Shown here: piece by piece, positions 1-64,000 of the stretch
Layout of the letters: each line of letters opens with the position of its first letter
Position numbering within the stretch: position 1 is the stretch's first letter
Source of the DNA: Acidimicrobiales bacterium
Lineage (GTDB): Bacteria > Actinomycetota > Acidimicrobiia > Acidimicrobiales > CATQHL01
Direction: 5' to 3'
NCBI GenBank assembly: GCA_965237375.1
Contig: CBDEFI010000006.1
Coordinates: 418,407-482,406 of the forward strand
Length of the DNA: 64,000 nt
The notes under the pieces: generated by a model
Seen by the model: only the letters and a program-made list of their open reading frames with translations
What the model was told of the DNA's origin: nothing
Databases searched by the model: none
Made by a program: the position numbers and the translations under genes

Positions 1-2
1 CG

Positions 3-893
3 CCCGAGGGACTCGACGGGATCTTCGACGAAGAGTGGTTCCGGCGCCATTCCCAGACCGGCACTTCAGCGCCGGACGCGCTTTCCCGCCCGACACTGTG
101 GGGCGCCGAACTCCAGAGCACACTCAGTTTCGAGGACTACCCGTCATTGGTCGGCGACCCGACCAGGCTGCACGACTGGCTTGTCCAGGTCCGCGACTTC
201 GGGTTCGGGCTCGTGGAGAACGTTCCGACCGCGCCGGGATCGGTCGTCAAGGTGGTGGAACTGTTCGGCTATGTGCGTGAGACGAACTATGGGCAAATAT
301 TCGACGTGCGGGTGGAAGCCGATCCGGCGAACCTGGCGTTCACGAAGCTCGGGATCGGGATGCATACCGACAACCCCTATCGCGACCCGGTTCCTGGCCT
401 CCAGATCATCCATTGTCTCGTCAACGAATCCGACGGCGGAGCCAACCAACTCTGTGATGGTTTTGCAGTCGCGGAGAGGGTCCGCCCGCGTCACCCCGCA
501 GCGTTCGAGCTGCTCACCAGCCATCTCGTCCGATTCCGATTCCTCGAAGGGGGATCAGCCGACCTGCAGTCGCACGTTCCCCTCATCGAGCTGGACGTGA
601 GCGGGAATGTCAGTAGCATTCGCTACAACAGTCGGTCGGTCCAGGCCTTCGACATGCACACCGCCGTCCTGGCCGACTACTACGACGCTTACCGAATACT
701 CGGAGAGTCGTTGCATGACCCGGCGGCGATCATTGAGATCAGGCTGGAGCCCGGCCAGCTCATGATGTTCGACAACCAGCGAGTGCTGCACGGCCGCTCC
801 GTCTATCACCACGGCAAGCGCCACGTTCAGGGGTGCTACGCCGACAAAGACTCGATGCACTCCCGGATCCGGGTCTTGGAGGCGGCGCCATGA
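3..893 (+). CDS. Fe(II)/2-oxoglutarate dioxygenase, gamma-butyrobetaine hydroxylase / TmpA-like (5' end off-window)
   Basis: The frame is open from position 3 (PEGLDGIFDEEWF...), so the gene starts upstream of the window. Motif GIGMHTDNPYRDPVPGLQIIHCL plus ...QRVLHGR is typical of the TauD/BBOX clade. The stop overlaps the next start as ATGA. Confidence 0.8.
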   Translation, partial: PEGLDGIFDEEWFRRHSQTGTSAPDALSRPTLWGAELQSTLSFEDYPSLVGDPTRLHDWLVQVRDFGFGLVENVPTAPGSVVKVVELFGYVRETNYGQIFDVRVEADPANLAFTKLGIGMHTDNPYRDPVPGLQIIHCLVNESDGGANQLCDGFAVAERVRPRHPAAFELLTSHLVRFRFLEGGSADLQSHVPLIELDVSGNVSSIRYNSRSVQAFDMHTAVLADYYDAYRILGESLHDPAAIIEIRLEPGQLMMFDNQRVLHGRSVYHHGKRHVQGCYADKDSMHSRIRVLEAAP

Positions 894-1435
894 GCGCTAT
901 CTGCGAACTTGGGGTTCTGATGGCTGATCGCGGTCGCCATAACTACGGCGAGCAGATCACGATCGCCGAGCACTCTCTTCTGACCGCGGCAGCCGCGGAG
1001 CGTCACGGCGAGCCCGACACCCTCATCGCCGCCTGCCTTCTGCACGATGTCGGTCACTTCCTGGATGAGCCCGACGATGCGTACGGCGTCCACTCCCACG
1101 GTGACCGGGGCGGCGATTGGGCAGCCATTCGGTTTGGTCTCGCCGTTGCCGAACCGGTGCGGATGCACGTGGAGGCCAAGCGCTACCTATGTGCTCGCGA
1201 GCCCCACTATTACGACCGTCTCTCCCCGGCGTCGCAGTACACGCTGACCAAACAGGGCGGACCGATGACCGAGGACGAAGCGAGACAATTCGTCGCCCGT
1301 CCCTATGCCGGCGACTCGTTGCGGCTGCGTCGCTACGAGGACGATTACGGCAAACGGGCCGGAGCGCAGATCCCCATGCTCTCGCATTTTGCGCCCTTGT
1401 TGAAACGCCTGCAGGTCGGGGAGGGCCGACCATGA
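890..1435 (+). CDS. HD-domain metal-dependent oxygenase/phosphohydrolase, PhnZ/TmpB-like
   Basis: ATG at 890 overlaps the upstream TGA (ATGA). Motifs: ITIAEHSLLTAAAAERHG, LLHDVGHF, VRMHVEAKRYL. It sits directly next to a BBOX-like dioxygenase. Confidence 0.75.
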   Translation: MSAICELGVLMADRGRHNYGEQITIAEHSLLTAAAAERHGEPDTLIAACLLHDVGHFLDEPDDAYGVHSHGDRGGDWAAIRFGLAVAEPVRMHVEAKRYLCAREPHYYDRLSPASQYTLTKQGGPMTEDEARQFVARPYAGDSLRLRRYEDDYGKRAGAQIPMLSHFAPLLKRLQVGEGRP

Positions 1436-2205
1436 GCTTGCCGAGAATCCCTATCTACATGCAGATCGTCGACGCCCTGATGGAGCGAATCGAGCAGGGC
1501 GACCCCGCTCCGGGCGACCGGATGGCCCCCGAGCGGACACTGGCTGAAGAGTTCGCCGTGAATCGTCGAACCGTCCGTCAGGCTCTCGACATCCTCGAGC
1601 GACGCGGTCTGGTGGAGAGACGCCGAGGATCGGGAACATTCATCTCCCTGCCACGGCTCGAACGCGACGCAGCCGAGTTTTTTCACTTCACCGAACGGGT
1701 CCGTCAGCGGGGATCCACCGCCGGGTCGCTGGTGTTGAACCTCGAACGGGCGGTGCCGTCGCCGCTCGTCGCCCACGAGCTGGAGCTCTCACCCTTAGCT
1801 GAGATCTATCGGTGTCATCGACTTCGAACGGTGAACGGGCTACCGGTTCTGATCGAGACCTTCGCGCTGCCGGCCGATCTGGTGCCGAACTTCGAATCAT
1901 TCGACTTCGGCGTGAGGTCGGTCTATGAGATCATGCGCGCCGAGTACGGCATCGAGGTCGAGTACGCTCGACAGAGCCTAGAAGCGGTGGCCCTCAGCGA
2001 GATCGAGGCCCAATGGCTGGGCGCCACACCCGGCGCGCCGGCCATGCTCGAACGCCGCCTCGCCTTCGACGACAGGGGGCGACCGGTCGACTTCGGTACG
2101 GACCTCTACCGCGGTGACCGGGTCCGCTTCGTCACCAACGCCGCCACCGAGGCCGCCCCTATCAGCGATGACGGCTTCGCCGCAGACTGGAGGAGGGCCC
2201 GATGA
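1432..2205 (+). CDS. GntR/HutC-family transcriptional regulator (wHTH + UTRA-like C-domain)
   Basis: MSLPRIPIYMQIVDALMERIEQG...PERTLAEEFAVNRRTVRQALDILERRGLVERRRGSGTFI. ATG at 1432 overlaps the upstream stop (ATGA). Confidence 0.85.
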   Translation: MSLPRIPIYMQIVDALMERIEQGDPAPGDRMAPERTLAEEFAVNRRTVRQALDILERRGLVERRRGSGTFISLPRLERDAAEFFHFTERVRQRGSTAGSLVLNLERAVPSPLVAHELELSPLAEIYRCHRLRTVNGLPVLIETFALPADLVPNFESFDFGVRSVYEIMRAEYGIEVEYARQSLEAVALSEIEAQWLGATPGAPAMLERRLAFDDRGRPVDFGTDLYRGDRVRFVTNAATEAAPISDDGFAADWRRAR

Positions 2206-3302
2206 CACAATTGAGCGCGACGGGTCGCAACTACGACGTGTTCAAGGCTGGCGACGAGATGCTCAGACAGGCCTTCGCCAAAGGCGAGGTGCCCGAGCGA
2301 GTGCCCGTGTTCGCCCAACATCACGAGTTTGCGGCCCGACGATTCGGCCTCAAGCACAGCGACTTCTACCGCGATCCAGAATTGTTGGTTCAGGCCCAGC
2401 TCGACACCTGCGCCGACTTCGGCATCAACGTGGCCACCGTCGACTTCGACATCTATAACATCGAAGCCGAGGCAGTCGGCCAGATCATCGTGTTCGATGA
2501 CGACAACATGCCCGACGTCGATCGCAGCCACCCTCTCATCGCCGAACCGCCCGACATCGACGCGCTGGTCACCCCCGACTTCGCCACCTCGGGCCGGTGC
2601 CCCGACATTGTCCGGCTGATGGACATGACAGCCGAGCGCACAGGTGTCACACCACCGATTGCGTTCTGTGCCCCCTTCTCGCTCGCCGCCAACATCCGCG
2701 GCATCGAGGCGCTCATCTTCGACATCTTGCTGAATCCCGACTTCGCGGCCGAGCTCTTCCGGCGAGTGGTCGACAACCTGGTCGCACCATGGATCAGGCA
2801 CCTCATGGATCTGTTCCCCGACGCCACGACAATCTCGGGGGCCGATGCCACCGCCTCGGTGCCGATCCTGTCGCCGACCATGATCGAGGAGTGGGTGATG
2901 CCCTATATCGCCCGCCTCCGCGACGCCACCCACCCCGACCTCAGCGTGCCCAACTGGATCGGCGAAGCCGGGCTGAAAGAACCGCTCGACCTGATGGACC
3001 GCAAGCTCACGGTGACCCAGCACTTCATCGAAGGCCAAGACCCCGACGTCGAGAAACTCGGCCCCGACTACTACGTCGAATACGCCGACCGAAACGATGT
3101 CCCCCTAGTCCTCGGCGTCGGTGCGTCGTTTCTAGCCCTCTCGAGTCCCAGCAAGGTCTTCGACCGTGTGAAGCACTATGTCCGGACCGGCATGCAACAC
3201 GACCGTTTCGCGCTCTTGCTATGCAACCTGGGCGCCACCACCCCCGAAGACAATGTCCGCGCCGCCGTCGCCGCCGTCCACGAACACGGCACGTACCAGT
3301 AG
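2202..3302 (+). CDS. Uroporphyrinogen-decarboxylase-family protein (MtaA/CmuA-type methyltransferase-like)
   Basis: 366 aa. It has a URO-D-like pattern (DFDIYNIEAEAVGQ..., CAPFSLAANIRGIEALIFDIL). The start overlaps the GntR stop (ATGA). Confidence 0.65.
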   Translation: MTQLSATGRNYDVFKAGDEMLRQAFAKGEVPERVPVFAQHHEFAARRFGLKHSDFYRDPELLVQAQLDTCADFGINVATVDFDIYNIEAEAVGQIIVFDDDNMPDVDRSHPLIAEPPDIDALVTPDFATSGRCPDIVRLMDMTAERTGVTPPIAFCAPFSLAANIRGIEALIFDILLNPDFAAELFRRVVDNLVAPWIRHLMDLFPDATTISGADATASVPILSPTMIEEWVMPYIARLRDATHPDLSVPNWIGEAGLKEPLDLMDRKLTVTQHFIEGQDPDVEKLGPDYYVEYADRNDVPLVLGVGASFLALSSPSKVFDRVKHYVRTGMQHDRFALLLCNLGATTPEDNVRAAVAAVHEHGTYQ

Positions 3303-3495
3303 GTTCGAGCGAACAGACCACGCGCCGCCGACGAGTCAGCGCGGTTCGGCGACGCCTTCGGACTGGCGTCGGCGCTGTGGTTCCAGGAGGAGGGGCTCAA
3401 GCCGGTGGAGGAGCCGGGCTGCCTCTGGGACTCAGACGGCGACCAGATGAGATCCTGAGCACACGCGCCACATCAATGAGTTTCATGCTGTTGAG

Positions 3496-3524
3496 TTGCA
3501 AAATGATGTGAATTCTGCTAGCTT
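3496..3524 (+). promoter_or_regulatory. Putative promoter for a leaderless small ORF
   Basis: Local AT-rich patch: TTGCAA (3496-3501), 17-nt spacer, TAGCTT (3519-3524). GTG at 3531 lies 7 nt after the -10 box. Confidence 0.3.
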
Positions 3525-3530
3525 CAAGGC

Positions 3531-3731
3531 GTGGATGCGGACACGGTCACCCAGATAGCCACGGTGGCGCTGGCCGTGCTGGCCATCATCTGGCACCAGC
3601 AGCGATCCACCGACAAGCTGCGCGACAGATTGGACGCATCTGACCGTGAGCACCGAGCCGGGTTGGACGAGGTGAAGCAGCGGTTATCCCGCATCGAGGG
3701 CTTCCTGGGCATCGGCATGCCGCCAACATAG
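3531..3731 (+). CDS. Small hypothetical membrane-anchored protein (one TM helix + coiled-coil tail)
   Basis: 66 aa with a hydrophobic N-terminus (IATVALAVLAIIW) followed by a charged helix. I recognised no family. Confidence 0.4.
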   Translation: MDADTVTQIATVALAVLAIIWHQQRSTDKLRDRLDASDREHRAGLDEVKQRLSRIEGFLGIGMPPT

Positions 3732-3742
3732 GGTCCAACTCC

Positions 3743-3797
3743 ACGAGGGCTCTCCATTCTGAAGGCGGCAGAATCGTCAGAATCGCAGAGCCCTCGT
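3743..3797 (+). terminator. Stem-loop downstream of the small ORF
   Basis: acgagggctct (3743-3753) pairs with agagccctcgt (3787-3797), with an inner attctg/cagaat hairpin. There is no U-tract. Confidence 0.3.
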
Positions 3798-3822
3798 ACC
3801 CCACCGCGGACCTACACCCCGC

Positions 3823-4197
3823 TCAAATCCGAAGAGCCGCTATGGCGCTTCGGAAATTAGCGGGGTGTGATGGTGGCCAAGCGAGCACTGTGCGGACCCG
3901 TTGTCGGGTCCGTCTAGCGGTTTCGGGTTTCGCAGTCCAGATCGGCTCAAGGACGCGCAGCACGTCGGCTTGCTGGATGCGGTGCACGGGCATGGCACCG
4001 AGCACCCCGAACGCGTGACGCTCGAGAGTCTGCATCCACGAGGCGTTGCGCCACCGTGGGCGGTTCGCCTTGTGGACCGCTTCGGCGGCTTGCCGGAAGG
4101 TGGGCGTCGTGCGCCTGCGGCTCTCAGCGAACGGGTCACGCCCCTGCGCAACGGCGCCGCGGTTCTCCATGGCCCTCAATACCTGCGAAAGCACCAT
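3823..4197 (-). pseudogene. Tyrosine integrase fragment (core-binding/SAM-like middle region only)
   Basis: ...TFRQAAEAVHKANRPRWRNASWMQTLERHAFGVLGAMPVHRIQQADVLRVLEPIWTAKPETARRTRQRVRTVLAW matches the P4-type integrase N-proximal domain. Both the arm-binding N-terminus and the catalytic C-terminal domain are absent. Confidence 0.6.
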
Positions 4198-4561
4198 TGA
4201 TGGTCCGAACTCTCGTTTTCGCAAGCTCAGGACCGTCCAGGATAGCCGCGGTGAAGGATGGACTCGTCGGAAACGGTCGGGCGGCGGGTCCGTGAACGGC
4301 GGGGGGCTCCAGAATCGGGTGTAGCACAAACCAACGCGTGGAGGCTCCCGGCGGCGGAGAACCCTACGCGTACCTGTGGGTTGATCGTCGGCCTGGGCGA
4401 GTTCGCCGACCTCGGCTCTGACGGGGCTGTGCGCGCCGGCACTGGTCTGCGCGACAAGCTCAGTGTGAGCGACGGCCACGTCGCCGAGCCGGCTGTCGGC
4501 GAAGTTCCCGGGTACCGCTGCGCCGCTGCCGCAACGGTGGTCTCGACGCGCCTGGTTATCG

Positions 4562-5326
4562 CTACTCGTCTCCCGCCGGGCGCATGTGCGCGGCGGCGAG
4601 GGTGGCGTTGTCGTCGAGTCCGACGTTCTCGGCTGCTTCGAGGATGGCGCTGGCCGCTTCGTCGGCCGCCGCGGCGGCCGCGATGAGCGGCACGAGGTAG
4701 TGCTCGAACATGTCGTGGTCCATTTGGCGCTCGCGGGATGCCGGTAGCCGGGCGAGGGGCTCCCAGGCTCCGTCGCTGGCGAGGATGATCGTGTGGTTGC
4801 TGTCGCCGCCGAGGCGGTGGCGTTCCCAGAGCCCGTCGCGGCCGAGGTCCATGGTGGGTAGGCCGAGGCAGGCCGAGATCTCGCCCCATGTGCCGCGTTG
4901 GGGCTTCGTGATGAACGCGGCCTCCGGGTAGCCGCCCGGCGGGCGGCTGAAGAGCACAGCGAGCGTGTCGCCCGTCTGGGCGACGAGCAGCCCGCCTTGG
5001 GGTGTCCACGCGGCGACGCACAGCGTGCTCATCGGGATCGTCGGTAGGGGCCGCCGCGTCCGCGGCTCGGGTGCAAGCGCTGCGACGCGTCGGTTCGCGC
5101 CGGCGAAGGCCGCCTTGAGTTCTGCCAGGGACTCGATGCGGCCTGGGAACCCGTTGATGGCCACTGCGGCGGCTTCGGCGCCGCGGTCGTGGCCGCCGAG
5201 CCCGTCGGCGACAGCGATCACCCACGACCCGTCCGCTGACAGCGCCGTGGAGGAGCGGTCCTGATTCTCGTCGCGGCCACCGATATGAGTGGCCTCCGCG
5301 ACGGTGGCCTCAAAGGGCCCGCTCAT
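4562..5326 (-). CDS. PP2C-family Ser/Thr protein phosphatase
   Basis: ATG at 5326 (MSGPFEATVAEATHIGGRDENQDR...AVADGLGGH...ILASDGAWE...DDNATLAAAHM). The ORF-track extension to 6481 is read-through antisense to an IS. Confidence 0.8.
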   Translation of the reverse strand: MSGPFEATVAEATHIGGRDENQDRSSTALSADGSWVIAVADGLGGHDRGAEAAAVAINGFPGRIESLAELKAAFAGANRRVAALAPEPRTRRPLPTIPMSTLCVAAWTPQGGLLVAQTGDTLAVLFSRPPGGYPEAAFITKPQRGTWGEISACLGLPTMDLGRDGLWERHRLGGDSNHTIILASDGAWEPLARLPASRERQMDHDMFEHYLVPLIAAAAAADEAASAILEAAENVGLDDNATLAAAHMRPAGDE

Positions 5327-5465
5327 CGCTGGTCGCTCCACCGGTGGACGTAGCCGGCGTCCAGCGTCGTCGCGTCGAGGACGGCGAGATGGCCCCGTGG
5401 GTGAGGTGCTTCTGAGTGAATGTCCGCTTTGGGCGGTTTGATTAGCCCACGTTCGGGGTGGGGGG

Positions 5466-6509
5466 TCATGGCTGGGTTGGTTTGTTTTTGCGATGGTAGG
5501 CGATGCGGTCGCGGCGGGCTCGGGTGAGGCCGTCGCGGCGGGCCTGGCGGATGGTGTCGCCACGTCCTTGGTGTTCGTCGTCGGGGGTGACGTAGCGGAG
5601 GGAGGCGTGCAGGCGTCGGGTGTTGTAGTCGTCGCGGACGGTGTCGAGTTCGGTGCGCAGCGTGTTGGGGTCGGTGATTTGTTCGAGGTGGGGCCATTCG
5701 GTTTTGATGTGGCCGAAGAGCGTTTCGATCCATGCTTGGTCAGTCGGGGTGCCGGGGCGGCCGTAGTGCGCGGCGATGGAGCACATGGCGAAGAACTCTC
5801 GTGTGGTGCCGGCGCGCATCTGCGGGCCGTTGTCGGAGAGGGCCAGCAGGATCGGCTCGGCGTCGTCGCTGTTGGCTTGGCGGGCCTCGATGTGTTCCCA
5901 GAGTCCTTCGGCGTCGAGCGCGTCGCAGAAGACGACTTCGACCTGTGTGGCGGTCTCCTCGACGCTGACGAGGGTGGCGAGCCATTTGCGGGTAACGACG
6001 TCCAAGATGGCGTAGGCGACCCGGTTCGCGCGGGGGAAGTGGGTGATGTCATAGATCCAGATCTGGTGGCGTTCCCAGCGCACCCAGTCCGGCATCGGGC
6101 GCGCCGCAGCGGGACTGCGCTGAGGCCGGGCGGGTAGAACGAGCCCTTCACCTGCCAGGGTGCGGTACACCGTCGACGGTGACACCCACACGAGCCCCTC
6201 ATAGGAGGCGCGGTGCGCGAGCTTGCGGTAGCCGCCGTCGATGTCGCCCCACGCGTCGAACAGCTCCAAGATCGCCTGGCGTTCGGCGGGCGTGATGGCG
6301 TGCACAGCGCCGCCGCCGGCGGCGCTGTCGTCGAGGCGGCCAGCCGCCTGGCGGTGCCGCCACCGCCGCCAGCGGCGGGAATCCAACTCCAACACAGCGC
6401 ACGCCCGAGACGCCGCCCAACCCTCGCCCACGGCACCATCGACGAGGTCCAACAAGGCGGCCTTGACACCGGCATCGACACGCGGGGGCACGCCGGCGTT
6501 CACCCCCAA
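5466..6509 (-). CDS. IS3-family transposase OrfB (DDE/rve integrase core)
   Basis: 347 aa: ...WIYDITHF...LSDNGPQM...RPGTPTDQAWIETLFGHIKTEW...YNTRRLHASLRYVTP. It overlaps the orfA 3' end. Confidence 0.9.
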   Translation of the reverse strand: MGVNAGVPPRVDAGVKAALLDLVDGAVGEGWAASRACAVLELDSRRWRRWRHRQAAGRLDDSAAGGGAVHAITPAERQAILELFDAWGDIDGGYRKLAHRASYEGLVWVSPSTVYRTLAGEGLVLPARPQRSPAAARPMPDWVRWERHQIWIYDITHFPRANRVAYAILDVVTRKWLATLVSVEETATQVEVVFCDALDAEGLWEHIEARQANSDDAEPILLALSDNGPQMRAGTTREFFAMCSIAAHYGRPGTPTDQAWIETLFGHIKTEWPHLEQITDPNTLRTELDTVRDDYNTRRLHASLRYVTPDDEHQGRGDTIRQARRDGLTRARRDRIAYHRKNKPTQP

Positions 6510-6841
6510 CGCTCTTTTCCCTCCAACAACGTGACCTTCACCGCCATCTCCTTGAGCGCCTCACCCAGCCGCGCCACCTCACCGCGGGCCATTGCCAACT
6601 CGGGATCCTCACCGCCCGCGCGCACCCCCGGCCGCGACGACGCCAACGCCTCCAGGGCGCCCCGCTTGGCCACCTCGCGGGCCTTCATGATCGTCGAACG
6701 ATCCACCCCCCAATGATCCGCGCACGCAGCGACGGTCATCTCACCGGTCAGCACCTGCACGAACGCCTCATACTTCTCCGCCGGCGACAAGAACCGCCGA
6801 CGGCGCCTGCCACGCTCACCGGACTTCGAAGAACTGCTCAT
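6500..6841 (-). CDS. IS3-family transposase OrfA (HTH)
   Basis: 113 aa: RRRRFLSPAEKYEAFVQVLTGEMTVAACADHWGVDRSTIMKAREV, followed by a leucine-zipper-like tail. Confidence 0.9.
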   Translation of the reverse strand: MSSSSKSGERGRRRRRFLSPAEKYEAFVQVLTGEMTVAACADHWGVDRSTIMKAREVAKRGALEALASSRPGVRAGGEDPELAMARGEVARLGEALKEMAVKVTLLEGKERWG

Positions 6842-7939
6842 CTGACGCTCCCTTCACAACGCCACGCTCCCACCCCCAATGTGGGCTAATCAACCACCCA
6901 AAACCGGACACGAACTCAGAACCAGAACAGGGGAGGTTGCGGATGTTGGTGAGGGTGGTGTGGAAGGTGGGCGCCCAGGGCCAGTGGGCGGGTAGGCGCA
7001 AGATGGTGCGTCCGGCGTGGTTGACGAGGCGTCCGGGGAGGGCGAGGAGTTGGTTGCGGACGGTTTGCCCGGCGGTGAGTCGGCCGCGGCGGTTGGGGGT
7101 GTGGTGGTTGATCCAGCGGTAGAGGTTGTGGGCCAGGGTGGCGCAGGTCAGCCAGGCGGCGTTGGCGGCGAAGCGTCCCGACGGCAGGTGGGCGAGGCCG
7201 GTGGAGTTCTTGAGGTCGCGAATGGCGAGTTCGACGGTGGCGTGTTGGCGGTGGAACACGTCGGCGGCGACGGTGTCAGATGTGGTGTTGGTGACGAAGG
7301 CGTGGTAGCGCCAGTCGGGCCATAACGCCGCTTGTGTTTCGTCGGTGAGGCGGCTGCGGCGCACCACGAGGCGCAGCTTGCGCCCCTCGCCGCGGGCGCC
7401 GGCGACGAGGGTGGTCGCCGCCACGTGCGCTTCGCCGCCGAGCCGATAGTCGATCGGCGTCCAGTCCGCGTCGGCAATGGCATCAATGGCGGCTTTGACG
7501 TGGGCGTACAGCGGCATCGTGATCGACCAGCGCACCTTGAGGCGCTCCAGAGTGTCGAGGAGGTCATAGGACCAGAACCCCGCGTCGGCGCGCACGGTCA
7601 GTTCGCCGGTCGCGCCGGCGCGTCGGGCGCGGTGGACGGTTTCGGCGACGAAATGGGCGTTGCCGCTCTGGCCGACCCCTTGCGCAGGCGGGCATGCAGC
7701 ACCTCGCCGGTCTCGCCGCGGGTCGCCACCAACGGGCAATAGCCCAACTCGGCGGTGTAGCCGTAGGCGGCGCCGGCCTTGGCCTTGCCGACCACTTCAC
7801 AGATCGTCGAGTCCACGTCGATGGTCATCGCATCCTCCCCGGGGCCGCCGATGACCAACCACGCCGCGCGCAGCACCTCGCCGGCCGCCTTGTCCAACTG
7901 AGGTGTGTCTGAGTCTTCCGCGGAGATTGGGGTTGGTAA

Positions 7940-9013
7940 TTAACCAAGTTGGGGGGTGTTCTCGGGTGTGGTTGTTGTTGTCTGGCGGTTGTGGTCGAGG
8001 CGTTGTTGGTGGGCTCGTTTCAGGCCTTGGCGTCGGGCCTCGCGGATGTGTTCTCCTCGGTGGTGGTGTTCGTCGTCGGGGGTAACGTAGCCGATTGCCT
8101 GGTGGAGGCGGACGGTGTTGTACTCGACGCGGACGCGGGCCAGCTCGACGTCGAGCTGTTCGGCGTCGGTGATCGTTGCGAGGTGGGGCCATTCGTGTTT
8201 GATGTGTCCGAAGAACGACTCGATCCACGCCTGGTCGGTGGGGGTGTGTGGTCGGCCGTGGTGCTGGGCGATGGCCATGAGTGTCATGTAGGCGCGGGTG
8301 GCTGTTGAGGTCATGGCCGGGCCGTTGTCGGACACGGCGAGCAGGATCGGCCGGTCGGGGTCGTCGGCGTCGAGGTCGAGGCGTTCGTCGGTGAGCAACT
8401 CGTCGAGACCTTCGGTGAGCAGGGCGGCGTCGAAGACGACGCGGACCTGTGTGGAGGTCTCTTCGGTGGAGACCAGCGTCGCGATCCAGCGTCGCGAGAC
8501 CATGTCGACGATCGCGAACACGACCCGTCGGGCGGCGCCGAAGTGGGTGACGTCCCAGATCCAGATCCGGTTGGGTTCCCACACCAGCCAGGGCGGCCAC
8601 GGTGTGCGAACTCGCCGTGGCTGCGCCGGCTGTTGGGCCAGGACGAGGCCGTGAGCAGCGAGAACACGCCGAAACGTTGACGGCGAGACCCACACCTTGG
8701 ACTGGTAGGAGCCGCGGTGCGCGAGCTTGCGATGCGACCGGTCCACCGGACCCCACTCCTCGGCGGTCTCCAAGATCGCCTCCACCTCACCGTCCAACAG
8801 GCGATGCACGGCCGTCGCGCCGGCGCTGCGGTCCTCCAGATCGCCGTCGCTGCGCCGGGCGCGCCAGCGGTGCACCCGATCATCGGAGACCTGCCACAGG
8901 CCGGTTGCCCAGCGGTGCGCGAACCCGCCGGCGACCGCGTCGTCGACAGTGCAAAGAACCAGTTCCTTCACCTCGGCGGGGACTCGCGCCGGGACCGGTC
9001 CGCTCAGCCCCAT
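7940..9013 (-). CDS. IS3-family transposase OrfB
   Basis: ATG at 9013 overlaps the orfA end. Motifs: ...WIWDVTHF...VSDNGPAM...RPHTPTDQAWIESFFGHIKHEW...YNTVRLHQAIGYVTP. Confidence 0.85.
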   Translation of the reverse strand: MGLSGPVPARVPAEVKELVLCTVDDAVAGGFAHRWATGLWQVSDDRVHRWRARRSDGDLEDRSAGATAVHRLLDGEVEAILETAEEWGPVDRSHRKLAHRGSYQSKVWVSPSTFRRVLAAHGLVLAQQPAQPRRVRTPWPPWLVWEPNRIWIWDVTHFGAARRVVFAIVDMVSRRWIATLVSTEETSTQVRVVFDAALLTEGLDELLTDERLDLDADDPDRPILLAVSDNGPAMTSTATRAYMTLMAIAQHHGRPHTPTDQAWIESFFGHIKHEWPHLATITDAEQLDVELARVRVEYNTVRLHQAIGYVTPDDEHHHRGEHIREARRQGLKRAHQQRLDHNRQTTTTTPENTPQLG

Positions 9014-9327
9014 CCCGATTTTCCCCGGATGATCGCCAACTCGATCGCTTGCGCCTTGACCGCCTCGGTCAGCTGACCAATCTCGTTGCGTGCCGCCTCG
9101 AGCTCCCAGTTGCGTTGGCTCGCCGGCCGACCAGGCCGGCGAGCCAACGCCGCCAACGCCGCGTCCTTCACCGTGCGGCGGATCGTGATGATCGTCGACA
9201 CGTCCACCGTCCACTTACGGGCCGCCTCGGCCTGGGTCACCTCCCCAGAGGTGACCTGCAGGAAAATCTCCCACTTCGCCTCCGCGGACAACTTCGTCGG
9301 CCGACGCCGACCGTCTCCAGTAGTCAT
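9004..9327 (-). CDS. IS3-family transposase OrfA
   Basis: 107 aa: PTKLSAEAKWEIFLQVTSGEVTQAEAARKWTVDVSTIITIRR. Confidence 0.85.
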   Translation of the reverse strand: MTTGDGRRRPTKLSAEAKWEIFLQVTSGEVTQAEAARKWTVDVSTIITIRRTVKDAALAALARRPGRPASQRNWELEAARNEIGQLTEAVKAQAIELAIIRGKSGWG

Positions 9328-9920
9328 CTGATGCTCCTTCGCATATCAGCGAGAAGACCACCAAACTAGGTTAATTATTCAACACCATCTCCGCGGTGAA
9401 CTCAGACGCAGCACACAACTGGCGGACGTGACCCCACGTGAACGAACGCAGGAACGTCCCCAACGTCGACGGCGCCATCACCGTGAACCCCAACACCCGC
9501 CGCGTCGCGCCGGCGCGCAACCGATTCGCGTGATCGATGTGCGTCGCGCCCACCAGCATCGCCGCCACCAACGTCACCACCTTGCGACCCGGACCCGCCC
9601 CACCCGGGCGCCCCGACAGGCACACCACACGGTCAACGATCGCCGCCACACCCAACCGGCTCAGCAGCGTGCCCGCCACCAACAAGCCCGCATCGGCCAC
9701 CAACGACTCGTCGTCGAAAACCACCCCGAACCGATCAATCTTGCGCGATACTTCACTCACAGGAAGTGCCTCCCGAACTCGGGCCGTAGCCGCTGTTGCT
9801 AACGGCTATTCTCCCAGGTCAGCGAGGCACTTCCGCGCACCCCTAGCCCCCACAGACCAGACCCCACCGGTGGATCCAGGCTTAGTTCCTGCTATGGGGC
9901 TATCAGTCTCTGATCGGCTC

Positions 9921-12191
9921 TCATGACCGTGGTTGCCAGCGGCCACAGTCGTCGCTGGAGAACCAGGCGTCAGTAGGCAGGATCTCGACGACGACCCGGT
10001 CGCCGCCCTCATGGAGGCCACTGGCGATGGTGTCGTCGAAATCGCCGCTGGCACCCGAGAGCCGTTCCCAAAGACAGAGATCACCGTCGGGCACAACAGT
10101 TTGGTAGACGCCCGGCGCCACCTCAGCGCCGACCTCCCACACCCCCGAACCGAAACCATCCTCCGCTAGCTCCGCCGAAGCCGCGTGCGGTTGCCAGCGG
10201 CCGCAGTCGTCGCTGGAGAACCAGGCGTCAGTAGGCAGGATCTCGACGACGACCCGGTCGCCGCCCTCATGGAGGCCACTGGCGATGGTGTCGTCGAAAT
10301 CGCCGCTGGCACCCGAGAGCCGTTCCCAAAGACAGAGATCACCGTCGGGCACAACAGTTTGGTAGACGCCCGGCGCCACCTCAGCGCCGACCTCCCACAC
10401 CCCCGAACCGAAACCATCCTCCGCAGGCTCCTCTGGAGTCGTTGGCTCAGCAGTTTCCTCCGGAGCAACCGTGGTCGACGGACCATCATCCTCCGCAGCC
10501 TCCGCCGAGGCCGTGTGCGGTTGCCAGCGGCCGCAGTCGTCGCTGGAGAACCAGGCGTCAGTAGGCAGGATCTCGACGATGACCCGGTCGCCGCCCTCAT
10601 GGAGGCCACTGGCGATGGTGTCGTCGAAATCGCCGCTGGCACCCGAGAGCCGTTCCCAAAGACAGAGATCGCCGTCGGGCACAACAGTTTGGTAGACGCC
10701 CGGCGCCACCTCAGCGCCGACCTCCCACACCCCCGAACCGAAACCATCCTCCGCAATTCCTGCCTGTCGCGCTGGCGACAGTGACCGGCCGAGGCTGGCG
10801 TCGAGTTCGATCACCGAGCGCACGGTGTACCAGCTACCGACGATGTGCATCACGGCGAACGTGGGCGAGACCAGGTTGCCGCTGGCGTTTAGTTCAAGTG
10901 AACTCGACGGGCCGTCGTAATCGATCTCCTCGCCTCGCTCGAGCGCTGCGACGCCGTCGGCGTACGTATACACCTTGGTGCCCGGAGCGTTGACGATGCT
11001 AGGAACCTGCGCGGCGACGGCTGCGCCGTCGGTGGTGCCGGCGGCGGTCATCGCCAACGCCAAGACGATGTACTGGTCGAACTGGTTGGTCTCATAGAAG
11101 CCCGTCGGAGGCGGCCTGTCGGTGAACTCCTGATGCGCCGCGGCGAACGCGGCATAGGCCGGGGAATCGAAGTCGTCGGTGAGCCAGGCGCCCAGAATGC
11201 GACCGGTCGGCAACTCTGCGGCCGTCTCAGCGATGTCGGGAACCTGCAGTTCCGGCGAGACCAGGATTGTGGCGTCGTAACCCGCGGCGATGTACTCCCG
11301 GATGATCGGGATACCCGCCCGGGGACCCGCACCGATGTACACAGCCTCCGGGTCGCCGCTCAACGCCTGGCGCACTTCAGCCTGGTAGCTGCCGCTGCCG
11401 GGAGCGAAGCGCACGTCGGCGATGATCTCGCCACCGACCTTGTTCTCCCAGACATCCCTGAACGCATTCGCCGGGATCTCAGTGGCCTCGGTCTGCTGCA
11501 CCAGCATGGCCACCCGCGAGAAGCCCACGTCGCGGGCTAACTGCGCGGACATGATGCCGTAGGTGGTGTCCGACGCGGTGATGCGCCAGATGAAGTTGCC
11601 GCCCTCGGTGTCCAGCACGGTCGTGCCACAGACCGGGCACATGGTCGGCATCTCGTCCTCTGCCACGGTGCTCAGCAGAGCCACGGCGCCGTCGGACTCG
11701 ACGCCTCCGAGAGCGTCGATCTCCTCGCGGATCCGGTTGTAACCCGTGACCGCGCCCTCGGCGGTGGACAGGTTGTCCTGCACCACGAGTTCCACGCCGC
11801 GACCCAAGATGCCGCCGGCCTCGTTGATCACACCAATAGCGGCCTGCGCGCCATCGAGACTTGGCGGACCCCACGCGGCGTAGTCACCAGAAAGCCCCGC
11901 AAGAAAGCCGAACTTCACCGGCCCCCCATCAGACGCACCCCCCTCCACACTCTCCGCCTGCGCTGAACCGGGCACCTCCTCCGCTACCTCCGGAACCGGT
12001 TCCGGAGCCGCGGAGCCCTCGACAGGGCCACCACTCGCCGCCTGCGTTGAACCGGGCGCCTCCTCCGCTTCCTCCGGAACCGGTTCCGGAGCCGCGGAGC
12101 CCTCGACAGGGCCACCACTTCCGCACGAGAACGCAAACAGCGTCAGTGCAGCAACGGCGATAGCCCAACAGTGTCGCTTGGCTGTCATCAT
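9921..12191 (-). CDS. Lipoprotein: ABC-transporter substrate-binding domain (LivK/Peripla_BP_6-like) fused to three C-terminal Cys-pair repeat domains
   Basis: Lipobox LFAFSCGSG. There are two 28-aa acidic/Pro linker repeats. The SBP core runs VKFGFLAGLSGDYAAWG...IGVINEAGGILGR...YIGAGPRAG. It is followed by 3x EDGFGSGVWEVGAEVAPGVYQTVVPDGDLCLWERLSGASGDFDDTIASGLHEGGDRV.VEILPTDAWFSSDDCGRWQP. Confidence 0.8.
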   Translation of the reverse strand: MMTAKRHCWAIAVAALTLFAFSCGSGGPVEGSAAPEPVPEEAEEAPGSTQAASGGPVEGSAAPEPVPEVAEEVPGSAQAESVEGGASDGGPVKFGFLAGLSGDYAAWGPPSLDGAQAAIGVINEAGGILGRGVELVVQDNLSTAEGAVTGYNRIREEIDALGGVESDGAVALLSTVAEDEMPTMCPVCGTTVLDTEGGNFIWRITASDTTYGIMSAQLARDVGFSRVAMLVQQTEATEIPANAFRDVWENKVGGEIIADVRFAPGSGSYQAEVRQALSGDPEAVYIGAGPRAGIPIIREYIAAGYDATILVSPELQVPDIAETAAELPTGRILGAWLTDDFDSPAYAAFAAAHQEFTDRPPPTGFYETNQFDQYIVLALAMTAAGTTDGAAVAAQVPSIVNAPGTKVYTYADGVAALERGEEIDYDGPSSSLELNASGNLVSPTFAVMHIVGSWYTVRSVIELDASLGRSLSPARQAGIAEDGFGSGVWEVGAEVAPGVYQTVVPDGDLCLWERLSGASGDFDDTIASGLHEGGDRVIVEILPTDAWFSSDDCGRWQPHTASAEAAEDDGPSTTVAPEETAEPTTPEEPAEDGFGSGVWEVGAEVAPGVYQTVVPDGDLCLWERLSGASGDFDDTIASGLHEGGDRVVVEILPTDAWFSSDDCGRWQPHAASAELAEDGFGSGVWEVGAEVAPGVYQTVVPDGDLCLWERLSGASGDFDDTIASGLHEGGDRVVVEILPTDAWFSSDDCGRWQPRS
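9925..10757 (-). repeat. Three near-identical tandem coding repeats (~240 bp units at ~9925-10166, 10185-10427, 10515-10757)
   Basis: The units are almost identical at DNA level; off-frame ORFs 9933-10169 and 10185-10784 give identical peptides. Linkers between units are 18 and ~87 bp. Confidence 0.9.
11950..12120 (-). repeat. 2 x 84-bp tandem coding repeat (GGPVEGSAAPEPVPE.AEE.PGS.QA)
   Basis: A direct nucleotide repeat is visible at ~11960-12040 and ~12044-12120. Confidence 0.8.
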
Positions 12192-12212
12192 TCAGTTGAA
12201 CCTTCCCGGGTG

Positions 12213-12400
12213 TCACGCAGGCTGTTTGGTTTGAGTCGTGGCCGGGTGACCTGAGTGCCGTTGACGGTAGTACCGATCTTCGGCTCCGGCCGACGGGACA
12301 GCGTAGCGACCAATGGAATCGCTCTCAGCATGAAGCGCCTCGGTTGCGCCGCATCTGGTTGGCGGCCCCGAGCTCGCCGCCTCATCCCGACTCCTGCTGT
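12213..12400. repeat. ~190-bp conserved segment, second copy at ~57715-57900
   Basis: ggtttgagtcgtggcc.ggtgacctgagtg.cgttgacggtagtaccgatcttcggc...ctgctgttcagacatcgccgagg is ~85-90% identical in the two loci. Both lie 3' of a truncated doc. Confidence 0.8.
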
Positions 12401-12597
12401 TCAGACATCGCCGAGGTTGCCAAGGCGGCTTTGGCTTCGATTGTGGGGCAGAACTCCTCATCACCGAATCCGCCCTGGGGTCGGGCGACCGCAGAATCGG
12501 CGAGGCCGAGGTCGGTCACCCGCAGGATCTCGTCTGCGTCGAGTTGGAGCACCTCGCAGGCGATGGCGAGGACATCGCCGAGTGCGAGGTAGATCAC
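12382..12597 (-). pseudogene. Doc/Fic-family toxin, N-terminal ~60 aa only
   Basis: VIYLALGDVLAIACEVLQLDADEILRVTDLGLADSAVARPQGGFGDEEFCPTIEAKAALA matches the Doc N-terminus. The catalytic H..DGNKR region is absent in all three frames downstream. Confidence 0.65.
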
Positions 12598-12598
12598 C

Positions 12599-12817
12599 TC
12601 AGGCGTCGGCGAGCATGTTCAGGAGTTGCTGGTGGCGCTGGAGGTTGCGCCGCAGCATCACCTGGAACTCCGGATCGCGGCGTCGCCGCTCGACGTGCTC
12701 GGCGAGCGCATCTCGAATGACGTCACTCACGGTGGATCCATCAACTTCCGCGATGGTCTGGACCTTCTCGGCCAGGCACGCGTCCATACGGAGTGTCATG
12801 TTCTTCGTGTCAGCCAT
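12599..12817 (-). CDS. Ribbon-helix-helix (CopG/Phd-like) antitoxin
   Basis: 72 aa: MTLRMDACLAEKVQTIAEVDGSTVSDVIRDALAEHVERRRRDPEF. It ends 1 nt before the doc remnant. Confidence 0.7.
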   Translation of the reverse strand: MADTKNMTLRMDACLAEKVQTIAEVDGSTVSDVIRDALAEHVERRRRDPEFQVMLRRNLQRHQQLLNMLADA

Positions 12818-12929
12818 CAGGTCCTCCTTCGGCGCCGCGCTATTGGCGATGACAGCAGCGCGCTATTTAGATACCAAGATAACTCGGTATCGCACCGTAA
12901 GCCCCTGACTTGATCTGTGCCATACTAGT

Positions 12930-13205
12930 TGGACTCGGCTCTTGGGCGTCCGCCCGCGCCCTTCCAGCAGCACACTCACGCAGAGAGCACGTCACGGGGG
13001 CATCCTTGCCCTCTCGATCGTTCCCCGCCGGCAAGACAGCAACGACCACCGCCCGTCCGGGCGCCGCATCGACCCCGGAGAACTCCCGGTCATACCCACC
13101 GAGTCGCGTGAGAAGAAGTGTGGGAGATCGTCCAGAGAGAGCTCTCCAAATACACTCTGACCAGGCTGTTCCCGAGATCGTATGATTCCCCCAGCTCCGC
13201 TCTGG
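12930..13205 (+). promoter_or_regulatory. Island-end module: ~230-bp conserved arm + paired GTG(A/G)GA(A/G) boxes + degenerate ssrA-3'-end core
   Basis: Homologous to 63255-63480 (gttggactcggct...ggcaagacagcaacgaccaccgcc...). Boxes lie at 13108-13114 and 13119-13125. The core gattcccccagctccgctctgg (13184-13205) compares with the ssrA end gattccccccagctccactttgg. Confidence 0.55.
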
Positions 13206-13417
13206 CCCGTTCTTTCACGCGGCCTTTGAGTTCTCACGAGACCGCCATAAGGCCGTGAGCCCTGTGCGCGACCGAGTGCTAGGTCGGTTGAGCCGATATT
13301 CCGCCCATGGCCGGTGTTGGCGAATGGTCCGTTTCGGTTCGTTCCAGCGGTCGTGTCGTGCGTGCCTGGTACGTTGGCGATGTTCGTGACGTATTTTCTC
13401 GTCAGGGGAGGGATTCG

Positions 13418-15142
13418 GTGAGGCACCGCTGTTGCCTGATACCCCTTCTGATCGTGCTAGCGGTGCTGGCTGTGGGTTGCGCCGCGCGAGAGCCCCAAAC
13501 CGGGCCGGCTGCTGAGGTTGCATCCGAGTCTGCGCCGGAGACGACGGACGCAGCGACGTCCTCACCTCCGGCCGATTGCGATTTCTCTGACCACGCCGAG
13601 GGTGTGCTGGACTCGGTGTTTCAGGTCGTGACGGATGACGGCATCGGTACTGCGTTCTATCTGGGCGACCGGGAGTGGCTCACTGCTGCTCATGTGGTTG
13701 GCACCGCCAGCAGCATCGCCCTCTCCAACGGCCCGAGCGACGTGTCAGCGTCCGTGAAGGGCATCGACTACAACGCGGACTTGGCGCTGCTGGAGGGTGT
13801 ACCCGCCGGAGGGAAGGCGGTGCAACCGCTCCGCATAGAAGAGGCTACGCCGCAACCCGGCGATGCAGCGATTGTGGTCGGGTATCCGCTCTATCAGGAA
13901 GACTCTGCGTCCGTCAGCCGTGGCGTGGTCTCACGGCTGGAAGATGATGATTTTGGAGAACTCATCGTGTCGGACGCCTCCGTCAATCCCGGCAACAGCG
14001 GTGGCCCCATGCTGAACGAATGCGGCAACGTAATCGGGGTCGTCTTTCAGAAGTACGTTGGATTTGATGTAGAAGGCATCGGGTATGCGATATCAGCCAA
14101 TGACGTAACGTCGGTTCTGCCCCGACTGCGAGATGGATTCAAGGGCACGCCTGGACCAACGACGACGCTCGGTGACTCTTCAACGCCGAGCGGCACAACA
14201 CTGCCTCCGGCCCCAGCAATCTGGACGGTTACTGAGACGGAGCCGGACTTACTGACCGGCGAGACCTTCCCCATTGCATTCATCACTGCATCAGACTACG
14301 AGCGGGACTTCGACCTATATGACCCACCTGTGTTGGGTATTTCCTGCGATGGGACATGGGGACTTTGGTGGGGTGGTGGTTATGTGGCTGCTCCCTATGG
14401 GGGCGGGATTCCGGCAGCGTACCGGGTAGGTGATGGTCAGGTGTTCGCTCTTGAATGGAACGAGTACTCTGACAACGAGTCCATGTCGCTCTCGGGTGCG
14501 GATGCTGAGCAACTGGGAGAGAGTGTATTGCAAGCCTCGCCCACAGAGGAAATCATCATTAGAGCCTGGAACTATGATGACTCTGAGATTGGTACTGCCG
14601 TGTTCAGCCTGGATGGCCTTTCGGAGGCGGTTCTTAAAATGAAGAGACGATGTGTGCCCTTGTTCGCCCAAACGGTAACGGATGAGGTCATTTCAGGATC
14701 GTTCGCTTCGGGTCAGTGGGTCCGGTGGGTTTCAGAACCTGTGAACGGTATGTTCATTCCCGGCACCCGAGGCATGGCCATGGCAGTCGTTTGTGTGGGT
14801 GAGAGTGACAACGGCGTGCTATTCATGCACTCGATTCCATTGGCGACACAGGAGGAATACCAGTTGTGGTACTGGTTGGGTAGCTCATTTGACAAGGGGA
14901 ACCAAACTCTGGCTCAAGTCGACCGTGACGACAATCTGTTGTTTATGCAATGGTACGACGAGAACAGCTTTATTCGAGCACTAGACGCGGACACGACAGG
15001 AACGCTTCAGGTAGAAGTCAAGAATCTAGACGGTTCCGAGACAGTGGGAGGGGCGGCCGAGTTTGATATAAGCAGGTGGCCGGAGGCGAAAGCAGCCTTG
15101 CAGGCCGAATGCTTAACCCGCTGGCACCGTAAGGATCTCTAG
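13418..15142 (+). CDS. Secreted/lipoprotein trypsin-like (S1C/Trypsin_2) serine protease with a large uncharacterised C-terminal region
   Basis: GTG at 13418 follows GGGGAGGG. Signal/lipobox LAVLAVGCA. Catalytic-triad context: WLTAAHVV, DLALLEG, NPGNSGGPMLN. The C-terminal ~330 aa has lower GC and no family I recognise. Confidence 0.75.
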   Translation: MRHRCCLIPLLIVLAVLAVGCAAREPQTGPAAEVASESAPETTDAATSSPPADCDFSDHAEGVLDSVFQVVTDDGIGTAFYLGDREWLTAAHVVGTASSIALSNGPSDVSASVKGIDYNADLALLEGVPAGGKAVQPLRIEEATPQPGDAAIVVGYPLYQEDSASVSRGVVSRLEDDDFGELIVSDASVNPGNSGGPMLNECGNVIGVVFQKYVGFDVEGIGYAISANDVTSVLPRLRDGFKGTPGPTTTLGDSSTPSGTTLPPAPAIWTVTETEPDLLTGETFPIAFITASDYERDFDLYDPPVLGISCDGTWGLWWGGGYVAAPYGGGIPAAYRVGDGQVFALEWNEYSDNESMSLSGADAEQLGESVLQASPTEEIIIRAWNYDDSEIGTAVFSLDGLSEAVLKMKRRCVPLFAQTVTDEVISGSFASGQWVRWVSEPVNGMFIPGTRGMAMAVVCVGESDNGVLFMHSIPLATQEEYQLWYWLGSSFDKGNQTLAQVDRDDNLLFMQWYDENSFIRALDADTTGTLQVEVKNLDGSETVGGAAEFDISRWPEAKAALQAECLTRWHRKDL

Positions 15143-15303
15143 GATCGCGTCGGGGATCTAGCCCAAACCACCTTCCCCCGGTTGCGGCAGATGACGGTGG
15201 CTAACGTGCACTGAAACCACGGGCTTGCTAGCTGTTTCGTTGTGAGCGTCCACAGCGTTACAGGGAGCACTGGCTAGAATTGTAGGCGGATTCCGTTACC
15301 CGC

Positions 15304-16995
15304 CTAGCTATCTCTGGGAAATCTGGCGCTGGTAGTGCCTTCAGTTGTTGAGAGGCTGCTTGCTTCATTGTCGTGATTGACGGCGGTGACCGCGACAGTG
15401 TATGTGGTGCCGAATCGGAGGTTCGGGCTGGTATGTGATGTGCCGGTCGTCCTGTAGAGCCTGCTCTGCCATGGCGGAATATCGCCAATGGCGGGGCGGG
15501 AATACCGCACTAGGTAGTGATCGATCGTCGCACTCCCCGAATCCGACGGCGGCGACCAAGTGACCACAATCTGCCTCACACCGTGCGCCGCCGCGCTCAC
15601 ATTCCGCGGTGACGATGGCAACTCGGCAGGTGGTGTTGTCACGGAGCTAGTGGCCTCGGGACCTGAACCGAATGCGTTCTCAGCGACCACCCGCATCGTA
15701 TAAGTGGTATCAGTACGCGGATTCCTTACCGCAAACCCGCGATCGCTCGCCGACAGAAAGTAAGGACCGAATATCCGCCCGGGTCGTGAGATCGTCAGTG
15801 TATAGCCGGTAGTCGGCGATCCGCCGTCGCCCAAAGGCGGTGACCAAGAGGCAATAACTCGATCTCCATCCGTCGACCTGTCGAACTCAAAACGGGCGTT
15901 CAATGGATTATCGGCGTCGACCGACTCGCCAATCGTGAGCGGCAGTGCTTCATCGGTCGAATCATCAGGGGTGCCGGTCGTCGTGCAGCTGTTCGGCGCG
16001 ACCGCCAGATTGACCTCGTTGTTCCTGATCCGCAGACTGCTGGAGGCGATCTGGCAGGTAGCGCCGGCGTCGTTCACGAACGTGGCGGACAAGTCATATT
16101 CGCAGATGTCATTGACCACCAGGGGGATCTCGACGGGTTCGTCCACGACGGTCCACGACATCGAGCCGCTCGCCCCGCTGGTGCTGATGCCCGGGTCGCA
16201 ACCATGCCGCGTCTGCCAAGACACCGTATAGACACCAGCAACCGTGTCGGTCCTGATAATGATGACCTGCCTGGTGCCGGTAGGGGTGCCGGTCCCCGTG
16301 GGGGTGCCAGTAGGAGTGCAGCTGTTCGGCTCGACCACCAGATCGACCTCGTTGTTGCTGATCCGCAGACTGCTGGGGGAGATCCGGCAAGCGGCGCCGG
16401 CAGCGTTCTCAAACGTGGCGGACAAGTCGTATTCGCAGGTGTCATTGACCACCAGGGGGATCTCGACGGGTTGGCCCACGACGATCCGCCACATTGAGCC
16501 GCTCGCCCCGCTGGTGCTGATGCCCGGGTCGCAACCATGCCGCGTCCGCCAAGACACCCAGTAGGAACCAGCAACCGTGTCGGTCCTGATCGTGATGACC
16601 TGACTGGTGCCAGTAGGAGTGCAGCTGTTCGGCTCGACCACCAGATTGACCTTGTCGTTGCTGATCCGCAGACTGCTGGGGGAGATCCGGCAAGCCGCGC
16701 CGGCGGCGTTCAGGAACGTGGCGGACAAGTCGTATTCGCAGATGTCATTGACCACCAGCGGGATCTCGACGGGTTCGTCCACGACGGTCCACGACATCGA
16801 GCCGCTCGCCCCGCTGGTGCTGATGCCCGGGTCGCAACCATGCCGCGTCTGCCAAGACACCGTATAGACACCAGCGACCGTGTCGCTCCTGACAATGATG
16901 ACCTTCAGATCGGCGGCGGCTGGACTCGAGGCCAGCACCACGGCCGCACCAAGCAGACCGGCGACAGACACGACGCCGAAGACGAACTTTCTCAT
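15304..16995 (-). CDS. Secreted protein: three tandem ~110-aa Cys-containing repeats + two fibronectin type III-like domains
   Basis: Signal peptide MRKFVFGVVSVAGLLGAAVVLASSPAAA. It has 3x (TVAG.Y.VSW.TRHGCDPGISTSGASGSM...VEIPLVVND.CEYDLSATF.NAAGA.C.I..SSLRI.N..V.L.V.PNSCT). FN3-like motifs are GGSPTTGYTLT and SGSATIDHYLVRY...YTVAVTAVN. Confidence 0.75.
   Translation of the reverse strand: MRKFVFGVVSVAGLLGAAVVLASSPAAADLKVIIVRSDTVAGVYTVSWQTRHGCDPGISTSGASGSMSWTVVDEPVEIPLVVNDICEYDLSATFLNAAGAACRISPSSLRISNDKVNLVVEPNSCTPTGTSQVITIRTDTVAGSYWVSWRTRHGCDPGISTSGASGSMWRIVVGQPVEIPLVVNDTCEYDLSATFENAAGAACRISPSSLRISNNEVDLVVEPNSCTPTGTPTGTGTPTGTRQVIIIRTDTVAGVYTVSWQTRHGCDPGISTSGASGSMSWTVVDEPVEIPLVVNDICEYDLSATFVNDAGATCQIASSSLRIRNNEVNLAVAPNSCTTTGTPDDSTDEALPLTIGESVDADNPLNARFEFDRSTDGDRVIASWSPPLGDGGSPTTGYTLTISRPGRIFGPYFLSASDRGFAVRNPRTDTTYTMRVVAENAFGSGPEATSSVTTPPAELPSSPRNVSAAAHGVRQIVVTWSPPSDSGSATIDHYLVRYSRPAIGDIPPWQSRLYRTTGTSHTSPNLRFGTTYTVAVTAVNHDNEASSLSTTEGTTSARFPRDS
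15890..16905 (-). repeat. Three tandem ~330-bp coding repeats inside 15304-16995
   Basis: Nucleotide-level similarity produces repeated off-frame ORFs, for example 16109-16390 versus 16442-16693. Confidence 0.8.
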
Positions 16996-17172
16996 CCCGC
17001 TTCATGTCCCCCTCGATCGTCGGCCCCCACCACCACTCCGGAGCAGTTGCTGGGATCGTAGTCAACCTGGCTCGGGTCAAGGCTCTTACCGTCCGGGAGT
17101 CTGAAGGAGGCGATCTACCCCAGAGTTCTCGCGGCCGGGTGAGTGAACCTCCCCGGGACGTTTCTATAGATG

Positions 17173-17879
17173 TCAAGTGCGGGTTGTGAGGGTGGCGAGG
17201 TCGGCTCGGAGGGTGCGGTAGAGCTCGCGGGGCGACGAAGCGTTTGAGGCAGCGGATGACTTCTTTCTTGGTCTTGCCTTCGGCGAGGCGGCGGTCCATG
17301 TAGCCGCGAGTTCGTTCGCAGTAGCGCAATCGGACGAGGACGATCATGTGCAGGGCTCGGTTGGCTGCGCGGTTGCCTGGGTAGTTGAGCCGGTGACGGC
17401 TGGTGCGCCCGCTCGACGCGGGGACCGGCGCGGTTGCGCACAGGTGAGCGAAGGACGCCTCGGAGCCGAGCCGGTCGATGTTCTCGCCCGCGGCGACGAG
17501 CAGGGTCGCGGTGTGGTGAGTGCCGCATCCGAGACGGGACACCGTCGAGGGCGCCGCGGCGGCGACCAGCCGGTCGAGCCGGCGCTCCAGATCGGCGGCC
17601 TCGGAGCCGAGCCGGGCGATGCGACGCCCCAGACTGCGCAACGCCGTCTTGGCGGCCTGGGCGGGATCGGCGAGGCGGTCGGTGTCGGGGCGCAGTCGGG
17701 CGCACACGGCAGCCTTGGCCTCGAGGGTCCGACGGCCGTCGAGCTGGTGGCGCAACGCGGCAGGGGCCGTGACGAGCAGGTCGCCGAGCTGGCACAACGC
17801 GGCGGCGCGGGCCTTGATAGCGCTGTTTCGGGCGACGCTGAGCTGGCGGATCGCCTCGACGATTCCGGTGGTGTCCTTA
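17173..17879 (-). pseudogene. IS110-family transposase, C-terminal half (truncated by IS1380 copy B, plus a frameshift)
   Basis: ...AIRQLSVARNSAIKARAAALCQLGDLLV...LGCGTHHTATLLVAAGENIDRLGSEASFAHLCATAPVPASSGRTSRHRLNYPGNRAANRALHMIV...KTKKEVIRCLKRFVA. An extra C near 17232 breaks ...RELYRTLRADL...*. The DEDD N-domain is missing. Confidence 0.8.
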
Positions 17880-19310
17880 GCCTGGATCCACCGGTGGGGT
17901 CTGGTCTGTGGGGGCTAGGGGTGCGCGGAAGTGCCTCGCTGACCTGGGAGAATAGCCGTTAGCAACAGCGGCTACGGCCCGAGTTCGGGAGGCACTTCCT
18001 GTGAGTGAAGTATCGCGCAAGATTGATCGGTTCGGGGTGGTTTTCGACGACGAGTCGTTGGTGGCCGATGCGGGCTTGTTGGCGGCGGGCACGCTGCTGA
18101 GCCGGTTGGGTGTGGCGGCGATCGTTGACCGTGTGGTGTGCCTGTCGGGGCGCGCGGGTGGGGCGGGTCCGGGTCGCAAGGTGGTGACGTTGGTGGCGGC
18201 GATGCTGGTGGGCGCGACGCACATCGATCACGCGAATCGGTTGCGCGCCGGCGCGACGCGGCGGGTGTTGGGGTTCACGGTGATGGCGCCGTCGACGTTG
18301 GGGACGTTCCTGCGTTCGTTCACGTGGGGTCACGTCCGCCAGTTGGACAAGGCGGCCGGCGAGGTGCTGCGCGCGGCGTGGTTGGTCAGCGGCGGCCCCG
18401 GGGAGGATGCGATGACCATCGACGTGGACTCGACGATCTGTGAAGTGGTCGGCAAGGCGAAGGCCGGCGCCGCCTACGGCTACACCGCCGAGTTGGGCTA
18501 TTGCCCGTTGGTGGCGACCCGCGGCGAGACCGGCGAGGTGCTGCATGCCCGCCTGCGCAAGGGGTCGGCCAGAGCGGCAACGCCCATTTCGTCGCCGAAA
18601 CCGTCCACCGCGCCCGACGCGCCGGCGCGACCGGCGAACTGACCGTGCGCGCCGACGCGGGGTTCTGGTCCTATGACCTCCTCGACACTCTGGAGCGCCT
18701 CAAGGTGCGCTGGTCGATCACGATGCCGCTGTACGCCCACGTCAAAGCCGCCATTGATGCCATTGCCGACGCGGACTGGACGCCGATCGACTATCGGCTC
18801 GGCGGCGAAGCGCACGTGGCGGCGACCACCCTCGTCGCCGGCGCCCGCGGCGAGGGGCGCAAGCTGCGCCTCGTGGTGCGCCGCAGCCGCCTCACCGACG
18901 AAACACAAGCGGCGTTATGGCCCGACTGGCGCTACCACGCCTTCGTCACCAACACCACATCTGACACCGTCGCCGCCGACGTGTTCCACCGCCAACACGC
19001 CACCGTCGAACTCGCCATTCGCGACCTCAAGAACTCCACCGGCCTCGCCCACCTGCCGTCGGGACGCTTCGCCGCCAACGCCGCCTGGCTGACCTGCGCC
19101 ACCCTGGCCCACAACCTCTACCGCTGGATCAACCACCACACCCCCAACCGCCGCGGCCGACTCACCGCCGGGCAAACCGTCCGCAACCAACTCCTCGCCC
19201 TCCCCGGACGCCTCGTCAACCACGCCGGACGCACCATCTTGCGCCTACCCGCCCACTGGCCCTGGGCGCCCACCTTCCACACCACCCTCACCAACATCCG
19301 CAACCTCCCC
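17880..19310 (+). mobile_element. IS1380-family element, copy B (abutted at its 3' end by IS3 type 1)
   Basis: Same sequence as copy A but without the nested IS3 type 2. The junction with IS3 type 1 (…caacctcccc|tgttctgg…) is identical in both copies. Confidence 0.8.
18001..19310 (+). pseudogene. IS1380-family transposase with an internal frameshift (~18560)
   Basis: ORFs 18001-18642 and 18501-19424 join into one IS1380-type protein only after a frame change following LHARLRKGSA. The C-terminal read-through enters IS3. Confidence 0.8.
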
Positions 19311-19398
19311 TGTTCTGGTTCTGAGTTCGTGTCCGGTTTTGGGTGGTTGATTAGCCCACATTGGGGGTGGGAGCGTGGCGTTGTGAAGGGAGCGTCAG

Positions 19399-19740
19399 AT
19401 GAGCAGTTCTTCGAAGTCCGGTGAGCGTGGCAGGCGCCGTCGGCGGTTCTTGTCGCCGGCGGAGAAGTATGAGGCGTTCGTGCAGGTGCTGACCGGTGAG
19501 ATGACCGTCGCTGCGTGCGCGGATCATTGGGGGGTGGATCGTTCGACGATCATGAAGGCCCGCGAGGTGGCCAAGCGGGGCGCCCTGGAGGCGTTGGCGT
19601 CGTCGCGGCCGGGGGTGCGCGCGGGCGGTGAGGATCCCGAGTTGGCAATGGCCCGCGGTGAGGTGGCGCGGCTGGGTGAGGCGCTCAAGGAGATGGCGGT
19701 GAAGGTCACGTTGTTGGAGGGAAAAGAGCGTTGGGGGTGA
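19399..19740 (+). CDS. IS3-family transposase OrfA
   Basis: Identical to the 6500-6841 product. Confidence 0.9.
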   Translation: MSSSSKSGERGRRRRRFLSPAEKYEAFVQVLTGEMTVAACADHWGVDRSTIMKAREVAKRGALEALASSRPGVRAGGEDPELAMARGEVARLGEALKEMAVKVTLLEGKERWG

Positions 19741-20774
19741 ACGCCGGCGTGCCCCCGCGTGTCGATGCCGGTGTCAAGGCCGCCTTGTTGGACCTCGTCG
19801 ATGGTGCCGTGGGCGAGGGTTGGGCGGCGTCTCGGGCGTGCGCTGTGTTGGAGTTGGATTCCCGCCGCTGGCGGCGGTGGCGGCACCGCCAGGCGGCCGG
19901 CCGCCTCGACGACAGCGCCGCCGGCGGCGGCGCTGTGCACGCCATCACGCCCGCCGAGCAGCAGGCGATCTTGGAGCTGTTCGACGCGTGGGGCGACATC
20001 GACGGCGGCTACCGCAAGCTCGCGCACCGCGCCTCCTATGAGGGGCTCGTGTGGGTGTCACCGTCGACGGTGTACCGCACCCTGGCAGGTCAGGGCCTTG
20101 TCCTACCCGCCCGGCCTCAGCGCAGTCCCGCTGCGGCGCGCCCGATGCCGGACTGGGTGCGCTGGGAACGCCACCAGATCTGGATCTATGACATCACCCA
20201 CTTCCCCCGCGCGAACCAGGTCGCCTACGCCATCTTGGACGTCGTTACCCGCAAATGGCTCGCCACCCTCGTCAGCGTCGAGGAGACCGCCACACAGGTC
20301 GAAGTCGTCTTCTGCGACGCGCTCGACGCCGAAGGACTCTGGGAACACATCGAGGCCCGCCAAGCCAACAGCGACGACGCCGAGCCGATCCTGCTGGCCA
20401 TGAGCGACAACGGCCCTCAAATGCGCGCCGGCACCACACGAGAGTTCTTCGCCATGTGCTCCATCGCCGCGCACTACGGCCGCCCCGGCACCCCGACTGA
20501 CCAAGCATGGATCGAAACGCTCTTCGGCCACATCAAAACCGAATGGCCCCACCTCGAACAAATCACCGACCCCAACACGCTGCGCACCGAACTCGACACC
20601 GTCCGCGACGACTACAACACCCGACGCCTGCACGCCTCCCTCCGCTACGTCACCCCCGACGACGAACACCAAGGACGTGGCGACACCATCCGCCAGGCCC
20701 GCCGCGACGGCCTCACCCGAGCCCGCCGCGACCGCATCGCCTACCATCGCAAAAACAAACCAACCCAGCCATGA
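19731..20774 (+). CDS. IS3-family transposase OrfB
   Basis: 347 aa, near-identical to the 5466-6509 product. Confidence 0.9.
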   Translation: MGVNAGVPPRVDAGVKAALLDLVDGAVGEGWAASRACAVLELDSRRWRRWRHRQAAGRLDDSAAGGGAVHAITPAEQQAILELFDAWGDIDGGYRKLAHRASYEGLVWVSPSTVYRTLAGQGLVLPARPQRSPAAARPMPDWVRWERHQIWIYDITHFPRANQVAYAILDVVTRKWLATLVSVEETATQVEVVFCDALDAEGLWEHIEARQANSDDAEPILLAMSDNGPQMRAGTTREFFAMCSIAAHYGRPGTPTDQAWIETLFGHIKTEWPHLEQITDPNTLRTELDTVRDDYNTRRLHASLRYVTPDDEHQGRGDTIRQARRDGLTRARRDRIAYHRKNKPTQP

Positions 20775-21107
20775 CCCCCCACCCCGAACGTGGGCTAATC
20801 AAACCGCCCAAAGCGGACATTCACTCAGAAGCACCTCACGTTCAGGGGGCGGTACGCCTAAGTTGCCGCCAGGTTGTTGGCGTCGGCCAGAATCCGTAGT
20901 CGATGACGGTGATGACCTCGCAGTCGGTGCTCATGTCGGCCCAGGCATCGGCACGGCCCATGCCGCCAAGGTGACGGACCAGTGATCCTCCCCGGGTCTT
21001 GCGCAGGCTGTGGTGTGCCCCGTGTTCCGCGCGGTCGGAGGTGAGCCCCGGGTTTCGCGCGGTCAGGTCATTTGATCGGTGGCGGAGGCGAGGGCACCCC
21101 TGAGACG

Positions 21108-21365
21108 CAGTTCCCACACTTGTTCCCACGCGGCGTGGCGGGAAACCTGACGCACAGCAGGCACGGGTAAGACCGCGTCAAGTCAAGCGCCGCTGTGACC
21201 TCGGAGTTCTGAGGCGTCATGGTGGCTCATGAGTCCGCATGGGGTCGCATGAGCGTCCAAAGTGGAGCTGGGGGGAATCACATCATCACGACAAAGACCT
21301 GGTCAGAGGGTATTCGGAGAGCAATCTCTGGACGACTTCCCACGCTTGTTCCCACGTGGTCTGGG
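21108..21365 (-). promoter_or_regulatory. attP-like / island-junction module (arm boxes - exact ssrA core - conserved arm - arm boxes)
   Basis: TTCCCAC pairs lie at 21111-21117/21123-21129 and 21337-21343/21349-21355, either side of the core at 21257-21279. The ~125 bp between core and left boxes is conserved with 27710-27830, 57460-57590 and 61470-61600. Confidence 0.6.
21257..21279 (-). repeat. Exact 23-nt inverted copy of the ssrA 3' end/flank (43692-43714)
   Basis: ccaaagtggagctggggggaatc is the reverse complement of gattccccccagctccactttgg. Confidence 0.95.
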
Positions 21366-21451
21366 TAGCTTGGTCGCGGATCCCGGGGCACGCCTCAGCG
21401 GGCGCAATACCCGGGGAGAGTCACCGACCGCCGCGTGGGTAGCGTGGGGCT

Positions 21452-21772
21452 GTGAGTACCGGGACTCGCCCACTGGGGCGCATGACCGTCTCCATTCCCG
21501 AGGAGCTACTCGACCGGTCCTTGCCCAAAGCGACCGGCGTCGTGCGGCTCCCCGGCCACATCGCGTGGAGCCCTCCCTACCAGTACGACCTGGCGGATCG
21601 TCGGGACCGCCGCGACGCCTACCAGCGGGTGATGACCGAGGGCCTCGCCGAGGACGTCGTGCACTTCATCGATGTTGACCAGGTCGTCGACATGTGGGAC
21701 GAACTGCATCTCTCGCCCCATGTCCGCGAGCCGTGGGAGCGCTGGCTGCGGGCCCGAGGGTTGCTTGACTAG
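21452..21772 (+). CDS. Small conserved hypothetical protein, paralog 1 of 3 (NTase-associated)
   Basis: 106 aa: IPEELLDRSLPKATGVVRLPGHIAWSPPYQYDLADRRDRRDAYQRVMTEGLAEDVVHFIDVDQVVDMWDELHLSPHVREPWERWLRARGLLD. Paralogs lie at 27097-27486 and 60534-60923. Confidence 0.7.
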   Translation: MSTGTRPLGRMTVSIPEELLDRSLPKATGVVRLPGHIAWSPPYQYDLADRRDRRDAYQRVMTEGLAEDVVHFIDVDQVVDMWDELHLSPHVREPWERWLRARGLLD

Positions 21773-22090
21773 CCGGACGGGGCTCGCTGCCCTGCAGCGG
21801 CGGATCTGGCGGATCGTCGGGGAACTCCCGCCTGGCACGAATCTCGCTCTCGTCGGTGGCGGCGCCCTCATCGTCTGCGAGGTCCTCGACCGGCCCACCA
21901 CCGACCTCGACTTCTTCGCCCCGTACCCCCGGCGGATCGACGAGGTGATCGGTCTCGTCCAGGGTGCCCTTGAGGCCGACGGGCTGCAGGTCACCCGCCT
22001 CGACGACAAACCCAGCTTCGCCAGACTCCGGATCGAGTCCGCGGAGGACACCACCACCGTCGATCTCGCCACCGACGCTCGTCTGATGGG
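21765..22090 (+). pseudogene. AbiEii-like nucleotidyltransferase, N-terminal fragment
   Basis: The TTG start overlaps the upstream stop. LQRRIWRIVGELPPGTNLALVGGGALIVCEVLDRPTTDLDFFAP...LEADGLQVTRLDD...TTVDLATDARL aligns with the 60530-59878 product. Similarity ends near 22090. Confidence 0.6.
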
Positions 22091-22166
22091 ATTTCTCCGA
22101 TCAGCGGAGGGATCATCGCCATCTGATCGGACCTCGCCGCCGAGCGCTATTCACGCTATTCATATG

Positions 22167-22904
22167 TCAAGGGATCCCGGGCTGTTCGGGAGTCGTGGGA
22201 GGTTCGGGCGGTATGCCGGCAGCGGCGCGCTGGCGGTGCAGTTCCTCCTCCACGTCGTGTGCCCGCCGCTTGAGGTAGGCGACGGTGACGTCGCGGGCGT
22301 CATCGAACAGCGGGTCGGCCTCACCGCCCGCAGGGAACCGCAATTTGAAGATCAGGTTGTCGAGGATTCCGCTGTCCAACTCGGGGCCGAAGCGCTGCCG
22401 GTAGTACCGGATGCCGTCTTCGAGGCGGTGCGCGGTGAGGCTGTCGATGGATGCGAGGTCCAGCAGGTCTCTGAGGTTGCTGCGCCAAAGCAGCGTGTCG
22501 AGTTTGAGGGCGAGGAGGTCCTCCAGTGACGCCACGGGCATTCCGCCGACGGTCGGCCCCCGTTGAATCGTTCGCGGTTCCTGCAACCGGTGTTCGGCCT
22601 GGGGATCTTCGAAGACGTGGACGCGCACGTCGTCGAGCAGCACCAGCACTTCGTGGCGGCTACGTGCCAGGGCGACGAAGGACGATTCCGCCGCCGCTTC
22701 GAGCCGGTCCCTGATCTCTGCGGTGTCGAACGGGCCGGGGGTCAGGATGTCGATGTCCTCGCTGCGGCGATGCCGCAGGTGGATGGCGATGGCTGTGCCG
22801 CCCACCAAGACGCCGCCGGTCCGGGAGGCGATTCGACCGGCTTTGGGCCACGCGGCACGCAGTCGGGCGTCGAGAACTTCCTCCCAGGCGTCGATGTCAG
22901 CCAC
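22167..22904 (-). CDS. Nucleotidyltransferase, AbiEii/AbiGii toxin-like
   Basis: GTG at 22904. Motifs: VLVGGTAIAIHLRHRRSEDIDILT and ...ASLEDLLALKLDTLLWRSNLRDLLDL. The 584-aa ORF-track version is an upstream read-through. Confidence 0.7.
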   Translation of the reverse strand: MADIDAWEEVLDARLRAAWPKAGRIASRTGGVLVGGTAIAIHLRHRRSEDIDILTPGPFDTAEIRDRLEAAAESSFVALARSRHEVLVLLDDVRVHVFEDPQAEHRLQEPRTIQRGPTVGGMPVASLEDLLALKLDTLLWRSNLRDLLDLASIDSLTAHRLEDGIRYYRQRFGPELDSGILDNLIFKLRFPAGGEADPLFDDARDVTVAYLKRRAHDVEEELHRQRAAAGIPPEPPTTPEQPGIP

Positions 22905-24163
22905 GGTGCGCCGCGGTGAGTTCTTGCACCGCCCTCTCCACGTCGGGGCCGCAGCCGGGTATGGCCGTCTGTGCCCCGAGGGGCGTCCAGCGGCAGGTGC
23001 CGCAGCGCCCAGCGCTTGGCATCGGGGTCCAGGAACCGGCCGTTCAGCAGCCGGTTGGCAACGAGGAGGGCATCGCGTGGCAGCCGGATGTCGGCGGGGT
23101 CGGGTCCCGACCAGAACAGGTGCCATAGATCCGCCGGCAGCCTCTCGGGACAGACGGCCCGGGGGGCGTGGCGCAGGCGGGGCAGATAGGGGCTCAACGC
23201 GTTGGCGCGTTCGGTGAGGCTCCAGATGCGTACCTGGCGGGTGCGGTGCCGCCACGGGATCGTCCGCACAGCCGACGCCACATAGCCGTCGCATGCCAAC
23301 CCGGCCAGGACGCGCTGGGAGTGACGGCGCGTAATCCCCGCGGTCTCGGCCAGCACCGCCGAGTCGGCGCCGTCCAGATAGGTGTGCAGCACCGTCAGCA
23401 CCAGCACTTCGGACTCGGTGATGTCCGGGCGCGGATGCGGCGGCGGCGCGACGGCCAGCTCCCACACCGGTCGCGGGGGTGTGAGCCACCGGTTCCGCCC
23501 AGCGGGCCTCGCCGGCAACCCGTCGTCGAGCCTCCGCCACCAATCCCCCAGGAGGCCGCCCCCAGCCTCCGACGGCGCTGCCTGTCCCGAGGGCAGCCCA
23601 CCCGCTCCGGGCGGCCGGCCGGGCAGCGATCCATCGCCTGAGCGGCCGCCCTGCCGCAGAATCCCCAGCACGCGCCCGGCAAGACGCTCTGGACGGTCGT
23701 AGGGACAGACGATCCCGCCGCAAGCCGCACGGAGACCCTCGGCTACGTCCCGGCTCGCCCCGGTGGTGATGCCGCAGGTCTCCCGCAGCGCCTCGGGTCG
23801 CACGACGAACGGTCCGTTGGTCGACAGCGCCACCCCCACAGCCCACGCCCGCAGCGGCGCCCGCCTCCTCTCCAGAGCGGTGCCGGTGCGTACGTTGAAG
23901 CGGCGCCGACACGACCCGCACCAGTAGCGGCCGTCAGGATCGGCCGCGCCACCGCGCGACGGTGTCGCGCACCTCGGGCAACCTGGCCCGTCCGGCCAGC
24001 GAACCCCCTCGAGCCACACCCGCGCCGCTCGCTCGTCGCCGAACGCGATCGCAGCATCCTCAACGGCAAACGGATAGCGAAGCGGCGCGGACTCCCGAAT
24101 GACCGGATCATACACGCGGTGCGCCATCAACCGCCAAGTCATGTCGCCTCGAAGCCGCAGCAC
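22742..24163 (-). CDS. Zn-ribbon (IS1595-transposase-type) + wHTH protein, putative AbiEi-like partner (3' end uncertain)
   Basis: N-terminus: ERAARVWLEGVRWPDGPGCPRCATPS...RYWCGSCRRRFNVRTGTALERRRAPLRAW. Middle: LTVLHTYLDGADSAVLAETAGITRRHSQRVLAGLACDGYV. The ORF overlaps the downstream NTase start by ~160 nt, so the true stop may be hidden by a frame error. Confidence 0.55.
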   Translation of the reverse strand: MLRLRGDMTWRLMAHRVYDPVIRESAPLRYPFAVEDAAIAFGDERAARVWLEGVRWPDGPGCPRCATPSRGGAADPDGRYWCGSCRRRFNVRTGTALERRRAPLRAWAVGVALSTNGPFVVRPEALRETCGITTGASRDVAEGLRAACGGIVCPYDRPERLAGRVLGILRQGGRSGDGSLPGRPPGAGGLPSGQAAPSEAGGGLLGDWWRRLDDGLPARPAGRNRWLTPPRPVWELAVAPPPHPRPDITESEVLVLTVLHTYLDGADSAVLAETAGITRRHSQRVLAGLACDGYVASAVRTIPWRHRTRQVRIWSLTERANALSPYLPRLRHAPRAVCPERLPADLWHLFWSGPDPADIRLPRDALLVANRLLNGRFLDPDAKRWALRHLPLDAPRGTDGHTRLRPRRGEGGARTHRGAPWLTSTPGRKFSTPDCVPRGPKPVESPPGPAASWWAAQPSPSTCGIAAARTSTS

Positions 24164-24776
24164 AGTTCTGCGGGATCACCGAATGCGGCCGAGTGCGGCG
24201 AGCACGATGTCGGTCGCGTGCAGCGTTTGCCACGCCGCCAGGGAGATGTCGCGGCGCTGCCGAAATCCAGAACAGGGCACGATTCGGGCGAGGCGCGGCG
24301 AGATGGTTTGAATCACCCGGGCCTGGTTGAGGCGCCGGTGTGCTCTGGTTTCGCGCGATCAGCTTGCTCGATCTCGGGCGGTGGTCCCGGTGTGACGAAG
24401 CGCGTACGCAACGACATCGAGCCAGCCCCGCCGGCGGCCCCACCCGCAGTTTCTCCTCGGGGCTCTTCTTCGATGCCTTCGCCATGCTCATCTCCTTACG
24501 TCAGACTCAAACCACCGCCTGAGCAAGAAACGATGACACGCGACAGGCTCAACCCTGACGCGACTGAACCCCGACTGATCGAAAGGCGCCGCCGGGCGGA
24601 GTTGAACGTTCCCCCTGCGCCCCGGTTCCCACGCGTCTTCCCACACAGGTCACCAGCCCTTGTGGGAGCGGGTCGAGTGGGCCTTGCCACCCCGCCCCAG
24701 CGCTCAGGCGAGGGGGCCGAGACCGAAACCGCCCAGCCGCCGCGAATCCTGGGGAGGTTGGCCGCGTTGGGGGTCG

Positions 24777-25184
24777 TCAGTTGTCCGAGGAGGGGTGTGA
24801 GGGTGGGGACAGCTCGCGCAGCAGGTTGGCGATCTCCTCGACGGCAAGGTCCTCGGCCGCCACGCGCATGACGAGTTCGTACACGTCGTGGTTGTGAGCC
24901 GCTGTCACGGAGGCTCCGTTGAGTTCGAGGAACACCGCTGTTGCGAGCCATCCCAGGCGCTTGTTGCCGTCGATGAGGGCGTGGTTGTTGACGACGGACT
25001 GCAACAACGCGGCCGACTTCGTCCAGGTGTCGGGATAGGCGTCGGTGCCGAACGCGTTGGCCTGCGGGCGCGCCGCCGCGGCGGTGAGCAGTCCGACATC
25101 GCGGACCGGGGGTGGATCTCCGAGCAGGCGGCGGGCGAGTTCGATCAGGTCGTCGGTGTCGAGGAACTCGACCGAACCGGTCAC
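24777..25184 (-). CDS. doc: Doc (death-on-curing) / Fic-family toxin
   Basis: 135 aa: VRDVGLLTAAAARPQANAFGTDAYPDTWTKSAALLQSVVNNHALIDGNKRLGWLATAVFLELNG. Confidence 0.85.
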   Translation of the reverse strand: MTGSVEFLDTDDLIELARRLLGDPPPVRDVGLLTAAAARPQANAFGTDAYPDTWTKSAALLQSVVNNHALIDGNKRLGWLATAVFLELNGASVTAAHNHDVYELVMRVAAEDLAVEEIANLLRELSPPSHPSSDN

Positions 25185-25390
25185 TCTCCCAGACGCCGCA
25201 GCGCCTCACCGTGGCGGCGCATCACCGACTCGGCCGCAGCGCCGACGCGGTCCTGATGATCGCGGCGCGCCACGAATTCGCGCACGGCGCGGCGGGCCGC
25301 CTCCTGCATCGATACGCCGTCGAGGGCGGCGCGCTCGCGCAGGGCATGGCGCTCCTCATCGGTCAGCCGCAACGTCATCGCCACACTCAT
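25181..25390 (-). CDS. RHH (Phd/CopG-like) antitoxin of Doc
   Basis: 69 aa: MTLRLTDEERHALRERAALDGVSMQEAARRAVREFV. It has a 4-nt overlap with doc. Confidence 0.8.
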   Translation of the reverse strand: MSVAMTLRLTDEERHALRERAALDGVSMQEAARRAVREFVARRDHQDRVGAAAESVMRRHGEALRRLGE

Positions 25391-25547
25391 GTGGTATCAC
25401 AGCGATACCGCCCAAGCTCCGCCACGCCACTACCCCGAGATCCAACAAGCTCACCGCGCGAAACCTGGAGGACACCACAGCCTCCACAAAAGCCAGTGCG
25501 ATTCTGTTGACGACGCGGCTGCCAGACCCCTGGGAGGGGCGAGACTC

Positions 25548-26384
25548 CTAGATGTCGAGGCCGGATACCGCAGGGCCGGCAGCGGGGGAGTCCGGAGGTT
25601 CAACACCGCGGCCGAAGGCGGGCTCCTCGGACAGAGGCGCCCCTGGGAGCAGCGTGCGCAGCGTCAGCCTCGCCGCCCTTGAGGCCAGCGGGTCGAGGTC
25701 TTGCCAGACAGCGTGGTCGGGCGCCGCGATTTCCGCCACGCTCTGCAGCCGCGCCCGGTCTTTCCTCAAGAGCTGCGGCGCCAGCTCCGACGGGTCCGCT
25801 ACGAGGCTCAGCAGCAGGCCGAGATCGCCGAGTTGCACCTGCCGGTCGCGGTGCACGGGCACCGCGGCGGCCTTGCAGATGATCGCCCCCAACAACGAGG
25901 GCCGCGGTATGTGCCCCTGTGTGCCCGCGCACTCCACCGGGAGCAGCTCGGTGCGCGCAAGCGCCTGAGTCCCCCCGGGTACTTGAATCGTGCGGCCCGG
26001 CGGAGTGGTTGTCAGGTCGGCGCGGGCGCCGAGGCCTTCGGGCGCCAGCACGTCGATGACCGAGTGCCCGCGGGCGTAGCGATGAGCGATCCCGTCAGGG
26101 GATTCTCCCGCCAGTGTGAACCCGAGCGCCTCGACGAGGGCGACGAAGTCGCCCACAGCGCCGGCGACAATCCGAGCGTTGACGAGGATGTCGAGATCGG
26201 TCGACACGCGAGACGGCTCGGCGTCGTGCTCGAGGGCGTGCAGCAGGACCATCTGGCCGCCAATCAGGGTCCAGCCGTCGGGCTTGACGGCGGCGAGTTC
26301 GCACAACGTGGTCCAGATCTCGCCGGCCGGGCCGGGAGAAGCTGGCAACCGTAGAGGTGGGCCCGGGAGCCGCGGGACGTTCAC
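25548..26384 (-). CDS. Nucleotidyltransferase-fold protein (AbiEii-related, divergent)
   Basis: GTG at 26384 overlaps the upstream TGA (GTGA). Motif: WTLIGGQMVLLHALEHDAEPSRVSTDLDILVNA. Confidence 0.55.
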   Translation of the reverse strand: MNVPRLPGPPLRLPASPGPAGEIWTTLCELAAVKPDGWTLIGGQMVLLHALEHDAEPSRVSTDLDILVNARIVAGAVGDFVALVEALGFTLAGESPDGIAHRYARGHSVIDVLAPEGLGARADLTTTPPGRTIQVPGGTQALARTELLPVECAGTQGHIPRPSLLGAIICKAAAVPVHRDRQVQLGDLGLLLSLVADPSELAPQLLRKDRARLQSVAEIAAPDHAVWQDLDPLASRAARLTLRTLLPGAPLSEEPAFGRGVEPPDSPAAGPAVSGLDI

Positions 26385-27046
26385 AGGCGACCCAGCAGCT
26401 CGCCGCCAACCCGGCGCTCGCGAGCGTTGGGGGAATCTGCGAGATCCACGGCGACCACAGGCAGCGACGCAGCAGCGACCCCGGCCGGGAACGGCCAGCA
26501 GTCGTCCTGCACACTTCGCAGGCACACGTTGAAGGTGTCCGCACCTTCCTCCATCGGCACCTGCCTGAGCAGGTGTTCCAGCTCGCCGGCGCGGACATAG
26601 GCCTCGAGGGGCCCTGACCCGGCGAGGGCCAGGCCGTGTTCGGGAGCGGCGCTGGCCGCCGTGCGGACCACTCCGGGGCGGTCCGCTATCCGCGGGACCG
26701 CCGACGGGTGGGCGTAGAACCAGCGGATATGCGCGCGCTCCCTGAGTTGGTCGCGCAGCTCAGGCAGCCCGCGGGCGTAGCGCTCGCGGGCCCGAGAGCG
26801 CACAGCGGCAGTGCCGGCGGGATCCTCGCCGGCCGCCAATGCGAGGACCGCCCAAGCCGACGCGGCGCTCCAGGGTCGATGAGCAGGACGCCGCGTCCGG
26901 CCGGCCACGCGCACCGAATGCTCGTCGAGCACCCACACACCGCCGACACGCTGACCCGCCAACATGCCATTGGAGAGCATCTGCCGCACACGGCGCGGAC
27001 TCACCCCAAGCTCGGCGGCCGCCGACGTCACGCTCAGCAACACCAT
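26381..27046 (-). CDS. Excisionase-type HTH protein with AbiEi-like C-terminal domain (putative antitoxin)
   Basis: ATG at 27046. Motif: LSVTSAAAELGVSPRRVRQMLSNGMLAGQRVGGVWVLDEHSV. It is translationally coupled to the NTase gene. Confidence 0.55.
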   Translation of the reverse strand: MVLLSVTSAAAELGVSPRRVRQMLSNGMLAGQRVGGVWVLDEHSVRVAGRTRRPAHRPWSAASAWAVLALAAGEDPAGTAAVRSRARERYARGLPELRDQLRERAHIRWFYAHPSAVPRIADRPGVVRTAASAAPEHGLALAGSGPLEAYVRAGELEHLLRQVPMEEGADTFNVCLRSVQDDCWPFPAGVAAASLPVVAVDLADSPNARERRVGGELLGRL

Positions 27047-27096
27047 GTCTAAAGCATACCGATAGCGGTCGCGTTCCGCGACCTCAACAGCGGCCT

Positions 27097-27486
27097 CTAG
27101 TCGAGCAGCTTGTGGGTCCGCAGCCAGCGCTCCCACGGCGCTCGGATGTGCGGCGACAGATGCAGCTCGCCCCACATGGCCCCGACCTCGTCGACGTCGA
27201 TGAACCACAGAACGTCCTCGTCGAGGCCCTCAGTCATCACCCGCTCATAGGCGCGGCCGCGCTGCTGGCGGTCCCCCAGGTCGTACTCCCACGGCGGCGA
27301 CCAGACGACGTGGGGCGGCAGGCGCACCACCCCGGAGGCCTTCGGGCGCGAACGGTCCAACAGGCCCTCGGGGATCTTCGCCGGCGACCGTGTCAACATG
27401 CGCGTCGGCGACACCGTCGACGGATGCGGCCCACCCTCGGGGAACCATTCCTCTGGGGTCATGCTCGGCGGCGCCGGGAGTTCCAT
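27097..27486 (-). CDS. Small conserved hypothetical protein, paralog 2 of 3
   Basis: MTPEEWFPEGGPHPSTVSPTRMLTRSPAKIPEGLLDRSRPKASGVVRLPPHVVWSPPWEYDLGDRQQRGRAYERVMTEGLDEDVLWFIDVDEVGAMWGELHLSPHIRAPWERWLRTHKLLD. It lies 50 nt upstream of the HTH gene. Confidence 0.7.
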   Translation of the reverse strand: MELPAPPSMTPEEWFPEGGPHPSTVSPTRMLTRSPAKIPEGLLDRSRPKASGVVRLPPHVVWSPPWEYDLGDRQQRGRAYERVMTEGLDEDVLWFIDVDEVGAMWGELHLSPHIRAPWERWLRTHKLLD

Positions 27487-27684
27487 GCACGGAGGGTACC
27501 CACCGGCCCTGACAGGCGGCCTAGACCTCTGCGTCAGACGCTCGACCTCGGCGGCACCTCACCCGCGGCTAGCTTGCTCGATACCGGGCAGTGGTTGAGG
27601 ATCGCACGAGATTGGTGTGCCCTGGGTTTCGCGCTGTCAGGTCGCTTGATTTTGGACGGCGCTGAGCCCTACGACGAAACGCAC

Positions 27685-27922
27685 TTCCCACATCTCTACC
27701 CACACGGGATGGCGTGATGGCTGACGCACAGCAGGCACGGATGCAACCGTGTCAAATGAAGCGCCGCTATGACCTCGTAGTTCTGGGTCTTCACGGCAAC
27801 TCATGAGTGCCCATGGGGTCGCATGAGCGCTCGGAGTGGGGTGTTAGCGAGTACCTCTGACCAGCACCTTCGCCGCAGCGGCTGGAGACCTCCACATTTT
27901 GAAGGGGTAGGTCTCCACATTT
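27685..27922 (-). promoter_or_regulatory. Island-junction module (degenerate core, two kinds of arm repeats)
   Basis: TTCCCAC/TACCCAC lie at 27685-27691/27697-27703. Conserved arm: ...gcgccgctatgacctcg...catggggtcgcatgagcgctcggagtggggtgttagc. CTCCACATTT lies at 27890-27899 and 27913-27922 (23-nt period). Confidence 0.5.
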
Positions 27923-28144
27923 CCGAAGAGCCGCTCTTCACGCTGCTCGCGATGGGCGGACACACCTTGCCAGCAGCACGCTACTGGGGGTACCTGGCGA
28001 ACTCGCAGATTCTGGCGTTGCTGGCTCAGGCGCGGCGCTGGGGGTTGGTTTGATCCGTGGTTTCGACGTATTCGTCCCGCATGGTGAAATGGCCGTCCAG
28101 CACCCAGACCTCGCCTCGCTCGGGGGCCAACTTCCGGCCTCACG

Positions 28145-28999
28145 ATGTATACTGCTCGTATGCACGCTGCCTCGATACTCGACTCGTTGCCTGCCGCCTT
28201 CGCGACCACTCAGTACCGCGACTTGGCAGGAGTCTCCGCATCATCGGCCTCACGTGCGTTGCGGCACCTCGCAGAGCGAGGAGTGGTGCGGAGCGCGGGA
28301 CGCGGTTGGTGGTACAGGTCACGCTCAGGCGTTAAGCCAGCCGAGGTTCTTCTCGGGACTCCCGCGGGAATGTGGACTCCAGATCTTGAGTGCATTCTTG
28401 ATGCGCTGTTCGGTGCCAGCGACCGTCGTATTGCGTACCTCAGCGGGCTGGACGCAGCGGGGATCCCCCTTACCTTCCCCCTGACGGTTGCGACCAGCAC
28501 ACGAGCCAGTGAGCGCGCAGCGACGGTAGGGATCACACATGTGCGGGAGCCAGCGAACTCCCTTCATAGCGGCGTGCGACGCTTTACTGCGCGGACCTTG
28601 GTGTCTGAGCCACAACGCGCACTGTTGGAGTGTGCACAATTCCCTCACCACGCGCCCCGCTGCGAAGAGTACATCGGCTACGCCGTCTGCTGGGGTGCCC
28701 CGGAGTTTAACCCCGACGCAGTACGTGCCCTAGGTGTGGAATTGGGTTGGTGGGCCGGTATGCGCCGCATATCGTCCATCGCGGCCGGCCTCTCGCAAAG
28801 CGAGGTGACAAGCGATATTGACGTGAGCCCGGCACGCGGATGGGCAGAACTGATGCCGACAGCTCGCAGGGGTGACCGGTGGATCAACGTCAACAGCAGG
28901 CATGCGCAGCGGTACGCTGGCACCAACTGGACTGACGCCGCGAGGCGAGTCAATTGGTGGACGACCCCAGGTGCTCTTGCACGTCAGATACTCGGCTGA
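28145..28999 (+). CDS. AbiEi-family type IV antitoxin (wHTH N-domain)
   Basis: ILDSLPAAFATTQYRDLAGVSASSASRALRHLAERGVVRSAGRGWWY... Positioned immediately 5' of an AbiEii gene with a TGATG junction. Confidence 0.7.
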   Translation: MYTARMHAASILDSLPAAFATTQYRDLAGVSASSASRALRHLAERGVVRSAGRGWWYRSRSGVKPAEVLLGTPAGMWTPDLECILDALFGASDRRIAYLSGLDAAGIPLTFPLTVATSTRASERAATVGITHVREPANSLHSGVRRFTARTLVSEPQRALLECAQFPHHAPRCEEYIGYAVCWGAPEFNPDAVRALGVELGWWAGMRRISSIAAGLSQSEVTSDIDVSPARGWAELMPTARRGDRWINVNSRHAQRYAGTNWTDAARRVNWWTTPGALARQILG

Positions 29000-29859
29000 T
29001 GCGACCAGAAGAACTCACCCCTGTCGCGGTGTTAGCGCGTGATCGTGTCCAGCATTTCATCGTGACGGCGATCGCAGACCGTCAAGCGGCGCGCAGGCGG
29101 CTGGTATTCAAAGGGGGCACCTTGTTGCGCTCATGCTGGCACCTGGACTACCGCTACTCCGAAGACCTCGACTTCGACTGGGTTACCAACCCAGAGGAGA
29201 CTAGGGAAGACCTCGGGCTGTTCCTGCGATCTGTACTCAGGGACGCATCTCGAGCCTCAGGGGTTGATCTTGCATTTCGCGACCGCCGTGGGCGGCTAGC
29301 GGTCACATGGGCAGCACCTGATGGGCCGTCAGGTGTCATCAGTCTGGACGTGAACCGGCGGATCCACGAGAACTACACCCCCGCGATCCGTGACTGGCAC
29401 GTCTACCAGCGGTATCCGGATCTAACCACAGACACACCGATTAGCGGTTACACGCTGGAAGCCGTTATGGCGGGCAAACTGGACTGCCTTGCTGAGCCCG
29501 CCCGCTTGGCCCCACGCGACTTCTTTGATGTACACGAGTTGCTCAAGTCGAGGCAGGTAGACACCTCGGGGGCCATAGAAGCGTTCATGCAGCTACGGCA
29601 TCCAAGCACAGATACTAGGCCGGGCCTAGATGAGCTTCACGAGCACCTCCTGACGCCCGGCTACGAGCATTACGCCGACCTAGTGTCGGAGTGGTCGAAG
29701 AGCGTCGCCAAAGGTCTAGTGAGTTCGACCCATCGCGATTTCAGCCCCATCTTTGACGCTGTCGATACGATGCTCGGCGAGGTGATTACGCAGGCGATCG
29801 AACGTCCTCCGGAGCCGGAACCCCCTAAACGGCCAGTTCTAGTGGTCACTGCACGGTGA
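28999..29859 (+). CDS. AbiEii-family nucleotidyltransferase toxin (C-terminus altered by IS30 insertion)
   Basis: LVFKGGTLLRSCWHLDYRYSEDLDFDW...GYTLEAVMAGKLDCLAEPARLAPRDFFDVHELL. The last ~10 codons and the stop lie inside the IS30 terminal repeat (from 29830). Confidence 0.8.
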   Translation: MRPEELTPVAVLARDRVQHFIVTAIADRQAARRRLVFKGGTLLRSCWHLDYRYSEDLDFDWVTNPEETREDLGLFLRSVLRDASRASGVDLAFRDRRGRLAVTWAAPDGPSGVISLDVNRRIHENYTPAIRDWHVYQRYPDLTTDTPISGYTLEAVMAGKLDCLAEPARLAPRDFFDVHELLKSRQVDTSGAIEAFMQLRHPSTDTRPGLDELHEHLLTPGYEHYADLVSEWSKSVAKGLVSSTHRDFSPIFDAVDTMLGEVITQAIERPPEPEPPKRPVLVVTAR

Positions 29860-30892
29860 GGGCATGGTACAGCTCTGCTGGGCTGTGGTAGTGGAGGCTG
29901 CGTCGGCGTTGGTTGTTGATGATGGCGGCGGCGTGTTCTGCTTGTGCGGGGGTGATGAGGCGCAGGTCGGTGCCGCGGGGGAACCACCAGCGCCATTGGC
30001 GGTTGAGGTTCTCGATCTGGCCGCGTTGCCACGGCGAGTGCGGGTCGCAGAACCACACGTCGAGGTCGTAGTGGTCGGCGAGGCGGCGCCAGTGCGCCCA
30101 TTCGGGTCCCTGGTCGAACGTGAGGCTGCGGCGCAGGTGGGCGGGGATGCCGTCGAGGCCTTCGACGAGGCCGGCGAAGGCCGCGTCGGCGGTGTAGCCG
30201 TCGGGCATGGTGACCGGTATGGAGAACCTCGTGGTGCGTTCGGTGAGCCAGATCATCGAGGACCGGTTGTTGGCGCCGATGATCTGGTCTGCTTCCCAGT
30301 GACCGGCCTCGGCGCGGTCGTTCACCGCCGCCGGGCGCAGCGATATGTTCGGCCCGCCGGGCCGCGACCGGGGGTTTCGCCGCTGTCGGCAGCGCCGGCG
30401 CCGGCGGCGGCTGCGCAGACACGCAGCGGGGCGCACGTCGAGGACCCCGGCGTAGAGCGCCTGGTAGATGGTCTCGACGCACGGCCGGCCGGCGACGCCG
30501 TCCGCGTCGAGGTCGGCGCGGATCGCCTCGGGGGAGCGCCCCTGGCGCAACTCGGCGCAGATACGGTCGCGCAGCTCGCCGGGAACCTCCAGGCGCCGCC
30601 GCCGCGGCCGCCGACGCGACCGCTCGGCGCGCCGCTGCGCCGTCGCCGGGCGGTACCGGTCACGGTCGCCGCCCGCTGTGACCTCCCGGGCGACCGTCGA
30701 CCGATGACGGCCAACCCGCCGGGCGATCGCCGCCCAACTCGCCGCCGGATCCTCAATCAACGCAACAGCGATCTCCTCGCGTTCGTGCAACGCCAGCGGT
30801 GCGCCTGGCATGCTGGTACCTCCATCGGTCGGTGCTTGTGTTGGCACCGGTCATCATGACCGGAACCGTGCACCGACCGATGGAACTGGCCG
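29830..30892 (-). mobile_element. IS30-family element, copy 1 (1063 bp)
   Basis: IRs are CGGCCAGTTCTAGTGGTCACTGCACGG / CGGCCAGTTCCATCGGTCGGTGCACGG. A second copy lies at 53962-55024. Confidence 0.9.
29846..30847 (-). CDS. IS30-family transposase
   Basis: 333 aa: HEREEIAVALIED...GHWEADQIIG...LTFDQGPEWAHW...VWFCDPHSPWQRGQIENLNRQWRWWFPRGTDL. Confidence 0.9.
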   Translation of the reverse strand: MPTQAPTDGGTSMPGAPLALHEREEIAVALIEDPAASWAAIARRVGRHRSTVAREVTAGGDRDRYRPATAQRRAERSRRRPRRRRLEVPGELRDRICAELRQGRSPEAIRADLDADGVAGRPCVETIYQALYAGVLDVRPAACLRSRRRRRRCRQRRNPRSRPGGPNISLRPAAVNDRAEAGHWEADQIIGANNRSSMIWLTERTTRFSIPVTMPDGYTADAAFAGLVEGLDGIPAHLRRSLTFDQGPEWAHWRRLADHYDLDVWFCDPHSPWQRGQIENLNRQWRWWFPRGTDLRLITPAQAEHAAAIINNQRRRSLHYHSPAELYHALTVQ

Positions 30893-31283
30893 AGGGCGCT
30901 ATCTCGTTGGAGATGGTGATCACGCAGTCATGACCCTCGGTCCGGGCTAAGTCCAGGTACGCGTTGATCTGATCGGCATCAAGCTTCGCGAGTCCCGTCT
31001 TGACTTCGACGAGCGCTTCAAATGTCGCCCGGTTACCAACGCTGACCCTTATGAGGCCGTCCGGCCGAAGGGTCTTGTCCCCAGCATCGTAGGAAGGCTC
31101 CACAAACGCCTCCACGCGAGCGGTCTTGGCGCGTGTGCAGCCCAACGGCGCGAGCAACGTCGCACTGAGTGGCCTGACAATGCTCAGAACGGCTAGCAGC
31201 GCCGAGGTGGCCCGCTTCTCCGCCTCCCGTTGTCCTGTGATACCCGACACCGGTATCAGTCGTGCGGCCTCAGGTTCGCTCAT
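30893..31283 (-). pseudogene. PD-(D/E)xK-like protein, N-terminal 130 aa, truncated by IS30
   Basis: MSEPEAARLIPVSGITGQREAEKRATSALLAVLSIV...RPDGLIRVSVGNRATFEALVEVKTGLAKLDADQINAYLDLARTEGHDCVITISNEIAP. The reading frame runs into the IS30 end at 30892. Confidence 0.55.
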
Positions 31284-31705
31284 GTCGATCCCCTCGTGTG
31301 CTCTGTGCAGCCCGTCACCAAAGTCGAATGCGGTTTCGTGCTTCCACTGCGCTGAGCCCTTGAACATGGCCGCAGTGCAACCGGCAGAAACAGACTATGG
31401 CAGGAGCTTCGCAGAAGCAGGTCGAGATTTGGGCAGGTATCCCGACAACATGTGAGAGCGTGCGCCGTGCACGACCACACCGCCCTGCGGCGCTGCCGAT
31501 GGGTCCCCCAGAGGACATCGGTGCTATCCCGCCGCATTGCCCAGTTGAGGGCGACTCGCGAACCCTCTGGGCTGGCGAAGCGAGTCGTTAAGGTCTCCCC
31601 TAATCTCGTGGAAGTGCCCCGCCGGAGAGAGGGCGGCCACGGGTCGCGGGCACCGTATTGGCGAAGGTAGGTCGGCCACCCGATCGCGGGCTCCGGTTGC
31701 GTCTG

Positions 31706-32677
31706 CTAGTTGTGCATGCTGGGGACGTTGTCCCCGAGGGTTGAGGCTGGTGTTTTCCAGCCGAGCGCTCCGTGGGTTCGGTGGCAATTGTAGTAGTGGA
31801 GGAAGCCCTGGTAGGCGTTGGCGCGTTCGGTTTCGCTTCCCCAGGGGCGGATGTAGGCCCATTCCTCGAGGAGGATGCGGTGGAAGCGTTCGACTTTGCC
31901 GTTGGTCTGGGGCCGGTAGGGGCGGGTTTTCTTGACCTTCGTTGCGGTGCGTTTGCAGGCTTTGTGCCAGTCTTTGGACCGGTAGCAGCCGCCGTTGTCG
32001 GTGAGCACGCGTTCGCAGGTCACGCCCCAGGTGGCGAACCAGGCGTGGGCGCGCAACCAGAATTCTGCGGCCGTTGGGCCACACTCGTCGTCGAGGTGCT
32101 CGCTGTAGACCAGGCGGCTGCGGTCGTCGAGGGCGGTGTGCAGGTAGCGGTAGCCGACCTTGGCGCCCGGCGTGGGGGCGTTGCCGCGTCCGTGGACCCT
32201 CCAGCCGCCGCCGGGAGGGATGGCGGGCAGCTTCTTGATGTCCACATGGACGAGTTCACCAGGCCTTTCGCGCTGATAGCGCACCGGCGCCGGTTTGGTG
32301 GCGCGGTCGCCGCGGTCGAGGCGCCCCAGGCCGGCGTCGGCGAGGATCTTCTGCGCCGTGGACGGCGCCACGCCGACCCTGTGGGCGATCCAGCCGGCGC
32401 CGCGGCGCCGACAGCGACGCAGGCGGATCACCTCGGCGCGCACCTCCGGCGGTGTACGCCCCGGGCTGCGGCGCGGCCGGCTGGAGCGGTCCAACAGACC
32501 GTCGGGTCCTTCCGCGAGGTAGCGGTCGCGCCACTTGCGCACCGTCTTGGGGTCCACCTGGAACCGCTCCGCGGTCGCCGCGACACCCCAGCCCTCCACA
32601 ATCAGCACATCAACCATCCGCCGCCGCATCGCCGGCGTCAGCTTCGCGTTCAGATGCTGGGTCCTAACCTGTGCCAT
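31706..32677 (-). CDS. IS481-family transposase
   Basis: 323 aa: HVDIKKL...YLHTALDDRSRLVYSE...LTDNGGCY...RPYRPQTNGKVERFHRILLEEW. The last codon and the stop lie in the flanking CTAG. Confidence 0.9.
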   Translation of the reverse strand: MAQVRTQHLNAKLTPAMRRRMVDVLIVEGWGVAATAERFQVDPKTVRKWRDRYLAEGPDGLLDRSSRPRRSPGRTPPEVRAEVIRLRRCRRRGAGWIAHRVGVAPSTAQKILADAGLGRLDRGDRATKPAPVRYQRERPGELVHVDIKKLPAIPPGGGWRVHGRGNAPTPGAKVGYRYLHTALDDRSRLVYSEHLDDECGPTAAEFWLRAHAWFATWGVTCERVLTDNGGCYRSKDWHKACKRTATKVKKTRPYRPQTNGKVERFHRILLEEWAYIRPWGSETERANAYQGFLHYYNCHRTHGALGWKTPASTLGDNVPSMHN

Positions 32678-32792
32678 GAGCCCTCCTTGCGGGGTGTGAG
32701 CTGGTTACTTGCCCACAGCATCGCCGGAGGGCTCACCTCAACGGTGAACCCTCAATCCCATCCACCCAGGGACAACCTCCCCGGTTGTCACA
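31711..32792 (-). mobile_element. IS481-family element, copy 1 (1082 bp)
   Basis: IRs are TGTGCATGCTGGGGACGTTGTCCCC / TGTGACAACCGGGGAGGTTGTCCC. The left flank is CTAG-type (ctgCTAGt). There is no matching repeat on the right flank. Confidence 0.9.
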
Positions 32793-32812
32793 GCGACGAA
32801 GCCGCATATGTG

Positions 32813-32818
32813 TATAGT
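32813..32818 (+). promoter_or_regulatory. Putative -10 box (TATAGT) for leaderless vapB
   Basis: tgtgTATAGTaggcgtATG: the ATG at 32825 lies 7 nt after the hexamer. Confidence 0.3.
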
Positions 32819-32824
32819 AGGCGT

Positions 32825-33067
32825 ATGCCCAGGATGCAGGTTTACCTGCCCGACGAGCTCTACGAGGCTGCGAAGGTATATGACCTCCCCGCGTCAAGGC
32901 TGCTCCAGGAAGCCATGCGGGCGGAATTGCGGCGCAGAGAGTTGATCGAGGAGGCCGAGCGCTACATCGAGGAGTTGATCGCCGAGGTCGGCGAGCCGTC
33001 AGCCGACGCACTAGCACGCGCCGAGGATCTGACGCGTGTCGCCCGCCGTGCCGATGCCGGCGGATGA
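32825..33067 (+). CDS. vapB: RHH-type antitoxin (VapB-like)
   Basis: MPRMQVYLPDELYEAAKVYDLPASRLLQEAMRAELRRRE... It has an ATGA overlap with the PIN gene. Confidence 0.75.
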   Translation: MPRMQVYLPDELYEAAKVYDLPASRLLQEAMRAELRRRELIEEAERYIEELIAEVGEPSADALARAEDLTRVARRADAGG

Positions 33068-33450
33068 GCTTGCTGGTCCTCGACTCCGGAGGAATCACCC
33101 GGCTAGCGCAGCGGCGACAGGACACAGCGGCTCTGATCACCACCTTCATCCGTGCCGGGGTCTGGCCACCGATCGTGCCATCGGTCGTCATCGCTGAGTG
33201 CACCTCGGGCCGGCCACAAGCCGACGTGGCCGTCAACCGGCTCCTCAAGACCTGCGACATCATCGAGGCGTTTCCCGAGCGGGTCGCGCGACGCGCCGGA
33301 GCGCTGCGCGCTCTGGCCGGGCGAGGCTCCGCGGTGGACGCGCTGGTGGTCGCCATCGCGGAGCCCGGCGGGACGGTGCTCAGCGGCGACATGGACGACT
33401 TGCGGGCGCTCGCCGAACACGCCCAGGATGTCGAGGTGCGTCGAACCTGA
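33064..33450 (+). CDS. vapC: PIN-domain ribonuclease toxin (VapC-like)
   Basis: 128 aa: MSLLVLDSGGI...VVIAECTSG...SAVDALVVAIAEPGGTVLSGDMDDL. Confidence 0.8.
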   Translation: MSLLVLDSGGITRLAQRRQDTAALITTFIRAGVWPPIVPSVVIAECTSGRPQADVAVNRLLKTCDIIEAFPERVARRAGALRALAGRGSAVDALVVAIAEPGGTVLSGDMDDLRALAEHAQDVEVRRT

Positions 33451-33486
33451 CCGGTCGCGGTTCGAGTATCAGGGGGGTACGAAACG

Positions 33487-34176
33487 TTGAAGACCCGGCC
33501 CGAACCCCCGCACGACGCCCGGCGGGCGGAGATGGTGCGGCGGCAACTGGCCCGCCGGGGCATCTCCGACCTGCGCCTTCTGGAAGCGATGGGGGCGGTG
33601 CCGCGCGAGGAGTTCGTCCCCCGCACCCAGCGGCGCAGCGCCTACGCCGATCGTGCCCTGCCCCTCGGGTGCGGCCAGACCGTGTCGCAGCCATACGTGG
33701 TGGCGGCCACCTTGCAGGCTCTGCGACTGGCGCCCACCGACCGCGTCCTGGAGGTCGGTGCGGGCTCGGGGTACGCGGCCGCCGTGGCGGGCCGGCTGGC
33801 GGCCACCGTCGTCGCCCTCGAGCGGATCGAGTCGCTCGCCGGCAACGCCCGTGAGCGTCTGGACTCCCTCGGCTACACCAACGTGACGGTTGTCTGGGCC
33901 GACGGCACGCAGGGCCACCCGCCGCGCGCCCCCTACGACGCCATCTTCCTTTCCGCCGCTGCTGCGACGGTCCCCGAGGTGCTGTTCACCCAACTCGCCC
34001 CCGGTGGACGGCTCGTGGCACCCGTCGGTCCCGCCGGCGGCGAGCAACAGTTGGCCCTGTACGAGCGGGGCGCGCCCGGCGACGAAGCCTCGTCCGCACC
34101 CGACACGCACCGCACCCACCTGCTGCCCGTGGCGTTCGTACCGCTGCTCCCCGGTGTGCGGCGGTCGGACAAGTAG
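33487..34176 (+). CDS. pcm: Protein-L-isoaspartate O-methyltransferase
   Basis: LLEAMGAVPREEFVP...GQTVSQPYVVAATLQAL...VLEVGAGSGYAAAV...ERIESLA...APYDAIFLSAAA..VPEVLFTQLAPGGRLVAPVG. Confidence 0.9.
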   Translation: MKTRPEPPHDARRAEMVRRQLARRGISDLRLLEAMGAVPREEFVPRTQRRSAYADRALPLGCGQTVSQPYVVAATLQALRLAPTDRVLEVGAGSGYAAAVAGRLAATVVALERIESLAGNARERLDSLGYTNVTVVWADGTQGHPPRAPYDAIFLSAAAATVPEVLFTQLAPGGRLVAPVGPAGGEQQLALYERGAPGDEASSAPDTHRTHLLPVAFVPLLPGVRRSDK

Positions 34177-34232
34177 CCTGTCGGCGCCCAACGGCCCGTT
34201 CCGACACGCCGCAACCCCACCGTGACCCCACC

Positions 34233-34931
34233 ATGACATCTTCCCGACCTGTTCAGATCGTCCCCTCCACTCTCTCCGCGGATTTCAGCCGGCTCGGCGA
34301 GGAGTGCGCCGCCTTGGAGGACGCGGGTGCCGACCGCATCCAGTGGGACGCGATGGACGGGGTCTTCGTGCCCAACCTCACGTTCGGCCCCGACGTCATC
34401 GCAGCCGCCCGCCCGCACACCTCGCTGCCGTTCGAGGTCCACCTCATGGTGCAGGCCCCGGAGGCGCTGGCGGAGCGCTACGCGGCGGCCGGTTGCGAGT
34501 TGCTGATCGTGCACGCCGAGGCCTGCGTGCACCTGCACCGCACCCTGGAGCAGATCAGGGGACTCGGGGTCGCTGCCGGGGTGGCGCTGAACCCGGCCAC
34601 TCCGTCGGCGGCCGTGGCACACGTGCTGGACCTGCTGGACATGGTGCTGGTGATGACGGTGAACCCGGGCTTCGGTGGCCAGAAGTACATAGCCACGATG
34701 GAGCCCAAGATCACCGAGGTGCGCCGGCTGGCCGATGCCGCGGGGCGGGACATCGACATCGAGGTGGACGGCGGGATCGGCCCCGGCACGATCGCGGGAG
34801 CGGCCGCTGCAGGTGCCAACCTGTTCGTGGCAGGCAGCGCCGTGTTCGGCAATCCCGCTGGATTGACCGCCGCCGTGGACGATCTGCGCCGACGGGCCGA
34901 GGCGGCCCGTATGCCGGGCGCCTCTACCTAG
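34233..34931 (+). CDS. rpe: Ribulose-phosphate 3-epimerase
   Basis: IVPSTLSADFSRLGEE...DAMDGVFVPNLTFGP...FEVHLMV...VALNPATP...VLVMTVNPGFGGQKYI...IEVDGGI. Confidence 0.92.
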   Translation: MTSSRPVQIVPSTLSADFSRLGEECAALEDAGADRIQWDAMDGVFVPNLTFGPDVIAAARPHTSLPFEVHLMVQAPEALAERYAAAGCELLIVHAEACVHLHRTLEQIRGLGVAAGVALNPATPSAAVAHVLDLLDMVLVMTVNPGFGGQKYIATMEPKITEVRRLADAAGRDIDIEVDGGIGPGTIAGAAAAGANLFVAGSAVFGNPAGLTAAVDDLRRRAEAARMPGAST

Positions 34932-35551
34932 CCGATCTCGCCGCGGTTGGCGATGACCTCGTCGATGATGCCGTAGTCCTTGGCCTGCTCGGCGGTGAAC
35001 CAGCGGTCGCGGTCGAAGTCCTCCTCCACCTGGGCGACCGGCTGGCCGGTGTGGGAGGAGATGCGCTCGGCGAGGATCTTCTTGATGTAGATCATCTGCT
35101 CGGCCTGAATGGCGATGTCGGACGCCTGACCCTGCACGCCGCCGTGGGGCTGGTGCATGAGGATGCGTGCGTGCGGCAGGGCGTAGCGCTTGCCCGGAGC
35201 GCCGGCACAGAGCAGGAACTGCGCCATCGAGGCGCCGAGGCCCATGCAGACGGTGCCCACGTCGGGGGTGACGAACTGCATGGTGTCGTAGATGGCCATT
35301 CCCGAGGTGATCGACCCGCCGGGGGAGTTCACGTACAACCAGATGTCCCGGTTGCGGTCCTGGCCCTCGAGGTACAGCAACTGCGCCGTGATGTAGTTGG
35401 CCAGCTCGTCGTCCACGGTGCGGCCGAGGAACACGATCCGCTGGCGCAGCAGTTGGTGGAAGATGTCCTGCGCCGGGTCGCGTCCCGATCCGTCACCGTC
35501 CCGCAACACGGGGGGCCCGCCCGACAGGTCCACAGTCGACAACTCCACCAC
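34928..35551 (-). CDS. clpP: ATP-dependent Clp protease proteolytic subunit
   Basis: LLRQRIVFLG..VDDELANYITAQLLYLE...IWLYVNSPGGSITSGMAIYDTMQF...VCMGLGASMAQFLL...LMHQP. The GTG start follows GGAGG. The upstream ORF extension is tRNA antisense. Confidence 0.9.
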   Translation of the reverse strand: MVELSTVDLSGGPPVLRDGDGSGRDPAQDIFHQLLRQRIVFLGRTVDDELANYITAQLLYLEGQDRNRDIWLYVNSPGGSITSGMAIYDTMQFVTPDVGTVCMGLGASMAQFLLCAGAPGKRYALPHARILMHQPHGGVQGQASDIAIQAEQMIYIKKILAERISSHTGQPVAQVEEDFDRDRWFTAEQAKDYGIIDEVIANRGEIG

Positions 35552-35609
35552 TACACCTCCAGAACGTCCTGCGCGCAGGCTACCGATAATCTGAACGTCG
35601 GCCACGCCC

Positions 35610-35694
35610 GCGCCAGTGGCGGAATCTGGCAGACGTGCAGGGTTTAGGTCCCTGTGAGCTTCGGCTCGTGTGGGTTCGAATCCCACCTGGCGCA
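35610..35694 (+). tRNA. tRNA-Leu (anticodon TAG), class II with long variable arm
   Basis: Acceptor GCGCCAG/CTGGCGC+A. D region GTGGCGGAATCTGGCAGAC. Anticodon stem-loop CAGGG-TTTAGGT-CCCTG. Variable arm TGAGCTTCGGCTCGT. T arm GTGGGTTCGAATCCCAC. CCA is not encoded. Confidence 0.9.
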
Positions 35695-35734
35695 CGGCGG
35701 GCGCCGCGGACGGTTGGACGGGGCGCCGCAGGGG

Positions 35735-36328
35735 TCAGGACGGCTCGGCCAGCAGCTGCGCCAGACGCCGCAGGGCACGGCCTCGGTGGCCGATCTCGCT
35801 CTTGGCGGCGAGGCTCATCTCGGCGAACGTGACGTCGCCGGGCGACGGCACGAAGACCGGGTCGTAGCCGAAGCCCCTCTCACCGCGCCGCCGCGTGGCG
35901 ATGTACCCCTCCACGACGCCGTGGGCCGGCACGTCCCGCCCGTCGGGCCAGCGCGCCACGACCACGGTGCGGAATCGGGCGGTGCGCTCGCCCGGCGGCA
36001 CCCCGGCGAGGGCGTCGAGGAGCTTGGCGACGTTGGCGGCGTCGCCGGCGGAAGCGCCGGCGTAGCGAGCCGAATGCACGCCGGGAGCGCCGGCGAGGGC
36101 GTCGACCTCCAGGCCGGTGTCGTCGGCCAGGGCAGCGGCACCGGCGAAGTCGGCGACGGCCACCGCTTTGGCGCGGGCGTTGGCCTCCAGCGTGGCACCC
36201 ACCTCGGGAACCTCGGCCAACCCCTCCGGGCGTGCCAGCAGGATCGCCACCCCCTCCAGCGCGACCCGCATCTCCACCAGCTTGTGCGGGTTGGCCGTGG
36301 CGGCCACAAAGGTGATCGTCGGGTTCAC
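35735..36328 (-). CDS. rdgB: Non-canonical purine NTP pyrophosphatase (RdgB/HAM1 family)
   Basis: [16 protein letters not shown]...LEANARAKA...[25 protein letters not shown]...RTARFRTVV...[14 protein letters not shown]...[20 protein letters not shown]. Confidence 0.9.
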
Positions 36329-37065
36329 GCCCCCGGGCGCGACGGCGGCGGCCGGCGCAGGATCTCCCGCTGGTGGCGCACGATCTCGGCGATGCCGCCG
36401 GCGGCGAGGTCCAGCATCCGGTCCAGTTCGTGGCGGTCGAAGGGCACCTGCTCGGCGGTGCCCTGGATCTCGATCAGCCTCCCGGCGGCGGTGGTGACGA
36501 TGTTCATGTCCACGTCGGCTCCCGCGTCCTCGCTGTAGTCGGGGTCCAGCACCACGTGACCGCCCACGACGGCAACCGACACGCCTGCGCAGGCATCCAC
36601 AAGAGGATGCGCCCGTAGCTTGCCGTCGGCCAGCAGCCGGCTGAGAGCATCATGCAGCGCCACGTACCCGCCGCAGATCGACGCCACCCGCGTGCCGGCG
36701 TCGGCCTGCAGCACGTCGCAGTCCACGATCACCTGCCGCTCACCGAGGAGGCTCAGGTCGCAGACGGCCCGCAACGAGCGGCCCACCAGACGCTGGATCT
36801 CCTGGGTGCGTCCGGACTGGCGGCCGCTGCGAGCCTCCCGGTTGACGCGCTCGGGCGAACTGCCGGGCAGCATGGAGTACTCGGCGGTCACCCAGCCGCT
36901 GCCCCGGCCCCGCATCCAGCGGGGCACGTCCTCGCTCACCGAAGCGGTGCAGAGAACCCGGGTGCGTCCCATGTCCACGAGCACCGAGCCGTCGGCCATG
37001 GCTGTGTAGTCGCGCGTGAAGTGCAGGGGGCGCAGTTCGTGCGGCGCGCGTCCGTCGGGTCTCAC
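36325..37065 (-). CDS. rph: Ribonuclease PH
   Basis: GTG at 37065 follows GAGGAG. Motifs: [13 protein letters not shown]...[18 protein letters not shown]...[15 protein letters not shown]...[17 protein letters not shown]...[21 protein letters not shown]. It overlaps the rdgB start. Confidence 0.92.
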
Positions 37066-37261
37066 CTGTGGTCTCCTCGCTTCGGGATCGACAACCCCGC
37101 CACGTTGGTGCGCCCGGGGTGCGATCAGGTTAGGGGGTGCCCCTGCCGGCGAACTCCGGCCTCTCCTCGGCGCCGGCGGCATCGCCTGTGAGGCCATTCC
37201 CACCCCAACGTGCCACGTGCCGCGCAAGCACAGTTCACGCGTCGGTCCTATAGTGCTCGCC

Positions 37262-39130
37262 ATGACAAAGAAACCTCTCCCCACAAGGGGAAAGACCCAT
37301 CGAATCGGCCTGAGAAGGCTCGCAGTCGCCCTGGCGGCTACCGGCCTTCTGGTCTCGGCGGTGGCACTCGTGCCAACCGCGCTCAACGCACAGGACAACG
37401 CGGACTTCACGCTCACCATCCTGCACAACAACGACGGCGAGTCGAAGCTGCTGCCCAATGCGGACAGGGGCTTCCCCGGCATCGCCCGGTTCGTGACCGC
37501 TCTGCGGAACCTGCAGTCCGGCGCCACCACCGACGGGGTGGTCACCTTCACGTCGGGCGACAACTTCCTGGCCTCCAAGGAGTTCAACATCAGCCTCGAG
37601 CAGGGAGTCCCGTTCTATGACTCCATCGCCCTGAGCGGCCTGTACGACGCCATGGCGGTCGGGAACCACGACATGGACTTCGGCCCCGACGTGGCCGCGG
37701 ACTTCTTCAGGGGCTTCGACCCGCCGGTGGTGTTCCTCTCGGCCAACATGGACGTGTCCGCTGAGCCGGTGCTCGTGGCCATGGTCGAGCAAGGTCGCCT
37801 CGCCCGCAGCACCGTCGTGGAAACCGGCGGCGAGAGGATCGGCGTCATCGGCGCCATCACCCCGATGCTGATAGCGATCTCCACGCCACGCGACACCATC
37901 ATCTCCGACGTTGCCACGGCGGTCAACGCCGAGGTCGCGGCCCTCACCGCCGACGGCGTCAACAAGATCATCCTCATCAGCCACCTCCAAGCGGTGCGCG
38001 AGGACGTGGAGGCGCTCGCCTCCATATCGGGGGTGGACGTGGCCATCGCGGGCGGCGGCGACGAGATGCTGCGCAGCGACACGAGTACCTGCCTGCCCGA
38101 GGAGGAGGCGAGGGGTCCGTACCCGACGGAAGCCACCGACGCCGACGGCAACACCGTGCCGGTCATCACAGCGCCCGGCGGCTATCGCTGCATCGGCGAA
38201 CTCATCGCCACGTTCGACGCCGACGGGAACCTGCTCTCCGCTGAGGGTCGCTCCATCGGCGTGAGCCTCGACGAGACCCCCGACCCCGACGTCCTGGCGT
38301 CGGTGGAGGAGCCCCTGATCGCAGCTCTGGTAGCGCTGGATTCCAACATCCTGGCCACCACCGAGGTGGACCTGGATGGTCGGCGCTCCCAGATCCGCAC
38401 GCGCGAGACCAACGAGGGCAACCTGGTCGCCGACGCCTCGCTCTGGGTGGGCACCCAGCGGGCCGAGGCCTACGGCGCGCCGGTCCCGGACATCGGGCTG
38501 CAGGGCGGCGGCGGCATCCGCAACGACTCGATCCTGCCCGCCGGCAGCGACCTCACCGAGTCCACCACCTGGGACATCTCGCCGTTCAACAACTACATGG
38601 CCACCATCGTGCTGACGCGCGAACGGCTGAAGGAGGCGCTGGAGGTCTCCTACGACTGCATCCCGGGCGGCTGCGGGCAGTACTCGCAGGTGGCAGGCAT
38701 GAGCGTGGTGGTCGACATCGGCATGCCGGCCCGCGAGACCGACCGCGAAGGCGACTGCTCCAACAACGGCCACGAAGGGGCCCGTGTGCGCAGCGTCGTC
38801 CTCGATGACGGCACGGTCATCGTCGAAGACGGCGAGGTCGTCCCGGGCGATACGGTCGTCCTGACGACGGTGAGCTGGTTCGCCAACGGCGGGGACTGCT
38901 TCCCGGCTGCCGATCTGGACCACACCCGCCTGGGCATCTCCGACCAGCGCGCTCTGGCCGAGTACATCGTCGATGGCCTCGGCGGCGTCGTGACGGCCGA
39001 GCAGTACCCGGTCGGCGGCGAGGGCCGCGTCACCATCATCGACTCGTCCGCGGACGAGATGGGTGACATGGACGACGGCGCGGGAGCCGAGGAGGAGACG
39101 GGACCGCCTCCGGAAGAGCCCACCGGCTAG
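37262..39130 (+). CDS. Secreted 5'-nucleotidase / metallophosphoesterase family protein
   Basis: Signal peptide. Motifs: [25 protein letters not shown], and a C-terminal 5'-nucleotidase substrate-binding-like region ([11 protein letters not shown]...). Confidence 0.8.
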
Positions 39131-39204
39131 TTCATCACCAGCCGCTGAACCGAGTCCGGCCCCGGGTGTTGAGCCCGGGGCCGGCCCCTTCCCGGAGCCG
39201 CACT

Positions 39205-39339
39205 CGTCATTCCGGCGAAGGCCGGAATCCATGCGTACTGAGATTCCCCCCAGCACCATCCGTCGATGTCCACACGCGTCATTCCGGCGAAGGCCGGAAT
39301 CCATGCGTGCTGAGATTCCCCCCGGCACCATCCGTCGAT
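39205..39339. repeat. Two tandem 63-bp hairpin-containing intergenic repeats (period 72 bp) between convergent genes
   Basis: cgtcattccggcgaaggccggaatccatgcgt.ctgagattcccccc.gcaccatccgtcgat occurs twice (39205-39267 and 39277-39339). The stem is TTCCGGC-GAAG-GCCGGAA. This is a likely REP-like or bidirectional terminator element. Confidence 0.7.
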
Positions 39340-39353
39340 TGTGCCGGAGCCGG

Positions 39354-40304
39354 TCAGAAGTAGATGATCCGCTCGGCGCGGGCGACGACCTCGTCGATGG
39401 GGTCGGTCCACGCCCGCGTCGAGAGGTACTTCCAGCCACCGTCGGCGGCCACGAAGACGATCACGCCTGATTCGATGCGCTCCGCCACCCGGCAGGCCCC
39501 GGCCAGGGCCGCCCCGCTGGAGATGCCAGCGAACACCGACACCTCGGCGGCCAGGCGCCTCGTGTAGTCGATTGCCTCGCGGGTGCGGATAATGCGCTTG
39601 CCGTCGAGCAGCTCGTCACCGCCCCAGTTCTCGTAGACGGGCGGGATGTAGCCGTCGTCCAGGCTGCGCAGCCCCTCCACCTTCTCCCCCGCCGGCGGCT
39701 CCACGGCATACAGCAGCACGTCCGGCTTGTTCTCCTTCAGGTACCGGCCGCAGCCCATGAGCGTCCCGGCGGTGCCCAGGCCGGCCACGAAGTGCGTGAT
39801 GTCGGGGCAGTCGGCGAGGATCTCCGGGCCGGTCGTCTCGTAGTGCGCCCGTGGGTTGGCCTCGTTGGCGTACTGGCACAGGTACGCCCATTCGGGATGC
39901 TCGGCGGCGAGGCGCTCGGCGCGGCGCACCGCCCCGTTGGAGCCCTCGGCGCCCGGCGAGTCGATCACCTCTGCGCCGTAGATGGCCAGCAGGTCGCGCC
40001 GCTCGCTGGACACGTTCTCCGGCAGGACGATCTTCACCGGGTAGCCACGCAGCCGGGCGATCAGCGCCAGGGCGATGCCGGTGTTGCCAGACGAGGGCTC
40101 CAGGATGATGGTCCCCGGCTGCAGCGTCCCGTCGGCCTCCGCGGCGTCGATCATCGAGCGGGCGACGCGATCCTTCACCGAACCGCCGGGGTTCTGACCC
40201 TCCAGCTTGGCGAGGATGCGCACCGCCGGGTTGGGGCTCAGCACGCTCACGTCCACGACGGGCGTGTTGCCTATGCAATCGATAACGGAGGCGTGGACGG
40301 GCAT
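39354..40304 (-). CDS. cysM: PLP-dependent cysteine synthase (CysM/CysK family)
   Basis: IGNTPVV...AKLEGQNPGGSVKDRVA...EPSSGNTGIALA...GLGTAGTLMG...GISSGAAL. It is adjacent to a Mec-like JAMM gene, as in the actinobacterial mec-cysO-cysM cluster. Confidence 0.85.
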   Translation of the reverse strand: MPVHASVIDCIGNTPVVDVSVLSPNPAVRILAKLEGQNPGGSVKDRVARSMIDAAEADGTLQPGTIILEPSSGNTGIALALIARLRGYPVKIVLPENVSSERRDLLAIYGAEVIDSPGAEGSNGAVRRAERLAAEHPEWAYLCQYANEANPRAHYETTGPEILADCPDITHFVAGLGTAGTLMGCGRYLKENKPDVLLYAVEPPAGEKVEGLRSLDDGYIPPVYENWGGDELLDGKRIIRTREAIDYTRRLAAEVSVFAGISSGAALAGACRVAERIESGVIVFVAADGGWKYLSTRAWTDPIDEVVARAERIIYF

Positions 40305-40429
40305 GGCAGGCTGCCGGCAATTGTTGACTGAATCGCTGGGGATTCTACCGGGTGGTTCTCACGCCCATGCCTTCGCCTGGACGCCGCCTCTCGCACCGAC
40401 ACGCCCCGGGCGACCTCGCAGCACCGGCC

Positions 40430-40846
40430 TCACGCCCCAACCTGCACCTGCTCCTCGCTGATCACCCCGGCGAGAATGCGGTAGCTGCGCAGCACCGGCT
40501 CGGGATGCTTTAACGAGACGATCACGTGGTGCCACACGCCGAGAGGGTCGAAGCGGGCGGCCTGGGCCACGTCGGTGGGCGAGGGATAGGCCGTCGTGCG
40601 GGAGTGGGAGTGCATGACACCCACGACCACCAGATCCGCCGCCTCGGCCCGGTTCTCGACCGCGAGATGTTCGGCACCGTCGAGTTCGTAGATGCGTTCG
40701 GAGGCGGCGGCGTTGGTCATCGGGTAGAAGGCTGCCACGTCGTCGCTGCCCGAAGCGGCGGCGAACAGCCCGCAGGCCTCCAGCGGCATGCCCGCCACGG
40801 CATGGGCCAACATCCGGTGGTACACGTCGCTGTTCAACGTCAGCAC
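40430..40846 (-). CDS. mec: JAMM/MPN+ metalloprotease (Mec-like)
   Basis: PLEACGLF...VGVMHSHSRTTAYPSPTDV, i.e. an E...HSH...S..D JAMM motif. Confidence 0.8.
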   Translation of the reverse strand: MLTLNSDVYHRMLAHAVAGMPLEACGLFAAASGSDDVAAFYPMTNAAASERIYELDGAEHLAVENRAEAADLVVVGVMHSHSRTTAYPSPTDVAQAARFDPLGVWHHVIVSLKHPEPVLRSYRILAGVISEEQVQVGA

Positions 40847-40914
40847 AGCGCCCAGCGTACGGCCACCCGATCCCTCCGCCGCCCCCGTCGGCGACCGCTC
40901 GCTACCCTGCGGAC

Positions 40915-41403
40915 ATGACCGATCGGGACGTCAAGGTTGTCGCCACCAACCGGCGCGCCCGGCGCGACTACGAGATCATCGCCACCTACGAATGCGGTCT
41001 GGTGCTCCGTGGCAGCGAGGTGAAATCGCTGCGCGACGGAACGGTGACGCTGGCCGAGGCCTACGGCAGGGTGAGCCGTGGTGAGGTCTGGCTGCACTCG
41101 ATGCACGTGCCGCCTCATGCCAACACCGGCGGTGCGTTCGCGCTCGACGCCGACCGGCCACGCAAGCTGCTGCTGCACCGCACGGAGATCAACCGGATCC
41201 GTGTCCGGGTCGAGCAGGACGGACTGCTGCTCATCCCCCTGGCGGTGTACTTCAGCGATGGGCGCGCCAAGGTGGAGATGGCCGTAGCGCGGCGGCAGCG
41301 CAAGGTGGATCGCCGGACCGTTCTGGCCCGCCGCGAGGCCGAGTTGGAAGCGCGCCGGGCGCTCGCCCAAGCCAACCGCGACCACGACCGCTACAGGCGC
41401 TGA
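40915..41403 (+). CDS. smpB: SsrA-binding protein
   Basis: ATNRRARRDYEI..TYECGLVLRGSEVKSLR...W L..MHV.P...........DRPRKLLLHR.EI. Confidence 0.92.
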   Translation: MTDRDVKVVATNRRARRDYEIIATYECGLVLRGSEVKSLRDGTVTLAEAYGRVSRGEVWLHSMHVPPHANTGGAFALDADRPRKLLLHRTEINRIRVRVEQDGLLLIPLAVYFSDGRAKVEMAVARRQRKVDRRTVLARREAELEARRALAQANRDHDRYRR

Positions 41404-41462
41404 GCGTGCCACGGGCGAGAGTCGACTCTCGTATCCGGAGATCACCTGCTAGCATTCCGGCG

Positions 41463-43265
41463 ATGGGCGTCGCCCGTATCTCCCGAATGATTGGCGAATG
41501 CCCATGCCCCGGTCGGCAGGCAGTGCTCGCCGCGTTCGCGCTGGTGGCTCTGCTGACGGCCTGGCCCTCCGGACCCGCCAGCGGCCAGACCGTCGAGGGC
41601 AGCGGCTCGACTCCCTCCTTCACCGCCGTGAGCGCCGGCAGCCTGCACACGTGTGCGCTGCAGATCGGCGGCGCCGTCGCCTGCTGGGGATATAACGAAC
41701 ACGGCCAGAGCGACGCCCCGTCGGGAATCTTCACCGCCGTCAGTGCGGGCGTCCTGCACTCCTGCGGTCTGCGCGCCGACGGCTCCATAGCCTGCTGGGG
41801 CGAGGACATCCGAGCCGAATCCACCCCGCCCGTCGGCACCTTCCGCGCCGTCAGCGCCAGCGACCTGCACACGTGCGCCATCCGCACCGACAACACCGTC
41901 AACTGCTGGGGCGACCCCACAAACGGCCGGACGAGCGCGCCGGGCGGCACCTTCACGACTGTCAGCGCCGGCGGAGCACACACGTGCGGCATCCGCACCG
42001 ACGGCACCGTCACCTGCTGGGGCGACAACGCCAACGGCCAGACCGATGTACCCACCGGTAGCTTCACCGCCGTCAGCGCGGGCAGCCGGCACACCTGCGG
42101 CCTCCATACCGACGGCACCGTCACCTGCTGGGGCGACAACGCCAACGGCCAGGCCACCCCTCCGACCGGTAGCTTCACCACTGTCAGTGCCGACTACCGG
42201 CACACCTGCGCGGTCAGCACCGACAACGCCATCACCTGCTGGGGCCGCAACACTTCCGGCCAGAGCGACGCCCCCTCGGGGGCCTTCATCAAGGTGTCCG
42301 CCGGCGGTTCGCACTCCTGCGCCGTAAGCACCTCCTACACGGTCACGTGCTGGGGCCACGATGGTCACGGCCAGACCAGCCTCGCCGCCGTGGGCGCCCC
42401 GGCGCCGGCCGCAGCAGCCAGCGTTCGAACCTTCACCGCCATCAGCGCCGGCGGTGCGCACACCTGCGCCATCGGCGCCGCGAACGTCGTCACTTGCTGG
42501 GGCGACAGCCGGTTCGAACAGTTCGTGACCCAGTCCCCCGCTCTCTCGACCGCGCCCAGCGGGGCTTTCACCGCCATCAGCGCCGGCGGTGCGTACACCT
42601 GCGCCATCGGCGCCGCGAACGTCGTCACCTGCTGGAGCCCAGGCGACGACAGGATCGACGCACCCTCGGGCACGTTCACGGCCATGAGCGCCGGCAGCAG
42701 GCACACCTGCGGCATCCGCACCAACAACACCGTCGCGTGCTGGGGCGACAATGGCAACGGCCAAGCCTCGCCGCCCACCGGCACCTTCACCGCCATCAGC
42801 GCGGGCAGCCTGTACACCTGCGGCATCCGCACCGCCGGCACGGTCACTTGCTGGGGCCGTGACGTTCTCGACAACATCGGCACGCCCGGCGACACCTTCA
42901 CCGCTGTCAGCGTCGGCTGGCTCCACGCCTGCGGCATCCGCACCGACGGCAGGGTCGACTGCTGGGGCCGCGACGACAACGGCCAGACCGACGCACCCTC
43001 CGGTACCTACACCGCCATCAGCGCCGGCAGCCGGCACACCTGCGCCATCCACACCAACGGCACCATCGCCTGCTGGGGCGACAACGGCTACGGCCAGATC
43101 GACACACCCTCCGGCACGTTCACCGCCATCAGCGCCGGCAACCTGCACTCCTGCGCCATCACCACCGACAGTGCCGCGTTCTGCTGGGGTGACGACCGAT
43201 TCAAACAGTCCAGCGTGCCGACGACGGTCTCTCCGGGACCAGCGCTGGACATCCCGGCGATCTGA
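41463..43265 (+). CDS. Secreted RCC1-repeat (beta-propeller) protein
   Basis: Signal peptide, then ~11-12 repeats of F(T/R)A(V/I)SAG..HTC(A/G)(I/L)..(D/N)(G/N).(V/I).CWG.(N/D)..GQ...P.G. Confidence 0.85.
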   Translation: MGVARISRMIGECPCPGRQAVLAAFALVALLTAWPSGPASGQTVEGSGSTPSFTAVSAGSLHTCALQIGGAVACWGYNEHGQSDAPSGIFTAVSAGVLHSCGLRADGSIACWGEDIRAESTPPVGTFRAVSASDLHTCAIRTDNTVNCWGDPTNGRTSAPGGTFTTVSAGGAHTCGIRTDGTVTCWGDNANGQTDVPTGSFTAVSAGSRHTCGLHTDGTVTCWGDNANGQATPPTGSFTTVSADYRHTCAVSTDNAITCWGRNTSGQSDAPSGAFIKVSAGGSHSCAVSTSYTVTCWGHDGHGQTSLAAVGAPAPAAAASVRTFTAISAGGAHTCAIGAANVVTCWGDSRFEQFVTQSPALSTAPSGAFTAISAGGAYTCAIGAANVVTCWSPGDDRIDAPSGTFTAMSAGSRHTCGIRTNNTVACWGDNGNGQASPPTGTFTAISAGSLYTCGIRTAGTVTCWGRDVLDNIGTPGDTFTAVSVGWLHACGIRTDGRVDCWGRDDNGQTDAPSGTYTAISAGSRHTCAIHTNGTIACWGDNGYGQIDTPSGTFTAISAGNLHSCAITTDSAAFCWGDDRFKQSSVPTTVSPGPALDIPAI

Positions 43266-43324
43266 GCCCTACACCGCGGCATTGTCACAGCGGTCGCTAA
43301 GGTGAGCGATGCGCACATTGAAAA

Positions 43325-43708
43325 GGGGCTGATCGGTTTCGACGTCGAGACCGGGAACCGTGCTACGCGACCGGAGTTGCTCAGACTCCAAAAACGGGGC
43401 ACCAAAGACACGGCAATGATGAACCCGTGCTCCTCGCCGCCTGATCACCTGATCGGACAGTGAGGTAACTGCGACCCCTACGGGGGCACGCGGGGCCCGT
43501 CCGCTGCAGCCTGGCAACAGAAGCAGGGGAGGACAGCAGGGAAAGACCGCTGACGGTGGGAAAGACCGCTGACATCGGAGAAAGATCCGACGGAGCCCTC
43601 ACGGGCAACCGACCCGGCGGTGAGCAACCCGCAAAGCTGTAACCGGGAATGGTCGTATCGGAGACGGCAACCGCTCGACGGACGGGGGTTCGATTCCCCC
43701 CAGCTCCA
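43325..43708 (+). ncRNA. ssrA: tmRNA (SsrA)
   Basis: The 5' GGGGCTGATCGGTTTCGAC pairs with the 3' ...GGACGGGGGTTCGATTCCCCCCAGCTCCA (tRNA-Ala-like acceptor and T arm). The tag ORF is GGC AAT GAT GAA CCC GTG CTC CTC GCC GCC TGA (43412-43444), giving GNDEPVLLAA. It lies downstream of smpB. Confidence 0.9.
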
Positions 43709-43806
43709 CTTTGGGCTCTTAGCGAGTTAGGGCTCGCTGAGTTGTCCAGTTATGCGTTGGCGCGCCGGTTCGGCGCTGGTTTGGGCTGTTTGCGCGCGTT
43801 GGGGGG

Positions 43807-45690
43807 CTAGTTGGTGGTGCCTTCGGCGTCGCTGGGAGCGGCCCGCGTGCTGGTTGTTGGTTTCCGGGCGCGGCGAGGCCAGCGGTGTTGATCCGCTGGC
43901 TGTGGGGGTGTCGGCGTGGGGCGGCTAGGGCGGCGCGCGGCCTGTGGCGGGCCTTGGTGCGGGGTGACGGTCAGGTTCGCCGCCGGAGTCTTGTGGTGTG
44001 TGCGGTGTTGTTGTCGGCGTGTGCGTGTCTGCGGCCTCGGTTTGGGCGCTGAGGTTGAGGTTGTAGATGACTGCTTGGGCGAGCGCTGCGATGGCGCGGG
44101 GAATTCTGCTGAGCGACCGGCACGTTCCGGCGAGGAGTGCTCCTTTGTGGCGTAGCCGGGAGTTGGTGTTTTCGATTTGGTTTCGTCTCCCGAAGCTGCT
44201 TCGCCACGCCGTTGTGCCGTAGGGGACGTTCTGGTAGTTGGCGAGTTGGCTGCTGTTGAGGGTGATGAGCCCGTCGCAGCAGTGTTCGGTGGTGACGCCG
44301 GCGAGGTAGGGCACGGGACCGCCGCCGCATCGTTGGCGAGGGTTGCGGGTACGGGCGTTGGTGTTGACGCGTCCGGCGCATTGGGGGCAGCGCATCTGGA
44401 TTGCGCCGTCGCGCAGGTGCTGGTGGGGCGAGTAGCGCCAGCGGCTGCGCTGGTCGTAGAAGTCGGTGCATTGTGGCTGGTCGGCCCTTCGGGTGGTGTG
44501 TGGAGCGCTTCGGGCACCCAGGAGGGCAGGAGGGTGCCGCAGTGGTCGATGACGGGTTGTTGGTGGCGGCCAGCGGTGACGGCTTTGGGGCGGGCGACTT
44601 CGGTGCTGCGATAGTCCATGACCACGTCGAGGCCGCGTTCGCGCAGGTGCCGCACGAAGTTGGTTCGTTTGAGGGTGTAGCCGAGATCGGCGACGACCTC
44701 TTGGAGGTTGGGTGCGTGGCGGGTCGTGTCTTCGATGGCTTCGCGGCCGACGGGTCCGGGGTTCGTGGAGGCGGCGACGAACGCCAACGCGCAGATGTAG
44801 GCGGGTGGGAGGTCTGTGAGCGTGAGTCGGGTCGGGTCGCCGCTCCAGTGCGCGCCGCGCACCGCCACGGCGACGTGGAAGTCGTAGCCGAGGCCGAGGC
44901 CGGCGGGGCGCTTGGAGGTCGCGGAGTGGTAGCCGGGCCGCGCGTCGGTATCGGCGCTGCGTATGAGGCGACCGTCGGGGCCGATCGTGCCGATGGCTCC
45001 GGAGCCGTCGGGGCGTAGCGGTTCGGGTTCGGGCAGGTCGGGGATCTGTCGGGCGGCGAGGCGGTGCTGCGCGACAGCGTCGGGGGTGAAGTCCCGGGTG
45101 ACGGCCCACGTCTCCACGAAGGTGCTGTCGAGCGCCACGGCGGTGATGGAGCGGCGTTGGTCGCGGGGGATGGTCGCGTCGAGGAGTGTGCGCGTGAGCC
45201 ACGCCAGGTCTCGTTTCTTCCCGCACGGCGATGTCCACCCGTCACGCACCGCTAGTTCCAAGCGGCGGAGCTGCTTTTGGGTCGTGTGGTAGGAGACGGG
45301 CCGTCGGGTGTGTTCGTCGCAGAGCCCGAGCGTGTAGGCGAGCGTGGCGTCGAAGCTGTTGATCACAGCGCAGATGTCGCTGCGCAGATAGTTCTTCTTC
45401 TCCTCGCCCGCCAACAGCACCGCCACGAGCAGCGCCTCGACATTCAGACGCGACTTCGGCCCGGGGTGCGCTCCGAGCCATCGTTGCAGCTCCTCGCCGA
45501 CCCCGGATCGCCGCACCACGTCCAGGTAGCGGTGTGCGCGGCGCGGGTCGGTGTACGTCGGTGTCGCAGTGGTGGCGCTCGGATGGTCCTCGGGGAGGCG
45601 GCGTGCCGCGTTCAGGAGGCGCCGCGCGTCGCCGTCGAGGCGCCCCTTGCGCTTCGCGTGTTCGCGTCGTCGATGCTCGGCCCGGTTCAC
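43807..45690 (-). pseudogene. Large DDE transposase-like protein (IS4/IS1182-like catalytic signatures), frameshifted near 44480-44520
   Basis: GTG at 45690 overlaps the upstream stop (GTGA). Motifs: ALDSTFVETWA, GYDFHVAV, VVADLGYT. After the frame change: RCPQCAGRV...FGRRNQIENTNSRLRHKG...AIAALAQAVIYNLNL. Confidence 0.6.
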
Positions 45691-46610
45691 GCTCCGAGCC
45701 CCCCAACGGCCGCGTCCTCCTCTGACCTCGCTGCGGCGATGTGGCCGGCGAGCGCATCTAGCGTGTTCGCCGACAGCGGTCCCGCGATGCGCCTCAGCGC
45801 GCCGAGCGGCGTGCCGGCGGTGAGGTGGGCGCACAACCAGGTGGCACGGGCCCGCCGCAGCGACAAACCGTCACGGTCCCTGTCGCCGAGGCTTTCCAGC
45901 AGCTTGTGCACGGCGTTGCGGCCGTGGCCGTTCACCAGCGGCCCACAGGATGCGCCCCGCTGGAGGCGCACTGCCAAGGCGGTGTAGGACGAGCGAACGG
46001 GCACGAGCCGTGCGTGCGGCCCCCGGACACGTACCGCTATGCGCTCCCCGGCGAGCGCGACGAGATCCTCACCCTGTGCGTCGGCGAGTTCGGGACCGCG
46101 CAGGCCCGCACCGAGCGCGCCGCACACCACCCAGCCCCGGCGAGTGTCGCTGCGCCGGACACCGAGGCTCACCGCCAACCGCCACGTGGCCTCCTCGCCG
46201 CACGAGTACGGCTCTGCGGCGCCCTGCCGGCCGAACCGTTGCGTCGCCTCGGCCCAGCCCGCCGGGTTCGCGGCCCGACCGACGACCCGCAAACACCACC
46301 GCGTGTCGCTGCGCCAGGTGGCTGCCCGGTCCGCGCAGGCGACCATCGTGTAGTACTCCACGTTCGCCGGCGCCAGCACGGTCTCCGCGTCGGTGGTGCC
46401 CAAGGACCGTGACGCCCACAGTGCGATCCCCGCGGTGGCGCGCACGAAACGGCGCGCCATGACAGCCGTCGCCGGCTCCGCGGCGACGACCCAGCCGTGC
46501 ACCAGCGGCAAGAGAACCTCCACGGCCTCGACATCCCCCAAAGGCCACCCGATCGGGCACCAGTCCTCGATGGCCCGAGCCGCCTCGACGCCGACAGTGG
46601 GGCTCATCAC
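45687..46610 (-). CDS. Hypothetical protein, weakly tyrosine-recombinase-like C-terminus
   Basis: 307 aa: ...LSLRRARATWLCAHLTAGTPLGALRRIAGPLSANTLDAL. It is translationally coupled to the DDE-like gene. I could not confirm a catalytic Tyr. Confidence 0.4.
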   Translation of the reverse strand: MMSPTVGVEAARAIEDWCPIGWPLGDVEAVEVLLPLVHGWVVAAEPATAVMARRFVRATAGIALWASRSLGTTDAETVLAPANVEYYTMVACADRAATWRSDTRWCLRVVGRAANPAGWAEATQRFGRQGAAEPYSCGEEATWRLAVSLGVRRSDTRRGWVVCGALGAGLRGPELADAQGEDLVALAGERIAVRVRGPHARLVPVRSSYTALAVRLQRGASCGPLVNGHGRNAVHKLLESLGDRDRDGLSLRRARATWLCAHLTAGTPLGALRRIAGPLSANTLDALAGHIAAARSEEDAAVGGLGA

Positions 46611-47106
46611 GATGCCCTAGCGGTACCGTTGGGACGGGGTTCGGAATTTGTGCGAAGCGCGCTCTGGGCGCTAGTGTTCCGCATAGTTGTTGGAGCCGCA
46701 GCACCCCTCCGTCGGCCAAGACATTCGGGGTGTTGCGGCTCTTTCCCTTCCTTCTGTTCCTAGCGCTCTCGCGCCCTTCTAGATCCGTACAACACAGCGC
46801 GTCCCGCTCCGGCCGCCAGGACCACGCCGGCAACACGCGACACGACCGAAACGTCGCCTAGCTCGATAAACGCCCCCTCACCGTGAGGCATCAAGCACCC
46901 TCCAACCCCCTCGTCGCCGATTTTGCGCATTGTCCAACTACTTAGACAGTTGTACCCAGCAAGGGCCGCCGGTGGGTGCGGTGGGGCCCGTTATCGAACC
47001 GTTCTGTTACCCGCCCACAACACTCACGTCGAGCGCCACTGCACCCGCCATGGCACCTGGCACGCGGTCGGGCACGCGCACCCGCCACGCACTACCGTCA
47101 CCGCCA

Positions 47107-47454
47107 ATGGGAGACCCGGGAGAACACGTCCCGGTGCCCCGCGACTACCTCGTCGGCGGGGCGCAATGGCCCGACGGCCTACTACGAGCCGTCGCGCCAC
47201 CCGAAGCACGCCTCCTAAAAGCAATCGCCAGCAGGCTCAAACAAGCCGTCGGCGACAAGTCGCTACGTGACGTGGCCAACGAATGCGGCGTCGCCCCACA
47301 AACCGTGCACAACATCCTCGCAGGCACAACATGGGCACACGTACTCAGCATCGCCCGCCTCGAACGAGGCCTCAACATCGGACTCTGGGGCCAAGAACAC
47401 CGAAAGAAACCCACGCACTCCGGCCGACCCACAACAACGCGGCGTACTCGGTAA
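47107..47454 (+). CDS. XRE-family HTH protein (start uncertain; ORF opens at 46930)
   Basis: LKQAVGDKSLRDVANECGVAPQTVHNILAGTTWAHVLSIARLERGLNIGLWGQEH. Confidence 0.6.
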   Translation: MGDPGEHVPVPRDYLVGGAQWPDGLLRAVAPPEARLLKAIASRLKQAVGDKSLRDVANECGVAPQTVHNILAGTTWAHVLSIARLERGLNIGLWGQEHRKKPTHSGRPTTTRRTR

Positions 47455-47596
47455 ATCGCCCGGCACGGACGCGGGACATCGCTCTAGCGTCATGCTTTGG
47501 GCTCGCTACTGCTACCGCGGTTGCCGTACTGGGCGAAGTGTGGGTCACTACCCCTCCAGAACGTGGAACGCTCTATGGGCGCGGGAGAACGTGCAG

Positions 47597-47830
47597 ATCA
47601 GCGTTTGTGGGCTCTGCGCGTTTGATGGGGCTAGTTGGTGGTGCCTTCGGCGTCGCTGGGAGCGGTTCGCGTGCTGGTCACTGGTTTCCGGGCGCTGCGA
47701 GGCCAGCGGCGTTGGTCCGGTGGCTGTGGGGGGGCACATCACCACCCTTGCCCTCATCGAGCAGGGGCTCAACGTCTGCCTCTGGGGCCACGAGCACCGG
47801 GAGAGGCCGCAGCGGCGCCACCGCTAGATA
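47597..47830. repeat. Miniature duplicate joining both ends of the 43.77-47.45 kb element
   Basis: 47597-47735 is ~85% identical to 43765-43910 (ctagttggtggtgccttcggcgtcgctgggagcgg...). 47740-47827 re-encodes the XRE C-terminus (LALIEQGLNVCLWGHEHRE). Confidence 0.75.
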
Positions 47831-47934
47831 ATCGGCAGATCAACTACCACGCTTAGGATCGATCGCTGAGACTGACCGCTATCCGCGCGGCTGCTCAGGT
47901 CCTCGCACCCCGGAGTGCCCCATAGGGGACTCTG

Positions 47935-49329
47935 TCAGCGAGACGGGCCAGCAGTAGGCGCCTCCGTGGGCCAATACTTGCGACTCTGGAGATACTGCGT
48001 CGCCTCGGGTTGTTCGGTGAATTCGAGCAGGGCGCCGAGCTTCTCCGCGAGCACCACGCGAACCTCGATAGGTGTGGCAAAGAAGAACTCACGGCGCGTG
48101 TTCACGCGGTTCACTCGCGCCTCTGCGAATGCGTCATGCAACTCCTGTTCCACAACAACGGCGTCGTCTGCGAAGAACAGTGCGTGCACATCGAATGGGA
48201 AGGGCACCGACGCATCACCAAGTTCCCGCACACGATCCATGGGCTCGAGCCGCCGAGTCATGCCGATCTTCACCATCCGCTTGCCGAAAGAGCCGGGGTT
48301 GCTGATCACGTAGACGTAGCCGGCGCGGATATTCGCCACGCGGTAGTCGTTCTGCGCGATCGCAGTGTCGACATCCAGCAGGCGCCGCTCCATCTCAGCA
48401 ATAGCTTCCTCGTCGGCATTGACACGAAGCGCTTCTAGGGCTGCTAGGTAGTGGGAGCGCTCCTTGTCGAGCCGTTCTCGCTCAGCGGCAAGTTCCTGCT
48501 CCGCACGCCTCTCCTCACGAAGCCGCTCGCGTTCTTCTCGCGCGGCTTCTTTCTCCTCCTGCTTCTTCATGAGATGGTCCGATGTCAGCTCGAGTTCCTC
48601 GAATCGGAGTTCGTGGTAGCGGGGGTTCACGCGCATCTCCATCATTGCCCCGAGTTTGGCGATGGCTTGCACAGCTCTGTCGAGGCGCTTCTTGGCCGTG
48701 ACGATGTTCCCAGCCCGCAGCGCACGGACGCAGTTGTCGGCTTCGGCGTTATAGGCCCGCAGCATCAGTTTCGAGAGGTCGGCGGTCATCTTGCGGCCCT
48801 TGGCCAGCGAGTTGTTGTAGGTGAACATGTCGGAAGCGAGGATCGCGTCCCCGGTCTTCACCATCTCCTTGATTCTCAAATTGAGGGCCACGAGCCTTGA
48901 TCGGTACTGCTCGGCATTCTCGAGGGGGTGGTGGTAGTTGTAGATGCCGACTTCCTGGAGAACGCGCTCGTCGTCAAGGTCGACGAGGTCGTCACCGCCT
49001 TGGGCGGCGCGATCTCGGAGCGACTCCACCTCGGCTTGTAGCAGGCGTACTTCCTCAGCGAGCACCTCGGCGTCGTGCTGGTCGTTGCCAGAGTCCGATG
49101 CGCGTAGAGTCGCCGCCGGCGGGGTAGGCGAGGCGAGGCTGGGAGGCGAATCGGTGGCACCCTGCGGATCTGTGGGCGTAGCAGCAGCGTCGGCGTCAGG
49201 CGTGATCCAGAGTTCCCACCCGTCTGGTGGTGGAGGCCATGACGGATCGGGCTTCCAACCGCTCGGCGGGATCCACCCGTCTGGCGGTTTCGGCCAGTTG
49301 GGGGGAGGGTTGAACACCCCGTCGCCCAT
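47935..49329 (-). CDS. DUF4041-like coiled-coil + T5orf172/GIY-YIG-like C-terminal domain protein (defence-island type)
   Basis: ATG at 49329. The N-terminus has PP.GW repeats (PPNWPKPPDGWIPPSGWKPDPSWPPPPDGWELW). Middle: LQEVGIYNYHHPLENAEQY...MTADLSKLMLRAYNAEADN. C-terminus: GYVYVISNPGSFGKRMVKIGMTRRLEPMDRVRELGDASVPFPFDVHALFF..DAVVVEQELHDAF...RVN..REFF. Confidence 0.7.
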   Translation of the reverse strand: MGDGVFNPPPNWPKPPDGWIPPSGWKPDPSWPPPPDGWELWITPDADAAATPTDPQGATDSPPSLASPTPPAATLRASDSGNDQHDAEVLAEEVRLLQAEVESLRDRAAQGGDDLVDLDDERVLQEVGIYNYHHPLENAEQYRSRLVALNLRIKEMVKTGDAILASDMFTYNNSLAKGRKMTADLSKLMLRAYNAEADNCVRALRAGNIVTAKKRLDRAVQAIAKLGAMMEMRVNPRYHELRFEELELTSDHLMKKQEEKEAAREERERLREERRAEQELAAERERLDKERSHYLAALEALRVNADEEAIAEMERRLLDVDTAIAQNDYRVANIRAGYVYVISNPGSFGKRMVKIGMTRRLEPMDRVRELGDASVPFPFDVHALFFADDAVVVEQELHDAFAEARVNRVNTRREFFFATPIEVRVVLAEKLGALLEFTEQPEATQYLQSRKYWPTEAPTAGPSR

Positions 49330-49336
49330 CTCCGAG

Positions 49337-50608
49337 TTAGCCCCGGACGCCCTTGGCCAGGTCAATCGCCACCAACCCGAACGGGTTCTTCGACACGGCG
49401 GCCTTTAGGTGCGCAAGGGTCGCGGCCGGCACGATGTTCGAGAGGTCGAAGGCCTCGAATGTCGCTCGGTCCGACGCGACCGCAACGAACGGGATGTCAG
49501 TCATGTGACCCGTTCCAGGGTCGATCGTCTGGGTCGCGACCGTTAGGGAGATCGTCTGAATGCGACCCGCCCGGTCGGCCTCGAATATCTCATGCAGCGT
49601 CCGGACGGCGACCTGGGCAACCGCGTGGGCGTAACGTTCCCTCTGTTCCTTCTGGGACTGAGCGGTTTCCGTGATTTCGTCGCGTGCCTTGATGTACTTG
49701 TATTGGCGGATGCTCGGCATTGATGAGGGCGCGGGTACGGCGACCTTCAAGGTCAACTCGCCCTGCGCCGAGTCGAAGGCGAACTCGTGCGAGACAGGGA
49801 ACGAGTCGGGGTACACGGAGCTTCCCAAGACGATCGACACATACTCTTGGACGGCGTCCTCGACGCCGTACCCGAGGTTCGCGATGAGTTCGTCAAGGGC
49901 GCTATTCGACTCAGCAACCTCGGCCTCGCGCTGCTGGCACTCCGCTTCGTAGGTTGCCTTCGCGGCCTCGAGTTGCTGCAGGCGGAGATCCTCCGCAGCC
50001 TCATAAGCGCGATCCTGTTCCTCTTGCCGCGAGGGGATACTTGCGATCTCCGCCTCCCACGCCCGGTTCGCCTCGTCGTGGCCGGCCTGCGCTTGGGCGA
50101 GCAACGCGGCATATCTCTTCTTGGCCCCGAGCGCCAGAGAGAACTTCTTCGGTTCGCCGGGCGGTGCGACGAACTCGGGGCGAAGCGGTGGCTCGATGGG
50201 GTCAGGCCGCGGAGTGGCAGTGGCCAACTGCCCCGGCTCGAACCGTGGATGCTCGACAACCCGGCGCAACGTTTCGAGATCGACGTAGTCGTCGACCGCG
50301 AGCGTGTCGGCGAGAATGCTGTCGATCTCGCTGTAGGTGCCGGAAAGGGCCGCGTTCCGGGCAGATGCCTCGGCCTCCATCGCCTCGATGTGGAGACGTT
50401 TGGCTTCCTGTTCGGCCTTCTTCTGCTCAGCAGCGCGAGCCCTCTCCGCTTGGACCCTGGCCTTCTCCGCCTGCCGCGCGGCTTGCTCAGCTCTTCGCTG
50501 AGCAGCAGCCTGGTCGCGCGCTGTCTGCCGCTGCTCCTGCTCCCGGCGTCTCGCATCCTGTTGCATCTGGCGATTGATCTCCGCCAGCAGTCCCCGATGT
50601 CGAGCCAT
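49337..50608 (-). CDS. Hypothetical protein: N-terminal Q/R/A/E-rich coiled coil + conserved C-terminal globular domain
   Basis: 423 aa. It ends 7 nt before the DUF4041-type gene (TAACTCGGAGATG). The C-domain is ...YVSIVLGSSVYPDSFPVSHEFAFDSAQGELTLKVAVPAPSSMPSIRQYKYIKARDEI...VAVRTLHEIFEADRAGRIQTISLTV. Confidence 0.6.
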   Translation of the reverse strand: MARHRGLLAEINRQMQQDARRREQEQRQTARDQAAAQRRAEQAARQAEKARVQAERARAAEQKKAEQEAKRLHIEAMEAEASARNAALSGTYSEIDSILADTLAVDDYVDLETLRRVVEHPRFEPGQLATATPRPDPIEPPLRPEFVAPPGEPKKFSLALGAKKRYAALLAQAQAGHDEANRAWEAEIASIPSRQEEQDRAYEAAEDLRLQQLEAAKATYEAECQQREAEVAESNSALDELIANLGYGVEDAVQEYVSIVLGSSVYPDSFPVSHEFAFDSAQGELTLKVAVPAPSSMPSIRQYKYIKARDEITETAQSQKEQRERYAHAVAQVAVRTLHEIFEADRAGRIQTISLTVATQTIDPGTGHMTDIPFVAVASDRATFEAFDLSNIVPAATLAHLKAAVSKNPFGLVAIDLAKGVRG

Positions 50609-51789
50609 AACCCGACCCCTTTCCTCTCAGGCAACTTGCTGCTCGCCAGTACTGGCGGGCGAGCACCGGGCGACCTTACTCTGGGTATATTGAGACCCGC
50701 TAGGGCTTAGCGAGGGGCGCAGGTGGCGCGAGGCGGCTGACCTGCACGCTACGTCTAACGAGGGACCTCTCGCACCCAGCCTCAGCAGCCGCTGCGTCAC
50801 GGTTCGCGGAAGCCCGCCCAATCTGTCGGCGCCCCGCTACTGGACAGCGAAGGAAGCTACGTGGTCTTCGGATGAGTGATCGCGAGACGCGATGTTCTCA
50901 AGTACATGCTCGAACGCCAAAGCAACGACCCCGGGAGGCCCTCCCATGCGTACTCACGCCCCTGCTCGTCGCGGCCCCCGCCGTGTCGCCAAACCGCCGT
51001 CTACGTCAATCGGCTGGGGGGTCAGGCTTTCGCAAGCGCTGATCGCCGCCGCCGCGGGCGCCGCTTATGGCCGCGCCGCGGAGGCCGGGTTCGGCGACCC
51101 GGCGCTGCAGGGGCTCGTGGCGCTTCTTGCTGCCGCCAGCGTGGTGGTGGTTCTCGGCCAGGAGCATCTGCGCGAAGCGCTGGATCGCGGAGTCGGTACC
51201 GCGGAGCGGAAGGGTTATGGCATGCGGGCCTTGTTGCTCACCATCGTCCCGCCCCTGGCCATAGCGGGCACGTTGATCTCTCTCGCGAGCTACGAGCATG
51301 GGTGGCCGTTGGGCCGCCTAGAGGATCACACGTTGCAGCGAGGTGTGGTGTTCGGCGCGCTTGTCGCCGTGCTGGTGTGGCTGCTGGCTGCTGCCGCCAG
51401 CACCCCGCTGTTGGCCCTCGCCGCCCGCAAGCGCGCCGGCGCGTCGTCGGTGTCTTGGCCGCCGGTGCCTGCCGATCTAGCTGGCTTGCCGTGGCCGGAC
51501 ACCTTCCAGGCATCGCCCGAGGATCCGTACGAGAACGACGCCTTCGAGCGCGAGGACGATGTGCGCCGCTACTGCGAACTGCTGGTGGCTGGCCGTGCGC
51601 CGGCGGTATGGGCACTATCGGGCCCTTGGGGGTCTGGGAAGTCAGCGTTTGCCCGGATGGCAGCGGCGGAGTGCGAGCGCCAAGACGCCGTCAGCAGGTG
51701 CATCGAGGTGTCCGCCCCGGCGGGCCGACTAGGGGGTGCACCGTTGTTCGATCTCGCGGCGGCGCTGGCGTACGGTCTGGCCCCACTAG

Positions 51790-52819
51790 ATGAGTAGTTC
51801 CAAGGGGTGCGGGGTGCGGGGGGTCCGCTGCTGGGTGGTTGAGGGTGTCCAAAATCTGGGGGTAACAATCCCTGATCTTGGAGGATCTCGGCATGAACCC
51901 GGACTTGGACACCCTCGTGACTGCACTGTATGTGAGGATCGATGATTTGTTGATGGCGCACCCCGAGTGGGCGCCGCGGCGGCCCGCGGTGGGGTTCGTC
52001 CCGAAGCTCACCGACGCGGAGTTGGTGACCTTGGCGGTGCTGCAAGCCTTGTTGGGGTTCGACTCTGAGGCCCGCTTCGTGCGCTACGCCAAAGCGCACC
52101 TGCGGGCGTGGTTCCGGTATCTGCCCCAGCGCCCCGGCTATAACAAGCGTCTGCGCCGCAGCGGCGAACTGCTCCCCCACGTGCTCGCCGCCCTGGCGCG
52201 GGACTGCCCGGCCTGGCACGACGACGTCTGGGTCGTGGACTCCACACCGGTGGAGTGCGGGCGCAGCCGCGAGACCCAAAAACGCTCCGACCTCGCCGGA
52301 TGGGCCGCCTACGGCTACAGCGCCTCGCACGCACGGTACTTCTGGGGGCTGCGCCTGCACCTGCTCGCCACCCCCGCCGGACTGCCTATCGCCTACGCCC
52401 TCGCCGGCGCCAAAGCCGACGAACGCGACATCTGCTTGGACATGATCGCCCACGCCGGCGTGGCCCGGCGGGGCCAGACCCTCATCGCCGACAAGGGCTA
52501 CCGCAGCGCCGCCTTCGAAGCCCAACTCAACGACGCAGGCATCACCTTGATCCGCCCCGCCACCAAATCAGAGCCGCCCCGGCCCGGCCAGCGGTTCCTG
52601 CGCCCGCTGCGCCAGATCATCGAATCCATCAACCAGACCCTCAAAGCCCAACTCGGCCTCGAACGCCACGGCGGCCGCACCCGCCCCGGCGTGGCCGCGC
52701 GCATCCTGCAACGCCTCCTCGCCCTCACCGCCGCCATCTGGCACAACCAAACCACCCAACAACCAGGACCCGCCCGATCCCTCATCGCCTACGACCACTG
52801 ACCCCTTGGAACTACTCAT
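51790..52819 (+). mobile_element. IS982-family element (1030 bp) with CTAG target duplication
   Basis: Perfect 18-bp IRs ATGAGTAGTTCCAAGGGG / CCCCTTGGAACTACTCAT. CTAG lies at 51786-51789 and 52820-52823. Confidence 0.9.
51878..52801 (+). CDS. IS982-family transposase
   Basis: 307 aa: VVDSTPVECG...GYSASHARYFWGLRLHLL...LIADKGYRS...RQIIESINQTLKAQLGLERHGGRT. Confidence 0.88.
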   Translation: MEDLGMNPDLDTLVTALYVRIDDLLMAHPEWAPRRPAVGFVPKLTDAELVTLAVLQALLGFDSEARFVRYAKAHLRAWFRYLPQRPGYNKRLRRSGELLPHVLAALARDCPAWHDDVWVVDSTPVECGRSRETQKRSDLAGWAAYGYSASHARYFWGLRLHLLATPAGLPIAYALAGAKADERDICLDMIAHAGVARRGQTLIADKGYRSAAFEAQLNDAGITLIRPATKSEPPRPGQRFLRPLRQIIESINQTLKAQLGLERHGGRTRPGVAARILQRLLALTAAIWHNQTTQQPGPARSLIAYDH

Positions 52820-53961
52820 CTAGGTGCAGGGGAGCGCCGCGGCGGGATCGAGCGGATGTTCGACATGGCGCGCTCCTACGCGGAACCTGTCCGCTTGGCG
52901 CAAGAGCTGCGTGCCGGCGATGACCCGCGTGGAACCCTCAATGAGTTTGCTGGGGTCGTGGAGGAACTGGTGGGAGAGGCACCGGGCCGGGTGATCCTGT
53001 GGATCGACGACCTTGACCGCTGCCCGCCGGATTACGCGTTGGAGATGCTGCACGCGGTGCGCGCCGTCACTGCGTGCCGCAATTTGTCGACAGTGCTCGT
53101 GGTGAACCACGATGCGCTCGTCGCCGCAGCTGGCCACAGGTGTGGGTTGGGTGCCGAGGCGGGGTCCTACCTCGACCGCTTCATTGATTTCAGGATTGAC
53201 GTGCCGCCGTTGGACCGCGGCGATGTTGGGCGTGGGGGGCTGCGCGAACGGTGGATGGTCCAGCGCGCTGAAACCGTCGGCCTGGCCCAGACGATGAAGG
53301 ACGCCGCCCCCCTCAGTATGCTGACCGGCGCGGCATGGACCGAGGCGCTGTCCTTGCGGGATCTGGAACAGCTTGTGTACCGCGCCTCGGTGGTGCTGCC
53401 AGGCATCCCGAGCCACCTGCCCCCCTTGCTCGGCGAGATGGACCCCCCGACCGACCCCTCTGCTGCCGCCGACCGGGAGGCCATGATCCTCGCCGTGTGT
53501 GCACACGTCCTGCTCAACGTCTGGGACACAGAAACACGGGAGCAGGTTCTCGAACTGGTCACCAGGGAGACGCCACCCCACAAGGGCGAGGTGGGCAACC
53601 TGATCGGGCCCACGCCCTTCATCCCCTGCGTAGGGGCCGGACCCGCGTTTGTCGAGGCTCTAGATCCAGCGCTGGTCGCGCTACGGGCCTGCCACCACGA
53701 GCATCACACCGGGCGTGTGCCCGACCTGGCGATCATCAGAGGATGGGCCAGCGAGATCACGCCACCGCGCGGCGACGTCTAGCCCGGCTAAAGGGCCGTT
53801 GATCGTCACCTGGCCGCCCCACCCTCACCCTCGGCGGGCGGGTAGCCGGACTGCTCGCCGGTTCGGGCGCCGGAGCGGCTATCCGGGCTCTTCGGAGCCT
53901 TCGGCATGGCCGTCGCGTCGCACGGGATCCAAACCGAGAACTGTGTGAGAAACGACGCCGA

Positions 53962-55024
53962 CGGCCAGTTCTAGTGGTCACTGCACGGTGAGGGCATGAT
54001 ACAGCTCTGCGGGGCTGTGGTAGTTGAGGCTGCGTCGGCGCTGGTTGTTGATGATGTGTGCTGCGTGTTCTGCTTGTGCGGGGGTGATGAGGCGGAGGTC
54101 GGTGCCGCGGGGGAACCACCAGCGGCATTGGCGGTTGAGGTTCTCGATCTGGCCGCGTTGCCACGGCGAGTGCGGGTCGCAGAACCACACGTCGAGGTTG
54201 TAGTGGTCGGCGAGGCGGCGCCAGTTGGCCCATTCGGGGCCTTGGTCGAAGGTGAGGCTGCGGCGCAGGTGGGCGGGGATACCGTCGAGGCCTTCGATGA
54301 GGCCGGCGAGGGTCGCGTCGGCGGTGTAGCCGTCGGGCATGGTGACCGGGATGGAGAACCTGGTGGTGCGCTCGGTGAGCCAGATCATGGAGGACCGGTT
54401 GTTGGCGCCGATGATCTGGTCTGCTTCCCAGTGGCCGGCCTCGCTGCGGTCGTTCACCTGCACGGGGCGCAGGGAGATGTTCGCCACGCCGGGGCGCGAC
54501 CTGGGGTTGCGTCTGTGGCGGCAGCGTCGTCGCCGCCGGCGGCTGCGCAGGCACTGCCGGGGTTCCACGTCGAGAACCCCGGCGTAGAGGGCCTGGTAGA
54601 TGGTCTCCACGCACGGCCGGGCGGCCACGCCCGCCGCGGCCAGGTCCGCCCAGATCGCCTCGGGGGAGCGCCCCAGGCGCAACTCGGCGACGATCCGGTC
54701 CCGCAACGGGCCCGGAACCTCCAAGCGGCGCCGCCGCGGCCGACAGCGTGCCCGCTCGGCGCGCCGCTGCGCCATCGCCGGGCGGTAACGGCCACGACCG
54801 CCGCCCGCGGCGACCTCACGGGCGACCGTCGACCGATGCCGGCCGAGCGACCGGGCGATCGCCGCCCAACTCGCCGCCGGATCCTCAATCAGCGCCCGAG
54901 AAATCTCCTCGCGCTCGTGCAACGCCAGCGGTGCGCCTGGCATGCTGGTACCTCCATCGGTCGGTGCTTGTATTGGCACCGGTCATCATGACCGGCACCG
55001 TGCACCGACCGATGGAACTGGCCG
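53962..55024 (-). mobile_element. IS30-family element, copy 2
   Basis: It has the same termini as 29830-30892 and roughly 90% nucleotide identity by eye. Confidence 0.9.
53978..54979 (-). CDS. IS30-family transposase
   Basis: 333 aa, a paralog of the 29846-30847 product. Confidence 0.9.
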   Translation of the reverse strand: MPIQAPTDGGTSMPGAPLALHEREEISRALIEDPAASWAAIARSLGRHRSTVAREVAAGGGRGRYRPAMAQRRAERARCRPRRRRLEVPGPLRDRIVAELRLGRSPEAIWADLAAAGVAARPCVETIYQALYAGVLDVEPRQCLRSRRRRRRCRHRRNPRSRPGVANISLRPVQVNDRSEAGHWEADQIIGANNRSSMIWLTERTTRFSIPVTMPDGYTADATLAGLIEGLDGIPAHLRRSLTFDQGPEWANWRRLADHYNLDVWFCDPHSPWQRGQIENLNRQCRWWFPRGTDLRLITPAQAEHAAHIINNQRRRSLNYHSPAELYHALTVQ

Positions 55025-55108
55025 ACCGGCCCGCGCTCCTTGACCCGGGAGAGAGATCGCGGTCCTTGGGCGGTGGTACCCTCTACCTCACTTGGTAAGG
55101 AATTCAGG

Positions 55109-56182
55109 ATGATCGTAAAGCCATACAAGCAAACTAATGTGCACCAAGACCCCCGTCAGCTAGCAGGCGCGGCCGCCGAGGAGCAAATGGCGCACTACTT
55201 GCACCGAGGTTTCAATGAAGATCAGGGCGTTCACGTACTACACGATGTGAGGCTCGAGGATCGCGCCCAACCGGAGCAGGATGGCTCGACCGGAGTGTGC
55301 CAGGTCGATCATCTGCTTGTGCATCGCTGGGGGCTGTTCATCATCGAGAGCAAATCGGTGACCGAGGAAGTTCGGGTCCGGTCCGACGACTCGGGCGGAG
55401 ATGAGTGGAGCCGCGTGTACCGAGGCAAGGAGAAGGGGATGCCCTCTCCAATTCGGCAGGCGCAGCGCCAATCGGAGTTTCTGCGGGCGTTTCTTCAACG
55501 ACACCGGGAGGAAATGCTCGGGAGACAACCTGTCGGGCTCCGCACTATTTCCAAGCTCGTAGTGGGAACTGATCAGCGTGGGTTCAAGTCGGCGCCGATC
55601 CAACTGGTAATCGCCGTGTCCGACAAGGGCATGATCAAACGGCGTGGTGGTTGGGAAGAGCCCCGCGAACCGTTGCGGGTGTTCGTGACCAAGGCGGATC
55701 TGGTCACCGACAAGATCCGCCAGGAGCTTGAGCGGCATAGAAAAGGCCCGGACGTGGTGAATGCTGAACCTGCTCGCGACTACGGCATGTGGAGCATGAA
55801 AGCGCAGGAAGTTGAGTTGGTGGCTGAGTACCTTGCAGAGCGGCATGTGGATCGCTCGGACGCTTCGCCAGCCCGATCCAAGGGGACTGCCCCTAACCGC
55901 AACCGCAGGTCATCCCCGAACAAGGCCGACGGCGCCGGACACTCGGCGAGAGCGACCTGCAGGCATTGCGGGTCGGAAGACCTCACCGCGCGTTGGGGCA
56001 AATACGGGTACTACTGGCGGTGCGAAATGTGTGAGCAGAATACGGCGATGCCCGTGATTTGCTCTGCATGCGGAACCGAGGGGGTACGGGGCAAAGGGGT
56101 GCGGGTTCGCAAGGCCAAGGCAACGTATTCCCGCGAGTGCGAAGCATGCGGGTATGCCGAAACAATATGGACCGAGGACTGA
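55109..56182 (+). CDS. NERD-domain protein with C-terminal Zn-ribbon cluster (topoisomerase-type fingers)
   Basis: ATG at 55109. Motifs: AEEQMAHYLHRGF...VLHDVRLED...CQVDHLLVHRWGLFIIESKSV. C-terminus: CRHCGSEDL...YWRCEMCEQ...CSACG...CEACG. GC is lower than its surroundings. Confidence 0.7.
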   Translation: MIVKPYKQTNVHQDPRQLAGAAAEEQMAHYLHRGFNEDQGVHVLHDVRLEDRAQPEQDGSTGVCQVDHLLVHRWGLFIIESKSVTEEVRVRSDDSGGDEWSRVYRGKEKGMPSPIRQAQRQSEFLRAFLQRHREEMLGRQPVGLRTISKLVVGTDQRGFKSAPIQLVIAVSDKGMIKRRGGWEEPREPLRVFVTKADLVTDKIRQELERHRKGPDVVNAEPARDYGMWSMKAQEVELVAEYLAERHVDRSDASPARSKGTAPNRNRRSSPNKADGAGHSARATCRHCGSEDLTARWGKYGYYWRCEMCEQNTAMPVICSACGTEGVRGKGVRVRKAKATYSRECEACGYAETIWTED

Positions 56183-56268
56183 ACGCCGCCGGACCCTGCG
56201 CGCCTTTCCGCTTGGACCCTACCCCGCTCCGACTGGCGGACCGCTTGCGGGGCAGTCCGGTACCTACG

Positions 56269-57180
56269 ATGGCCAACATGCCCAACAACGCCTCGCGGCA
56301 TGACGAGGAGGCCGCGGCGGCGGTGATCGCTCGGCTGGTCGATGTCGCCAACACGCGGCGACCGGACCCCGGCAAGGCCAAGGCACCCGACTGGCGCTTG
56401 AAGTTGGCTAGCGGTTCGGTTGTTTACGTAGAGGTGACCACGAATGTCGACGGCGAGACCCGCGCGTTCCATACGGCAGTCACCCAGCGAGACGGTGCTG
56501 CTCGCGAATGGCCCGATGATCGCTTGGCGTACTGGTGGGAAGTATTGCTTGCCGACCACGACCCGGCGTCGAGCCGCGGTGTTCGGCGTGTCAAGGATGT
56601 GGTTCCGGAACTGGGTGGGATACTGGCCGATGTCGAGTCCGCGGGCGGTTCCCCCGCTGAGATGGCAGCACGCGCAGCGGAGGCACTGAGTAGGTCGCCC
56701 CTGTTCACATCACCGCTCTTCGCTGACCCGCGACGATTCAGCCCCTACCCACCAGAATGGCCAGACGACAGTTCATGGCATGCGCAGAATGTCAGACTCG
56801 TGGGAGAACCCGACTTCGTCGGCCCCGGCCCGGGCGGGATCCTCACCATAGGCCTCACCGCGGACGCCAGCGCGGGCCAGGTAGCGCTCGTGACGGACGT
56901 ACGACGCTGCATCGCAGCAAAGAGGGCGTCGGACCAGTTCGCTGGCCACGAAGGGGCGCGTTGGTTGGCGGTGATGCTCAGCGGACTTGCTGCGGACCAA
57001 CTATGCCGCAATGGTGAACGACGCCCGTTGCCACGGTTCCCGCGTCTCGATATCACGTTCGACTACTTCGACGAGGTGTGGGCAATCACCGAGGGGAGGG
57101 CCGGGTACGTGGTTCTGCGCCTCACACAGGGAGGCACAGATCAGCGCCACATCAAGTGCTCCCAATTGTCGTCGCCCTGA
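56269..57180 (+). CDS. Hypothetical protein
   Basis: 303 aa from the ATG at 56269 (MANMPNNASRHDEEAAAAVIARL...). I recognised no family. It lies 87 nt downstream of the NERD gene on the same strand. Confidence 0.45.
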   Translation: MANMPNNASRHDEEAAAAVIARLVDVANTRRPDPGKAKAPDWRLKLASGSVVYVEVTTNVDGETRAFHTAVTQRDGAAREWPDDRLAYWWEVLLADHDPASSRGVRRVKDVVPELGGILADVESAGGSPAEMAARAAEALSRSPLFTSPLFADPRRFSPYPPEWPDDSSWHAQNVRLVGEPDFVGPGPGGILTIGLTADASAGQVALVTDVRRCIAAKRASDQFAGHEGARWLAVMLSGLAADQLCRNGERRPLPRFPRLDITFDYFDEVWAITEGRAGYVVLRLTQGGTDQRHIKCSQLSSP

Positions 57181-57371
57181 CCCAGCGCCTGTCGTGCTGG
57201 GTCAACTCATGTCAGCTGTGTCTCTCGCGGCTGATCTGCCGCCCGCGCGCTCCGAAGTCAAATGCCTCCCGGTCGTACTCGCGAGAGCGCTGCCCGTCGG
57301 GCACTGCGCCAAGAGCGAGAGTCCAGCAGCCGAGGAGCGTGCGCATATGTGGGCGGGTTGAGCCCGGACTC

Positions 57372-57610
57372 AAATGTGGAGACCCCCCTCTTCAAAATGT
57401 GGCGCGCTCCAACGGGTCCTGGGAATCGGCAGGTCAGGTGTGGTGGCTAACACCCCACTTTGGACGCTCATGAGGCCCCATGTGCACCCATGAGCCGCCA
57501 TGACGCCCCAGAACTCCGAGGTCACAGCGCCGCGTGCAGTTGACACTGATTCGCCCGTTCTTGCTGGGTGTCAGCTATCACGCCATCCCGCGTGGGAATA
57601 GACGTGGGAA
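57372..57610 (+). promoter_or_regulatory. Island-junction module
   Basis: AAATGTGG(A/C)G lies at 57372-57381 and 57395-57404. Degenerate core: ctaacaccccactttgg. Conserved arm: acgctcatgaggccccatg...gttgacactgattcgc...tcagctatcacgccatcccgc. GTGGGAA lies at 57592-57598 and 57604-57610. Confidence 0.55.
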
Positions 57611-57714
57611 CTGCGTCGCCTGGGAGCGCTCACCACCGCCACCGATAAAGCAAACTGACCCCGCGCAACCCGAGGCACACCTCAGTGGGGGTCCCTGTGT
57701 TTGGTGGAGGCGTT

Positions 57715-58110
57715 GGTTTGAGTCGTGGCCTGGTGACCTGAGTGTCGTTGACGGTAGTACCGATCTTCGGCTTCGGCCGACGGGACAACGTAGCAACCAA
57801 TGGAATTACGCTCAGTATGAAGCGCCTCGGTGGCGCTGCATCTGGTTGGCGGCCCCAAGTTCGCCGCCTGATCCCGAGATCTGCTGTTCAGACATCGCCG
57901 AGGACGGTCACCCGCAGGATCTCGTCTGCCTCGAGTTGGAGCACCTCGCAGGCGATGGCGAGGACATCGTCGACTTCGAGGTAGATCACCTCACGCGTCG
58001 GCCAGCATGTTCAGGAGTTGCTCGTGGCGCTGGAGGTTTCGCTGCAGCATCGCCTGGAACTCCGGATCGCGGTGGCGCCGCTCGACGTGCGCGGCCAGAG
58101 CATCTCGAAC
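57715..58110 (-). pseudogene. Decayed second copy of the RHH-antitoxin / truncated-doc locus
   Basis: Aligns to 12213-12740 with a ~110-bp internal deletion in doc. The RHH gene is cut after ...ALAAHVERRHRDPEF-type sequence at ~58110. Confidence 0.65.
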
Positions 58111-58116
58111 GACGAC

Positions 58117-58600
58117 GAGACCACCGAGGCGCTGCGCGCCGCAATCGCTGACGCTGCCGGCCGGCGATCGTCAGGCTCCGGAGCGGCGCCGTGCTACAGC
58201 CTCTCCGGCGGGCAGCCGAAGATCGCCCTGGCACGCACCGCTGACGGCTGGCAGTGGCCCACCGGAGCGGCGCCCTCCACCCACATCCTCAAGCCACCGC
58301 CCGGATCGTCAGCCAACGAGCAGCCCATCAACGAGCATCTGTGCCTAGCGACAGCGCGACGCCTCGGCCTCGACGCCGCCGAGAGCACACTCGCCGTCTT
58401 TGACGACATACCCGTCGCCGTGGTGAAGTGCTACGACCGGACCCCGGCCTCGCCGGGCCGGCCCGCGTCCACCAAGAGGACACCGCCCAGGCGCTCGGAC
58501 GGCCGCCGGACACAGATGCCGAAACCCTCGGCGGCGTTTCGACGGTGCACATAGACGACGTGCTCACCCGCCGACACGGGAAACAACGTCGATTCAGGCG
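58117..58600 (+). pseudogene. HipA-family kinase fragment (internal portion, frameshifted)
   Basis: YSLSGGQPKIALARTADGWQWPTGAAPSTHILKPP...NEHLCLATARRLGLDAAES...VKCYDR. It continues in another frame with RVHQEDTAQALGRPPD. Both the N- and C-termini are missing. Confidence 0.65.
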
Positions 58601-58789
58601 GCGCTCCCATGACCTGCAGTCTCCCCGAGGGGTGCGACAACGACAATGGCTACCGGCCCCGTGCGGGGCGGGAGAGGCTGGGAGTATCTGTCGCGCCACG
58701 GCAGCGGGACCCGCCACCGCGGCCGGCGCGCTGGACGAGCGATATAGGGGCCCTAACGGCCATCGGGCACCAGGCGGCGCCCTGGCCTG

Positions 58790-59761
58790 CTAGATGTGCA
58801 TGCTGGGGACGTTGTCCCCGAGGGTTGAGGCTGGTGTTTTCCAGCCGAGCGCTCCGTGGGTTCGGTGGCAATTGTAGTAGTGGAGGAAGCCCTGGTAGGC
58901 GTTGGCGCGTTCGGTTTCGCTTCCCCAGGGGCGGATGTAGGCCCATTCCTCGAGGAGGATGCGGTGGAAGCGTTCGACTTTGCCGTTGGTCTGGGGCCGG
59001 TAGGGGCGGGTCTTCTTGACCTTCGTTGCGGTGCGTTTACAGGCTTTGTGCCAGTCTTTGGACCGGTAGCAGCCGCCGTTGTCGGTAATGACGCGTTCGC
59101 AGGTCACGCCCCAGGTGGCGAACCAGGCGTGGGCGCGCAACCAGAACTCTGCGGCGGTTGGGCCACACTCGTCGTCGAGGTGCTCGCTGTAGACCAGGCG
59201 GCTGCGGTCATCGAGGGCGGTGTGCAGGTAGCGGTAGCCGGCCTTGGCGCCCGGCGTGGGGGCGTTGCCGCGTCCGTGGACCCTCCAGCCGCCGCCGGGA
59301 GGGATGGCGGGCAGCTTCTTGATGTCCACATGGACGAGTTCACCAGGCCTTTCGCGCTGATAGCGCACCGGCGCCGGTTTGGTGGCGCGGTCACCGCGGT
59401 CGAGGCGCCCCAGGCCGGCGTCGGCGAGGATCTTCTGCGCCGTGGACGGCGCCACGCCGACCCTGTGGGCGATCCAGCCAGCGCCGCGGCGCCGACAGCG
59501 ACGCAGGCGGATCACCTCGGCGCGCACCTCCGGCGGTGTACGCCCCGGGCTGCGGCGCGGCCGGCTGGAGCGGTCCAACAGACCGTCGGGTCCTTCCGCG
59601 AGGTAGCGGTCGCGCCACTTGCGCACCGTCTTGGGGTCCACCTGGAACCGCTCCGCGGTCGCCGCGACACCCCAGCCCTCCACAATCAGCACATCAACCA
59701 TCCGCCGCCGCATCGCCGGCGTCAGCTTCGCGTTCAGATGCTGGGTCCTAACCTGTGCCAT
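58790..59761 (-). CDS. IS481-family transposase
   Basis: 323 aa, differing from copy 1 at a few residues. The stop is supplied by the flanking CTAG. Confidence 0.9.
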   Translation of the reverse strand: MAQVRTQHLNAKLTPAMRRRMVDVLIVEGWGVAATAERFQVDPKTVRKWRDRYLAEGPDGLLDRSSRPRRSPGRTPPEVRAEVIRLRRCRRRGAGWIAHRVGVAPSTAQKILADAGLGRLDRGDRATKPAPVRYQRERPGELVHVDIKKLPAIPPGGGWRVHGRGNAPTPGAKAGYRYLHTALDDRSRLVYSEHLDDECGPTAAEFWLRAHAWFATWGVTCERVITDNGGCYRSKDWHKACKRTATKVKKTRPYRPQTNGKVERFHRILLEEWAYIRPWGSETERANAYQGFLHYYNCHRTHGALGWKTPASTLGDNVPSMHI

Positions 59762-59876
59762 GAGCCCTCCTTGCGGGGTGTGAGCTGGTTACTTGCCCAC
59801 AGCATCGCCGGAGGGCTCACCTCAACGGTGAACCCTCAATCCCATCCACCCAGGGACAACCTCCCCGGTTGTCACA
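58795..59876 (-). mobile_element. IS481-family element, copy 2, with CTAGA flanking repeats
   Basis: Same IRs as copy 1. ctaga lies at 58790-58794 and 59878-59882, the right copy offset by 1 nt. Confidence 0.9.
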
Positions 59877-59877
59877 C

Positions 59878-60530
59878 CTAGACGTCGATCCCTGACGACG
59901 GCGACAACGGGAAGAGGCGCCCGATCTCCGCCGCGGCGGCCGCCACGGTCGCGCCCAGATCCTCGTAGTCCACCGGGAACTCGGCATATCGCGACGCCGG
60001 GCGGTTCGGGAAGGCCCGGAGGATCTCGGCCAGGCCGTGCGGTCGAAAGCCGCCGTCCTTCCGTGTGGCGAGGGTGCACAGTTCGCTGACACTGAACCGC
60101 TCGGTGAGCGCCGCGAAATCGACAAAGTCCCGGGGCAGGGCGCACCACACAGGGCGAGCACCTTGTCGGCGGCCAAATCGTCCAACGCCAGGACGGTGCT
60201 CTCCTCGATGCGCACCGGCGCCTCCAGGCGGAAGTCGCTGCCGAGGTCAACGATTGTGGAGTCATCGCTGGAGGTGACCTGCAGGCGAGCGAAGTGATCC
60301 CTCTCCTCCTCGCGGGTGACCTGCAGCCCGTCCGCCTCGAGGGCGGCCTGGACGAGATCCACCACCTCGGCATGCGGCGACGGGAAGCGGGCGAAAAAGT
60401 CGAGATCCCGAGTGCGGCGGTCGACCACACCGGACACGACCAGACCGCCGCCGCCGGCGAGAGCTAGTTCGACGTTGTCACCGACGTCGCCGAGAGTGCG
60501 GCGGATCCGCTCCTGCAGTGCGGTGAGCAC
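59878..60530 (-). pseudogene. AbiEii-like nucleotidyltransferase with one frameshift (~60145)
   Basis: VLTALQERIRRTLGDVGDNVELALAGGGGLVVSGVVDRRTRDLDFFA...ALDDLAADKVLAL, then a +1 shift to ...LPRDFVDFAALTERFSV.... The stop codon lies in the IS481 target CTAG. Confidence 0.7.
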
Positions 60531-60533
60531 CTG

Positions 60534-60923
60534 CTAGTCGAGCAGGTCATGGGCGCGTAGCCAGCGCTCCCACGGCGCACGAATGTGCGGCGACAGATGC
60601 AGTTCCCCCCACATGGCCACGACCTCGTCGACGTCGATGAACCACAGCACGTCCTCGTAGCGACCCTCAGTCATCACCACCTGGTAGGCGTCGAGGCGCT
60701 GACGGCGATCATCCAAGTCGTACTCGAAGGGCGGCGACCAGGCGACGTGGGGCGGCAGGCGCACCACACCGGAGGCCTTCGGCCGCGAACGGTCCAACAG
60801 CCCCTCGGGGATCTTCGCCGGCGGACGCGACAAGACACGCGTCGGCGACACCGTCGTCGGATGCGGCCCACCAAGCGGGAACCACTCCTCCTCGGTCATG
60901 CTCGGCGGGGACGGATGGGCCAT
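60534..60923 (-). CDS. Small conserved hypothetical protein, paralog 3 of 3
   Basis: MAHPSPPSMTEEEWFPLGGPHPTTVSPTRVLSRPPAKIPEGLLDRSRPKASGVVRLPPHVAWSPPFEYDLDDRRQRLDAYQVVMTEGRYEDVLWFIDVDEVVAMWGELHLSPHIRAPWERWLRAHDLLD. It stops 3 nt before the NTase GTG. Confidence 0.7.
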   Translation of the reverse strand: MAHPSPPSMTEEEWFPLGGPHPTTVSPTRVLSRPPAKIPEGLLDRSRPKASGVVRLPPHVAWSPPFEYDLDDRRQRLDAYQVVMTEGRYEDVLWFIDVDEVVAMWGELHLSPHIRAPWERWLRAHDLLD

Positions 60924-61005
60924 GCGCCCAGAGTACCCCCAGGGTGCGCCAAGGGCGCCGGTCATCACATCTAGCCGCAGGTCGTCAAGTCGAGATAGGG
61001 CGGCG

Positions 61006-61140
61006 CTACCGGGCAGCAAGCTGCTCCCCAACACCACCACGGCGGGCGGCCCCCGCCACCGACACCTCACCACGCAACACCGACAACACAACTTGCAACT
61101 CGCGCTCAGGGCTTCCGTGGGACGGTTTGGACATCAGCAT
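61006..61140 (-). pseudogene. Transposase OrfA (HTH) remnant, 44 codons
   Basis: MLMSKPSHGSPERELQVVLSVLRGEVSVAGAARRGGVGEQLAAR* resembles the N-terminal HTH of IS3/IS481-type OrfA proteins. It is below the ORF-track length cut-off. Confidence 0.4.
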
Positions 61141-61444
61141 CTCCATGCATCAGACCCAACCTCGACCTGAGCAAGAAATCCTGACCCGGGACAAAGCCAC
61201 CCGCGCCGGTCGCCCCACCGGCGATCCCAGAATGCGACAGCACCGCGTCATTCGACAAACGCCATCAAGCCTGCCGCCGCCAGATGAACAACCAAGCGCC
61301 GAGAATGAACAGATCCTCCAGAATCCACCTCGACAACGAATCAGCCGCCACGCCCCGCTCCTGCTCGTCGCCAGTACCGACAGTGATACCAACACTCCCC
61401 GCGTTCTGCGTTCGCCCAGCACAAGCTCCGTACGCGGTCCGTCG

Positions 61445-61618
61445 AATCGTGGAGCCCCACTCCACTCGGGAGCGCTCATGCGACCCCATGTGTCCCCATG
61501 AGTCGCCATGACGACCCAGAAATCCGAGGTCACGGCGGCGCTTGCGGTTGACACTGATTCGCTCGTGCTTGCTGGGCGTCAGCTATCACGCCATCCCGCG
61601 TGGGAATAGATGTGGGAA
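61445..61618 (+). promoter_or_regulatory. Island-junction module
   Basis: Degenerate core: gtggagccccactccactcggg. Conserved arm: agcgctcatgcgaccccatgtgtccccatgagtcgccatgacg...gttgacactgattcgc...tcagctatcacgccatcccgc. GTGGGAA lies at 61600-61606 and 61612-61618. Confidence 0.55.
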
Positions 61619-61702
61619 CTGCGTCTCGTGGGAGCCCTCACCTGCGCCTCGGCGGCGTCTCTCGGTCAGTTGGTGTTCAGTCGCGACAGGGTTGAGCCGG
61701 CG

Positions 61703-61963
61703 TCACGCTCGAAACGGATCGGCTTCGACGATCGCTGTGACGGTCTTGCGGCCCAGCCCGGACGCCTCGGCGATCTGGCGAAGTGAGGCGCCGACGCGGT
61801 GCGCCGTGCGAATCATGTCGTCGCGGATGGCGATCTCCTCCTGCGCCCGCTCGGCACTCAGGCCGACCACGGCGAGCGCCGTGCCGATCTCGTAGTCGAG
61901 GCTGCTGCGGTACTTGTCCAATGCCGCGTTCGCGGCGGACACATCAGCGTCGCTGTAGCTCAT
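61703..61963 (-). CDS. Small HTH protein (C-terminal sigma-70 region-4/Hin-like HTH)
   Basis: ATG at 61963 follows GGAGGAG. 86 aa: ...RDDMIRTAHRVGASLRQIAEASGLGRKTVTAIVEADP. Confidence 0.6.
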   Translation of the reverse strand: MSYSDADVSAANAALDKYRSSLDYEIGTALAVVGLSAERAQEEIAIRDDMIRTAHRVGASLRQIAEASGLGRKTVTAIVEADPFRA

Positions 61964-62139
61964 TGCTCCTCCCACAGGCCCGCAGCCAGCTTGTCGCGAA
62001 TAGCGATGAGGGTCGGGATCCGCGGCGACAGCTCGCCCGACGCCTCGGCGACATTGAGATGCGCGACGACCATTCCAAGCAACTCCAACGCTTCGACCCG
62101 CTCCAACCCGAGGCGCACCATTGGCCCGTATCGGACCAT
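61960..62139 (-). CDS. Small ORF (53-59 aa) translationally coupled to the HTH gene; absent from the ORF track
   Basis: (MVRYGP)MVRLGLERVEALELLGMVVAHLNVAEASGELSPRIPTLIAIRDKLAAGLWEEQ*. Its TGA overlaps the downstream ATG (ATGA). GGGGGAGG lies upstream of the ATG at 62139. Confidence 0.45.
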   Translation of the reverse strand: MVRYGPMVRLGLERVEALELLGMVVAHLNVAEASGELSPRIPTLIAIRDKLAAGLWEEQ

Positions 62140-62311
62140 CGGCTCGGACCGAACCTCCCCCGGGGTTCCCCCAAGCTGACCGCGCGAAACCCGGGTTGCA
62201 CCTGAGCCAGCGCGGAGACCCGGGGAGGCTCAGAATAGGCTGGGGATGGTGGGAGGTCGGACGCAGAGGAAATCGGACGCTGATGAATTGCTGTGCTTCC
62301 TCTGAGCTGAG

Positions 62312-63244
62312 TTGACTGCGGACCAGCACACGGCCGGATCGCGGTCGCGGCGGCTGGGCGCGGCTGCCATGCTCGCCTCCGGGCTGGGCTTCGGTATGTC
62401 GGGAGTGTTCACCCGCAGCATCGAGGGCGGTGCCTGGGAGATCGCAAGCTGGCGCGGCCTGACCGCGACCCCAGTCATTGTGGCCTATGTCTGGTGGCGC
62501 CGGCGGCGCGACGCTGATCATGTTCGGGTCCGCCTCAACCCGGTTTCAGCCGCCCAGGCGCTGGTGCTGCTCGCTCTCAACGCTGCGGGCATGGTGCTGC
62601 TGGTCACTGCGCTTCAGAAGACGGCTGTGGCCAACGTGTCGGTGATCATGGCGACCATACCGTTCATGGCAGCGGGGCTCGGGTGGCTGATTCTGCGTGA
62701 GGGTCTGCGGCGATCGACGGTCATCGCTGCGGTGGTGTCGTTCGGAGGTGTGATCCTGACCGTGGCCGGGAGCCTTGGGGCCGGCAATCTGGAGGGGGAT
62801 CTGTTGGCCGTGGCCCTGTCGCTCACGTTGGCTTCGCTGATCGTGCTGATACGCCGCTTCCGAGGCACCGATGCTCTGTTGGCGCAAGCGGGATCAGGAG
62901 TTGTGCTGTTCGCGGTGGCGCTCGTGGTGGCCGACCCGTTCGGGATGGACGCCTCCGAGATGCCTCTGACCGTGGCCTTCGGGCTGGTGTTCGCTGTGTC
63001 GCTGGTGCTGTGGACTGAGGGGGTCCGGCGAATTCGGGCAGCGGAGGCCGCTCTCTTGGCCACGACTGAGACACCCTGCTCGGTTCTGGCGGCGTGGATT
63101 GTGGTGAGCGAGGCGCCACCACTTGCCACGGTGGTCGGCGGGCTGTTGATCGTGGGTGCCGTGGTCACCCACACCCGGGCCGATCTGGTCCACGATCGGG
63201 TCAGTCGTCCATGGCAGCGCCAAGGGACCGGGCCGAAGATCTAG
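62312..63244 (+). CDS. DMT-superfamily (EamA-like) transporter
   Basis: About 10 predicted TM helices in two EamA-like halves (…ALQKTAVANVSVIMATIPFMAAGLGWLILREGL… / …LWTEGVRRIRAAEAALLATTETPCSVLAAWIVVSE…). The start codon is uncertain. Confidence 0.75.
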   Translation: MTADQHTAGSRSRRLGAAAMLASGLGFGMSGVFTRSIEGGAWEIASWRGLTATPVIVAYVWWRRRRDADHVRVRLNPVSAAQALVLLALNAAGMVLLVTALQKTAVANVSVIMATIPFMAAGLGWLILREGLRRSTVIAAVVSFGGVILTVAGSLGAGNLEGDLLAVALSLTLASLIVLIRRFRGTDALLAQAGSGVVLFAVALVVADPFGMDASEMPLTVAFGLVFAVSLVLWTEGVRRIRAAEAALLATTETPCSVLAAWIVVSEAPPLATVVGGLLIVGAVVTHTRADLVHDRVSRPWQRQGTGPKI

Positions 63245-63254
63245 CTTCTGGTCA

Positions 63255-63480
63255 CTCGGACTGATCCGCGCCCCGCTCGTTGGACTCGGCTTGTGGGAGT
63301 CCGGCGGCGACCCTTCAGCAGAACACTCTCGCGGAGAGCAAGTCGCGCGGGTGACCCTGCCCTCCCGATCGTTCCCCGCTGGCAAGACAGCAACGACCAC
63401 CGCCGTACCGACGCCAGATCGACCCCAGAGAACTCCCGGGCACACCTACCGGGACGCGTGGGAAGAAACGTGGGAAACCG
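63255..63480 (+). promoter_or_regulatory. Island-end arm (homolog of 12930-13130) truncated by an IS21 fragment
   Basis: gttggactcggcttgtggg...ggcaagacagcaacgaccaccgcc...cgcGTGGGAAgaaacGTGGGAAaccg (boxes at 63458-63464 and 63469-63475). Similarity ends at 63480, where the core would be expected ~60 nt further on. Confidence 0.5.
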
Positions 63481-63484
63481 AGCG

Positions 63485-63949
63485 TCAGTATGCCGCCAAG
63501 TGCCCTCTGAACTGGCGGTTTGTGTTCGCTTCGATTTCCCGCAGCTCCAACCAGTCCCACTGCAACTCCACCCCCGGCGGATGGTCAAGATCGGTATGTG
63601 CCCGCCCGCCGCCGTGCGAGCAGCCCGCACAGACCGGGCGCAGCCCCCGCAGGCGTATCTGGCGGGTGAACGTCTGATACGACCGCGCATAGCCGCACCC
63701 CAACGCCCGCACCTCGCCGTATAACACCGTCGCCCGCACATGCGGATCATCCGCCAACCGCCGACGCACATACCCCTCGACCGCGTCGAACGGAACACCG
63801 CTGCCGTCGCGCACGCCGACCCGCCGATCACCGGCCAGATACGCCCGCACCGTCTTGCGGTCCCGACCCACATGACGGGCAATGGCCGCAATCGACCAAC
63901 CCTGCTGCCTCAACGCGTGAATCTCCACGTCCTCTCCCTGTGTCATCAT
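63485..63949 (-). pseudogene. IS21-family transposase IstA, N-terminal ~150 aa only
   Basis: MMTQGEDVEIHALRQQGWSIAAIARHVGRDRKTVRAYLAG...VLYGEVRALGCGYARSYQTFTRQIR...VELQWDWLEL. The DDE core is missing. Confidence 0.7.
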
Positions 63950-64000
63950 CAGAGCCGGGCTCCTCTCCCACTGGACCGTCTCGCGACAACCAGTTCAGAG

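What the first reader, a model, noticed from the sequence alone, without database searches (positions are those of the whole stretch)
3..3302. TmpA/TmpB-like phosphonate-oxygenase pair coupled to a GntR regulator and a URO-D-family methyltransferase
A BBOX-like 2OG dioxygenase directly followed by a PhnZ-like HD oxygenase matches the two-step oxidative C-P cleavage logic of PhnY*/PhnZ and TmpA/TmpB. TmpA was long misannotated as gamma-butyrobetaine hydroxylase. Here all four genes are translationally coupled by three consecutive ATGA overlaps. The fourth gene is a URO-D/MtaA-like protein, which has no role in the described pathway. If the substrate is trimethyl-aminoethylphosphonate, the product is glycine betaine. 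A methyltransferase-like enzyme could then link C-P cleavage to betaine demethylation. No corrinoid protein or transporter is visible in the window, and the operon's 5' side is off-window.
Basis: partly seen in the sequence, partly recalled or inferred. Interest (0 to 1): 0.55.

Follow-up and report, generated by a model that had tools for sequence, protein, structure and literature searches.

The report
TmpA/TmpB-like phosphonate operon with URO-D-fold partner
This is a four-gene operon from a marine-type actinobacterium that most likely breaks the carbon-phosphorus bond of a choline-like phosphonate, and it carries a conserved fourth enzyme of unknown role that is absent from the published two-gene version.

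Summary
Window 3-3302 holds four co-directional genes joined by three ATGA overlaps, each preceded by GGAGG.

- **Gene 1** is cut by the window edge. It sits on the TmpA side of the TmpA/BBOX split. The 99%-identical full-length copy scores 281 bits against the TmpA structure and 140 against human BBOX. The NCBIfam TmpA score is 389.6, just under the cut-off of 400.
- **Gene 2** keeps the di-iron H..HD..H..H..(E/D) ligand set and is nearer TmpB than PhnZ.
- **Gene 3** is a HutC-type GntR regulator. Related loci carry a conserved operator palindrome, ATTGGT(A/C)TA(T/G)ACCAAT, upstream of gene 1. That site lies off-window.
- **Gene 4** has a URO-D fold closest to MtaA. It lacks the HxC zinc motif and fails the MtaA/CmuA score cut-off. 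Relatives are fused to B12-binding domains or sit beside MttB.

The gene order recurs in at least five other lineages. One of them carries a 28%-identical URO-D-fold protein in the same fourth slot. Neighbours there are glycine-betaine catabolic genes and an ABC transporter. Canonical alphaproteobacterial tmpAB has neither the GntR regulator nor the URO-D gene.

Verdict: a new variant of a known pathway. Gene 4's chemistry is unresolved.

The parts
3..893 (+). Gene 1, 5'-truncated by the window edge: TmpA-like Fe(II)/2-oxoglutarate dioxygenase, residues 73-368 of 368.
   Evidence: Pfam TauD 142 bits. NCBIfam TmpA 346 bits for the fragment and 389.6 (cut-off 400) for the 99%-identical full-length copy in L001; BBOX scores 335. 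PDB TmpA 6NPB 281 bits against human BBOX 140. The H-x-D..H iron ligands, the 2OG arginine, cage residues Y and F, and N187/R288 equivalents are conserved. N287 is Ser and the third cage Tyr is Phe.
890..1435 (+). Gene 2: PhnZ/TmpB-like HD-domain di-iron oxygenase, 181 aa.
   Evidence: Pfam HD. NCBIfam Phn-HD 177 bits (cut-off 214.6) and TmpB 145 (cut-off 300). PDB TmpB 6NPA 118 bits, PhnZ 90. Ligands H28, H52-D53, an H in HSHGD, an H in MHVEAKRYL, and E/D in RRYEDD are present. The loop is Y-G-E, one residue shorter than Y-x-G-E.
1432..2205 (+). Gene 3: HutC-subfamily GntR regulator (wHTH + UTRA), 257 aa.
   Evidence: Pfam GntR 70 bits and UTRA 123 bits. Best NCBIfam hits are PhnR (136 bits) and PhnF (118 bits), both below cut-off. 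Its probable operator palindrome is conserved upstream of gene 1 in related loci and lies off-window.
2202..3302 (+). Gene 4: URO-D-fold protein of a distinct zinc-motif-less clade, 366 aa.
   Evidence: Pfam URO-D 94 bits. No PDB sequence hit for the single sequence. AF2 model pLDDT 94.4. Foldseek best match is MtaA 4AY7/4AY8 with TM 0.75-0.81, then UroDs. The family has invariant NW.GE where MtaA is expected to have HxC. Relatives P0266 and P0303 are fused to B12-binding domains.
890..893 (+). ATGA overlap between gene 1 stop and gene 2 start, with GGAGG at 878-882.
   Evidence: Read directly.
1432..1435 (+). ATGA overlap between gene 2 stop and gene 3 start, with GGAGG at 1420-1424.
   Evidence: Read directly.
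2202..2205 (+). ATGA overlap between gene 3 stop and gene 4 start, with GGAGGAGG at 2189-2196.
   Evidence: Read directly.

Best explanation
This is an autoregulated catabolic operon of a Ca. Aldehydirespirator-like bacterium (Acidimicrobiales).

Gene 1 is a 2-oxoglutarate/Fe(II) dioxygenase of a sister clade to TmpA. It would hydroxylate C1 of 2-(trimethylammonio)ethylphosphonate or a very close N-methylated analogue. Gene 2 is a mixed-valent di-iron HD oxygenase of the PhnZ/TmpB kind. It would then cleave the C-P bond oxidatively to give phosphate and glycine betaine. Both steps are inferred by homology.

Gene 3 is a HutC-type GntR repressor. It probably binds the 16-bp palindrome ATTGGT(A/C)TA(T/G)ACCAAT upstream of gene 1 and releases it on binding a pathway metabolite. 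This is inferred from the conserved site.

Gene 4 is a conserved, selected, translationally coupled URO-D-fold enzyme. My most likely reading is a zinc-independent methyltransferase that works with a corrinoid carrier encoded elsewhere. It would act on the trimethylammonium group of the product or the substrate, which would feed the methyl groups into C1 metabolism. This last step is the weakest and is purely inferential.
For: - **Gene identity and coupling:**
- **TmpA side rather than BBOX:** PDB 281 against 140 bits. NCBIfam 389.6 against 335 bits. The NJ tree places the clade as sister to PGAP/JGI-named TmpA and away from human BBOX and a BKACE-linked BBOX-like paralogue.
- **Substrate-pocket residues:** the iron triad, 2OG Arg, cage Y/F, N187 and R288 are conserved. 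The R-x-N-x-R-S motif is shared with TmpA and not with BBOX (residue roles from PMC9296572).
- **HD ligands:** the H..HD..H..H..(E/D) set is present (motif from PMC8177086).
- **Conserved module:** found in L007/L013, L009, L021, L022 and L028/L027, with dN/dS of 0.13-0.31.
- **Fourth-gene swap:** L028 genes 1-3 are 68-78% identical to the window, but its fourth gene is a 28%-identical URO-D-fold protein in the same overlapping slot.
- **Betaine-catabolism context:** L028 has MttB, MTHFR, DMGDH, ETF, a GMC oxidoreductase and an SBP5 ABC transporter. L009 has Rieske oxygenases, GCV_T, DMGDH, GFA and a BHMT-like gene. L004 has a DMGDH-like gene directly upstream.
- **Operator:**
- **Gene 4 as methyltransferase:** the best structural neighbour is MtaA. 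P0266 and P0303 are relatives fused to B12-binding domains and keep the family motifs. L015 has an MttB / Met_synt_B12 / gene-4-family operon. Zinc-free URO-D-fold methyltransferases exist, such as CdmB (PMC13222342).
Against: - Gene 1 and its orthologues score just below the TmpA equivalog cut-off. Gene 2 is well below the TmpB and Phn-HD cut-offs.
- The clade has N287 changed to S/T/C, a variable third cage residue (F/N/D) and a shortened Y-G-E loop. The substrate may therefore differ from TMAEP.
- No corrinoid-binding or pterin-binding protein was found in the window or in any fetched locus, and no cobalamin riboswitch either.
- Related loci already encode other betaine demethylases, which makes a betaine role for gene 4 partly redundant.
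- Wider gene-4 family members sit with HAD, PHP and DHH phosphoesterases rather than with methyltransferase partners.
- Some strain copies of the module are decayed.
- The tree is neighbour-joining without support values.
Confidence: 0.6

Rival explanations
1. The oxygenase pair acts on a related but different phosphonate. Candidates are a partly N-methylated, longer or carboxylated quaternary aminophosphonate. The URO-D-fold protein would process that compound or its product directly, for example as a cofactor-free decarboxylase in the manner of UroD, rather than transferring methyl groups.
For: Scores are sub-threshold against the TmpA and TmpB equivalogs. Clade-specific changes affect a phosphonate-binding Asn, one cage position and the Y-x-x-E loop. 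Gene 4 keeps the Asp that aligns with the catalytic Asp of UroD. No corrinoid protein is nearby.
Against: The other pocket residues match TmpA. Neighbouring genes in related loci are those expected for glycine betaine catabolism. The hhalign match to HemE is weak at 49% probability, and the UroD His339 equivalent is Ala. Relatives of gene 4 are fused to B12-binding domains.
Confidence: 0.2
2. The URO-D gene is a passenger with an unrelated job, such as the haem-pathway HemE or a general housekeeping enzyme, and is only physically linked to the regulator.
For: Sources annotate it as uroporphyrinogen decarboxylase. In L007, hemN-like, ferrochelatase and HemY-like genes lie 3.5-7 kb downstream. 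L020 keeps GntR + URO-D without intact oxygenase genes.
Against: No HemE equivalog hit appears in NCBIfam. Only weak MtaA-type hits were returned. The overlapping fourth position is conserved in at least five lineages and is even refilled by a remote URO-D-fold paralogue. Purifying selection is as strong as on the oxygenases. The UroD His is missing.
Confidence: 0.05
3. Gene 1 is a true gamma-butyrobetaine hydroxylase of carnitine metabolism, and gene 2 is an ordinary HD phosphohydrolase.
For: JGI names several homologues gamma-butyrobetaine dioxygenase. The BBOX model still scores 335 bits.
Against: The TmpA structure and model score higher. Two Arg residues are shared with TmpA and absent from BBOX. 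The tree separates the clade from BBOX and from the BKACE-linked paralogue in L021. Gene 2 carries the six-ligand oxygenase motif and the PhnZ/TmpB substrate motifs.
Confidence: 0.03
4. In this particular lineage the locus is a decaying remnant in an IS-ridden genome and no longer works as a pathway. This is not exclusive of the other readings.
For: In sister strains gene 1 has an internal deletion (L006, L012) and gene 4 a frameshift (L005). The upstream DMGDH-like gene is split by an IS110 (L004). IS elements separate the operator from gene 1 in L005. The window itself is full of IS copies.
Against: In the window, genes 2-4 are intact and the visible 296 codons of gene 1 are uninterrupted. 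Four other contigs carry a fully intact module.
Confidence: 0.15

Closest known systems
TmpA/TmpB of Leisingera caerulea (TMAEP to (R)-1-hydroxy-TMAEP to glycine betaine + phosphate; PDB 6NPB, 6NPA)
   Same: Same two protein families in the same order with overlapping genes. They are the best hits among solved structures. The iron ligands, 2OG Arg, two cage aromatics, N187 and R288 are conserved, and so is the HD di-iron ligand set.
   Different: Gene 1's clade is a sister group, seen in Actinomycetota, Acidimicrobiales and Acidobacteriota MAGs, with PGAP/JGI-named TmpA first appearing at 49% identity or less. Scores are below the equivalog cut-offs. N287 is S/T/C, the third cage residue varies, and the loop is Y-G-E. 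The operon adds a HutC-type regulator and a URO-D-fold gene. A canonical alphaproteobacterial locus has only a divergent LysR plus the two genes.
PhnY*/PhnZ (2-aminoethylphosphonate to glycine + phosphate; PDB 4MLM)
   Same: The same two-step logic of hydroxylation followed by HD-oxygenase C-P cleavage. The HD motifs are shared.
   Different: Gene 1 is BBOX/TmpA-like with an aromatic cage. Gene 2 scores lower against PhnZ (90 bits) than against TmpB (118 bits).
MtaA / CmuA / CdmB: corrinoid-dependent methyltransferases with a URO-D fold
   Same: Same fold, with MtaA as the best structural match (TM 0.75-0.81). C341 aligns with an MtaA Cys. Relatives of gene 4 have the CmuA-like architecture of URO-D plus a B12-binding domain. 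CdmB shows that zinc is dispensable in this fold (PMC13222342).
   Different: Only 19-20% identity. TIGR01463 scores 47 bits against a cut-off of 235. There is no H-x-C motif. The family signature is acid- and aromatic-rich (DxDxY.xEAEA, DATAS, NW.GE, QDPD). No corrinoid protein is adjacent, and the host is a probably aerobic actinobacterium.
PhnF/PhnR HutC-family regulators of phosphonate operons
   Same: GntR wHTH + UTRA architecture with best NCBIfam hits to PhnR and PhnF. The operator is a palindrome of the GT-N-TA-N-AC kind that I recall as typical of HutC-family regulators.
   Different: Scores are far below both equivalog cut-offs. The gene lies inside the operon, between the oxygenases and the URO-D gene.

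Membership tests
TmpA (NCBIfam NF049936, 2-trimethylaminoethylphosphonate dioxygenase) | Score at or above the curated equivalog cut-off of 400 bits | tested here: not met
   389.6 bits for the full-length 99%-identical copy in L001. Orthologues in L007 and L009 score 387.5 and 390.3. It is still the best-scoring family.
TmpA | Fe(II) facial triad H-x-D...H and the 2OG-binding Arg | tested here: met
   HTD, RVLHGR and RH(V/L)QG are conserved in the window gene and across the whole clade.
TmpA | Aromatic cage for the trimethylammonium group | tested here: inconclusive
   The Y and F of RETNYG..F are conserved. The third position is Y in L. caerulea TmpA and F in the window gene. A PGAP-named TmpA also has F there. 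The position is N or D in some clade members.
TmpA | Phosphonate binders N187, N287 and R288 (PMC9296572) | tested here: inconclusive
   N187 and R288 are conserved. N287 is replaced by S, or by T/C in some clade members.
TmpA | Hydroxylates TMAEP at C1 | not testable with these tools
   Requires an enzyme assay.
TmpB / PhnZ (HD-domain mixed-valent di-iron oxygenases) | H...HD...H...H...D di-iron ligand set | tested here: met
   All five histidine/aspartate positions align. The last ligand falls in an invariant E-D pair next to a 1-residue insertion, so it is either E or D.
TmpB / PhnZ | Y-x-x-E substrate-gating loop (PMC8177086) | tested here: not met
   The loop is Y-G-E, one residue shorter, in the window gene, all module orthologues and the fusion protein. 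The Glu stays in register with the first His.
TmpB / PhnZ | NCBIfam cut-offs (TmpB 300, Phn-HD 214.6) | tested here: not met
   145 and 177 bits respectively.
HutC subfamily of GntR regulators | N-terminal GntR wHTH plus C-terminal UTRA domain | tested here: met
   70 and 123 bits, both above the Pfam cut-offs.
MtaA/CmuA methyltransferases (TIGR01463) | Family score cut-off of 235 bits, and the H-x-C...C zinc site that I recall for the thiol-methylating members | tested here: not met
   The score is 47 bits. The family has an invariant N-W-x-G-E at the strand where I expect the H-x-C motif. That placement rests on my recollection of MtaA, because the MtaA residues there could not be aligned. 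Only the C-terminal Cys (C341) aligns with an MtaA Cys.
MtaA/CmuA methyltransferases | URO-D TIM-barrel fold and partnership with a corrinoid domain or protein | tested here: inconclusive
   The fold requirement is met. Corrinoid domains are fused to 32-36%-identical relatives, and an MttB/Met_synt_B12 operon holds a 51% relative. None was found near this gene or its orthologues.
Uroporphyrinogen decarboxylase (HemE/UROD) | Catalytic Asp, substrate-binding Arg pair and the C-terminal His | tested here: not met
   D83 aligns with the HemE Asp, but the His equivalent is Ala. The N-terminal Arg motif region could not be aligned, and hhalign probability is only 49%. No HemE equivalog appears among the NCBIfam hits.

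The most novel reading that the evidence does not exclude
The gene 4 family would be a previously uncharacterised, zinc-free branch of the URO-D/MtaA superfamily that removes methyl groups from trimethylammonium compounds such as glycine betaine, TMAEP or choline. This would occur in largely aerobic Acidimicrobiia and other bacteria. It would be a fold-independent counterpart of the MttB-family enzyme MtgB and would make this operon a three-enzyme route from a phosphonate straight into C1 metabolism.
Probability: 0.3. Interest if true: 0.7.

Novelty: new variant of a known kind. Interest (0 to 1): 0.48.

Why it matters
Oxidative C-P cleavage by PhnY*/PhnZ-type pairs is one of the few known routes by which marine microbes recycle phosphonates. 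The TMAEP branch has been described from one alphaproteobacterium as a two-gene operon.

This locus shows that a sister clade of both enzymes is spread through Acidimicrobiia and relatives. That group includes a family with sponge symbionts. Here the pair comes packaged with its own repressor and operator and with a conserved third enzyme.

If that enzyme acts on the trimethylammonium group, the operon would link phosphorus scavenging to methyl-group and betaine metabolism, and it would define a new activity in the URO-D fold. The operator motif also offers a direct way to map the regulon, including its transporters.

Tried and rejected
- **Exact look-up of gene 4** found nothing. The window allele differs slightly from the recorded ones.
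- **Genome and metagenome scans** with the gene 4 subfamily returned only 3 and 5 loci. Context statistics are therefore anecdotal.
- **The original TmpA/TmpB paper** is not held in the library. Residue roles were taken from two later papers instead.
- **A literature search** for URO-D together with phosphonate and PhnZ found no paper. The mlp gene-cluster paper on MtaA homologues concerns anoxic sulfur/selenium metabolism and is not relevant.
- **An attempt to align the MtaA H-x-C region** with a C-terminal sub-profile gave only noise. The statement that the motif is missing therefore rests on the family's invariant NW.GE and on my recollection of where H-x-C lies in MtaA.
- **The long URO-D-like protein of L028** has no PDB sequence match.
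- **Promoter and terminator scans** of 1-4200 found nothing above shuffles.
- **The operator motif** is absent from the window, as expected, because the window starts inside gene 1.
- **HemE and BBOX readings** were considered and rejected (see rivals).


Full report
**1. What is in the window**

Window 3-3302 carries four + strand genes.
- Gene 1 (3-893) runs off the 5' edge. The window holds residues 73-368 of a 368-aa protein, whose full length is seen in a 99%-identical copy (L001 8898-10004).
- Gene 2 is 890-1435, gene 3 is 1432-2205 and gene 4 is 2202-3302.
- The three junctions are ATGA overlaps at 890-893, 1432-1435 and 2202-2205. Each is preceded by GGAGG 5-7 nt upstream.
- Pfam gives TauD, HD, GntR+UTRA and URO-D.

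**2. Origin**

The block from window 1 to about 3724 is 99% identical to seven metagenome contigs. The part from 835 to 3626 also matches the chromosome of a Candidatus Aldehydirespirator sp. MAG (Acidimicrobiales). That family includes free-living and sponge-symbiotic lineages (PMC11706023).

The flanks differ between contigs and are full of transposases. Some copies are damaged:
- gene 1 has an internal deletion in L006 and L012;
- gene 4 has a frameshift in L005;
- the upstream DMGDH-like gene is split by an IS110 in L004.

The window copy is intact as far as it can be seen.

**3. Genes 1 and 2**

Gene 1.
- Against solved structures, full-length gene 1 scores 281 bits with L. caerulea TmpA and 140 with human BBOX.
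- Against NCBIfam it scores 389.6 for TmpA (cut-off 400) and 335 for BBOX (cut-off 414.75). Two orthologues give the same pattern.
- In a neighbour-joining tree (no support values), the clade is sister to sequences that PGAP and JGI name TmpA. It is separate from human BBOX and from a BBOX-like paralogue that sits next to a BKACE gene in L021.
- The iron triad, the 2OG arginine, two cage aromatics, and the N187 and R288 phosphonate binders are conserved. The motif R-(F/Y)-N-x-R-S is shared with TmpA where BBOX has N-F-N-N-A-T (residue roles from PMC9296572).
- Clade-specific differences are N287 changed to S/T/C and a variable third cage position.

Gene 2.
- It scores 118 bits with TmpB and 90 with PhnZ.
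- It keeps H..HD..H..H..(E/D) and the AKRYL, LS.AS and QGGPM motifs.
- Its gating loop is Y-G-E rather than Y-x-G-E (PMC8177086).

Neither is met. Strict membership of the TmpA and TmpB equivalogs is not met either. I therefore call the pair TmpA/TmpB-like, with TMAEP or a very close analogue as the likely substrate.

**4. The regulator and its operator**

Gene 3 is a HutC-type GntR protein whose best family hits are PhnR and PhnF. A 16-bp palindrome, ATTGGT(A/C)TA(T/G)ACCAAT, lies just upstream of gene 1 in L001-L004, L007, L009, L021 and L028. It also lies before the stub operon in L020. L007 has a second copy directly before an MgtC-family gene. In the window's lineage the site lies 338 nt before window position 1, so it is off-window, and no copy occurs in the 64 kb. 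An autoregulated operon is the natural reading.

**5. Is the fourth gene really part of it?**

Yes, on several lines of evidence.
- The order TauD-HD-GntR-URO-D, with overlapping junctions, recurs in:
  - an Acidimicrobiales MAG (L007/L013; gene 4 is 78% identical);
  - L009 (67%);
  - L021 (64%);
  - L022 (cut by the contig end);
  - in degenerate form, L020.
- All four genes have dN/dS of 0.13-0.31. Gene 4 is the best conserved of the four in the two most distant comparisons.
- In L028 and L027, genes 1-3 are 68-78% identical to the window. Their fourth, overlapping gene is a 437-441-aa protein only 28% identical to gene 4, with a sub-threshold Pfam URO-D match. The slot has been refilled with a remote member of the same fold. 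This argues for a required activity rather than a passenger gene.
- By contrast, a canonical alphaproteobacterial locus (Aliiroseovarius plasmid) has only a divergent LysR gene plus TauD and HD.

**6. What gene 4 is**

Fold and motifs.
- The single sequence has no PDB hit.
- A confident model (pLDDT 94.4) is closest to M. mazei MtaA (TM 0.75-0.81, 19-20% identity), then to UroDs.
- A family profile finds MtaA at E = 3.6e-6 and CdmB weakly. Gene 4 C341 aligns with an MtaA Cys.
- Against E. coli HemE, the catalytic Asp aligns with D83, but the C-terminal His is Ala and the match is weak.
- NCBIfam lists only MtaA-type families, far below cut-off, and no HemE.
- The family has an invariant N-W-x-G-E where I expect the MtaA H-x-C zinc motif. 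Its signature is rich in acidic and aromatic residues. I could not align the MtaA residues there directly.
- Zinc-free URO-D-fold methyltransferases do exist (CdmB; PMC13222342).

Family size and relatives.
- The family is modest in size: 63 clusters at E <= 1e-30 among 1.84 billion representatives.
- Two relatives (P0266 and P0303, 32-36% identical) are fused to B12-binding domains in the CmuA manner and keep the family motifs.
- On contig L015, a 51% relative follows an MttB-family gene and a Met_synt_B12 domain protein.
- Other relatives sit with HAD (once fused), PHP and DHH phosphoesterases, a choline-sulfatase-like gene and Opp-type ABC transporters. The L028 binding protein is 54% identical to the one in L014.
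- No corrinoid or pterin domain, and no cobalamin riboswitch, was found in the window or in any fetched locus.

**7. Context and the betaine link**
- In L028 the operon is flanked upstream by Flavin_Reduct, DUF1638, a 513-aa MttB-family protein, MTHFR, an 839-aa DMGDH, ETF alpha and beta, and a GMC oxidoreductase.
- Downstream in L028 lie an SBP5/Opp-type ABC transporter, an Exo_endo_phos protein and a HAD.
- L009 has two Rieske oxygenases, GCV_T, DMGDH, GFA, an alcohol dehydrogenase, and a BHMT-like gene behind a SAM riboswitch.
- In L021 the operon is followed by a BBOX-like gene and a BKACE.
- In the window's own lineage, a DMGDH-like gene lies directly upstream.

These are the genes expected if glycine betaine is the product. 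Aerobic MttB-based betaine demethylation has recently been shown (PMC12478193).

**8. Verdict**

The most likely picture is an autoregulated TMAEP-type phosphonate operon:
- hydroxylation by gene 1;
- oxidative C-P cleavage by gene 2 to phosphate and glycine betaine;
- control by gene 3 at a conserved palindrome;
- a third enzyme, gene 4, which is probably a zinc-independent methyltransferase using a corrinoid carrier encoded elsewhere and acting on the trimethylammonium group.

The first three points rest on homology, conserved residues and conserved context. The last is inference from fold, fusions and one operon.

No description of this four-gene arrangement was found in the searched literature, but the library lacks many journals. 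I rate it a new variant of a known kind and of moderate interest.

Noticed in passing
L002 721-3483 (-) and L003 206-2557 (-), about 5 kb upstream of the module in two strains; off-window: A single protein fuses an alkaline-phosphatase-superfamily/Phosphodiest domain, a PhnZ-like HD domain and a TmpA-like TauD domain. About 90 clusters of such proteins, roughly 770 aa long, exist. They come mostly from Acidimicrobiia, including Ilumatobacteraceae and the sponge symbiont Ca. Poriferisodalis, and are named only 'TauD/TfdA family' or 'HD domain' protein. One polypeptide might both release a phosphonate head group from an ester and cleave it. This may be more novel than the finding itself.
   Followed up: partly
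window 5401-7900 and 18340-20839; also 9416-9885 and 17876-18345: Two 2.5-kb copies, 99% identical and in inverted orientation, bracket about 10.4 kb. They encode transposase/integrase ORFs. A second inverted pair of 470 nt lies inside them. The arrangement looks like a composite-transposon or inversion structure.
   Followed up: partly
window 41619-43196: At least eight detected in-register copies of a 111-nt (37-codon) tandem period, 67-71% alike, lie inside long ORFs. They end just before a tmRNA gene at 43325-43711.
   Followed up: no
window 15968-16903: Three direct repeats of about 300-333 nt (89-92% identical) lie inside the 563-aa ORF at 15304-16995 on the minus strand.
   Followed up: no
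window 29829/53961, 31703/58787, 27097/60534: Dispersed direct repeat pairs (95%, 99% and 87% identical) are spaced 24-33 kb apart. They could be further IS copies or a segmental duplication. A tRNA lies at 35610-35694.
   Followed up: no
L007 4843-4856 and 4861-5532; L027 13790-14437: An MgtC/SapB-family membrane protein has its own copy of the operator palindrome in L007. A 47-49% identical homologue follows the URO-D-like gene in L027. It may belong to the regulon.
   Followed up: partly
L006, L012, L005, L004 (sister copies of the module): The module is decaying in some strains. Gene 1 has an internal deletion (residues 173 to about 350). Gene 4 has a frameshift. An IS110 sits inside the upstream DMGDH-like gene. 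IS elements lie between the operator and gene 1.
   Followed up: partly
L023 8001-9851 (P0019); L014 7920-11107: A HAD hydrolase is fused to a gene-4-family URO-D domain in P0019. The order PHP, HAD, URO-D recurs next to Opp-type ABC transporters in a Chloroflexota MAG. A choline-sulfatase-like gene lies nearby in L023.
   Followed up: partly
L030 9866-11200 (Leisingera plasmids): Leisingera is the genus in which TmpA/TmpB were characterised. It carries a 444-aa 'uroporphyrinogen decarboxylase family protein' that is 45% identical to the long URO-D-like protein of L028. There it sits next to a gene annotated as a PLP-dependent aminotransferase family protein, which may be a MocR-type regulator, and not next to tmpAB.
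   Followed up: partly
L009 778-856 (-) and 3-713 (-): A SAM_alpha riboswitch (39 bits, gathering score 36) precedes a gene resembling the MetH homocysteine-binding domain or BHMT. It lies a few kb from the module.
   Followed up: no
L021 11220-13272: A second GBBH-like TauD gene, on the BBOX-like branch, and a BKACE gene directly follow the four-gene module. This suggests carnitine or gamma-butyrobetaine catabolism next to the phosphonate operon.
   Followed up: no

What the first reader, a model, noticed from the sequence alone, without database searches (positions are those of the whole stretch)
5402..20838. Inverted IS3/IS1380 compound copies bracket an 8-kb cargo of secreted-protein genes (composite-transposon-like)
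5402-9882 and 17880-20838 are inverted copies of the same compound unit. The unit is an IS1380-family element whose 3' end abuts an IS3-family element at an identical junction (…caacctcccc|tgttctgg…). Both copies share the same transposase frameshift. So the IS3 insertion and the frameshift predate the duplication, and the chimera duplicated as a unit. Copy A later acquired a second, different IS3 with a clean CAAC duplication; copy B preserves the empty site. The inner segment (9883-17879) carries the SBP-repeat lipoprotein, an RHH/doc remnant, an island-end module, a serine protease, the FN3 repeat protein and a truncated IS110. I found no direct repeats flanking either copy or the whole 15.4-kb structure. 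Movement by homologous recombination or inversion, or by one-ended ISEcp1-like transposition using a surrogate end, is therefore as likely as classical composite transposition.
Basis: partly seen in the sequence, partly recalled or inferred. Interest (0 to 1): 0.55.

Follow-up and report, generated by a model that had tools for sequence, protein, structure and literature searches.

The report
Inverted nested-IS chimeras bracketing 8 kb
Two inverted sister copies of a fused pair of insertion sequences (a dead, end-truncated IS1380 element joined to an intact IS3-family element) bracket 8 kb of secreted-protein genes in an uncultured Acidimicrobiia genome; this is ordinary insertion-sequence wear and tear, with no sign that the 15-kb block was inserted here as a transposon.

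Summary
Window 5401-7900 and 9416-9885 are 99.3-99.6% reverse-complement copies of 18340-20839 and 17876-18345.

Each unit is an intact IS3-family element ("IS_1", 1,528 bp) fused head-to-tail to an IS1380-family element. Copy A also carries a second IS3-family element ("IS_2", 7899-9415), flanked by a CAAC duplication.

- **The IS1380 is truncated.** Full-length sister copies (98.6-99.3% identical) show both window copies lack the same last ~205-209 nt: three codons, the stop, a C-rich tail and the right inverted repeat.
- **The shared frameshift says nothing about the duplication.** It occurs in every copy of this defective multi-copy isoform, including full-length copies with perfect 5-bp duplications.
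- **The left outer junction is a synteny breakpoint, not a clean insertion site.** This comes from a related genome.

The identical truncation junction is what shows a single origin. Related IS3 elements insert at many different sites, so two independent identical insertions are unlikely.

Both inner junctions sit on the IS1380 target CTNAG. Both outer junctions are exact IS_1 termini. There is no duplication around either unit or the whole block.

My best reading: IS_1 nested in IS1380, the compound was copied by IS1380 transposase supplied in trans, and IS_1-mediated rearrangement then replaced the outer flanks. Novelty and interest are low.

The parts
5402..6929 (-). IS_1 copy A: intact IS3-family element, 1,528 bp. 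The right repeat is at the outer (5402) end and the left repeat at the 6929 end. orfA is 6500-6841 and orfB 5466-6509, with the -1 slippery motif G GGA AAA at 6515-6521.
   Evidence: rve/rve_3/HTH_32 domains, with IS3 the best NCBIfam model. About 50-nt imperfect inverted repeats with TG...CA ends, homologous to those of IS_2, whose ends are fixed by duplications. Slippery motif.
6930..7898 (-). IS1380-family remnant, copy A, 3' part. The transposase ORF2 has no stop of its own and reads 38 codons into IS_1 (...NIRNLP|CSGSEF...).
   Evidence: PF13701 and NF033539 matches reach the end of the models at the junction. Full-length relatives continue with QLC*, a ~200-nt C-rich tail and the right repeat GGTGGATYCAGG.
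7899..9415 (-). IS_2: a second IS3-family element, 1,517 bp. Its orfB is 51% amino-acid identical to that of IS_1. It is nested in IS1380 copy A only, with a CAAC duplication at 7895-7898 and 9416-9419.
   Evidence: Empty site in copy B. Domains. The same element, 99.4-100% identical, is found at four other loci, three of them with 4-bp duplications.
9416..9880 (-). IS1380-family remnant, copy A, 5' part. It has an intact left repeat (CCTGGATCCACCG, tip at 9880) and the start of the transposase gene.
   Evidence: The left repeat is identical to those of relatives, which all begin straight after a CTNAG target.
9881..17880 (.). Bracketed 8.0-kb segment. It begins and ends with CTTAG on the + strand (9881-9885 and 17876-17880), which matches the IS1380 target. 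Contents:
- SBP lipoprotein, 9921-12191(-)
- RHH, 12599-12817(-)
- trypsin-like lipoprotein, 13307-15142(+)
- FN3 protein, 15304-16995(-)
- IS110 fragment lacking its N-terminal part, 16745-17797(-)
   Evidence: Pfam, N-terminal signal and lipobox sequences, flank sequences.
17881..19310 (+). IS1380-family remnant, copy B, 1,430 bp and uninterrupted. It has the left repeat at 17881, the frameshift near 18575 and the same 3' truncation point as copy A.
   Evidence: Four private single-base differences from A over the aligned 1,430-1,432 nt.
19311..20838 (+). IS_1 copy B: intact, with orfA 19399-19740 and orfB 19731-20774. It has 16 differences from copy A, all within A coordinates 5820-6342.
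   Evidence: The four amino-acid differences between A and B all have at least one state shared with other IS_1-type sequences, so exchange with other copies is the likely source.
4562..5401 (-). Left flank: an intact PP2C phosphatase gene (4562-5326) plus the last 75 nt of an upstream gene. That gene is cut off exactly at the IS_1 end.
   Evidence: Translation. The orthologous locus L159 is 97% identical up to window 5401 and then continues with a 202-aa gene that is absent from the window.
20839..21129 (-). Right flank: an unannotated 95-aa ORF whose stop codon lies 3 nt from the IS_1 end. The first 5 nt (CGTTC) equal the sequence that follows the left-flank breakpoint in the relative. After that there is no similarity.

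Best explanation
**What it is**
- Two sister copies of one chimera sit in inverted orientation around 8 kb of ordinary genes.
- Each chimera is a defective IS1380-family element followed head-to-tail by an intact IS3-family element, IS_1.
- The IS1380 part is frameshifted, keeps its left repeat, and has lost its last ~205-209 nt including the right repeat.
- The IS_1/IS1380 junction arose once.

**How it most likely formed (inferred)**
1. IS_1 inserted, co-oriented, four codons before the IS1380 stop. This is a normal nested insertion that left the tail and right repeat on the far side of IS_1.
2. The 3.2-kb compound still had both IS1380 ends. IS1380 transposase supplied in trans copied it to a second CTNAG site. 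This frameshifted isoform must always be mobilised that way.
3. DNA beyond the outer IS_1 ends, including the IS1380 tails, was then replaced. The cause was either recombination with other IS_1 copies or movement of the IS_1-bounded block. This erased all duplications.
4. IS_2 then landed in copy A.

**What it is today.** The structure has the form of an IS_1-bounded composite transposon that could move. There is no evidence it was inserted here as a unit.
For: **Shown**
- Inverted repeats and an identical junction.
- Truncation, judged against three full-length copies 98.6-99.3% identical. These are 1,639 bp (L156) or ~1,634 bp (L158), and carry IRL CCTGG... and IRR ...CCAGG.
- 5-bp duplications at full-length copies: CTAAG/CTAAG in L157 and CTTAG/CTTAG in L158. 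L156 has mismatched flanks, CTTAG/CTAAG.
- The same frameshift in all of these copies, so the isoform spreads despite a broken gene (gapless alignments; intact relatives).
- Both window left repeats abut CTTAG/CTAAG, the family's target. Both inner junctions were therefore made by IS1380-type integration.
- Both outer junctions fall exactly on the IS_1 terminus defined by homology to IS_2, whose ends are fixed by 4-bp duplications at four loci.
- A and B are each other's closest relatives. They have 4 private singletons across the IS1380 part and a shared derived base.
- IS_1 carries 16 differences against 4 in the IS1380 part (binomial p = 0.013). They are clustered, and the resulting amino-acid differences are shared with other IS_1-type sequences. 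A third IS_1 copy lies on the same contig. IS_1 copies therefore exchange sequence.
- The left junction is a synteny breakpoint in a related genome.
- This IS3 subfamily inserts at many different positions. An identical junction is thus unlikely to arise twice.
- The chimeric read-through protein occurs on only one contig among about 15 billion proteins.
Against: - No nested precursor (IS1380::IS_1 with tail, right repeat and duplication) was found.
- The model needs about five events, including two separate replacements of outer flanks, or one block transposition plus one further rearrangement.
- No 3-4-bp duplication flanks the block.
- The perfectly identical 1,438-nt stretch centred on the junction (A 6343-7780) would fit equally well with a gene-conversion tract that copied the junction between two resident IS pairs.
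- The 5-nt CGTTC continuity across the whole block hints at insertion as a block, but without a duplication. No model here accounts for it.
Confidence: 0.5

Rival explanations
1. Gene conversion (ectopic repair). Only one chimera formed, by insertion followed by loss of the tail. The second locus already held its own copy of the frameshifted IS1380 at a CTNAG site, with an independent co-oriented IS_1 nearby. Repair templated on the chimera copied the junction and deleted everything between the two resident elements.
For: - A perfectly identical 1,438-nt stretch centred on the junction, with all 20 differences lying outside it on both sides.
- IS_1 copies demonstrably exchange patches.
- This IS3 subfamily habitually lands in or next to other ISs, co-oriented. 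A resident IS1380 + IS_1 pair at a second site is therefore plausible.
- It explains the exact IS termini at all four outer and inner junctions, and the lack of duplications.
Against: - It needs about as many events as the favoured model.
- The outermost 418 nt of IS_1 are again identical. A simple two-segment mosaic does not predict that.
- The four IS1380 differences are private singletons rather than shared polymorphisms, as expected for sister copies.
Confidence: 0.25
2. Classical composite transposition. The 15.4-kb block (13.9 kb before IS_2 arrived), bounded by the two outward-facing IS_1 right ends, was inserted at its present site by IS_1 transposase.
For: - Both IS_1 copies are intact, with orfA, orfB, the slippery site and both repeats.
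- Both outer ends are exact IS_1 termini.
- A single block transposition would remove both IS1380 tails at once.
- The first 5 nt of the right flank (CGTTC) continue the native sequence that follows the left flank in a relative. Chance is roughly 0.001-0.01.
Against: - There is no 3-4-bp duplication, although this subfamily made 4-bp duplications in 5 of 6 insertions examined.
- Beyond those 5 nt, the right flank shows no similarity to the relative's sequence. The rest of orf202 is nowhere in the 64-kb window.
Confidence: 0.12
3. ISEcp1-like one-ended transposition. IS1380 transposase used the left repeat plus a surrogate right end beyond IS_1, and so moved IS1380-delta + IS_1 as a transposition unit.
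For: - The family is known for this (PMC10100714).
- The geometry is right: the passenger lies 3' of the transposase gene and the true right repeat is missing.
- A trans-acting transposase evidently exists for this isoform.
Against: - The unit ends exactly at the IS_1 terminus in both copies. That end (...AGCACCTCA) has no resemblance to the right repeat (...GGTGGATYCAGG).
- Neither outer flank is CTNAG-like.
- No 5-bp duplication pairs with CTAAG or CTTAG in any flank combination.
- All complete ISEcp1 units reported in PMC10100714 carry 5-bp duplications.
Confidence: 0.05
4. Two independent, site-specific IS_1 insertions into two IS1380 copies at the same nucleotide, each followed by loss of the tail.
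For: - The IS_1 parts are more diverged than the IS1380 parts (1.05% against 0.28%).
- The subfamily clearly prefers other ISs, and a second IS3-like insertion lies only 54 nt away in another IS1380 copy (P0123).
Against: - All other insertions of the subfamily are at different nucleotides, with unrelated duplications: CAAC, AACC, GGTG, CACT, CAAC.
- It needs two identical insertions and two tail losses.
- The IS_1 differences are clustered in a central patch, flanked by identical ends. That fits conversion better than separate lineages.
Confidence: 0.05

Closest known systems
IS1380 family (ISEcp1, IS1380 and relatives; NCBIfam NF033539, Pfam PF13701)
   Same: - A DDE transposase covering model positions 2-419 of 419 across the two frames.
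- In full-length sister copies: an element of about 1.64 kb, terminal repeats starting with CC, and a 5-bp target duplication.
   Different: - The window copies are dead and one-ended. They carry a 1-nt frameshift and have lost the last ~205-209 nt, including the right repeat.
- This isoform shows a marked CTNAG target preference.
- It spreads as a non-autonomous element.
IS3 family (orfA/orfB with programmed -1 frameshift; NF033516)
   Same: - Two overlapping ORFs in the 0/-1 frames with a G GGA AAA slippery site.
- HTH + rve catalytic core.
- TG...CA ends with ~50-nt imperfect repeats.
- A 4-bp duplication for IS_2.
   Different: - orfB alone scores below the NCBIfam cut-off (130 against 160 bits).
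- Neither IS_1 copy has a duplication.
- All eight insertions of this subfamily examined lie inside other ISs, co-oriented.
Composite (compound) transposons such as Tn10, Tn5 and Tn9 (my own knowledge)
   Same: Two copies of one intact IS in inverted orientation bracket passenger genes, with both outward ends intact.
   Different: - No duplication flanks the block.
- The flanks are not contiguous in a relative.
- Each IS arm drags an identical fragment of a second, unrelated IS.
ISEcp1 transposition units (PMC10100714)
   Same: An IS1380-family element with passenger DNA 3' of the transposase gene and no use of the true right repeat.
   Different: No surrogate right end and no 5-bp duplication. 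The boundary is the terminus of another IS.

Membership tests
IS1380 family | DDE transposase of the IS1380 type | tested here: met
   PF13701 and NF033539 cover positions 2-187 (ORF1) and 186-419 (ORF2) of 419. Each half scores below the whole-protein cut-off only because the gene is split.
IS1380 family | Both terminal inverted repeats present | tested here: not met
   Only the left repeat is present, at 9868-9880(-) and 17881-17893(+). No right repeat occurs anywhere in the window. Full-length sisters have both.
IS1380 family | 4-5-bp target duplication | tested here: not met
   The left-end flanks are CTAAG and CTTAG, but no partner exists. The feature is met in L157, L158, L005, L020, L026 and L063.
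IS1380 family | Uninterrupted transposase reading frame (autonomy) | tested here: not met
   A 1-nt deletion relative to intact relatives P0001 and P0003. No slippery heptamer lies at the site on inspection.
IS3 family (IS_1, IS_2) | orfA/orfB overlap with a -1 frameshift signal and an rve catalytic domain | tested here: met
   G GGA AAA lies in the orfA frame of IS_1 and IS_2. rve, rve_3 and HTH_32 domains are present. IS3 is the best NCBIfam model.
IS3 family (IS_1, IS_2) | TG...CA termini with imperfect inverted repeats | tested here: met
IS3 family (IS_1, IS_2) | 3-4-bp target duplication | tested here: inconclusive
   IS_2 meets it: CAAC here, and AACC, GGTG and CACT elsewhere. IS_1 has none in either copy.
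Composite transposon | Two copies of the same functional IS bracket the cargo, with intact outer ends | tested here: met
   IS_1 A and B are both intact and both right repeats face outward.
Composite transposon | Target duplication flanking the whole unit | tested here: not met
   The left flank ends ...CCGTGGG and the right flank starts CGTTCAGG....
Composite transposon | The unit is present or absent as a block between otherwise contiguous flanks | tested here: not met
   In L159 the left flank continues into orf202. That gene is absent from the window, and only 5 nt match the right flank. Only one relative could be examined.
ISEcp1-type transposition unit | Left repeat plus a surrogate right end, flanked by a 5-bp duplication | tested here: not met
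   The outer end is the IS_1 terminus. It does not resemble the right repeat, and there is no 5-bp repeat in any flank pairing.

The most novel reading that the evidence does not exclude
A subfamily of IS3 elements (IS_1, IS_2 and a third member) may preferentially home into other insertion sequences in the same orientation, often near the 3' end of the host transposase gene. It would then be carried along when the host IS is mobilised in trans, making it a hitch-hiking 'IS on IS' parasite. The window's twin chimeras would be the eroded product of one such ride.
Probability: 0.15. Interest if true: 0.4.

Novelty: new member of a known kind. Interest (0 to 1): 0.2.

Why it matters
This mainly matters for annotation and for reading genome plasticity in uncultured Acidimicrobiia.
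- The 15-kb block should not be annotated as a demonstrated composite transposon.
- The chimeric ORF (IS1380 reading into IS_1) is an artefact of the fusion.
- The locus is a worked example of a non-autonomous, frameshifted IS1380 isoform spreading, and of nested ISs plus IS-IS recombination erasing the usual footprints.
- The inverted 3-kb arms make the 8-kb secreted-protein segment invertible by homologous recombination. It could also be mobilised by IS_1, which may affect strain-level variation.

None of this touches an open question in the field.

Tried and rejected
- **Exact-protein look-ups** for the protease, SBP, IS_1 orfB, PP2C and URO-D found no indexed positions. Look-ups of P0001, P0122 and P0123 also failed. 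The source contig is in the protein collection but not in the position index. The third IS_1 copy and the P0123 junction therefore could not be read as DNA.
- **The junction 23-mer** had no exact match in GTDB genomes or JGI metagenomes.
- **IS_1 relatives in JGI metagenomes** are 60% amino-acid identical or less and uninformative for the chimera. None lies in the flanks of the 75 IS1380 loci.
- **The window** holds no orphan IS1380 right repeat and no further IS_1 end.
- **Left and right flanks as halves of one gene:** rejected.
  - PP2C is intact.
  - The right-flank ORF is in a different frame from orf202 and shows no similarity to it.
- **Programmed frameshifting at the IS1380 frameshift:** no slippery heptamer on inspection.
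- **Duplicative inversion, cointegrate and inside-end models** were worked through on paper. None predicts both the flank pattern and the loss of both tails.
- **The CTTAG direct repeat at both ends of the cargo** has about a 50% chance under independent CT(T/A)AG insertions, so I gave it no weight.
- **Assembly fold-back artefact:** rejected. The middle segment is unique, and the arms differ by 20 SNPs and one IS.

Full report

Yes. Repeat finding and BLAST give two matching pairs:
- A 5401-7900 is the reverse complement of B 18340-20839 (2,500 nt, 18 mismatches, no gaps).
- A 9416-9882 is the reverse complement of B 17879-18345 (467 nt, 2 mismatches).

The 1,517 bp between the two A segments (7899-9415) is an insertion. 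It has TG...CA ends and a CAAC duplication, and copy B keeps the uninterrupted site. The window has about 67% G+C. The relatives retrieved place it in uncultured Acidimicrobiia.

**2. Anatomy**

- **IS_1** (5402-6929; in B 19311-20838) is an intact IS3-family element.
  - It has a 113-aa orfA and a 347-aa orfB in the -1 frame, overlapping at a G GGA AAA slippery site.
  - It carries HTH_32, rve and rve_3 domains, and IS3 is the best NCBIfam model.
  - It has ~50-nt imperfect terminal repeats.
- **IS_2** (7899-9415) is a paralogue. orfB is 51% amino-acid identical, and the ends are homologous.
- **The remainder of each unit** (6930-7898 plus 9416-9880; in B 17881-19310) is an IS1380-family element. 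PF13701 and NF033539 cover model positions 2-419 across two frames.
- **Orientation.** All three transposase genes in copy A point the same way. The IS_1 end that touches IS1380 is its left (promoter-proximal) repeat. The outward-facing ends of the whole structure are both IS_1 right repeats.

**3. What relatives show about the IS1380 part**

A scan of GTDB genomes returned 75 loci with relatives, all from Acidimicrobiia-type MAGs.

Their ends define the element:
- left repeat CCTGGATCCACCG...;
- right repeat ...GGTGGATYCAGG;
- a 5-bp target, usually CTTAG or CTAAG, also CTGAA or TTTAG.

After the position matching the window junction, every relative continues with three codons (QLC or QLA), a stop, a C-rich tail, and the right repeat. 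Together these span about 180-240 nt.

A protein search then found near-identical copies:

| Locus | Length | Identity to window | Flanks |
|---|---|---|---|
| L156 | 1,639 bp | 98.6% | CTTAG/CTAAG |
| L157 | carries a nested ISL3 | 99.3% | CTAAG/CTAAG |
| L158 | ~1,634 bp | 99.2% | CTTAG/CTTAG |

L157 and L158 lie on a circular 3.65-Mb contig.

Three conclusions follow:
- Both window copies lack the same terminal ~205-209 nt, including the right repeat.
- Their left repeats are intact and sit directly on CTAAG (A, in IS orientation) and CTTAG (B). Both inner junctions therefore look like products of genuine IS1380-type integration.
- The 1-nt frameshift is present in all these full-length copies, because the alignments are gapless.
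  - The frameshift is GCC CAG AGC reduced to GCCAGAGC. Intact relatives P0001 and P0003 read RKGSAQSGN.
  - It is a property of a multi-copy, non-autonomous isoform that is evidently mobilised in trans. It says nothing about how the window unit was duplicated.

**4. Single origin of the junction**

The truncated IS1380 ORF runs into the IS_1 left repeat (...NIRNLP|CSGSEFVSGF...). That chimeric protein (P0122) is recorded on a single contig of 866,259 bp, the window's source, among about 15 billion proteins.

The same MAG's 645-kb contig has two other kinds of copy:
- a normal-ended copy (P0002);
- a different IS1380/IS3-like junction 18 codons upstream (P0123...RLPAH|CVEAEFVS...). Its foreign end matches a third IS3-like element that I found nested in IS_2 at L161.

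IS_2 itself sits at five different positions with unrelated 4-bp duplications. This subfamily therefore has no nucleotide-precise target. An identical junction together with an identical loss of the tail is best explained by one event that was later copied.

In the IS1380 part, A and B differ at four private singleton positions and share a derived base relative to L156 and L158. That is the pattern expected of sister copies.

**5. Unequal divergence**

IS_1 carries 16 of the 20 differences (1.05% against 0.28%; binomial p = 0.013).
- All 16 lie within A 5820-6342, mostly in three tight patches and largely at third codon positions.
- The four resulting amino-acid differences all have at least one state shared with other IS_1-type sequences. 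These include a third copy on the same contig (P0365) and more distant relatives.
- I read this as patchy gene conversion among IS_1 copies.
- The 1,438 nt centred on the junction (A 6343-7780) are identical. Two readings fit equally well. Third-party conversion may be excluded near a junction that no other copy shares. Or a conversion tract may itself have copied the junction.

**6. Flanks**

Nothing flanks either unit or the whole 15,437-bp block as a direct repeat, and flank pairings swapped as an inversion would swap them do not help.

- **Left flank.** It holds an intact PP2C phosphatase gene. Its orthologous locus in the 3.65-Mb relative (L159) is 97% identical up to window position 5401 exactly. 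It then continues into a 202-aa gene that is absent from the whole window. The left outer junction is therefore a rearrangement breakpoint at an IS_1 terminus. It is not one side of a clean block insertion.
- **Right flank.** Its first 5 nt (CGTTC) equal the native continuation in L159, and then similarity stops. This could be chance (about 0.001-0.01) or a trace of block insertion without a duplication. I cannot explain it.
- **The unit's outer end** does not resemble the IS1380 right repeat, and neither outer flank is CTNAG-like. ISEcp1-type units are always flanked by 5-bp duplications (PMC10100714). That route is therefore disfavoured.

**7. Most likely history**

Steps inferred unless marked as shown:
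1. IS_1 made a nested, co-oriented insertion four codons before the IS1380 stop. This habit is shown for the subfamily.
2. The compound still had both IS1380 repeats. It was copied to a second CTNAG site by transposase supplied in trans. Trans-mobilisation of this isoform is implied.
3. DNA beyond both IS_1 right ends, including the IS1380 tails, was replaced by IS_1-mediated recombination or movement. The breakpoint is shown and IS_1 exchange.
4. IS_2 inserted into copy A (shown).

The main rival is gene conversion that copied the junction between two resident IS1380 + IS_1 pairs. Classical composite transposition at this site, ISEcp1-like one-ended transposition, and independent site-specific insertion are each less likely.

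The present structure does have the form of an IS_1-bounded composite, and its 3-kb inverted arms should allow inversion of the 8-kb cargo. Neither could be tested here.

**8. Comparison with known systems, and verdict**

Every component and every process invoked is well known:
- IS1380 and IS3 families;
- nested ISs;
- non-autonomous IS derivatives;
- IS-mediated recombination;
- composite-transposon-like architectures.

The elements themselves are new members, from an uncultured lineage with no close named relative.

The only mildly unusual pattern is this: all eight insertions of this IS3 subfamily that I could examine lie inside other ISs and are co-oriented with them. The sample is small and not random. 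Overall interest is low.

Noticed in passing
window 7899-9415 and 5402-6929; L160-L163; protein P0123: All eight insertions of this IS3 subfamily that I examined lie inside another IS and share its orientation. Hosts are IS1380, IS110, an IS4/5-like element, and IS_2 itself. The host transposase ORF often reads into the IS3 left repeat. Five of six with readable flanks have 4-bp duplications. This could reflect targeting or a neutral-site bias. The sample is small.
   Followed up: partly
L156, L157, L158; window 17881-19310: A frameshifted IS1380 isoform (one C lost) is present in at least six copies, 98.6-99.3% identical, across at least two genomes. Some have perfect 5-bp duplications, so a dead transposase gene is spreading, presumably mobilised in trans by paralogues about 88% identical.
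   Followed up: partly
L001, L003, L022, L039, L156: Many IS1380 relatives have 5-bp flanks that differ at a single base: the central base in L001, L003, L022 and L156 (for example CTTAG on the left, CTAAG on the right), the first base in L039. This suggests frequent flank exchange between copies, or a peculiarity of integration at the near-palindromic CTNAG target.
   Followed up: no
window 20839-20843 versus L159 9921-9925: The first 5 nt of the right flank (CGTTC) are exactly the bases that follow the left-flank breakpoint in the relative's uninterrupted locus. After that the sequences are unrelated, and there is no duplication. Unexplained.
   Followed up: partly
window 3729-3877 and 3823-4479: Two short pieces matching the ends of the ISL3 element nested in L157 (91-97% identical) lie next to a tyrosine-integrase fragment (Phage_int_M only). 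They look like remnants of an older mobile element beside the PP2C gene.
   Followed up: no
window 21038-21265, 27614-27829, 57455-57683, 61455-61648, 13107-13205: A non-coding module of about 200-230 nt recurs at least four times in both orientations (76-80% identical), with a related ~100-nt fragment at 13107-13205 matching the adjacent stretch 21257-21356. The RHH-containing segment 12226-12722 is duplicated at 57713-58114 (91-92%). These may be MITE-like or island-boundary repeats.
   Followed up: no
window 29846-30847 / 53978-54979 and 31706-32677 / 58790-59761: Two further IS pairs occur as direct repeats: an IS30-like element (HTH_38 + rve) and an IS481-family element. The IS481-family element is 98.5-98.7% identical to a copy in L159. 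The whole window is IS-saturated.
   Followed up: no
window 43325-43711, 35610-35695, 41619-43196: A tmRNA gene (Rfam 69 bits) and a tRNA-Leu gene are present. Just upstream of the tmRNA gene is a long array with a 111-nt period (67-71% identical copies).
   Followed up: no

Follow-up and report, generated by a model that had tools for sequence, protein, structure and literature searches.

Repeated modules around the tmRNA gene of an Acidimicrobiales bacterium as probable attachment-site junctions of tandem islands without integrases

Introduction

What kind of process leaves the same junction, built of paired GTGGGAA boxes and a copied 3' end of ssrA, repeatedly between small toxin-antitoxin (TA) and abortive-infection (Abi) cassettes on both sides of a single tmRNA gene? 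This question arises from a stretch of 64,000 nucleotides of an Acidimicrobiales bacterium, referred to at its full length as the window. In KplE1, attL overlaps the integrase promoter and features P' arm sites and autoregulation, an arrangement predicted for 61.5% of the tRNA-linked integrase genes (PMC2951348). Integrative elements have also been described to decay to CIMEs and to accrete (PMC5704250). In Dehalococcoides, approximately half of the tandem islands at ssrA are without an integration module and were proposed to be cis-mobilizable (PMC3146451). In our view, the modules are most probably the attachment-site junctions of integrase-type islands inserted in tandem at ssrA, which later became integrase-less and left TA, Abi and defence cargo behind.

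Repeated modules in the window

The exact sequence GTGGGAA-N5-GTGGGAA was found six times in the window and not once in 100 shuffles:

21111, 21337 and 24626, minus strand: exact pairs
57592, 61600 and 63458, plus strand: exact pairs

Permitting up to two mismatches resulted in eight pairs compared with a shuffle mean of 0.41, with 13108 (+) and 27685 (-) being gained. The repetition noticed in a previous sequence-only reading is thus real, and eight of its nine pair loci were recovered, but the ninth (21435-21450, 9-nt period) proved to be a weak variant on the opposite strand. Likewise, the described pair is present but in fact belongs to a triplet with a third, degenerate box 16 nt past the second. 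Four loci share a conserved unit, as that reading had stated, and these modules of approximately 230 bp could be aligned. Their anatomy is directly visible: the core, which copies the 3' end of ssrA, precedes a hairpin and a CAGAA-N3-CGAGGTCA box, after which come three GTGGGAA boxes at spacings of 12 and 16 nt and the first codons of an integrase gene.

21035-21273, minus strand: module m21; exact 21-nt ssrA core 21257-21277, then hairpin, S box 21195, boxes 21111-21129, stub and two R motifs (21044-21065, 21012-21037)
27614-27849, minus strand: module m27 (aligned; nhmmer E 1.8e-73, model including m27); core 27830-27847, hairpin, S box 27769, boxes 27685-27703, stub, R motif 27614-27639
57445-57685, plus strand: module m57 (alignments A1, A2, A3; nhmmer E 2.3e-75, model including m57); degenerate core 57447-57464, hairpin, CAGAACTCCGAGGTCAC 57509, boxes 57592/57604/57620, integrase start stub, R motif 57656-57681
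61454-61686, plus strand: module m61 (nhmmer E 2.3e-67, model including m61); core 61454-61471, hairpin, S box 61517, boxes 61600/61612/61628, integrase stub CTCACCTGCGCC
24546-24649, minus strand: partial module with GTGGGAA pair 24626-24644 and m61-type stub, lacking core and hairpin arm

Pairwise identities among the four modules range from 71 to 85%, or from 64 to 85% once the copy of element E1 from the relative L005 is added. The nhmmer E-values of 1e-67 to 1e-75 were obtained with a model built from the very four copies it scored and hence show the mutual resemblance of these copies and nothing beyond. The partial module matches model positions 143-240 (E 6e-5) and is 78-88% identical to 61600-61698. 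In alignment A3, the third box of the modules together with CTCACCnCCGCC falls on GTGGGAATGCTCACCGCCGCC, which encodes M-L-T-A-A. Module m21 is truncated by an IS at 20839, and m61 is located in a segment 97.5% identical to the relative L014 (window 60138-63998, L014 15384-19198; L014 copy of m61 at 16654-16886).

Cores, left arms and the left island

43325-43711, plus strand: intact tmRNA gene ssrA (Rfam RF00023, 69.3 bits)
12911-13205, plus strand: type-1 left arm with degenerate box pair 13108-13126, core 13186-13205 and a non-module right flank (peptidase gene)
21274-21365, minus strand: type-1 left (P) arm belonging to the element that terminates at m21; 79% identity to 13107-13205, 77% to the relatives L006/L007
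57372-57446, plus strand: type-2 left (P) arm from the element that terminates at m57, also present at 27848-27922 (-); beside m27, the type-2 left arm occupies 27850-27922
63262-63549, plus strand: type-1 left (P) arm downstream of EamA, with pair 63458-63476 and terminal displaced core 63535-63549
3840-32790: left island, 29 kb of accessory DNA containing m21, m27 and core 13186
3865-4263, minus strand: P4-type tyrosine integrase pseudogene remnant (Pfam Phage_int_M, E 3.5e-19)

The crossover core copied by the modules corresponds to the final ~21 nt of ssrA (43694-43714), of which the m21 core TTCCCCCCAGCTCCACTTTGG is an exact 21-nt copy. The cores of the other three of the four modules (m27, m57, m61) are degenerate, and these sites may therefore have lost the ability to recombine. 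Two further cores bear other right arms (13186-13205 and 63535-63549, both +), and direct-repeat cores follow ssrA at 57447, 61454 and 63535. The flank of the window ssrA itself is unrelated to the modules, its arm not being of the module type.

In two of the three P-arm types, GTGGGAA (or GTGGAGA-like) repeats are found approximately 65-85 nt upstream of the core, which is the place expected for arm-type sites. On the m21 side, the pair 21337-21355 is situated ~65 nt upstream of the core. In the type-2 arm 57372-57446, AAATGTGGAG/AAATGTGGCG repeats recur every 23 nt. The arm 63262-63549 is 81% identical to 12911-13125 and 91-94% identical to the relative L007, whose core leads into E1; in the window its right flank is not a module. 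The arm 12911-13205 lies within a segment bounded by inverted IS copies (9886-17875), which could be the reason for its plus orientation.

The occurrence of modules on both sides of ssrA had been left as a puzzle. It was resolved in part: the left modules form a second array of reversed orientation within an insert of 29 kb (3840-32790) that lies 10 kb upstream of ssrA and is missing from L014, a closed genome of a close relative with 97-99% identity in aligned segments (L014 1-1070 corresponds to window 2770-3839, L014 1698-12797 to window 32791-43711). The insert is bordered by the integrase remnant on the left and by the end of an IS481 (31703-32792) on the right. That m21, m27 and core 13186 reside in this reversed insert and not downstream of ssrA is not predicted by simple accretion and counts against our preferred explanation.

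The remnant 3865-4263 spans residues ~26-170 of ~382, is 67% identical to P0033 and has homologues carrying PF13356+PF22022+PF00589. As the sole integrase match, it agrees with the previous statement that no intact integrase is present in the window; the second fragment suspected at 20842-21060 was wrongly taken for one and amounts to ~5-20 degenerate start codons.

Cargo between the modules

43712-57444: first interval after ssrA, defence island of 13.7 kb
47935-49365: PD-Lambda-1
49337-50608: type IV REase (restriction enzyme)
50892-53782: KAP/PDC-S20 NTPase, split by an IS
53978-54979: IS30
55040-56182: NERD
57686-61453: cargo interval
58018-58554: HipA_C remnant
58787-59876: IS481
59817-60530, minus strand: AbiEii-like NTase
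60534-61091, minus strand: small partner protein
61687-63261: cargo interval
62159-62208: R motif with hairpin leader
62312-63244: EamA transporter, after R motif and leader
21366-27613: m27-m21 interval with genes on both strands
27097-27486, 26381-27208 and 25548-26525, minus strand: small protein, HTH and NTase
25181-25390 and 24777-25184, minus strand: RHH and Doc
22742-24163 and ~22167-22850, minus strand: Zn-ribbon protein and AbiEii
21452-21772, plus strand: small-protein copy, with an NTase remnant

TA/Abi cargo was encountered between the modules as described before. However, the 13.7-kb interval behind ssrA encodes phage defence and one interval an EamA transporter. The L014 counterpart of 43712-57444 consists of different DNA (2.6 kb), and 21879-24240 is 96% identical to the relative L026. 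IS elements of the IS30, IS481, IS110 and IS4 types abound in the region.

25433-25482, plus strand: stand-alone R motif

The repeat termed R comprises 22-40 nt and often forms inverted pairs around single cassettes, e.g., 25433-25482 (+) and 27614-27639 (-), which face inward and enclose the small-protein/HTH/NTase operon. Every module retaining an integrase stub ends at the same R motif, and R occurs solo in both orientations. Random decay of integrase genes does not account for this shared endpoint and the solo copies, which thus count against our preferred explanation. The inverted R pairs, together with the wealth of IS elements, would fit modules being the termini of an IS or MITE family with a transposase elsewhere. 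However, the full modules are not inverted-repeat termini, begin at a tRNA-type core, are without target duplications and have no boundary in common with the IS copies here, which renders this origin extremely improbable.

Alternatively, the modules could be regulatory units of the cassettes, with GTGGGAA operators for HTH/RHH proteins, the arm as promoter or leader and an incidental likeness to ssrA. R is mostly located 70-200 nt upstream of a co-directional gene, and coreless box pairs with R precede cargo at window 24546-24649, L018 3845-3948 (RF-1-domain gene) and L026 19101-19224 (EamA). Nevertheless, a regulatory role as the origin of the modules appears quite unlikely: the module start coincides exactly with the ssrA end, which in L005 is ssrA itself, the same boxes precede an integrase ATG at tRNA-Ala, and the downstream genes belong to unrelated families or are missing where an IS follows m21. 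Besides, box pairs also occur downstream of genes (P arms after EamA), and the module arm yielded neither an Rfam match nor a sigma-70-like promoter in a consensus scan. The negative promoter scan is a point against the island explanation as well.

Junctions in related genomes

In L005, the window ssrA has a counterpart of 94.5% identity, and it is directly observed there that an intact ssrA leads straight and without a gap into a module (SmpB, tmRNA 174-560, module 547-730). In L014, ssrA is followed by a different hairpin and then CCCAGAAACCCGAGGT; this arm retains the layout with an altered sequence. In a sister species, a C-terminal fragment of a P4-type integrase follows ssrA in the same direction. 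At another target, such an arm is seen to lead into an integrase gene: in L030/L031, an arm resembling the modules (nhmmer E 1.9e-14) comes after tRNA-Ala (9754-9830) and has GTGGGAA at 9967, 9979 and 9995. A PF13356+PF22022+PF00589 integrase has its ATG at 10001, in L030 a P4-type integrase ATG inside the third box. The layout equals that of the modules at an identity of only 51-56%. This integrase gene is frameshifted and constitutes the sole integrase-bearing example, its target not being ssrA; among the relatives examined, no intact integrase adjoins an ssrA module. Together with the degenerate cores and the absence of an intact integrase from the window, these points weigh against the island explanation.

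The position directly behind ssrA in L005 and its divergence in L014 would also suit a native ssrA 3' flank multiplied by homologous or illegitimate recombination, with no integrative elements involved. This segmental duplication is nonetheless very improbable, as the flank of ssrA in the window itself is unrelated, arms with this layout run from tRNA-Ala genes into integrase genes, and integrase start codons lie inside the modules. Moreover, the breakpoints are not scattered over 230 bp. Four contigs (L004, L005, L006, L007) are identical from CCCCAGCTCCACTTGGGACGTCATG on (element E1) and carry on the left AbiEii, ssrA, Fic and EamA, respectively. One shared downstream element with four differing upstream sequences directly places the breakpoints within ~14 nt of the core. 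The sequence-only reading had proposed that integrative elements accreted serially at ssrA, which the L005 junction and these core-confined breakpoints support, and the positions in L005 and L030 support GTGGGAA repeats as candidate arm-type sites of the integrase.

Proposed origin and mobility

The junctions in L005, L030 and the four E1 contigs lead us to regard the modules as junctions of a tandem island array at ssrA. Accordingly, each module would represent that end of an integrative genomic island which faces ssrA, with the final 12-21 nt of ssrA as the crossover core. Its P' arm would consist of a hairpin in the place of the ssrA terminator, the CAGAA-N3-CGAGGTCA box and three GTGGGAA boxes (12 and 16 nt), followed by a few initial codons from the gene of a P4-type tyrosine integrase, a family with an N-terminal arm-binding domain. 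Every fresh insertion would regenerate ssrA and displace the earlier junction downstream, giving rise to an array of ssrA, element, junction (P arm of the newer element, core, P' arm of the older one), element, and so on. Subsequently, the integrase genes would have been deleted from all elements in the window, leaving cassettes comparable to cis-mobilizable elements along with IS elements. The integrase may have bound the GTGGGAA boxes and repressed its own gene, the hairpin may terminate ssrA transcription, and the cassettes may owe their survival to addictive or defensive cargo.

It is possible, though doubtful, that an array of the same anatomy is still active, with integrase-less cassettes being moved at any core by a P4-type integrase from elsewhere in the genome or from an incoming element; with the same reservation, it would represent an exchangeable system of TA/defence cassettes. 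Such activity would explain the second array away from ssrA because every module copy offers a core. The left neighbour of E1 differs in all four contigs, three of these cases coming from one sample, and the breakpoints do not leave the core; the right junction of the EamA element meets E1 in L007 and HTH_38 in the window and L014. In addition, boxes, S box and hairpin are conserved in displaced copies of merely 64-85% overall identity, and many intact 382-aa integrases of the P4-type family occur in related metagenome assemblies. However, degeneration has affected three of four window cores, an intact integrase or excisionase that would match was not identified, and neither circular nor empty-site junctions were seen. 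Contigs from one sample may also represent separate strains with independent histories, and homologous recombination in the flanks, swapping array segments between strains, gives the same pattern.

Comparison with known systems

Several tandem islands downstream of a single tmRNA gene are shared with Dehalococcoides, and in both they are a major source of strain-level variation (PMC3146451). There, a serine recombinase module (DsiB/DsiA) is located beside attL and the cargo is a reductive dehalogenase, whereas the present islands feature P4-type tyrosine integrase remnants, arm-type repeats and TA/Abi/defence cargo, are all integrase-less in the window and include one array away from ssrA. With CIMEs (ICESt1/ICESt3 family), they have in common the loss of integration and transfer genes, the maintenance of att sites and the tandem stacking with related elements at a target-gene 3' end (PMC5704250). 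Still, cis mobilization of CIMEs by a neighbouring ICE was demonstrated experimentally (PMC5704250), while here a functional neighbour and a conjugation context are absent and mobility is suggested from strain comparison. The order of target 3' end, P' arm-type sites and integrase start is that of P4-type islands (KplE1 IntS, PMC2951348; Islander arrays, PMC4383910). Among integration targets, the tmRNA gene shows the strongest enrichment. The integrase is directed away from the target gene in these islands and in L030, an orientation kept as a stub in the modules. Binding was demonstrated for the KplE1 P' sites (TAAA motif), whereas the GTGGGAA boxes are assigned by position, with the integrase gene gone. 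Chromosomal integron arrays are similar in their long rows of small, promoter-poor, TA-rich cassettes with a repeated recombination site in between and in the differing cassette order among strains. They differ by IntI, attI and attC hairpin sites, none of which is present here, where a tRNA-type core with duplex arm-type repeats serves as the site and the cassettes contain several genes and occur in both orientations.

As a whole, the sequence-only reading was right with regard to the mechanism and erred in the supposed fragment at 20842-21060 and in assigning the array to no described element class, since tandem tRNA/tmRNA islands, accreted CIMEs and the Dehalococcoides ssrA islands have been published (PMC4383910, PMC5704250, PMC3146451). 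The structure is of a known kind, found here in an uncultured high-GC bacterium.

The tmRNA locus and its setting

The window has a G+C content of about 67% and lies within an 866-kb contig. It contains the following landmarks:

35610, tRNA-Leu (Rfam)
40915-41403, SmpB, upstream of ssrA
43325-43711 (+), tmRNA gene, ssrA (Rfam)

The tmRNA gene reaches 69 bits in Rfam, yet it was left uncalled by ARAGORN, and a CCA end is apparently not encoded there. Between smpB and ssrA, an ORF at 41406-43265 (+) encodes a 619-aa protein of ~37-aa (111-nt) tandem repeats, for which no Pfam family was found; in relatives, a repeat gene of 65-70% similarity lies on the opposite strand, within the element E1 common to the related contigs L004 to L007 (e.g., L004 792-3167). 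About 4 kb upstream of ssrA, a core-genome intergenic spacer holds two tandem 72-nt units (39198-39339, +). In each unit, a hairpin, CATTCCGGCGAAGGCCGGAATC, precedes GATTCCCCCCAGCACCA, a sequence that agrees with the ssrA 3' end (the core) in 16 out of 17 positions. The same units are present in the closed genome of a close relative (L014) and in L001, and the sister species L033 features the hairpin without the core-like part; the units could represent a pseudo-att site or match the core by coincidence.

Immediately 3' of ssrA, a 13.7-kb defence island comprises PD-Lambda-1, a type IV restriction enzyme, a KAP/PDC-S20 NTPase interrupted by an IS, and NERD. A 117-nt direct repeat (43794-43908 and 47616-47732; 90% identical) is found around the first 3.8 kb past ssrA; it is devoid of the ssrA core and could represent either the duplicated end of a gene or an element boundary of another kind. 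IS30, IS481, IS110 and IS4-type elements are dispersed across the region.

Junction modules and the cassettes between them

Repeat finding, self-BLAST and a profile HMM delimited four modules of ~230 bp, each composed of the core, a hairpin, a CAGAA-type box, three GTGGGAA boxes and the stub of an integrase start. The modules and the related partial features are:

21035-21273 (-), module m21
27614-27849 (-), module m27
57445-57685 (+), module m57
61454-61686 (+), module m61
13186-13205 (+), extra core with another right-hand flank
63535-63549 (+), extra core with another right-hand flank
24546-24649 (-), partial module, boxes only

The spaced pair GTGGGAA-N5-GTGGGAA occurs six times exactly in the window (0 expected) and eight times with up to two mismatches (0.41 expected), and the coordinates agree with the loci at which the sequence-only reading had listed such pairs. 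Pairwise identity amounts to 71-85% among the four modules and to 64-85% once the E1 copy of L005 is added. At the start of module m21, 21 nt reproduce the ssrA 3' end exactly. This is the only exact core; those of m27, m57, m61, 13186 and 63535 carry substitutions. An origin as termini of a known IS or MITE family, the outcome that the earlier reading had named as fatal to its own proposal, was rejected: in the self-comparison the modules are dispersed direct or inverted copies and never paired termini, and none of the IS in the window contains module sequence.

To the right, the intact ssrA (43325-43711) is followed by same-strand cores at 57447, 61454 and 63535, in the order ssrA, defence island, m57, a 4-kb cassette, m61, the EamA cassette, a type-1 arm with core 63535, and HTH_38. 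These are direct, displaced 3' fragments downstream of the target gene, as in Islander-type islands. This arrangement is not shared by m21, m27 and core 13186, all of them upstream of ssrA and two of them inverted. Every interval in the window is bounded by cores with arms, as candidate attL and attR sites. The TA/Abi content was verified by Pfam and PADLOC, revealing a small protein + HTH + NTase operon in three copies as well as RHH-Doc, AbiEi/AbiEii, AbiEii with a Zn-ribbon partner, and a HipA remnant. One interval carries an EamA transporter. Scans of the ORFs of each interval (Pfam, NCBIfam, PADLOC) detected no integrase, relaxase or transfer genes, a loss of the type that defines cis-mobilizable elements (CIMEs).

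Integrase remnants and the origin of the module

The sole integrase fragment of the window, 3865-4263 (-), is a member of a large P4-type integrase family of ~382 aa with the domains PF13356 (arm-binding), PF22022 and PF00589. The islands have no integrase of their own: tblastn with four intact family members returned only this fragment in the window. Upstream of the remnant, no module was detected at 4150-4750. The best homologue of the fragment, P0033, is located directly after tRNA-Ala in the relatives L030 and L031, with a module-like arm in between (nhmmer E 1.9e-14) that features a CAGAA..GGTCA box and GTGGGAA at 9967, 9979 and 9995; the third of these boxes contains the ATG of the integrase. 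The same arm architecture is thereby joined to a near full-length integrase at tRNA-Ala; at ssrA itself, the search of relatives for a recognisable arm-linked integrase yielded fragments only. In the alignment of the modules with this integrase start, the box spacing of 12/16 nt is identical, and CTCACCnCCGCC, which follows the third box of the modules, matches the integrase codons L-T-A-A with the ATG replaced. Therefore, the module corresponds to the core, the P' arm (the right arm, on the module side of the core) and the integrase start, of which only about 5-20 degenerate codons are retained, with the integrase body missing.

The L030 integrase (10001-11190), the best match to the window fragment, is frameshifted near the C-terminus, with the catalytic end in another frame; AbiEii and HipA/HTH genes are among the cargo of the tRNA-Ala island to which it belongs. 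L032 has a further such island, and tRNA genes with small, decayed TA islands seem to be common in the lineage. In the sister species, ssrA is followed by a same-direction C-terminal fragment of a P4-type integrase and then by a type I R-M island. This fragment (~107 aa; L033 8083-8406, -; see also L034 to L040) lies directly after ssrA; the 87 homologues found all measure 58-183 aa, none being full length, and the search that started from it for an intact ssrA-linked integrase returned 60-183-aa fragments only. The fragment is thus either an independent small ORF or a relic that has persisted for long and is widely conserved. Besides, a tyrosine-recombinase-like gene of 341-360 aa (L004 18883-19965; L006, L016, L017) matches PF00589 in its C-terminal part only, with a full-length HipA kinase gene invariably no more than 5 nt downstream; this conserved pair is unrelated to the modules and lacks a homologue in the window. 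The 360-aa protein of L004 was dropped as a candidate for the integrase of the array, being always beside HipA, with no homologue in the window and no link to a module.

Architecture of the arms

The P arms (left arms, upstream of the core) fall into three types:

Type 1, GTGGGAA pair ~65 nt upstream of the core: m21, 13186, 63535, L006, L007
Type 2, two AAATGTGGAG repeats: m27, m57
Type 3: m61, L004

All modules have repeats at the expected distances on the P' side, and arm types 1 and 2 have them on the P side as well. Repeats that belong to a single motif family and flank the core on either side have the look of arm-type integrase sites, and these may be taken as candidate sites. The hairpin directly follows the core in seven of seven arm sequences folded, with z-scores of -1.3 to -4.9. 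In L014, a perfect hairpin of different sequence comes after ssrA, with CCCAGAAACCCGAGGT behind it; judged by these sequences, the arm layout is kept even where the sequence diverges. The type-1 arm was also considered as a small gene (the 'X' arm), which was rejected as its reading frames are not conserved.

For IntS of KplE1, an attL overlapping the int promoter, with P' sites ahead of the ATG, was demonstrated, and such an overlap was predicted for 61.5% of tRNA-linked integrases (PMC2951348). In the module arm, promoter consensus scans detected no sigma-70 consensus, and a promoter function of the arm is thus unsupported by them. Likewise, neither the module arm nor the R leader gave an Rfam match at the gathering threshold or at E<=1.

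Breakpoints and history of the array

In L005, SmpB is followed by an intact tmRNA gene, 94.5% identical to that of the window, and then by a module without any gap. From CCCCAGCTCCACTTGGGACGTCATG onward, E1 is identical in L004, L005, L006 and L007; the sequence upstream of this point belongs to AbiEii, ssrA, Fic and EamA, respectively. The switch point is limited to the ~14 nt in common with the ssrA end. Such a core-confined switch is what recombination at the core would predict, rather than general homologous recombination across the 230-bp repeat. The position of E1 behind four different neighbours is also an indirect hint that elements may be mobilized with, or by, the integrase of a related element. 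Together, the module of L005, the core-confined breakpoints and the arms of L030/L031 bear out the serial accretion of integrative elements at ssrA that had been proposed from the sequence alone. L014 shares 97-99% identity with the window in aligned segments; its right array is a shorter version, common with the window only in the last 3.9 kb.

With the patterns used, the module sequence went undetected in species-representative genomes and JGI metagenomes; the related assemblies with modules were reached through exact-protein look-ups. The hairpin pattern CTCATGNNNCCCCATGNNNNNNCATGAG gave two chance matches only in genome contigs (a Bacteroidales contig and a terminator hairpin of L003), and it was too narrow, as relatives have GTCATGTGACCTCACG at the same place. 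In the JGI metagenomes, CCNTGANGNCNCAGAANNNCGAGGTCA matched at six loci by the pattern only, with no extended module and no tmRNA; therefore, the family is seen only in the ENA/NCBI assemblies reached by protein look-ups.

The left island

The segment 3840-32790 is missing from L014 and ends in the truncated integrase on the left and in an IS481 copy on the right. Because both flanks are collinear with the closed L014 genome, a simple inversion as the source of the left array was rejected. A paralogous origin of the array from the distal ssrA flank (FN3 gene) was likewise rejected, as the similarity found was weak and at the domain level only. Within the insert, m27 and m21 share one direction and core 13186 has the opposite one. 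This core lies in 9886-17875, between inverted IS copies that are 99% identical, and an IS-mediated flip could explain its orientation. The copies (5401-9885 and 17876-20839) are ~2.97-kb composites in which an IS481-like element, bearing 56-nt inverted repeats, interrupts an IS4-type transposase. The left copy is split again by another IS (7904-9410), and the two copies could invert the flanked 9886-17875. Cassettes of other relatives match parts of the insert at 93-96% identity; hence, these cassettes are in circulation within the lineage. The presence, 10 kb upstream of ssrA, of an array with ssrA-type cores is one of two loose ends that current models do not cover.

The R repeats

The second loose end outside current models is the R motif, a repeat of ~22-40 nt with the core CGCGCGAAACCCGGGGCACACC, which occurs in accessory DNA only, in both orientations and also alone. 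Six copies are present in the window (~0 in shuffles), and 22 distinct contexts were found overall. Copies in the window and in related contigs include:

21012-21065 (-), window
24344-24375 (-), window
25433-25482 (+), window
27614-27639 (-), window
57656-57681 (+), window
62159-62208 (+), window
9232-9269 and 9927-9948, L004
3919, 6666 and 9924, L018
19195 and 20297, L026

In the form ...GATCAAGCGAGCTGACCGCGCGAAACCCGGGGCACACC, the motif terminates m21, m27 and m57, and it aligns loosely with integrase codons 6-17. Four inward-facing inverted pairs (window 25455/27635, L004 9247/9948, L018 3923/6662, L026 19199/20293) enclose an RF-1-domain gene, EamA, RF-1 + AbiEii, or small-protein/HTH/NTase genes. 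L026 shows R joined without a gap to the 5' half of an ssrA-type core. The conservative reading takes R as a relic of the integrase start, and the more interesting one as a second recombination site; R appears to be derived from, or to overlap, the integrase start.

Comparison with known elements

The locus fits the class of tandem tRNA/tmRNA island arrays, with decayed cassettes that resemble cis-mobilizable elements, and is not a new element class. The earlier view that no described class applies thus did not hold: tandem arrays at tRNA/tmRNA genes (PMC4383910) and the decay of integrative elements to CIMEs with subsequent accretion (PMC5704250) are described, as are tandem ssrA islands in Dehalococcoides, bounded by ssrA 3' repeats and about half of them without an integration module (PMC3146451). 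The present locus differs from the described class in the tyrosine integrase instead of a serine recombinase, the TA/defence cargo, the loss of all integrases and one array off-target. The Dehalococcoides ssrA islands have a serine recombinase (DsiB/DsiA) module beside attL, which is lacking here; the scanned ORFs adjoining modules showed neither a Resolvase nor a Recombinase domain, and the stub after the boxes matches a tyrosine integrase start. Integrons consist of IntI and attI with cassettes ending in attC hairpins. In contrast, the window contains no IntI-like gene, a tRNA-type core with direct repeats makes up the repeated site, and the module hairpin varies in sequence and adjoins the core instead of lying at cassette 3' ends.

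A more far-reaching reading, which we regard as improbable, is that the integrase-less cassettes form a working two-tier exchange system, integron-like with tRNA-type att sites, that serves as a strain-variable TA/defence reservoir. In the first tier, a trans-acting P4-type integrase would swap whole cassettes at any ssrA-type core, including module copies escaped from ssrA, a way in which the second array 10 kb upstream could grow. In the second tier, R would be a separate recombination or mobility site by which single genes or operons move in and out of cassettes.

As a decayed island array, the locus is a clean, alignable example of a tRNA/tmRNA island hotspot after long decay, in which att junctions, arm-site boxes and even integrase start codons outlive the integrase. 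The surviving cargo consists almost wholly of toxin-antitoxin, abortive-infection and restriction-type genes, in line with the idea that genes of an addictive or defensive nature are the ones to persist in island graveyards. Moreover, the island junctions make it possible to read in which order integrations took place and to follow shuffling at the strain level in metagenome assemblies. Should the cassettes still be mobile in trans, the locus would serve as a compact platform for the exchange of defence genes in an uncultured lineage.
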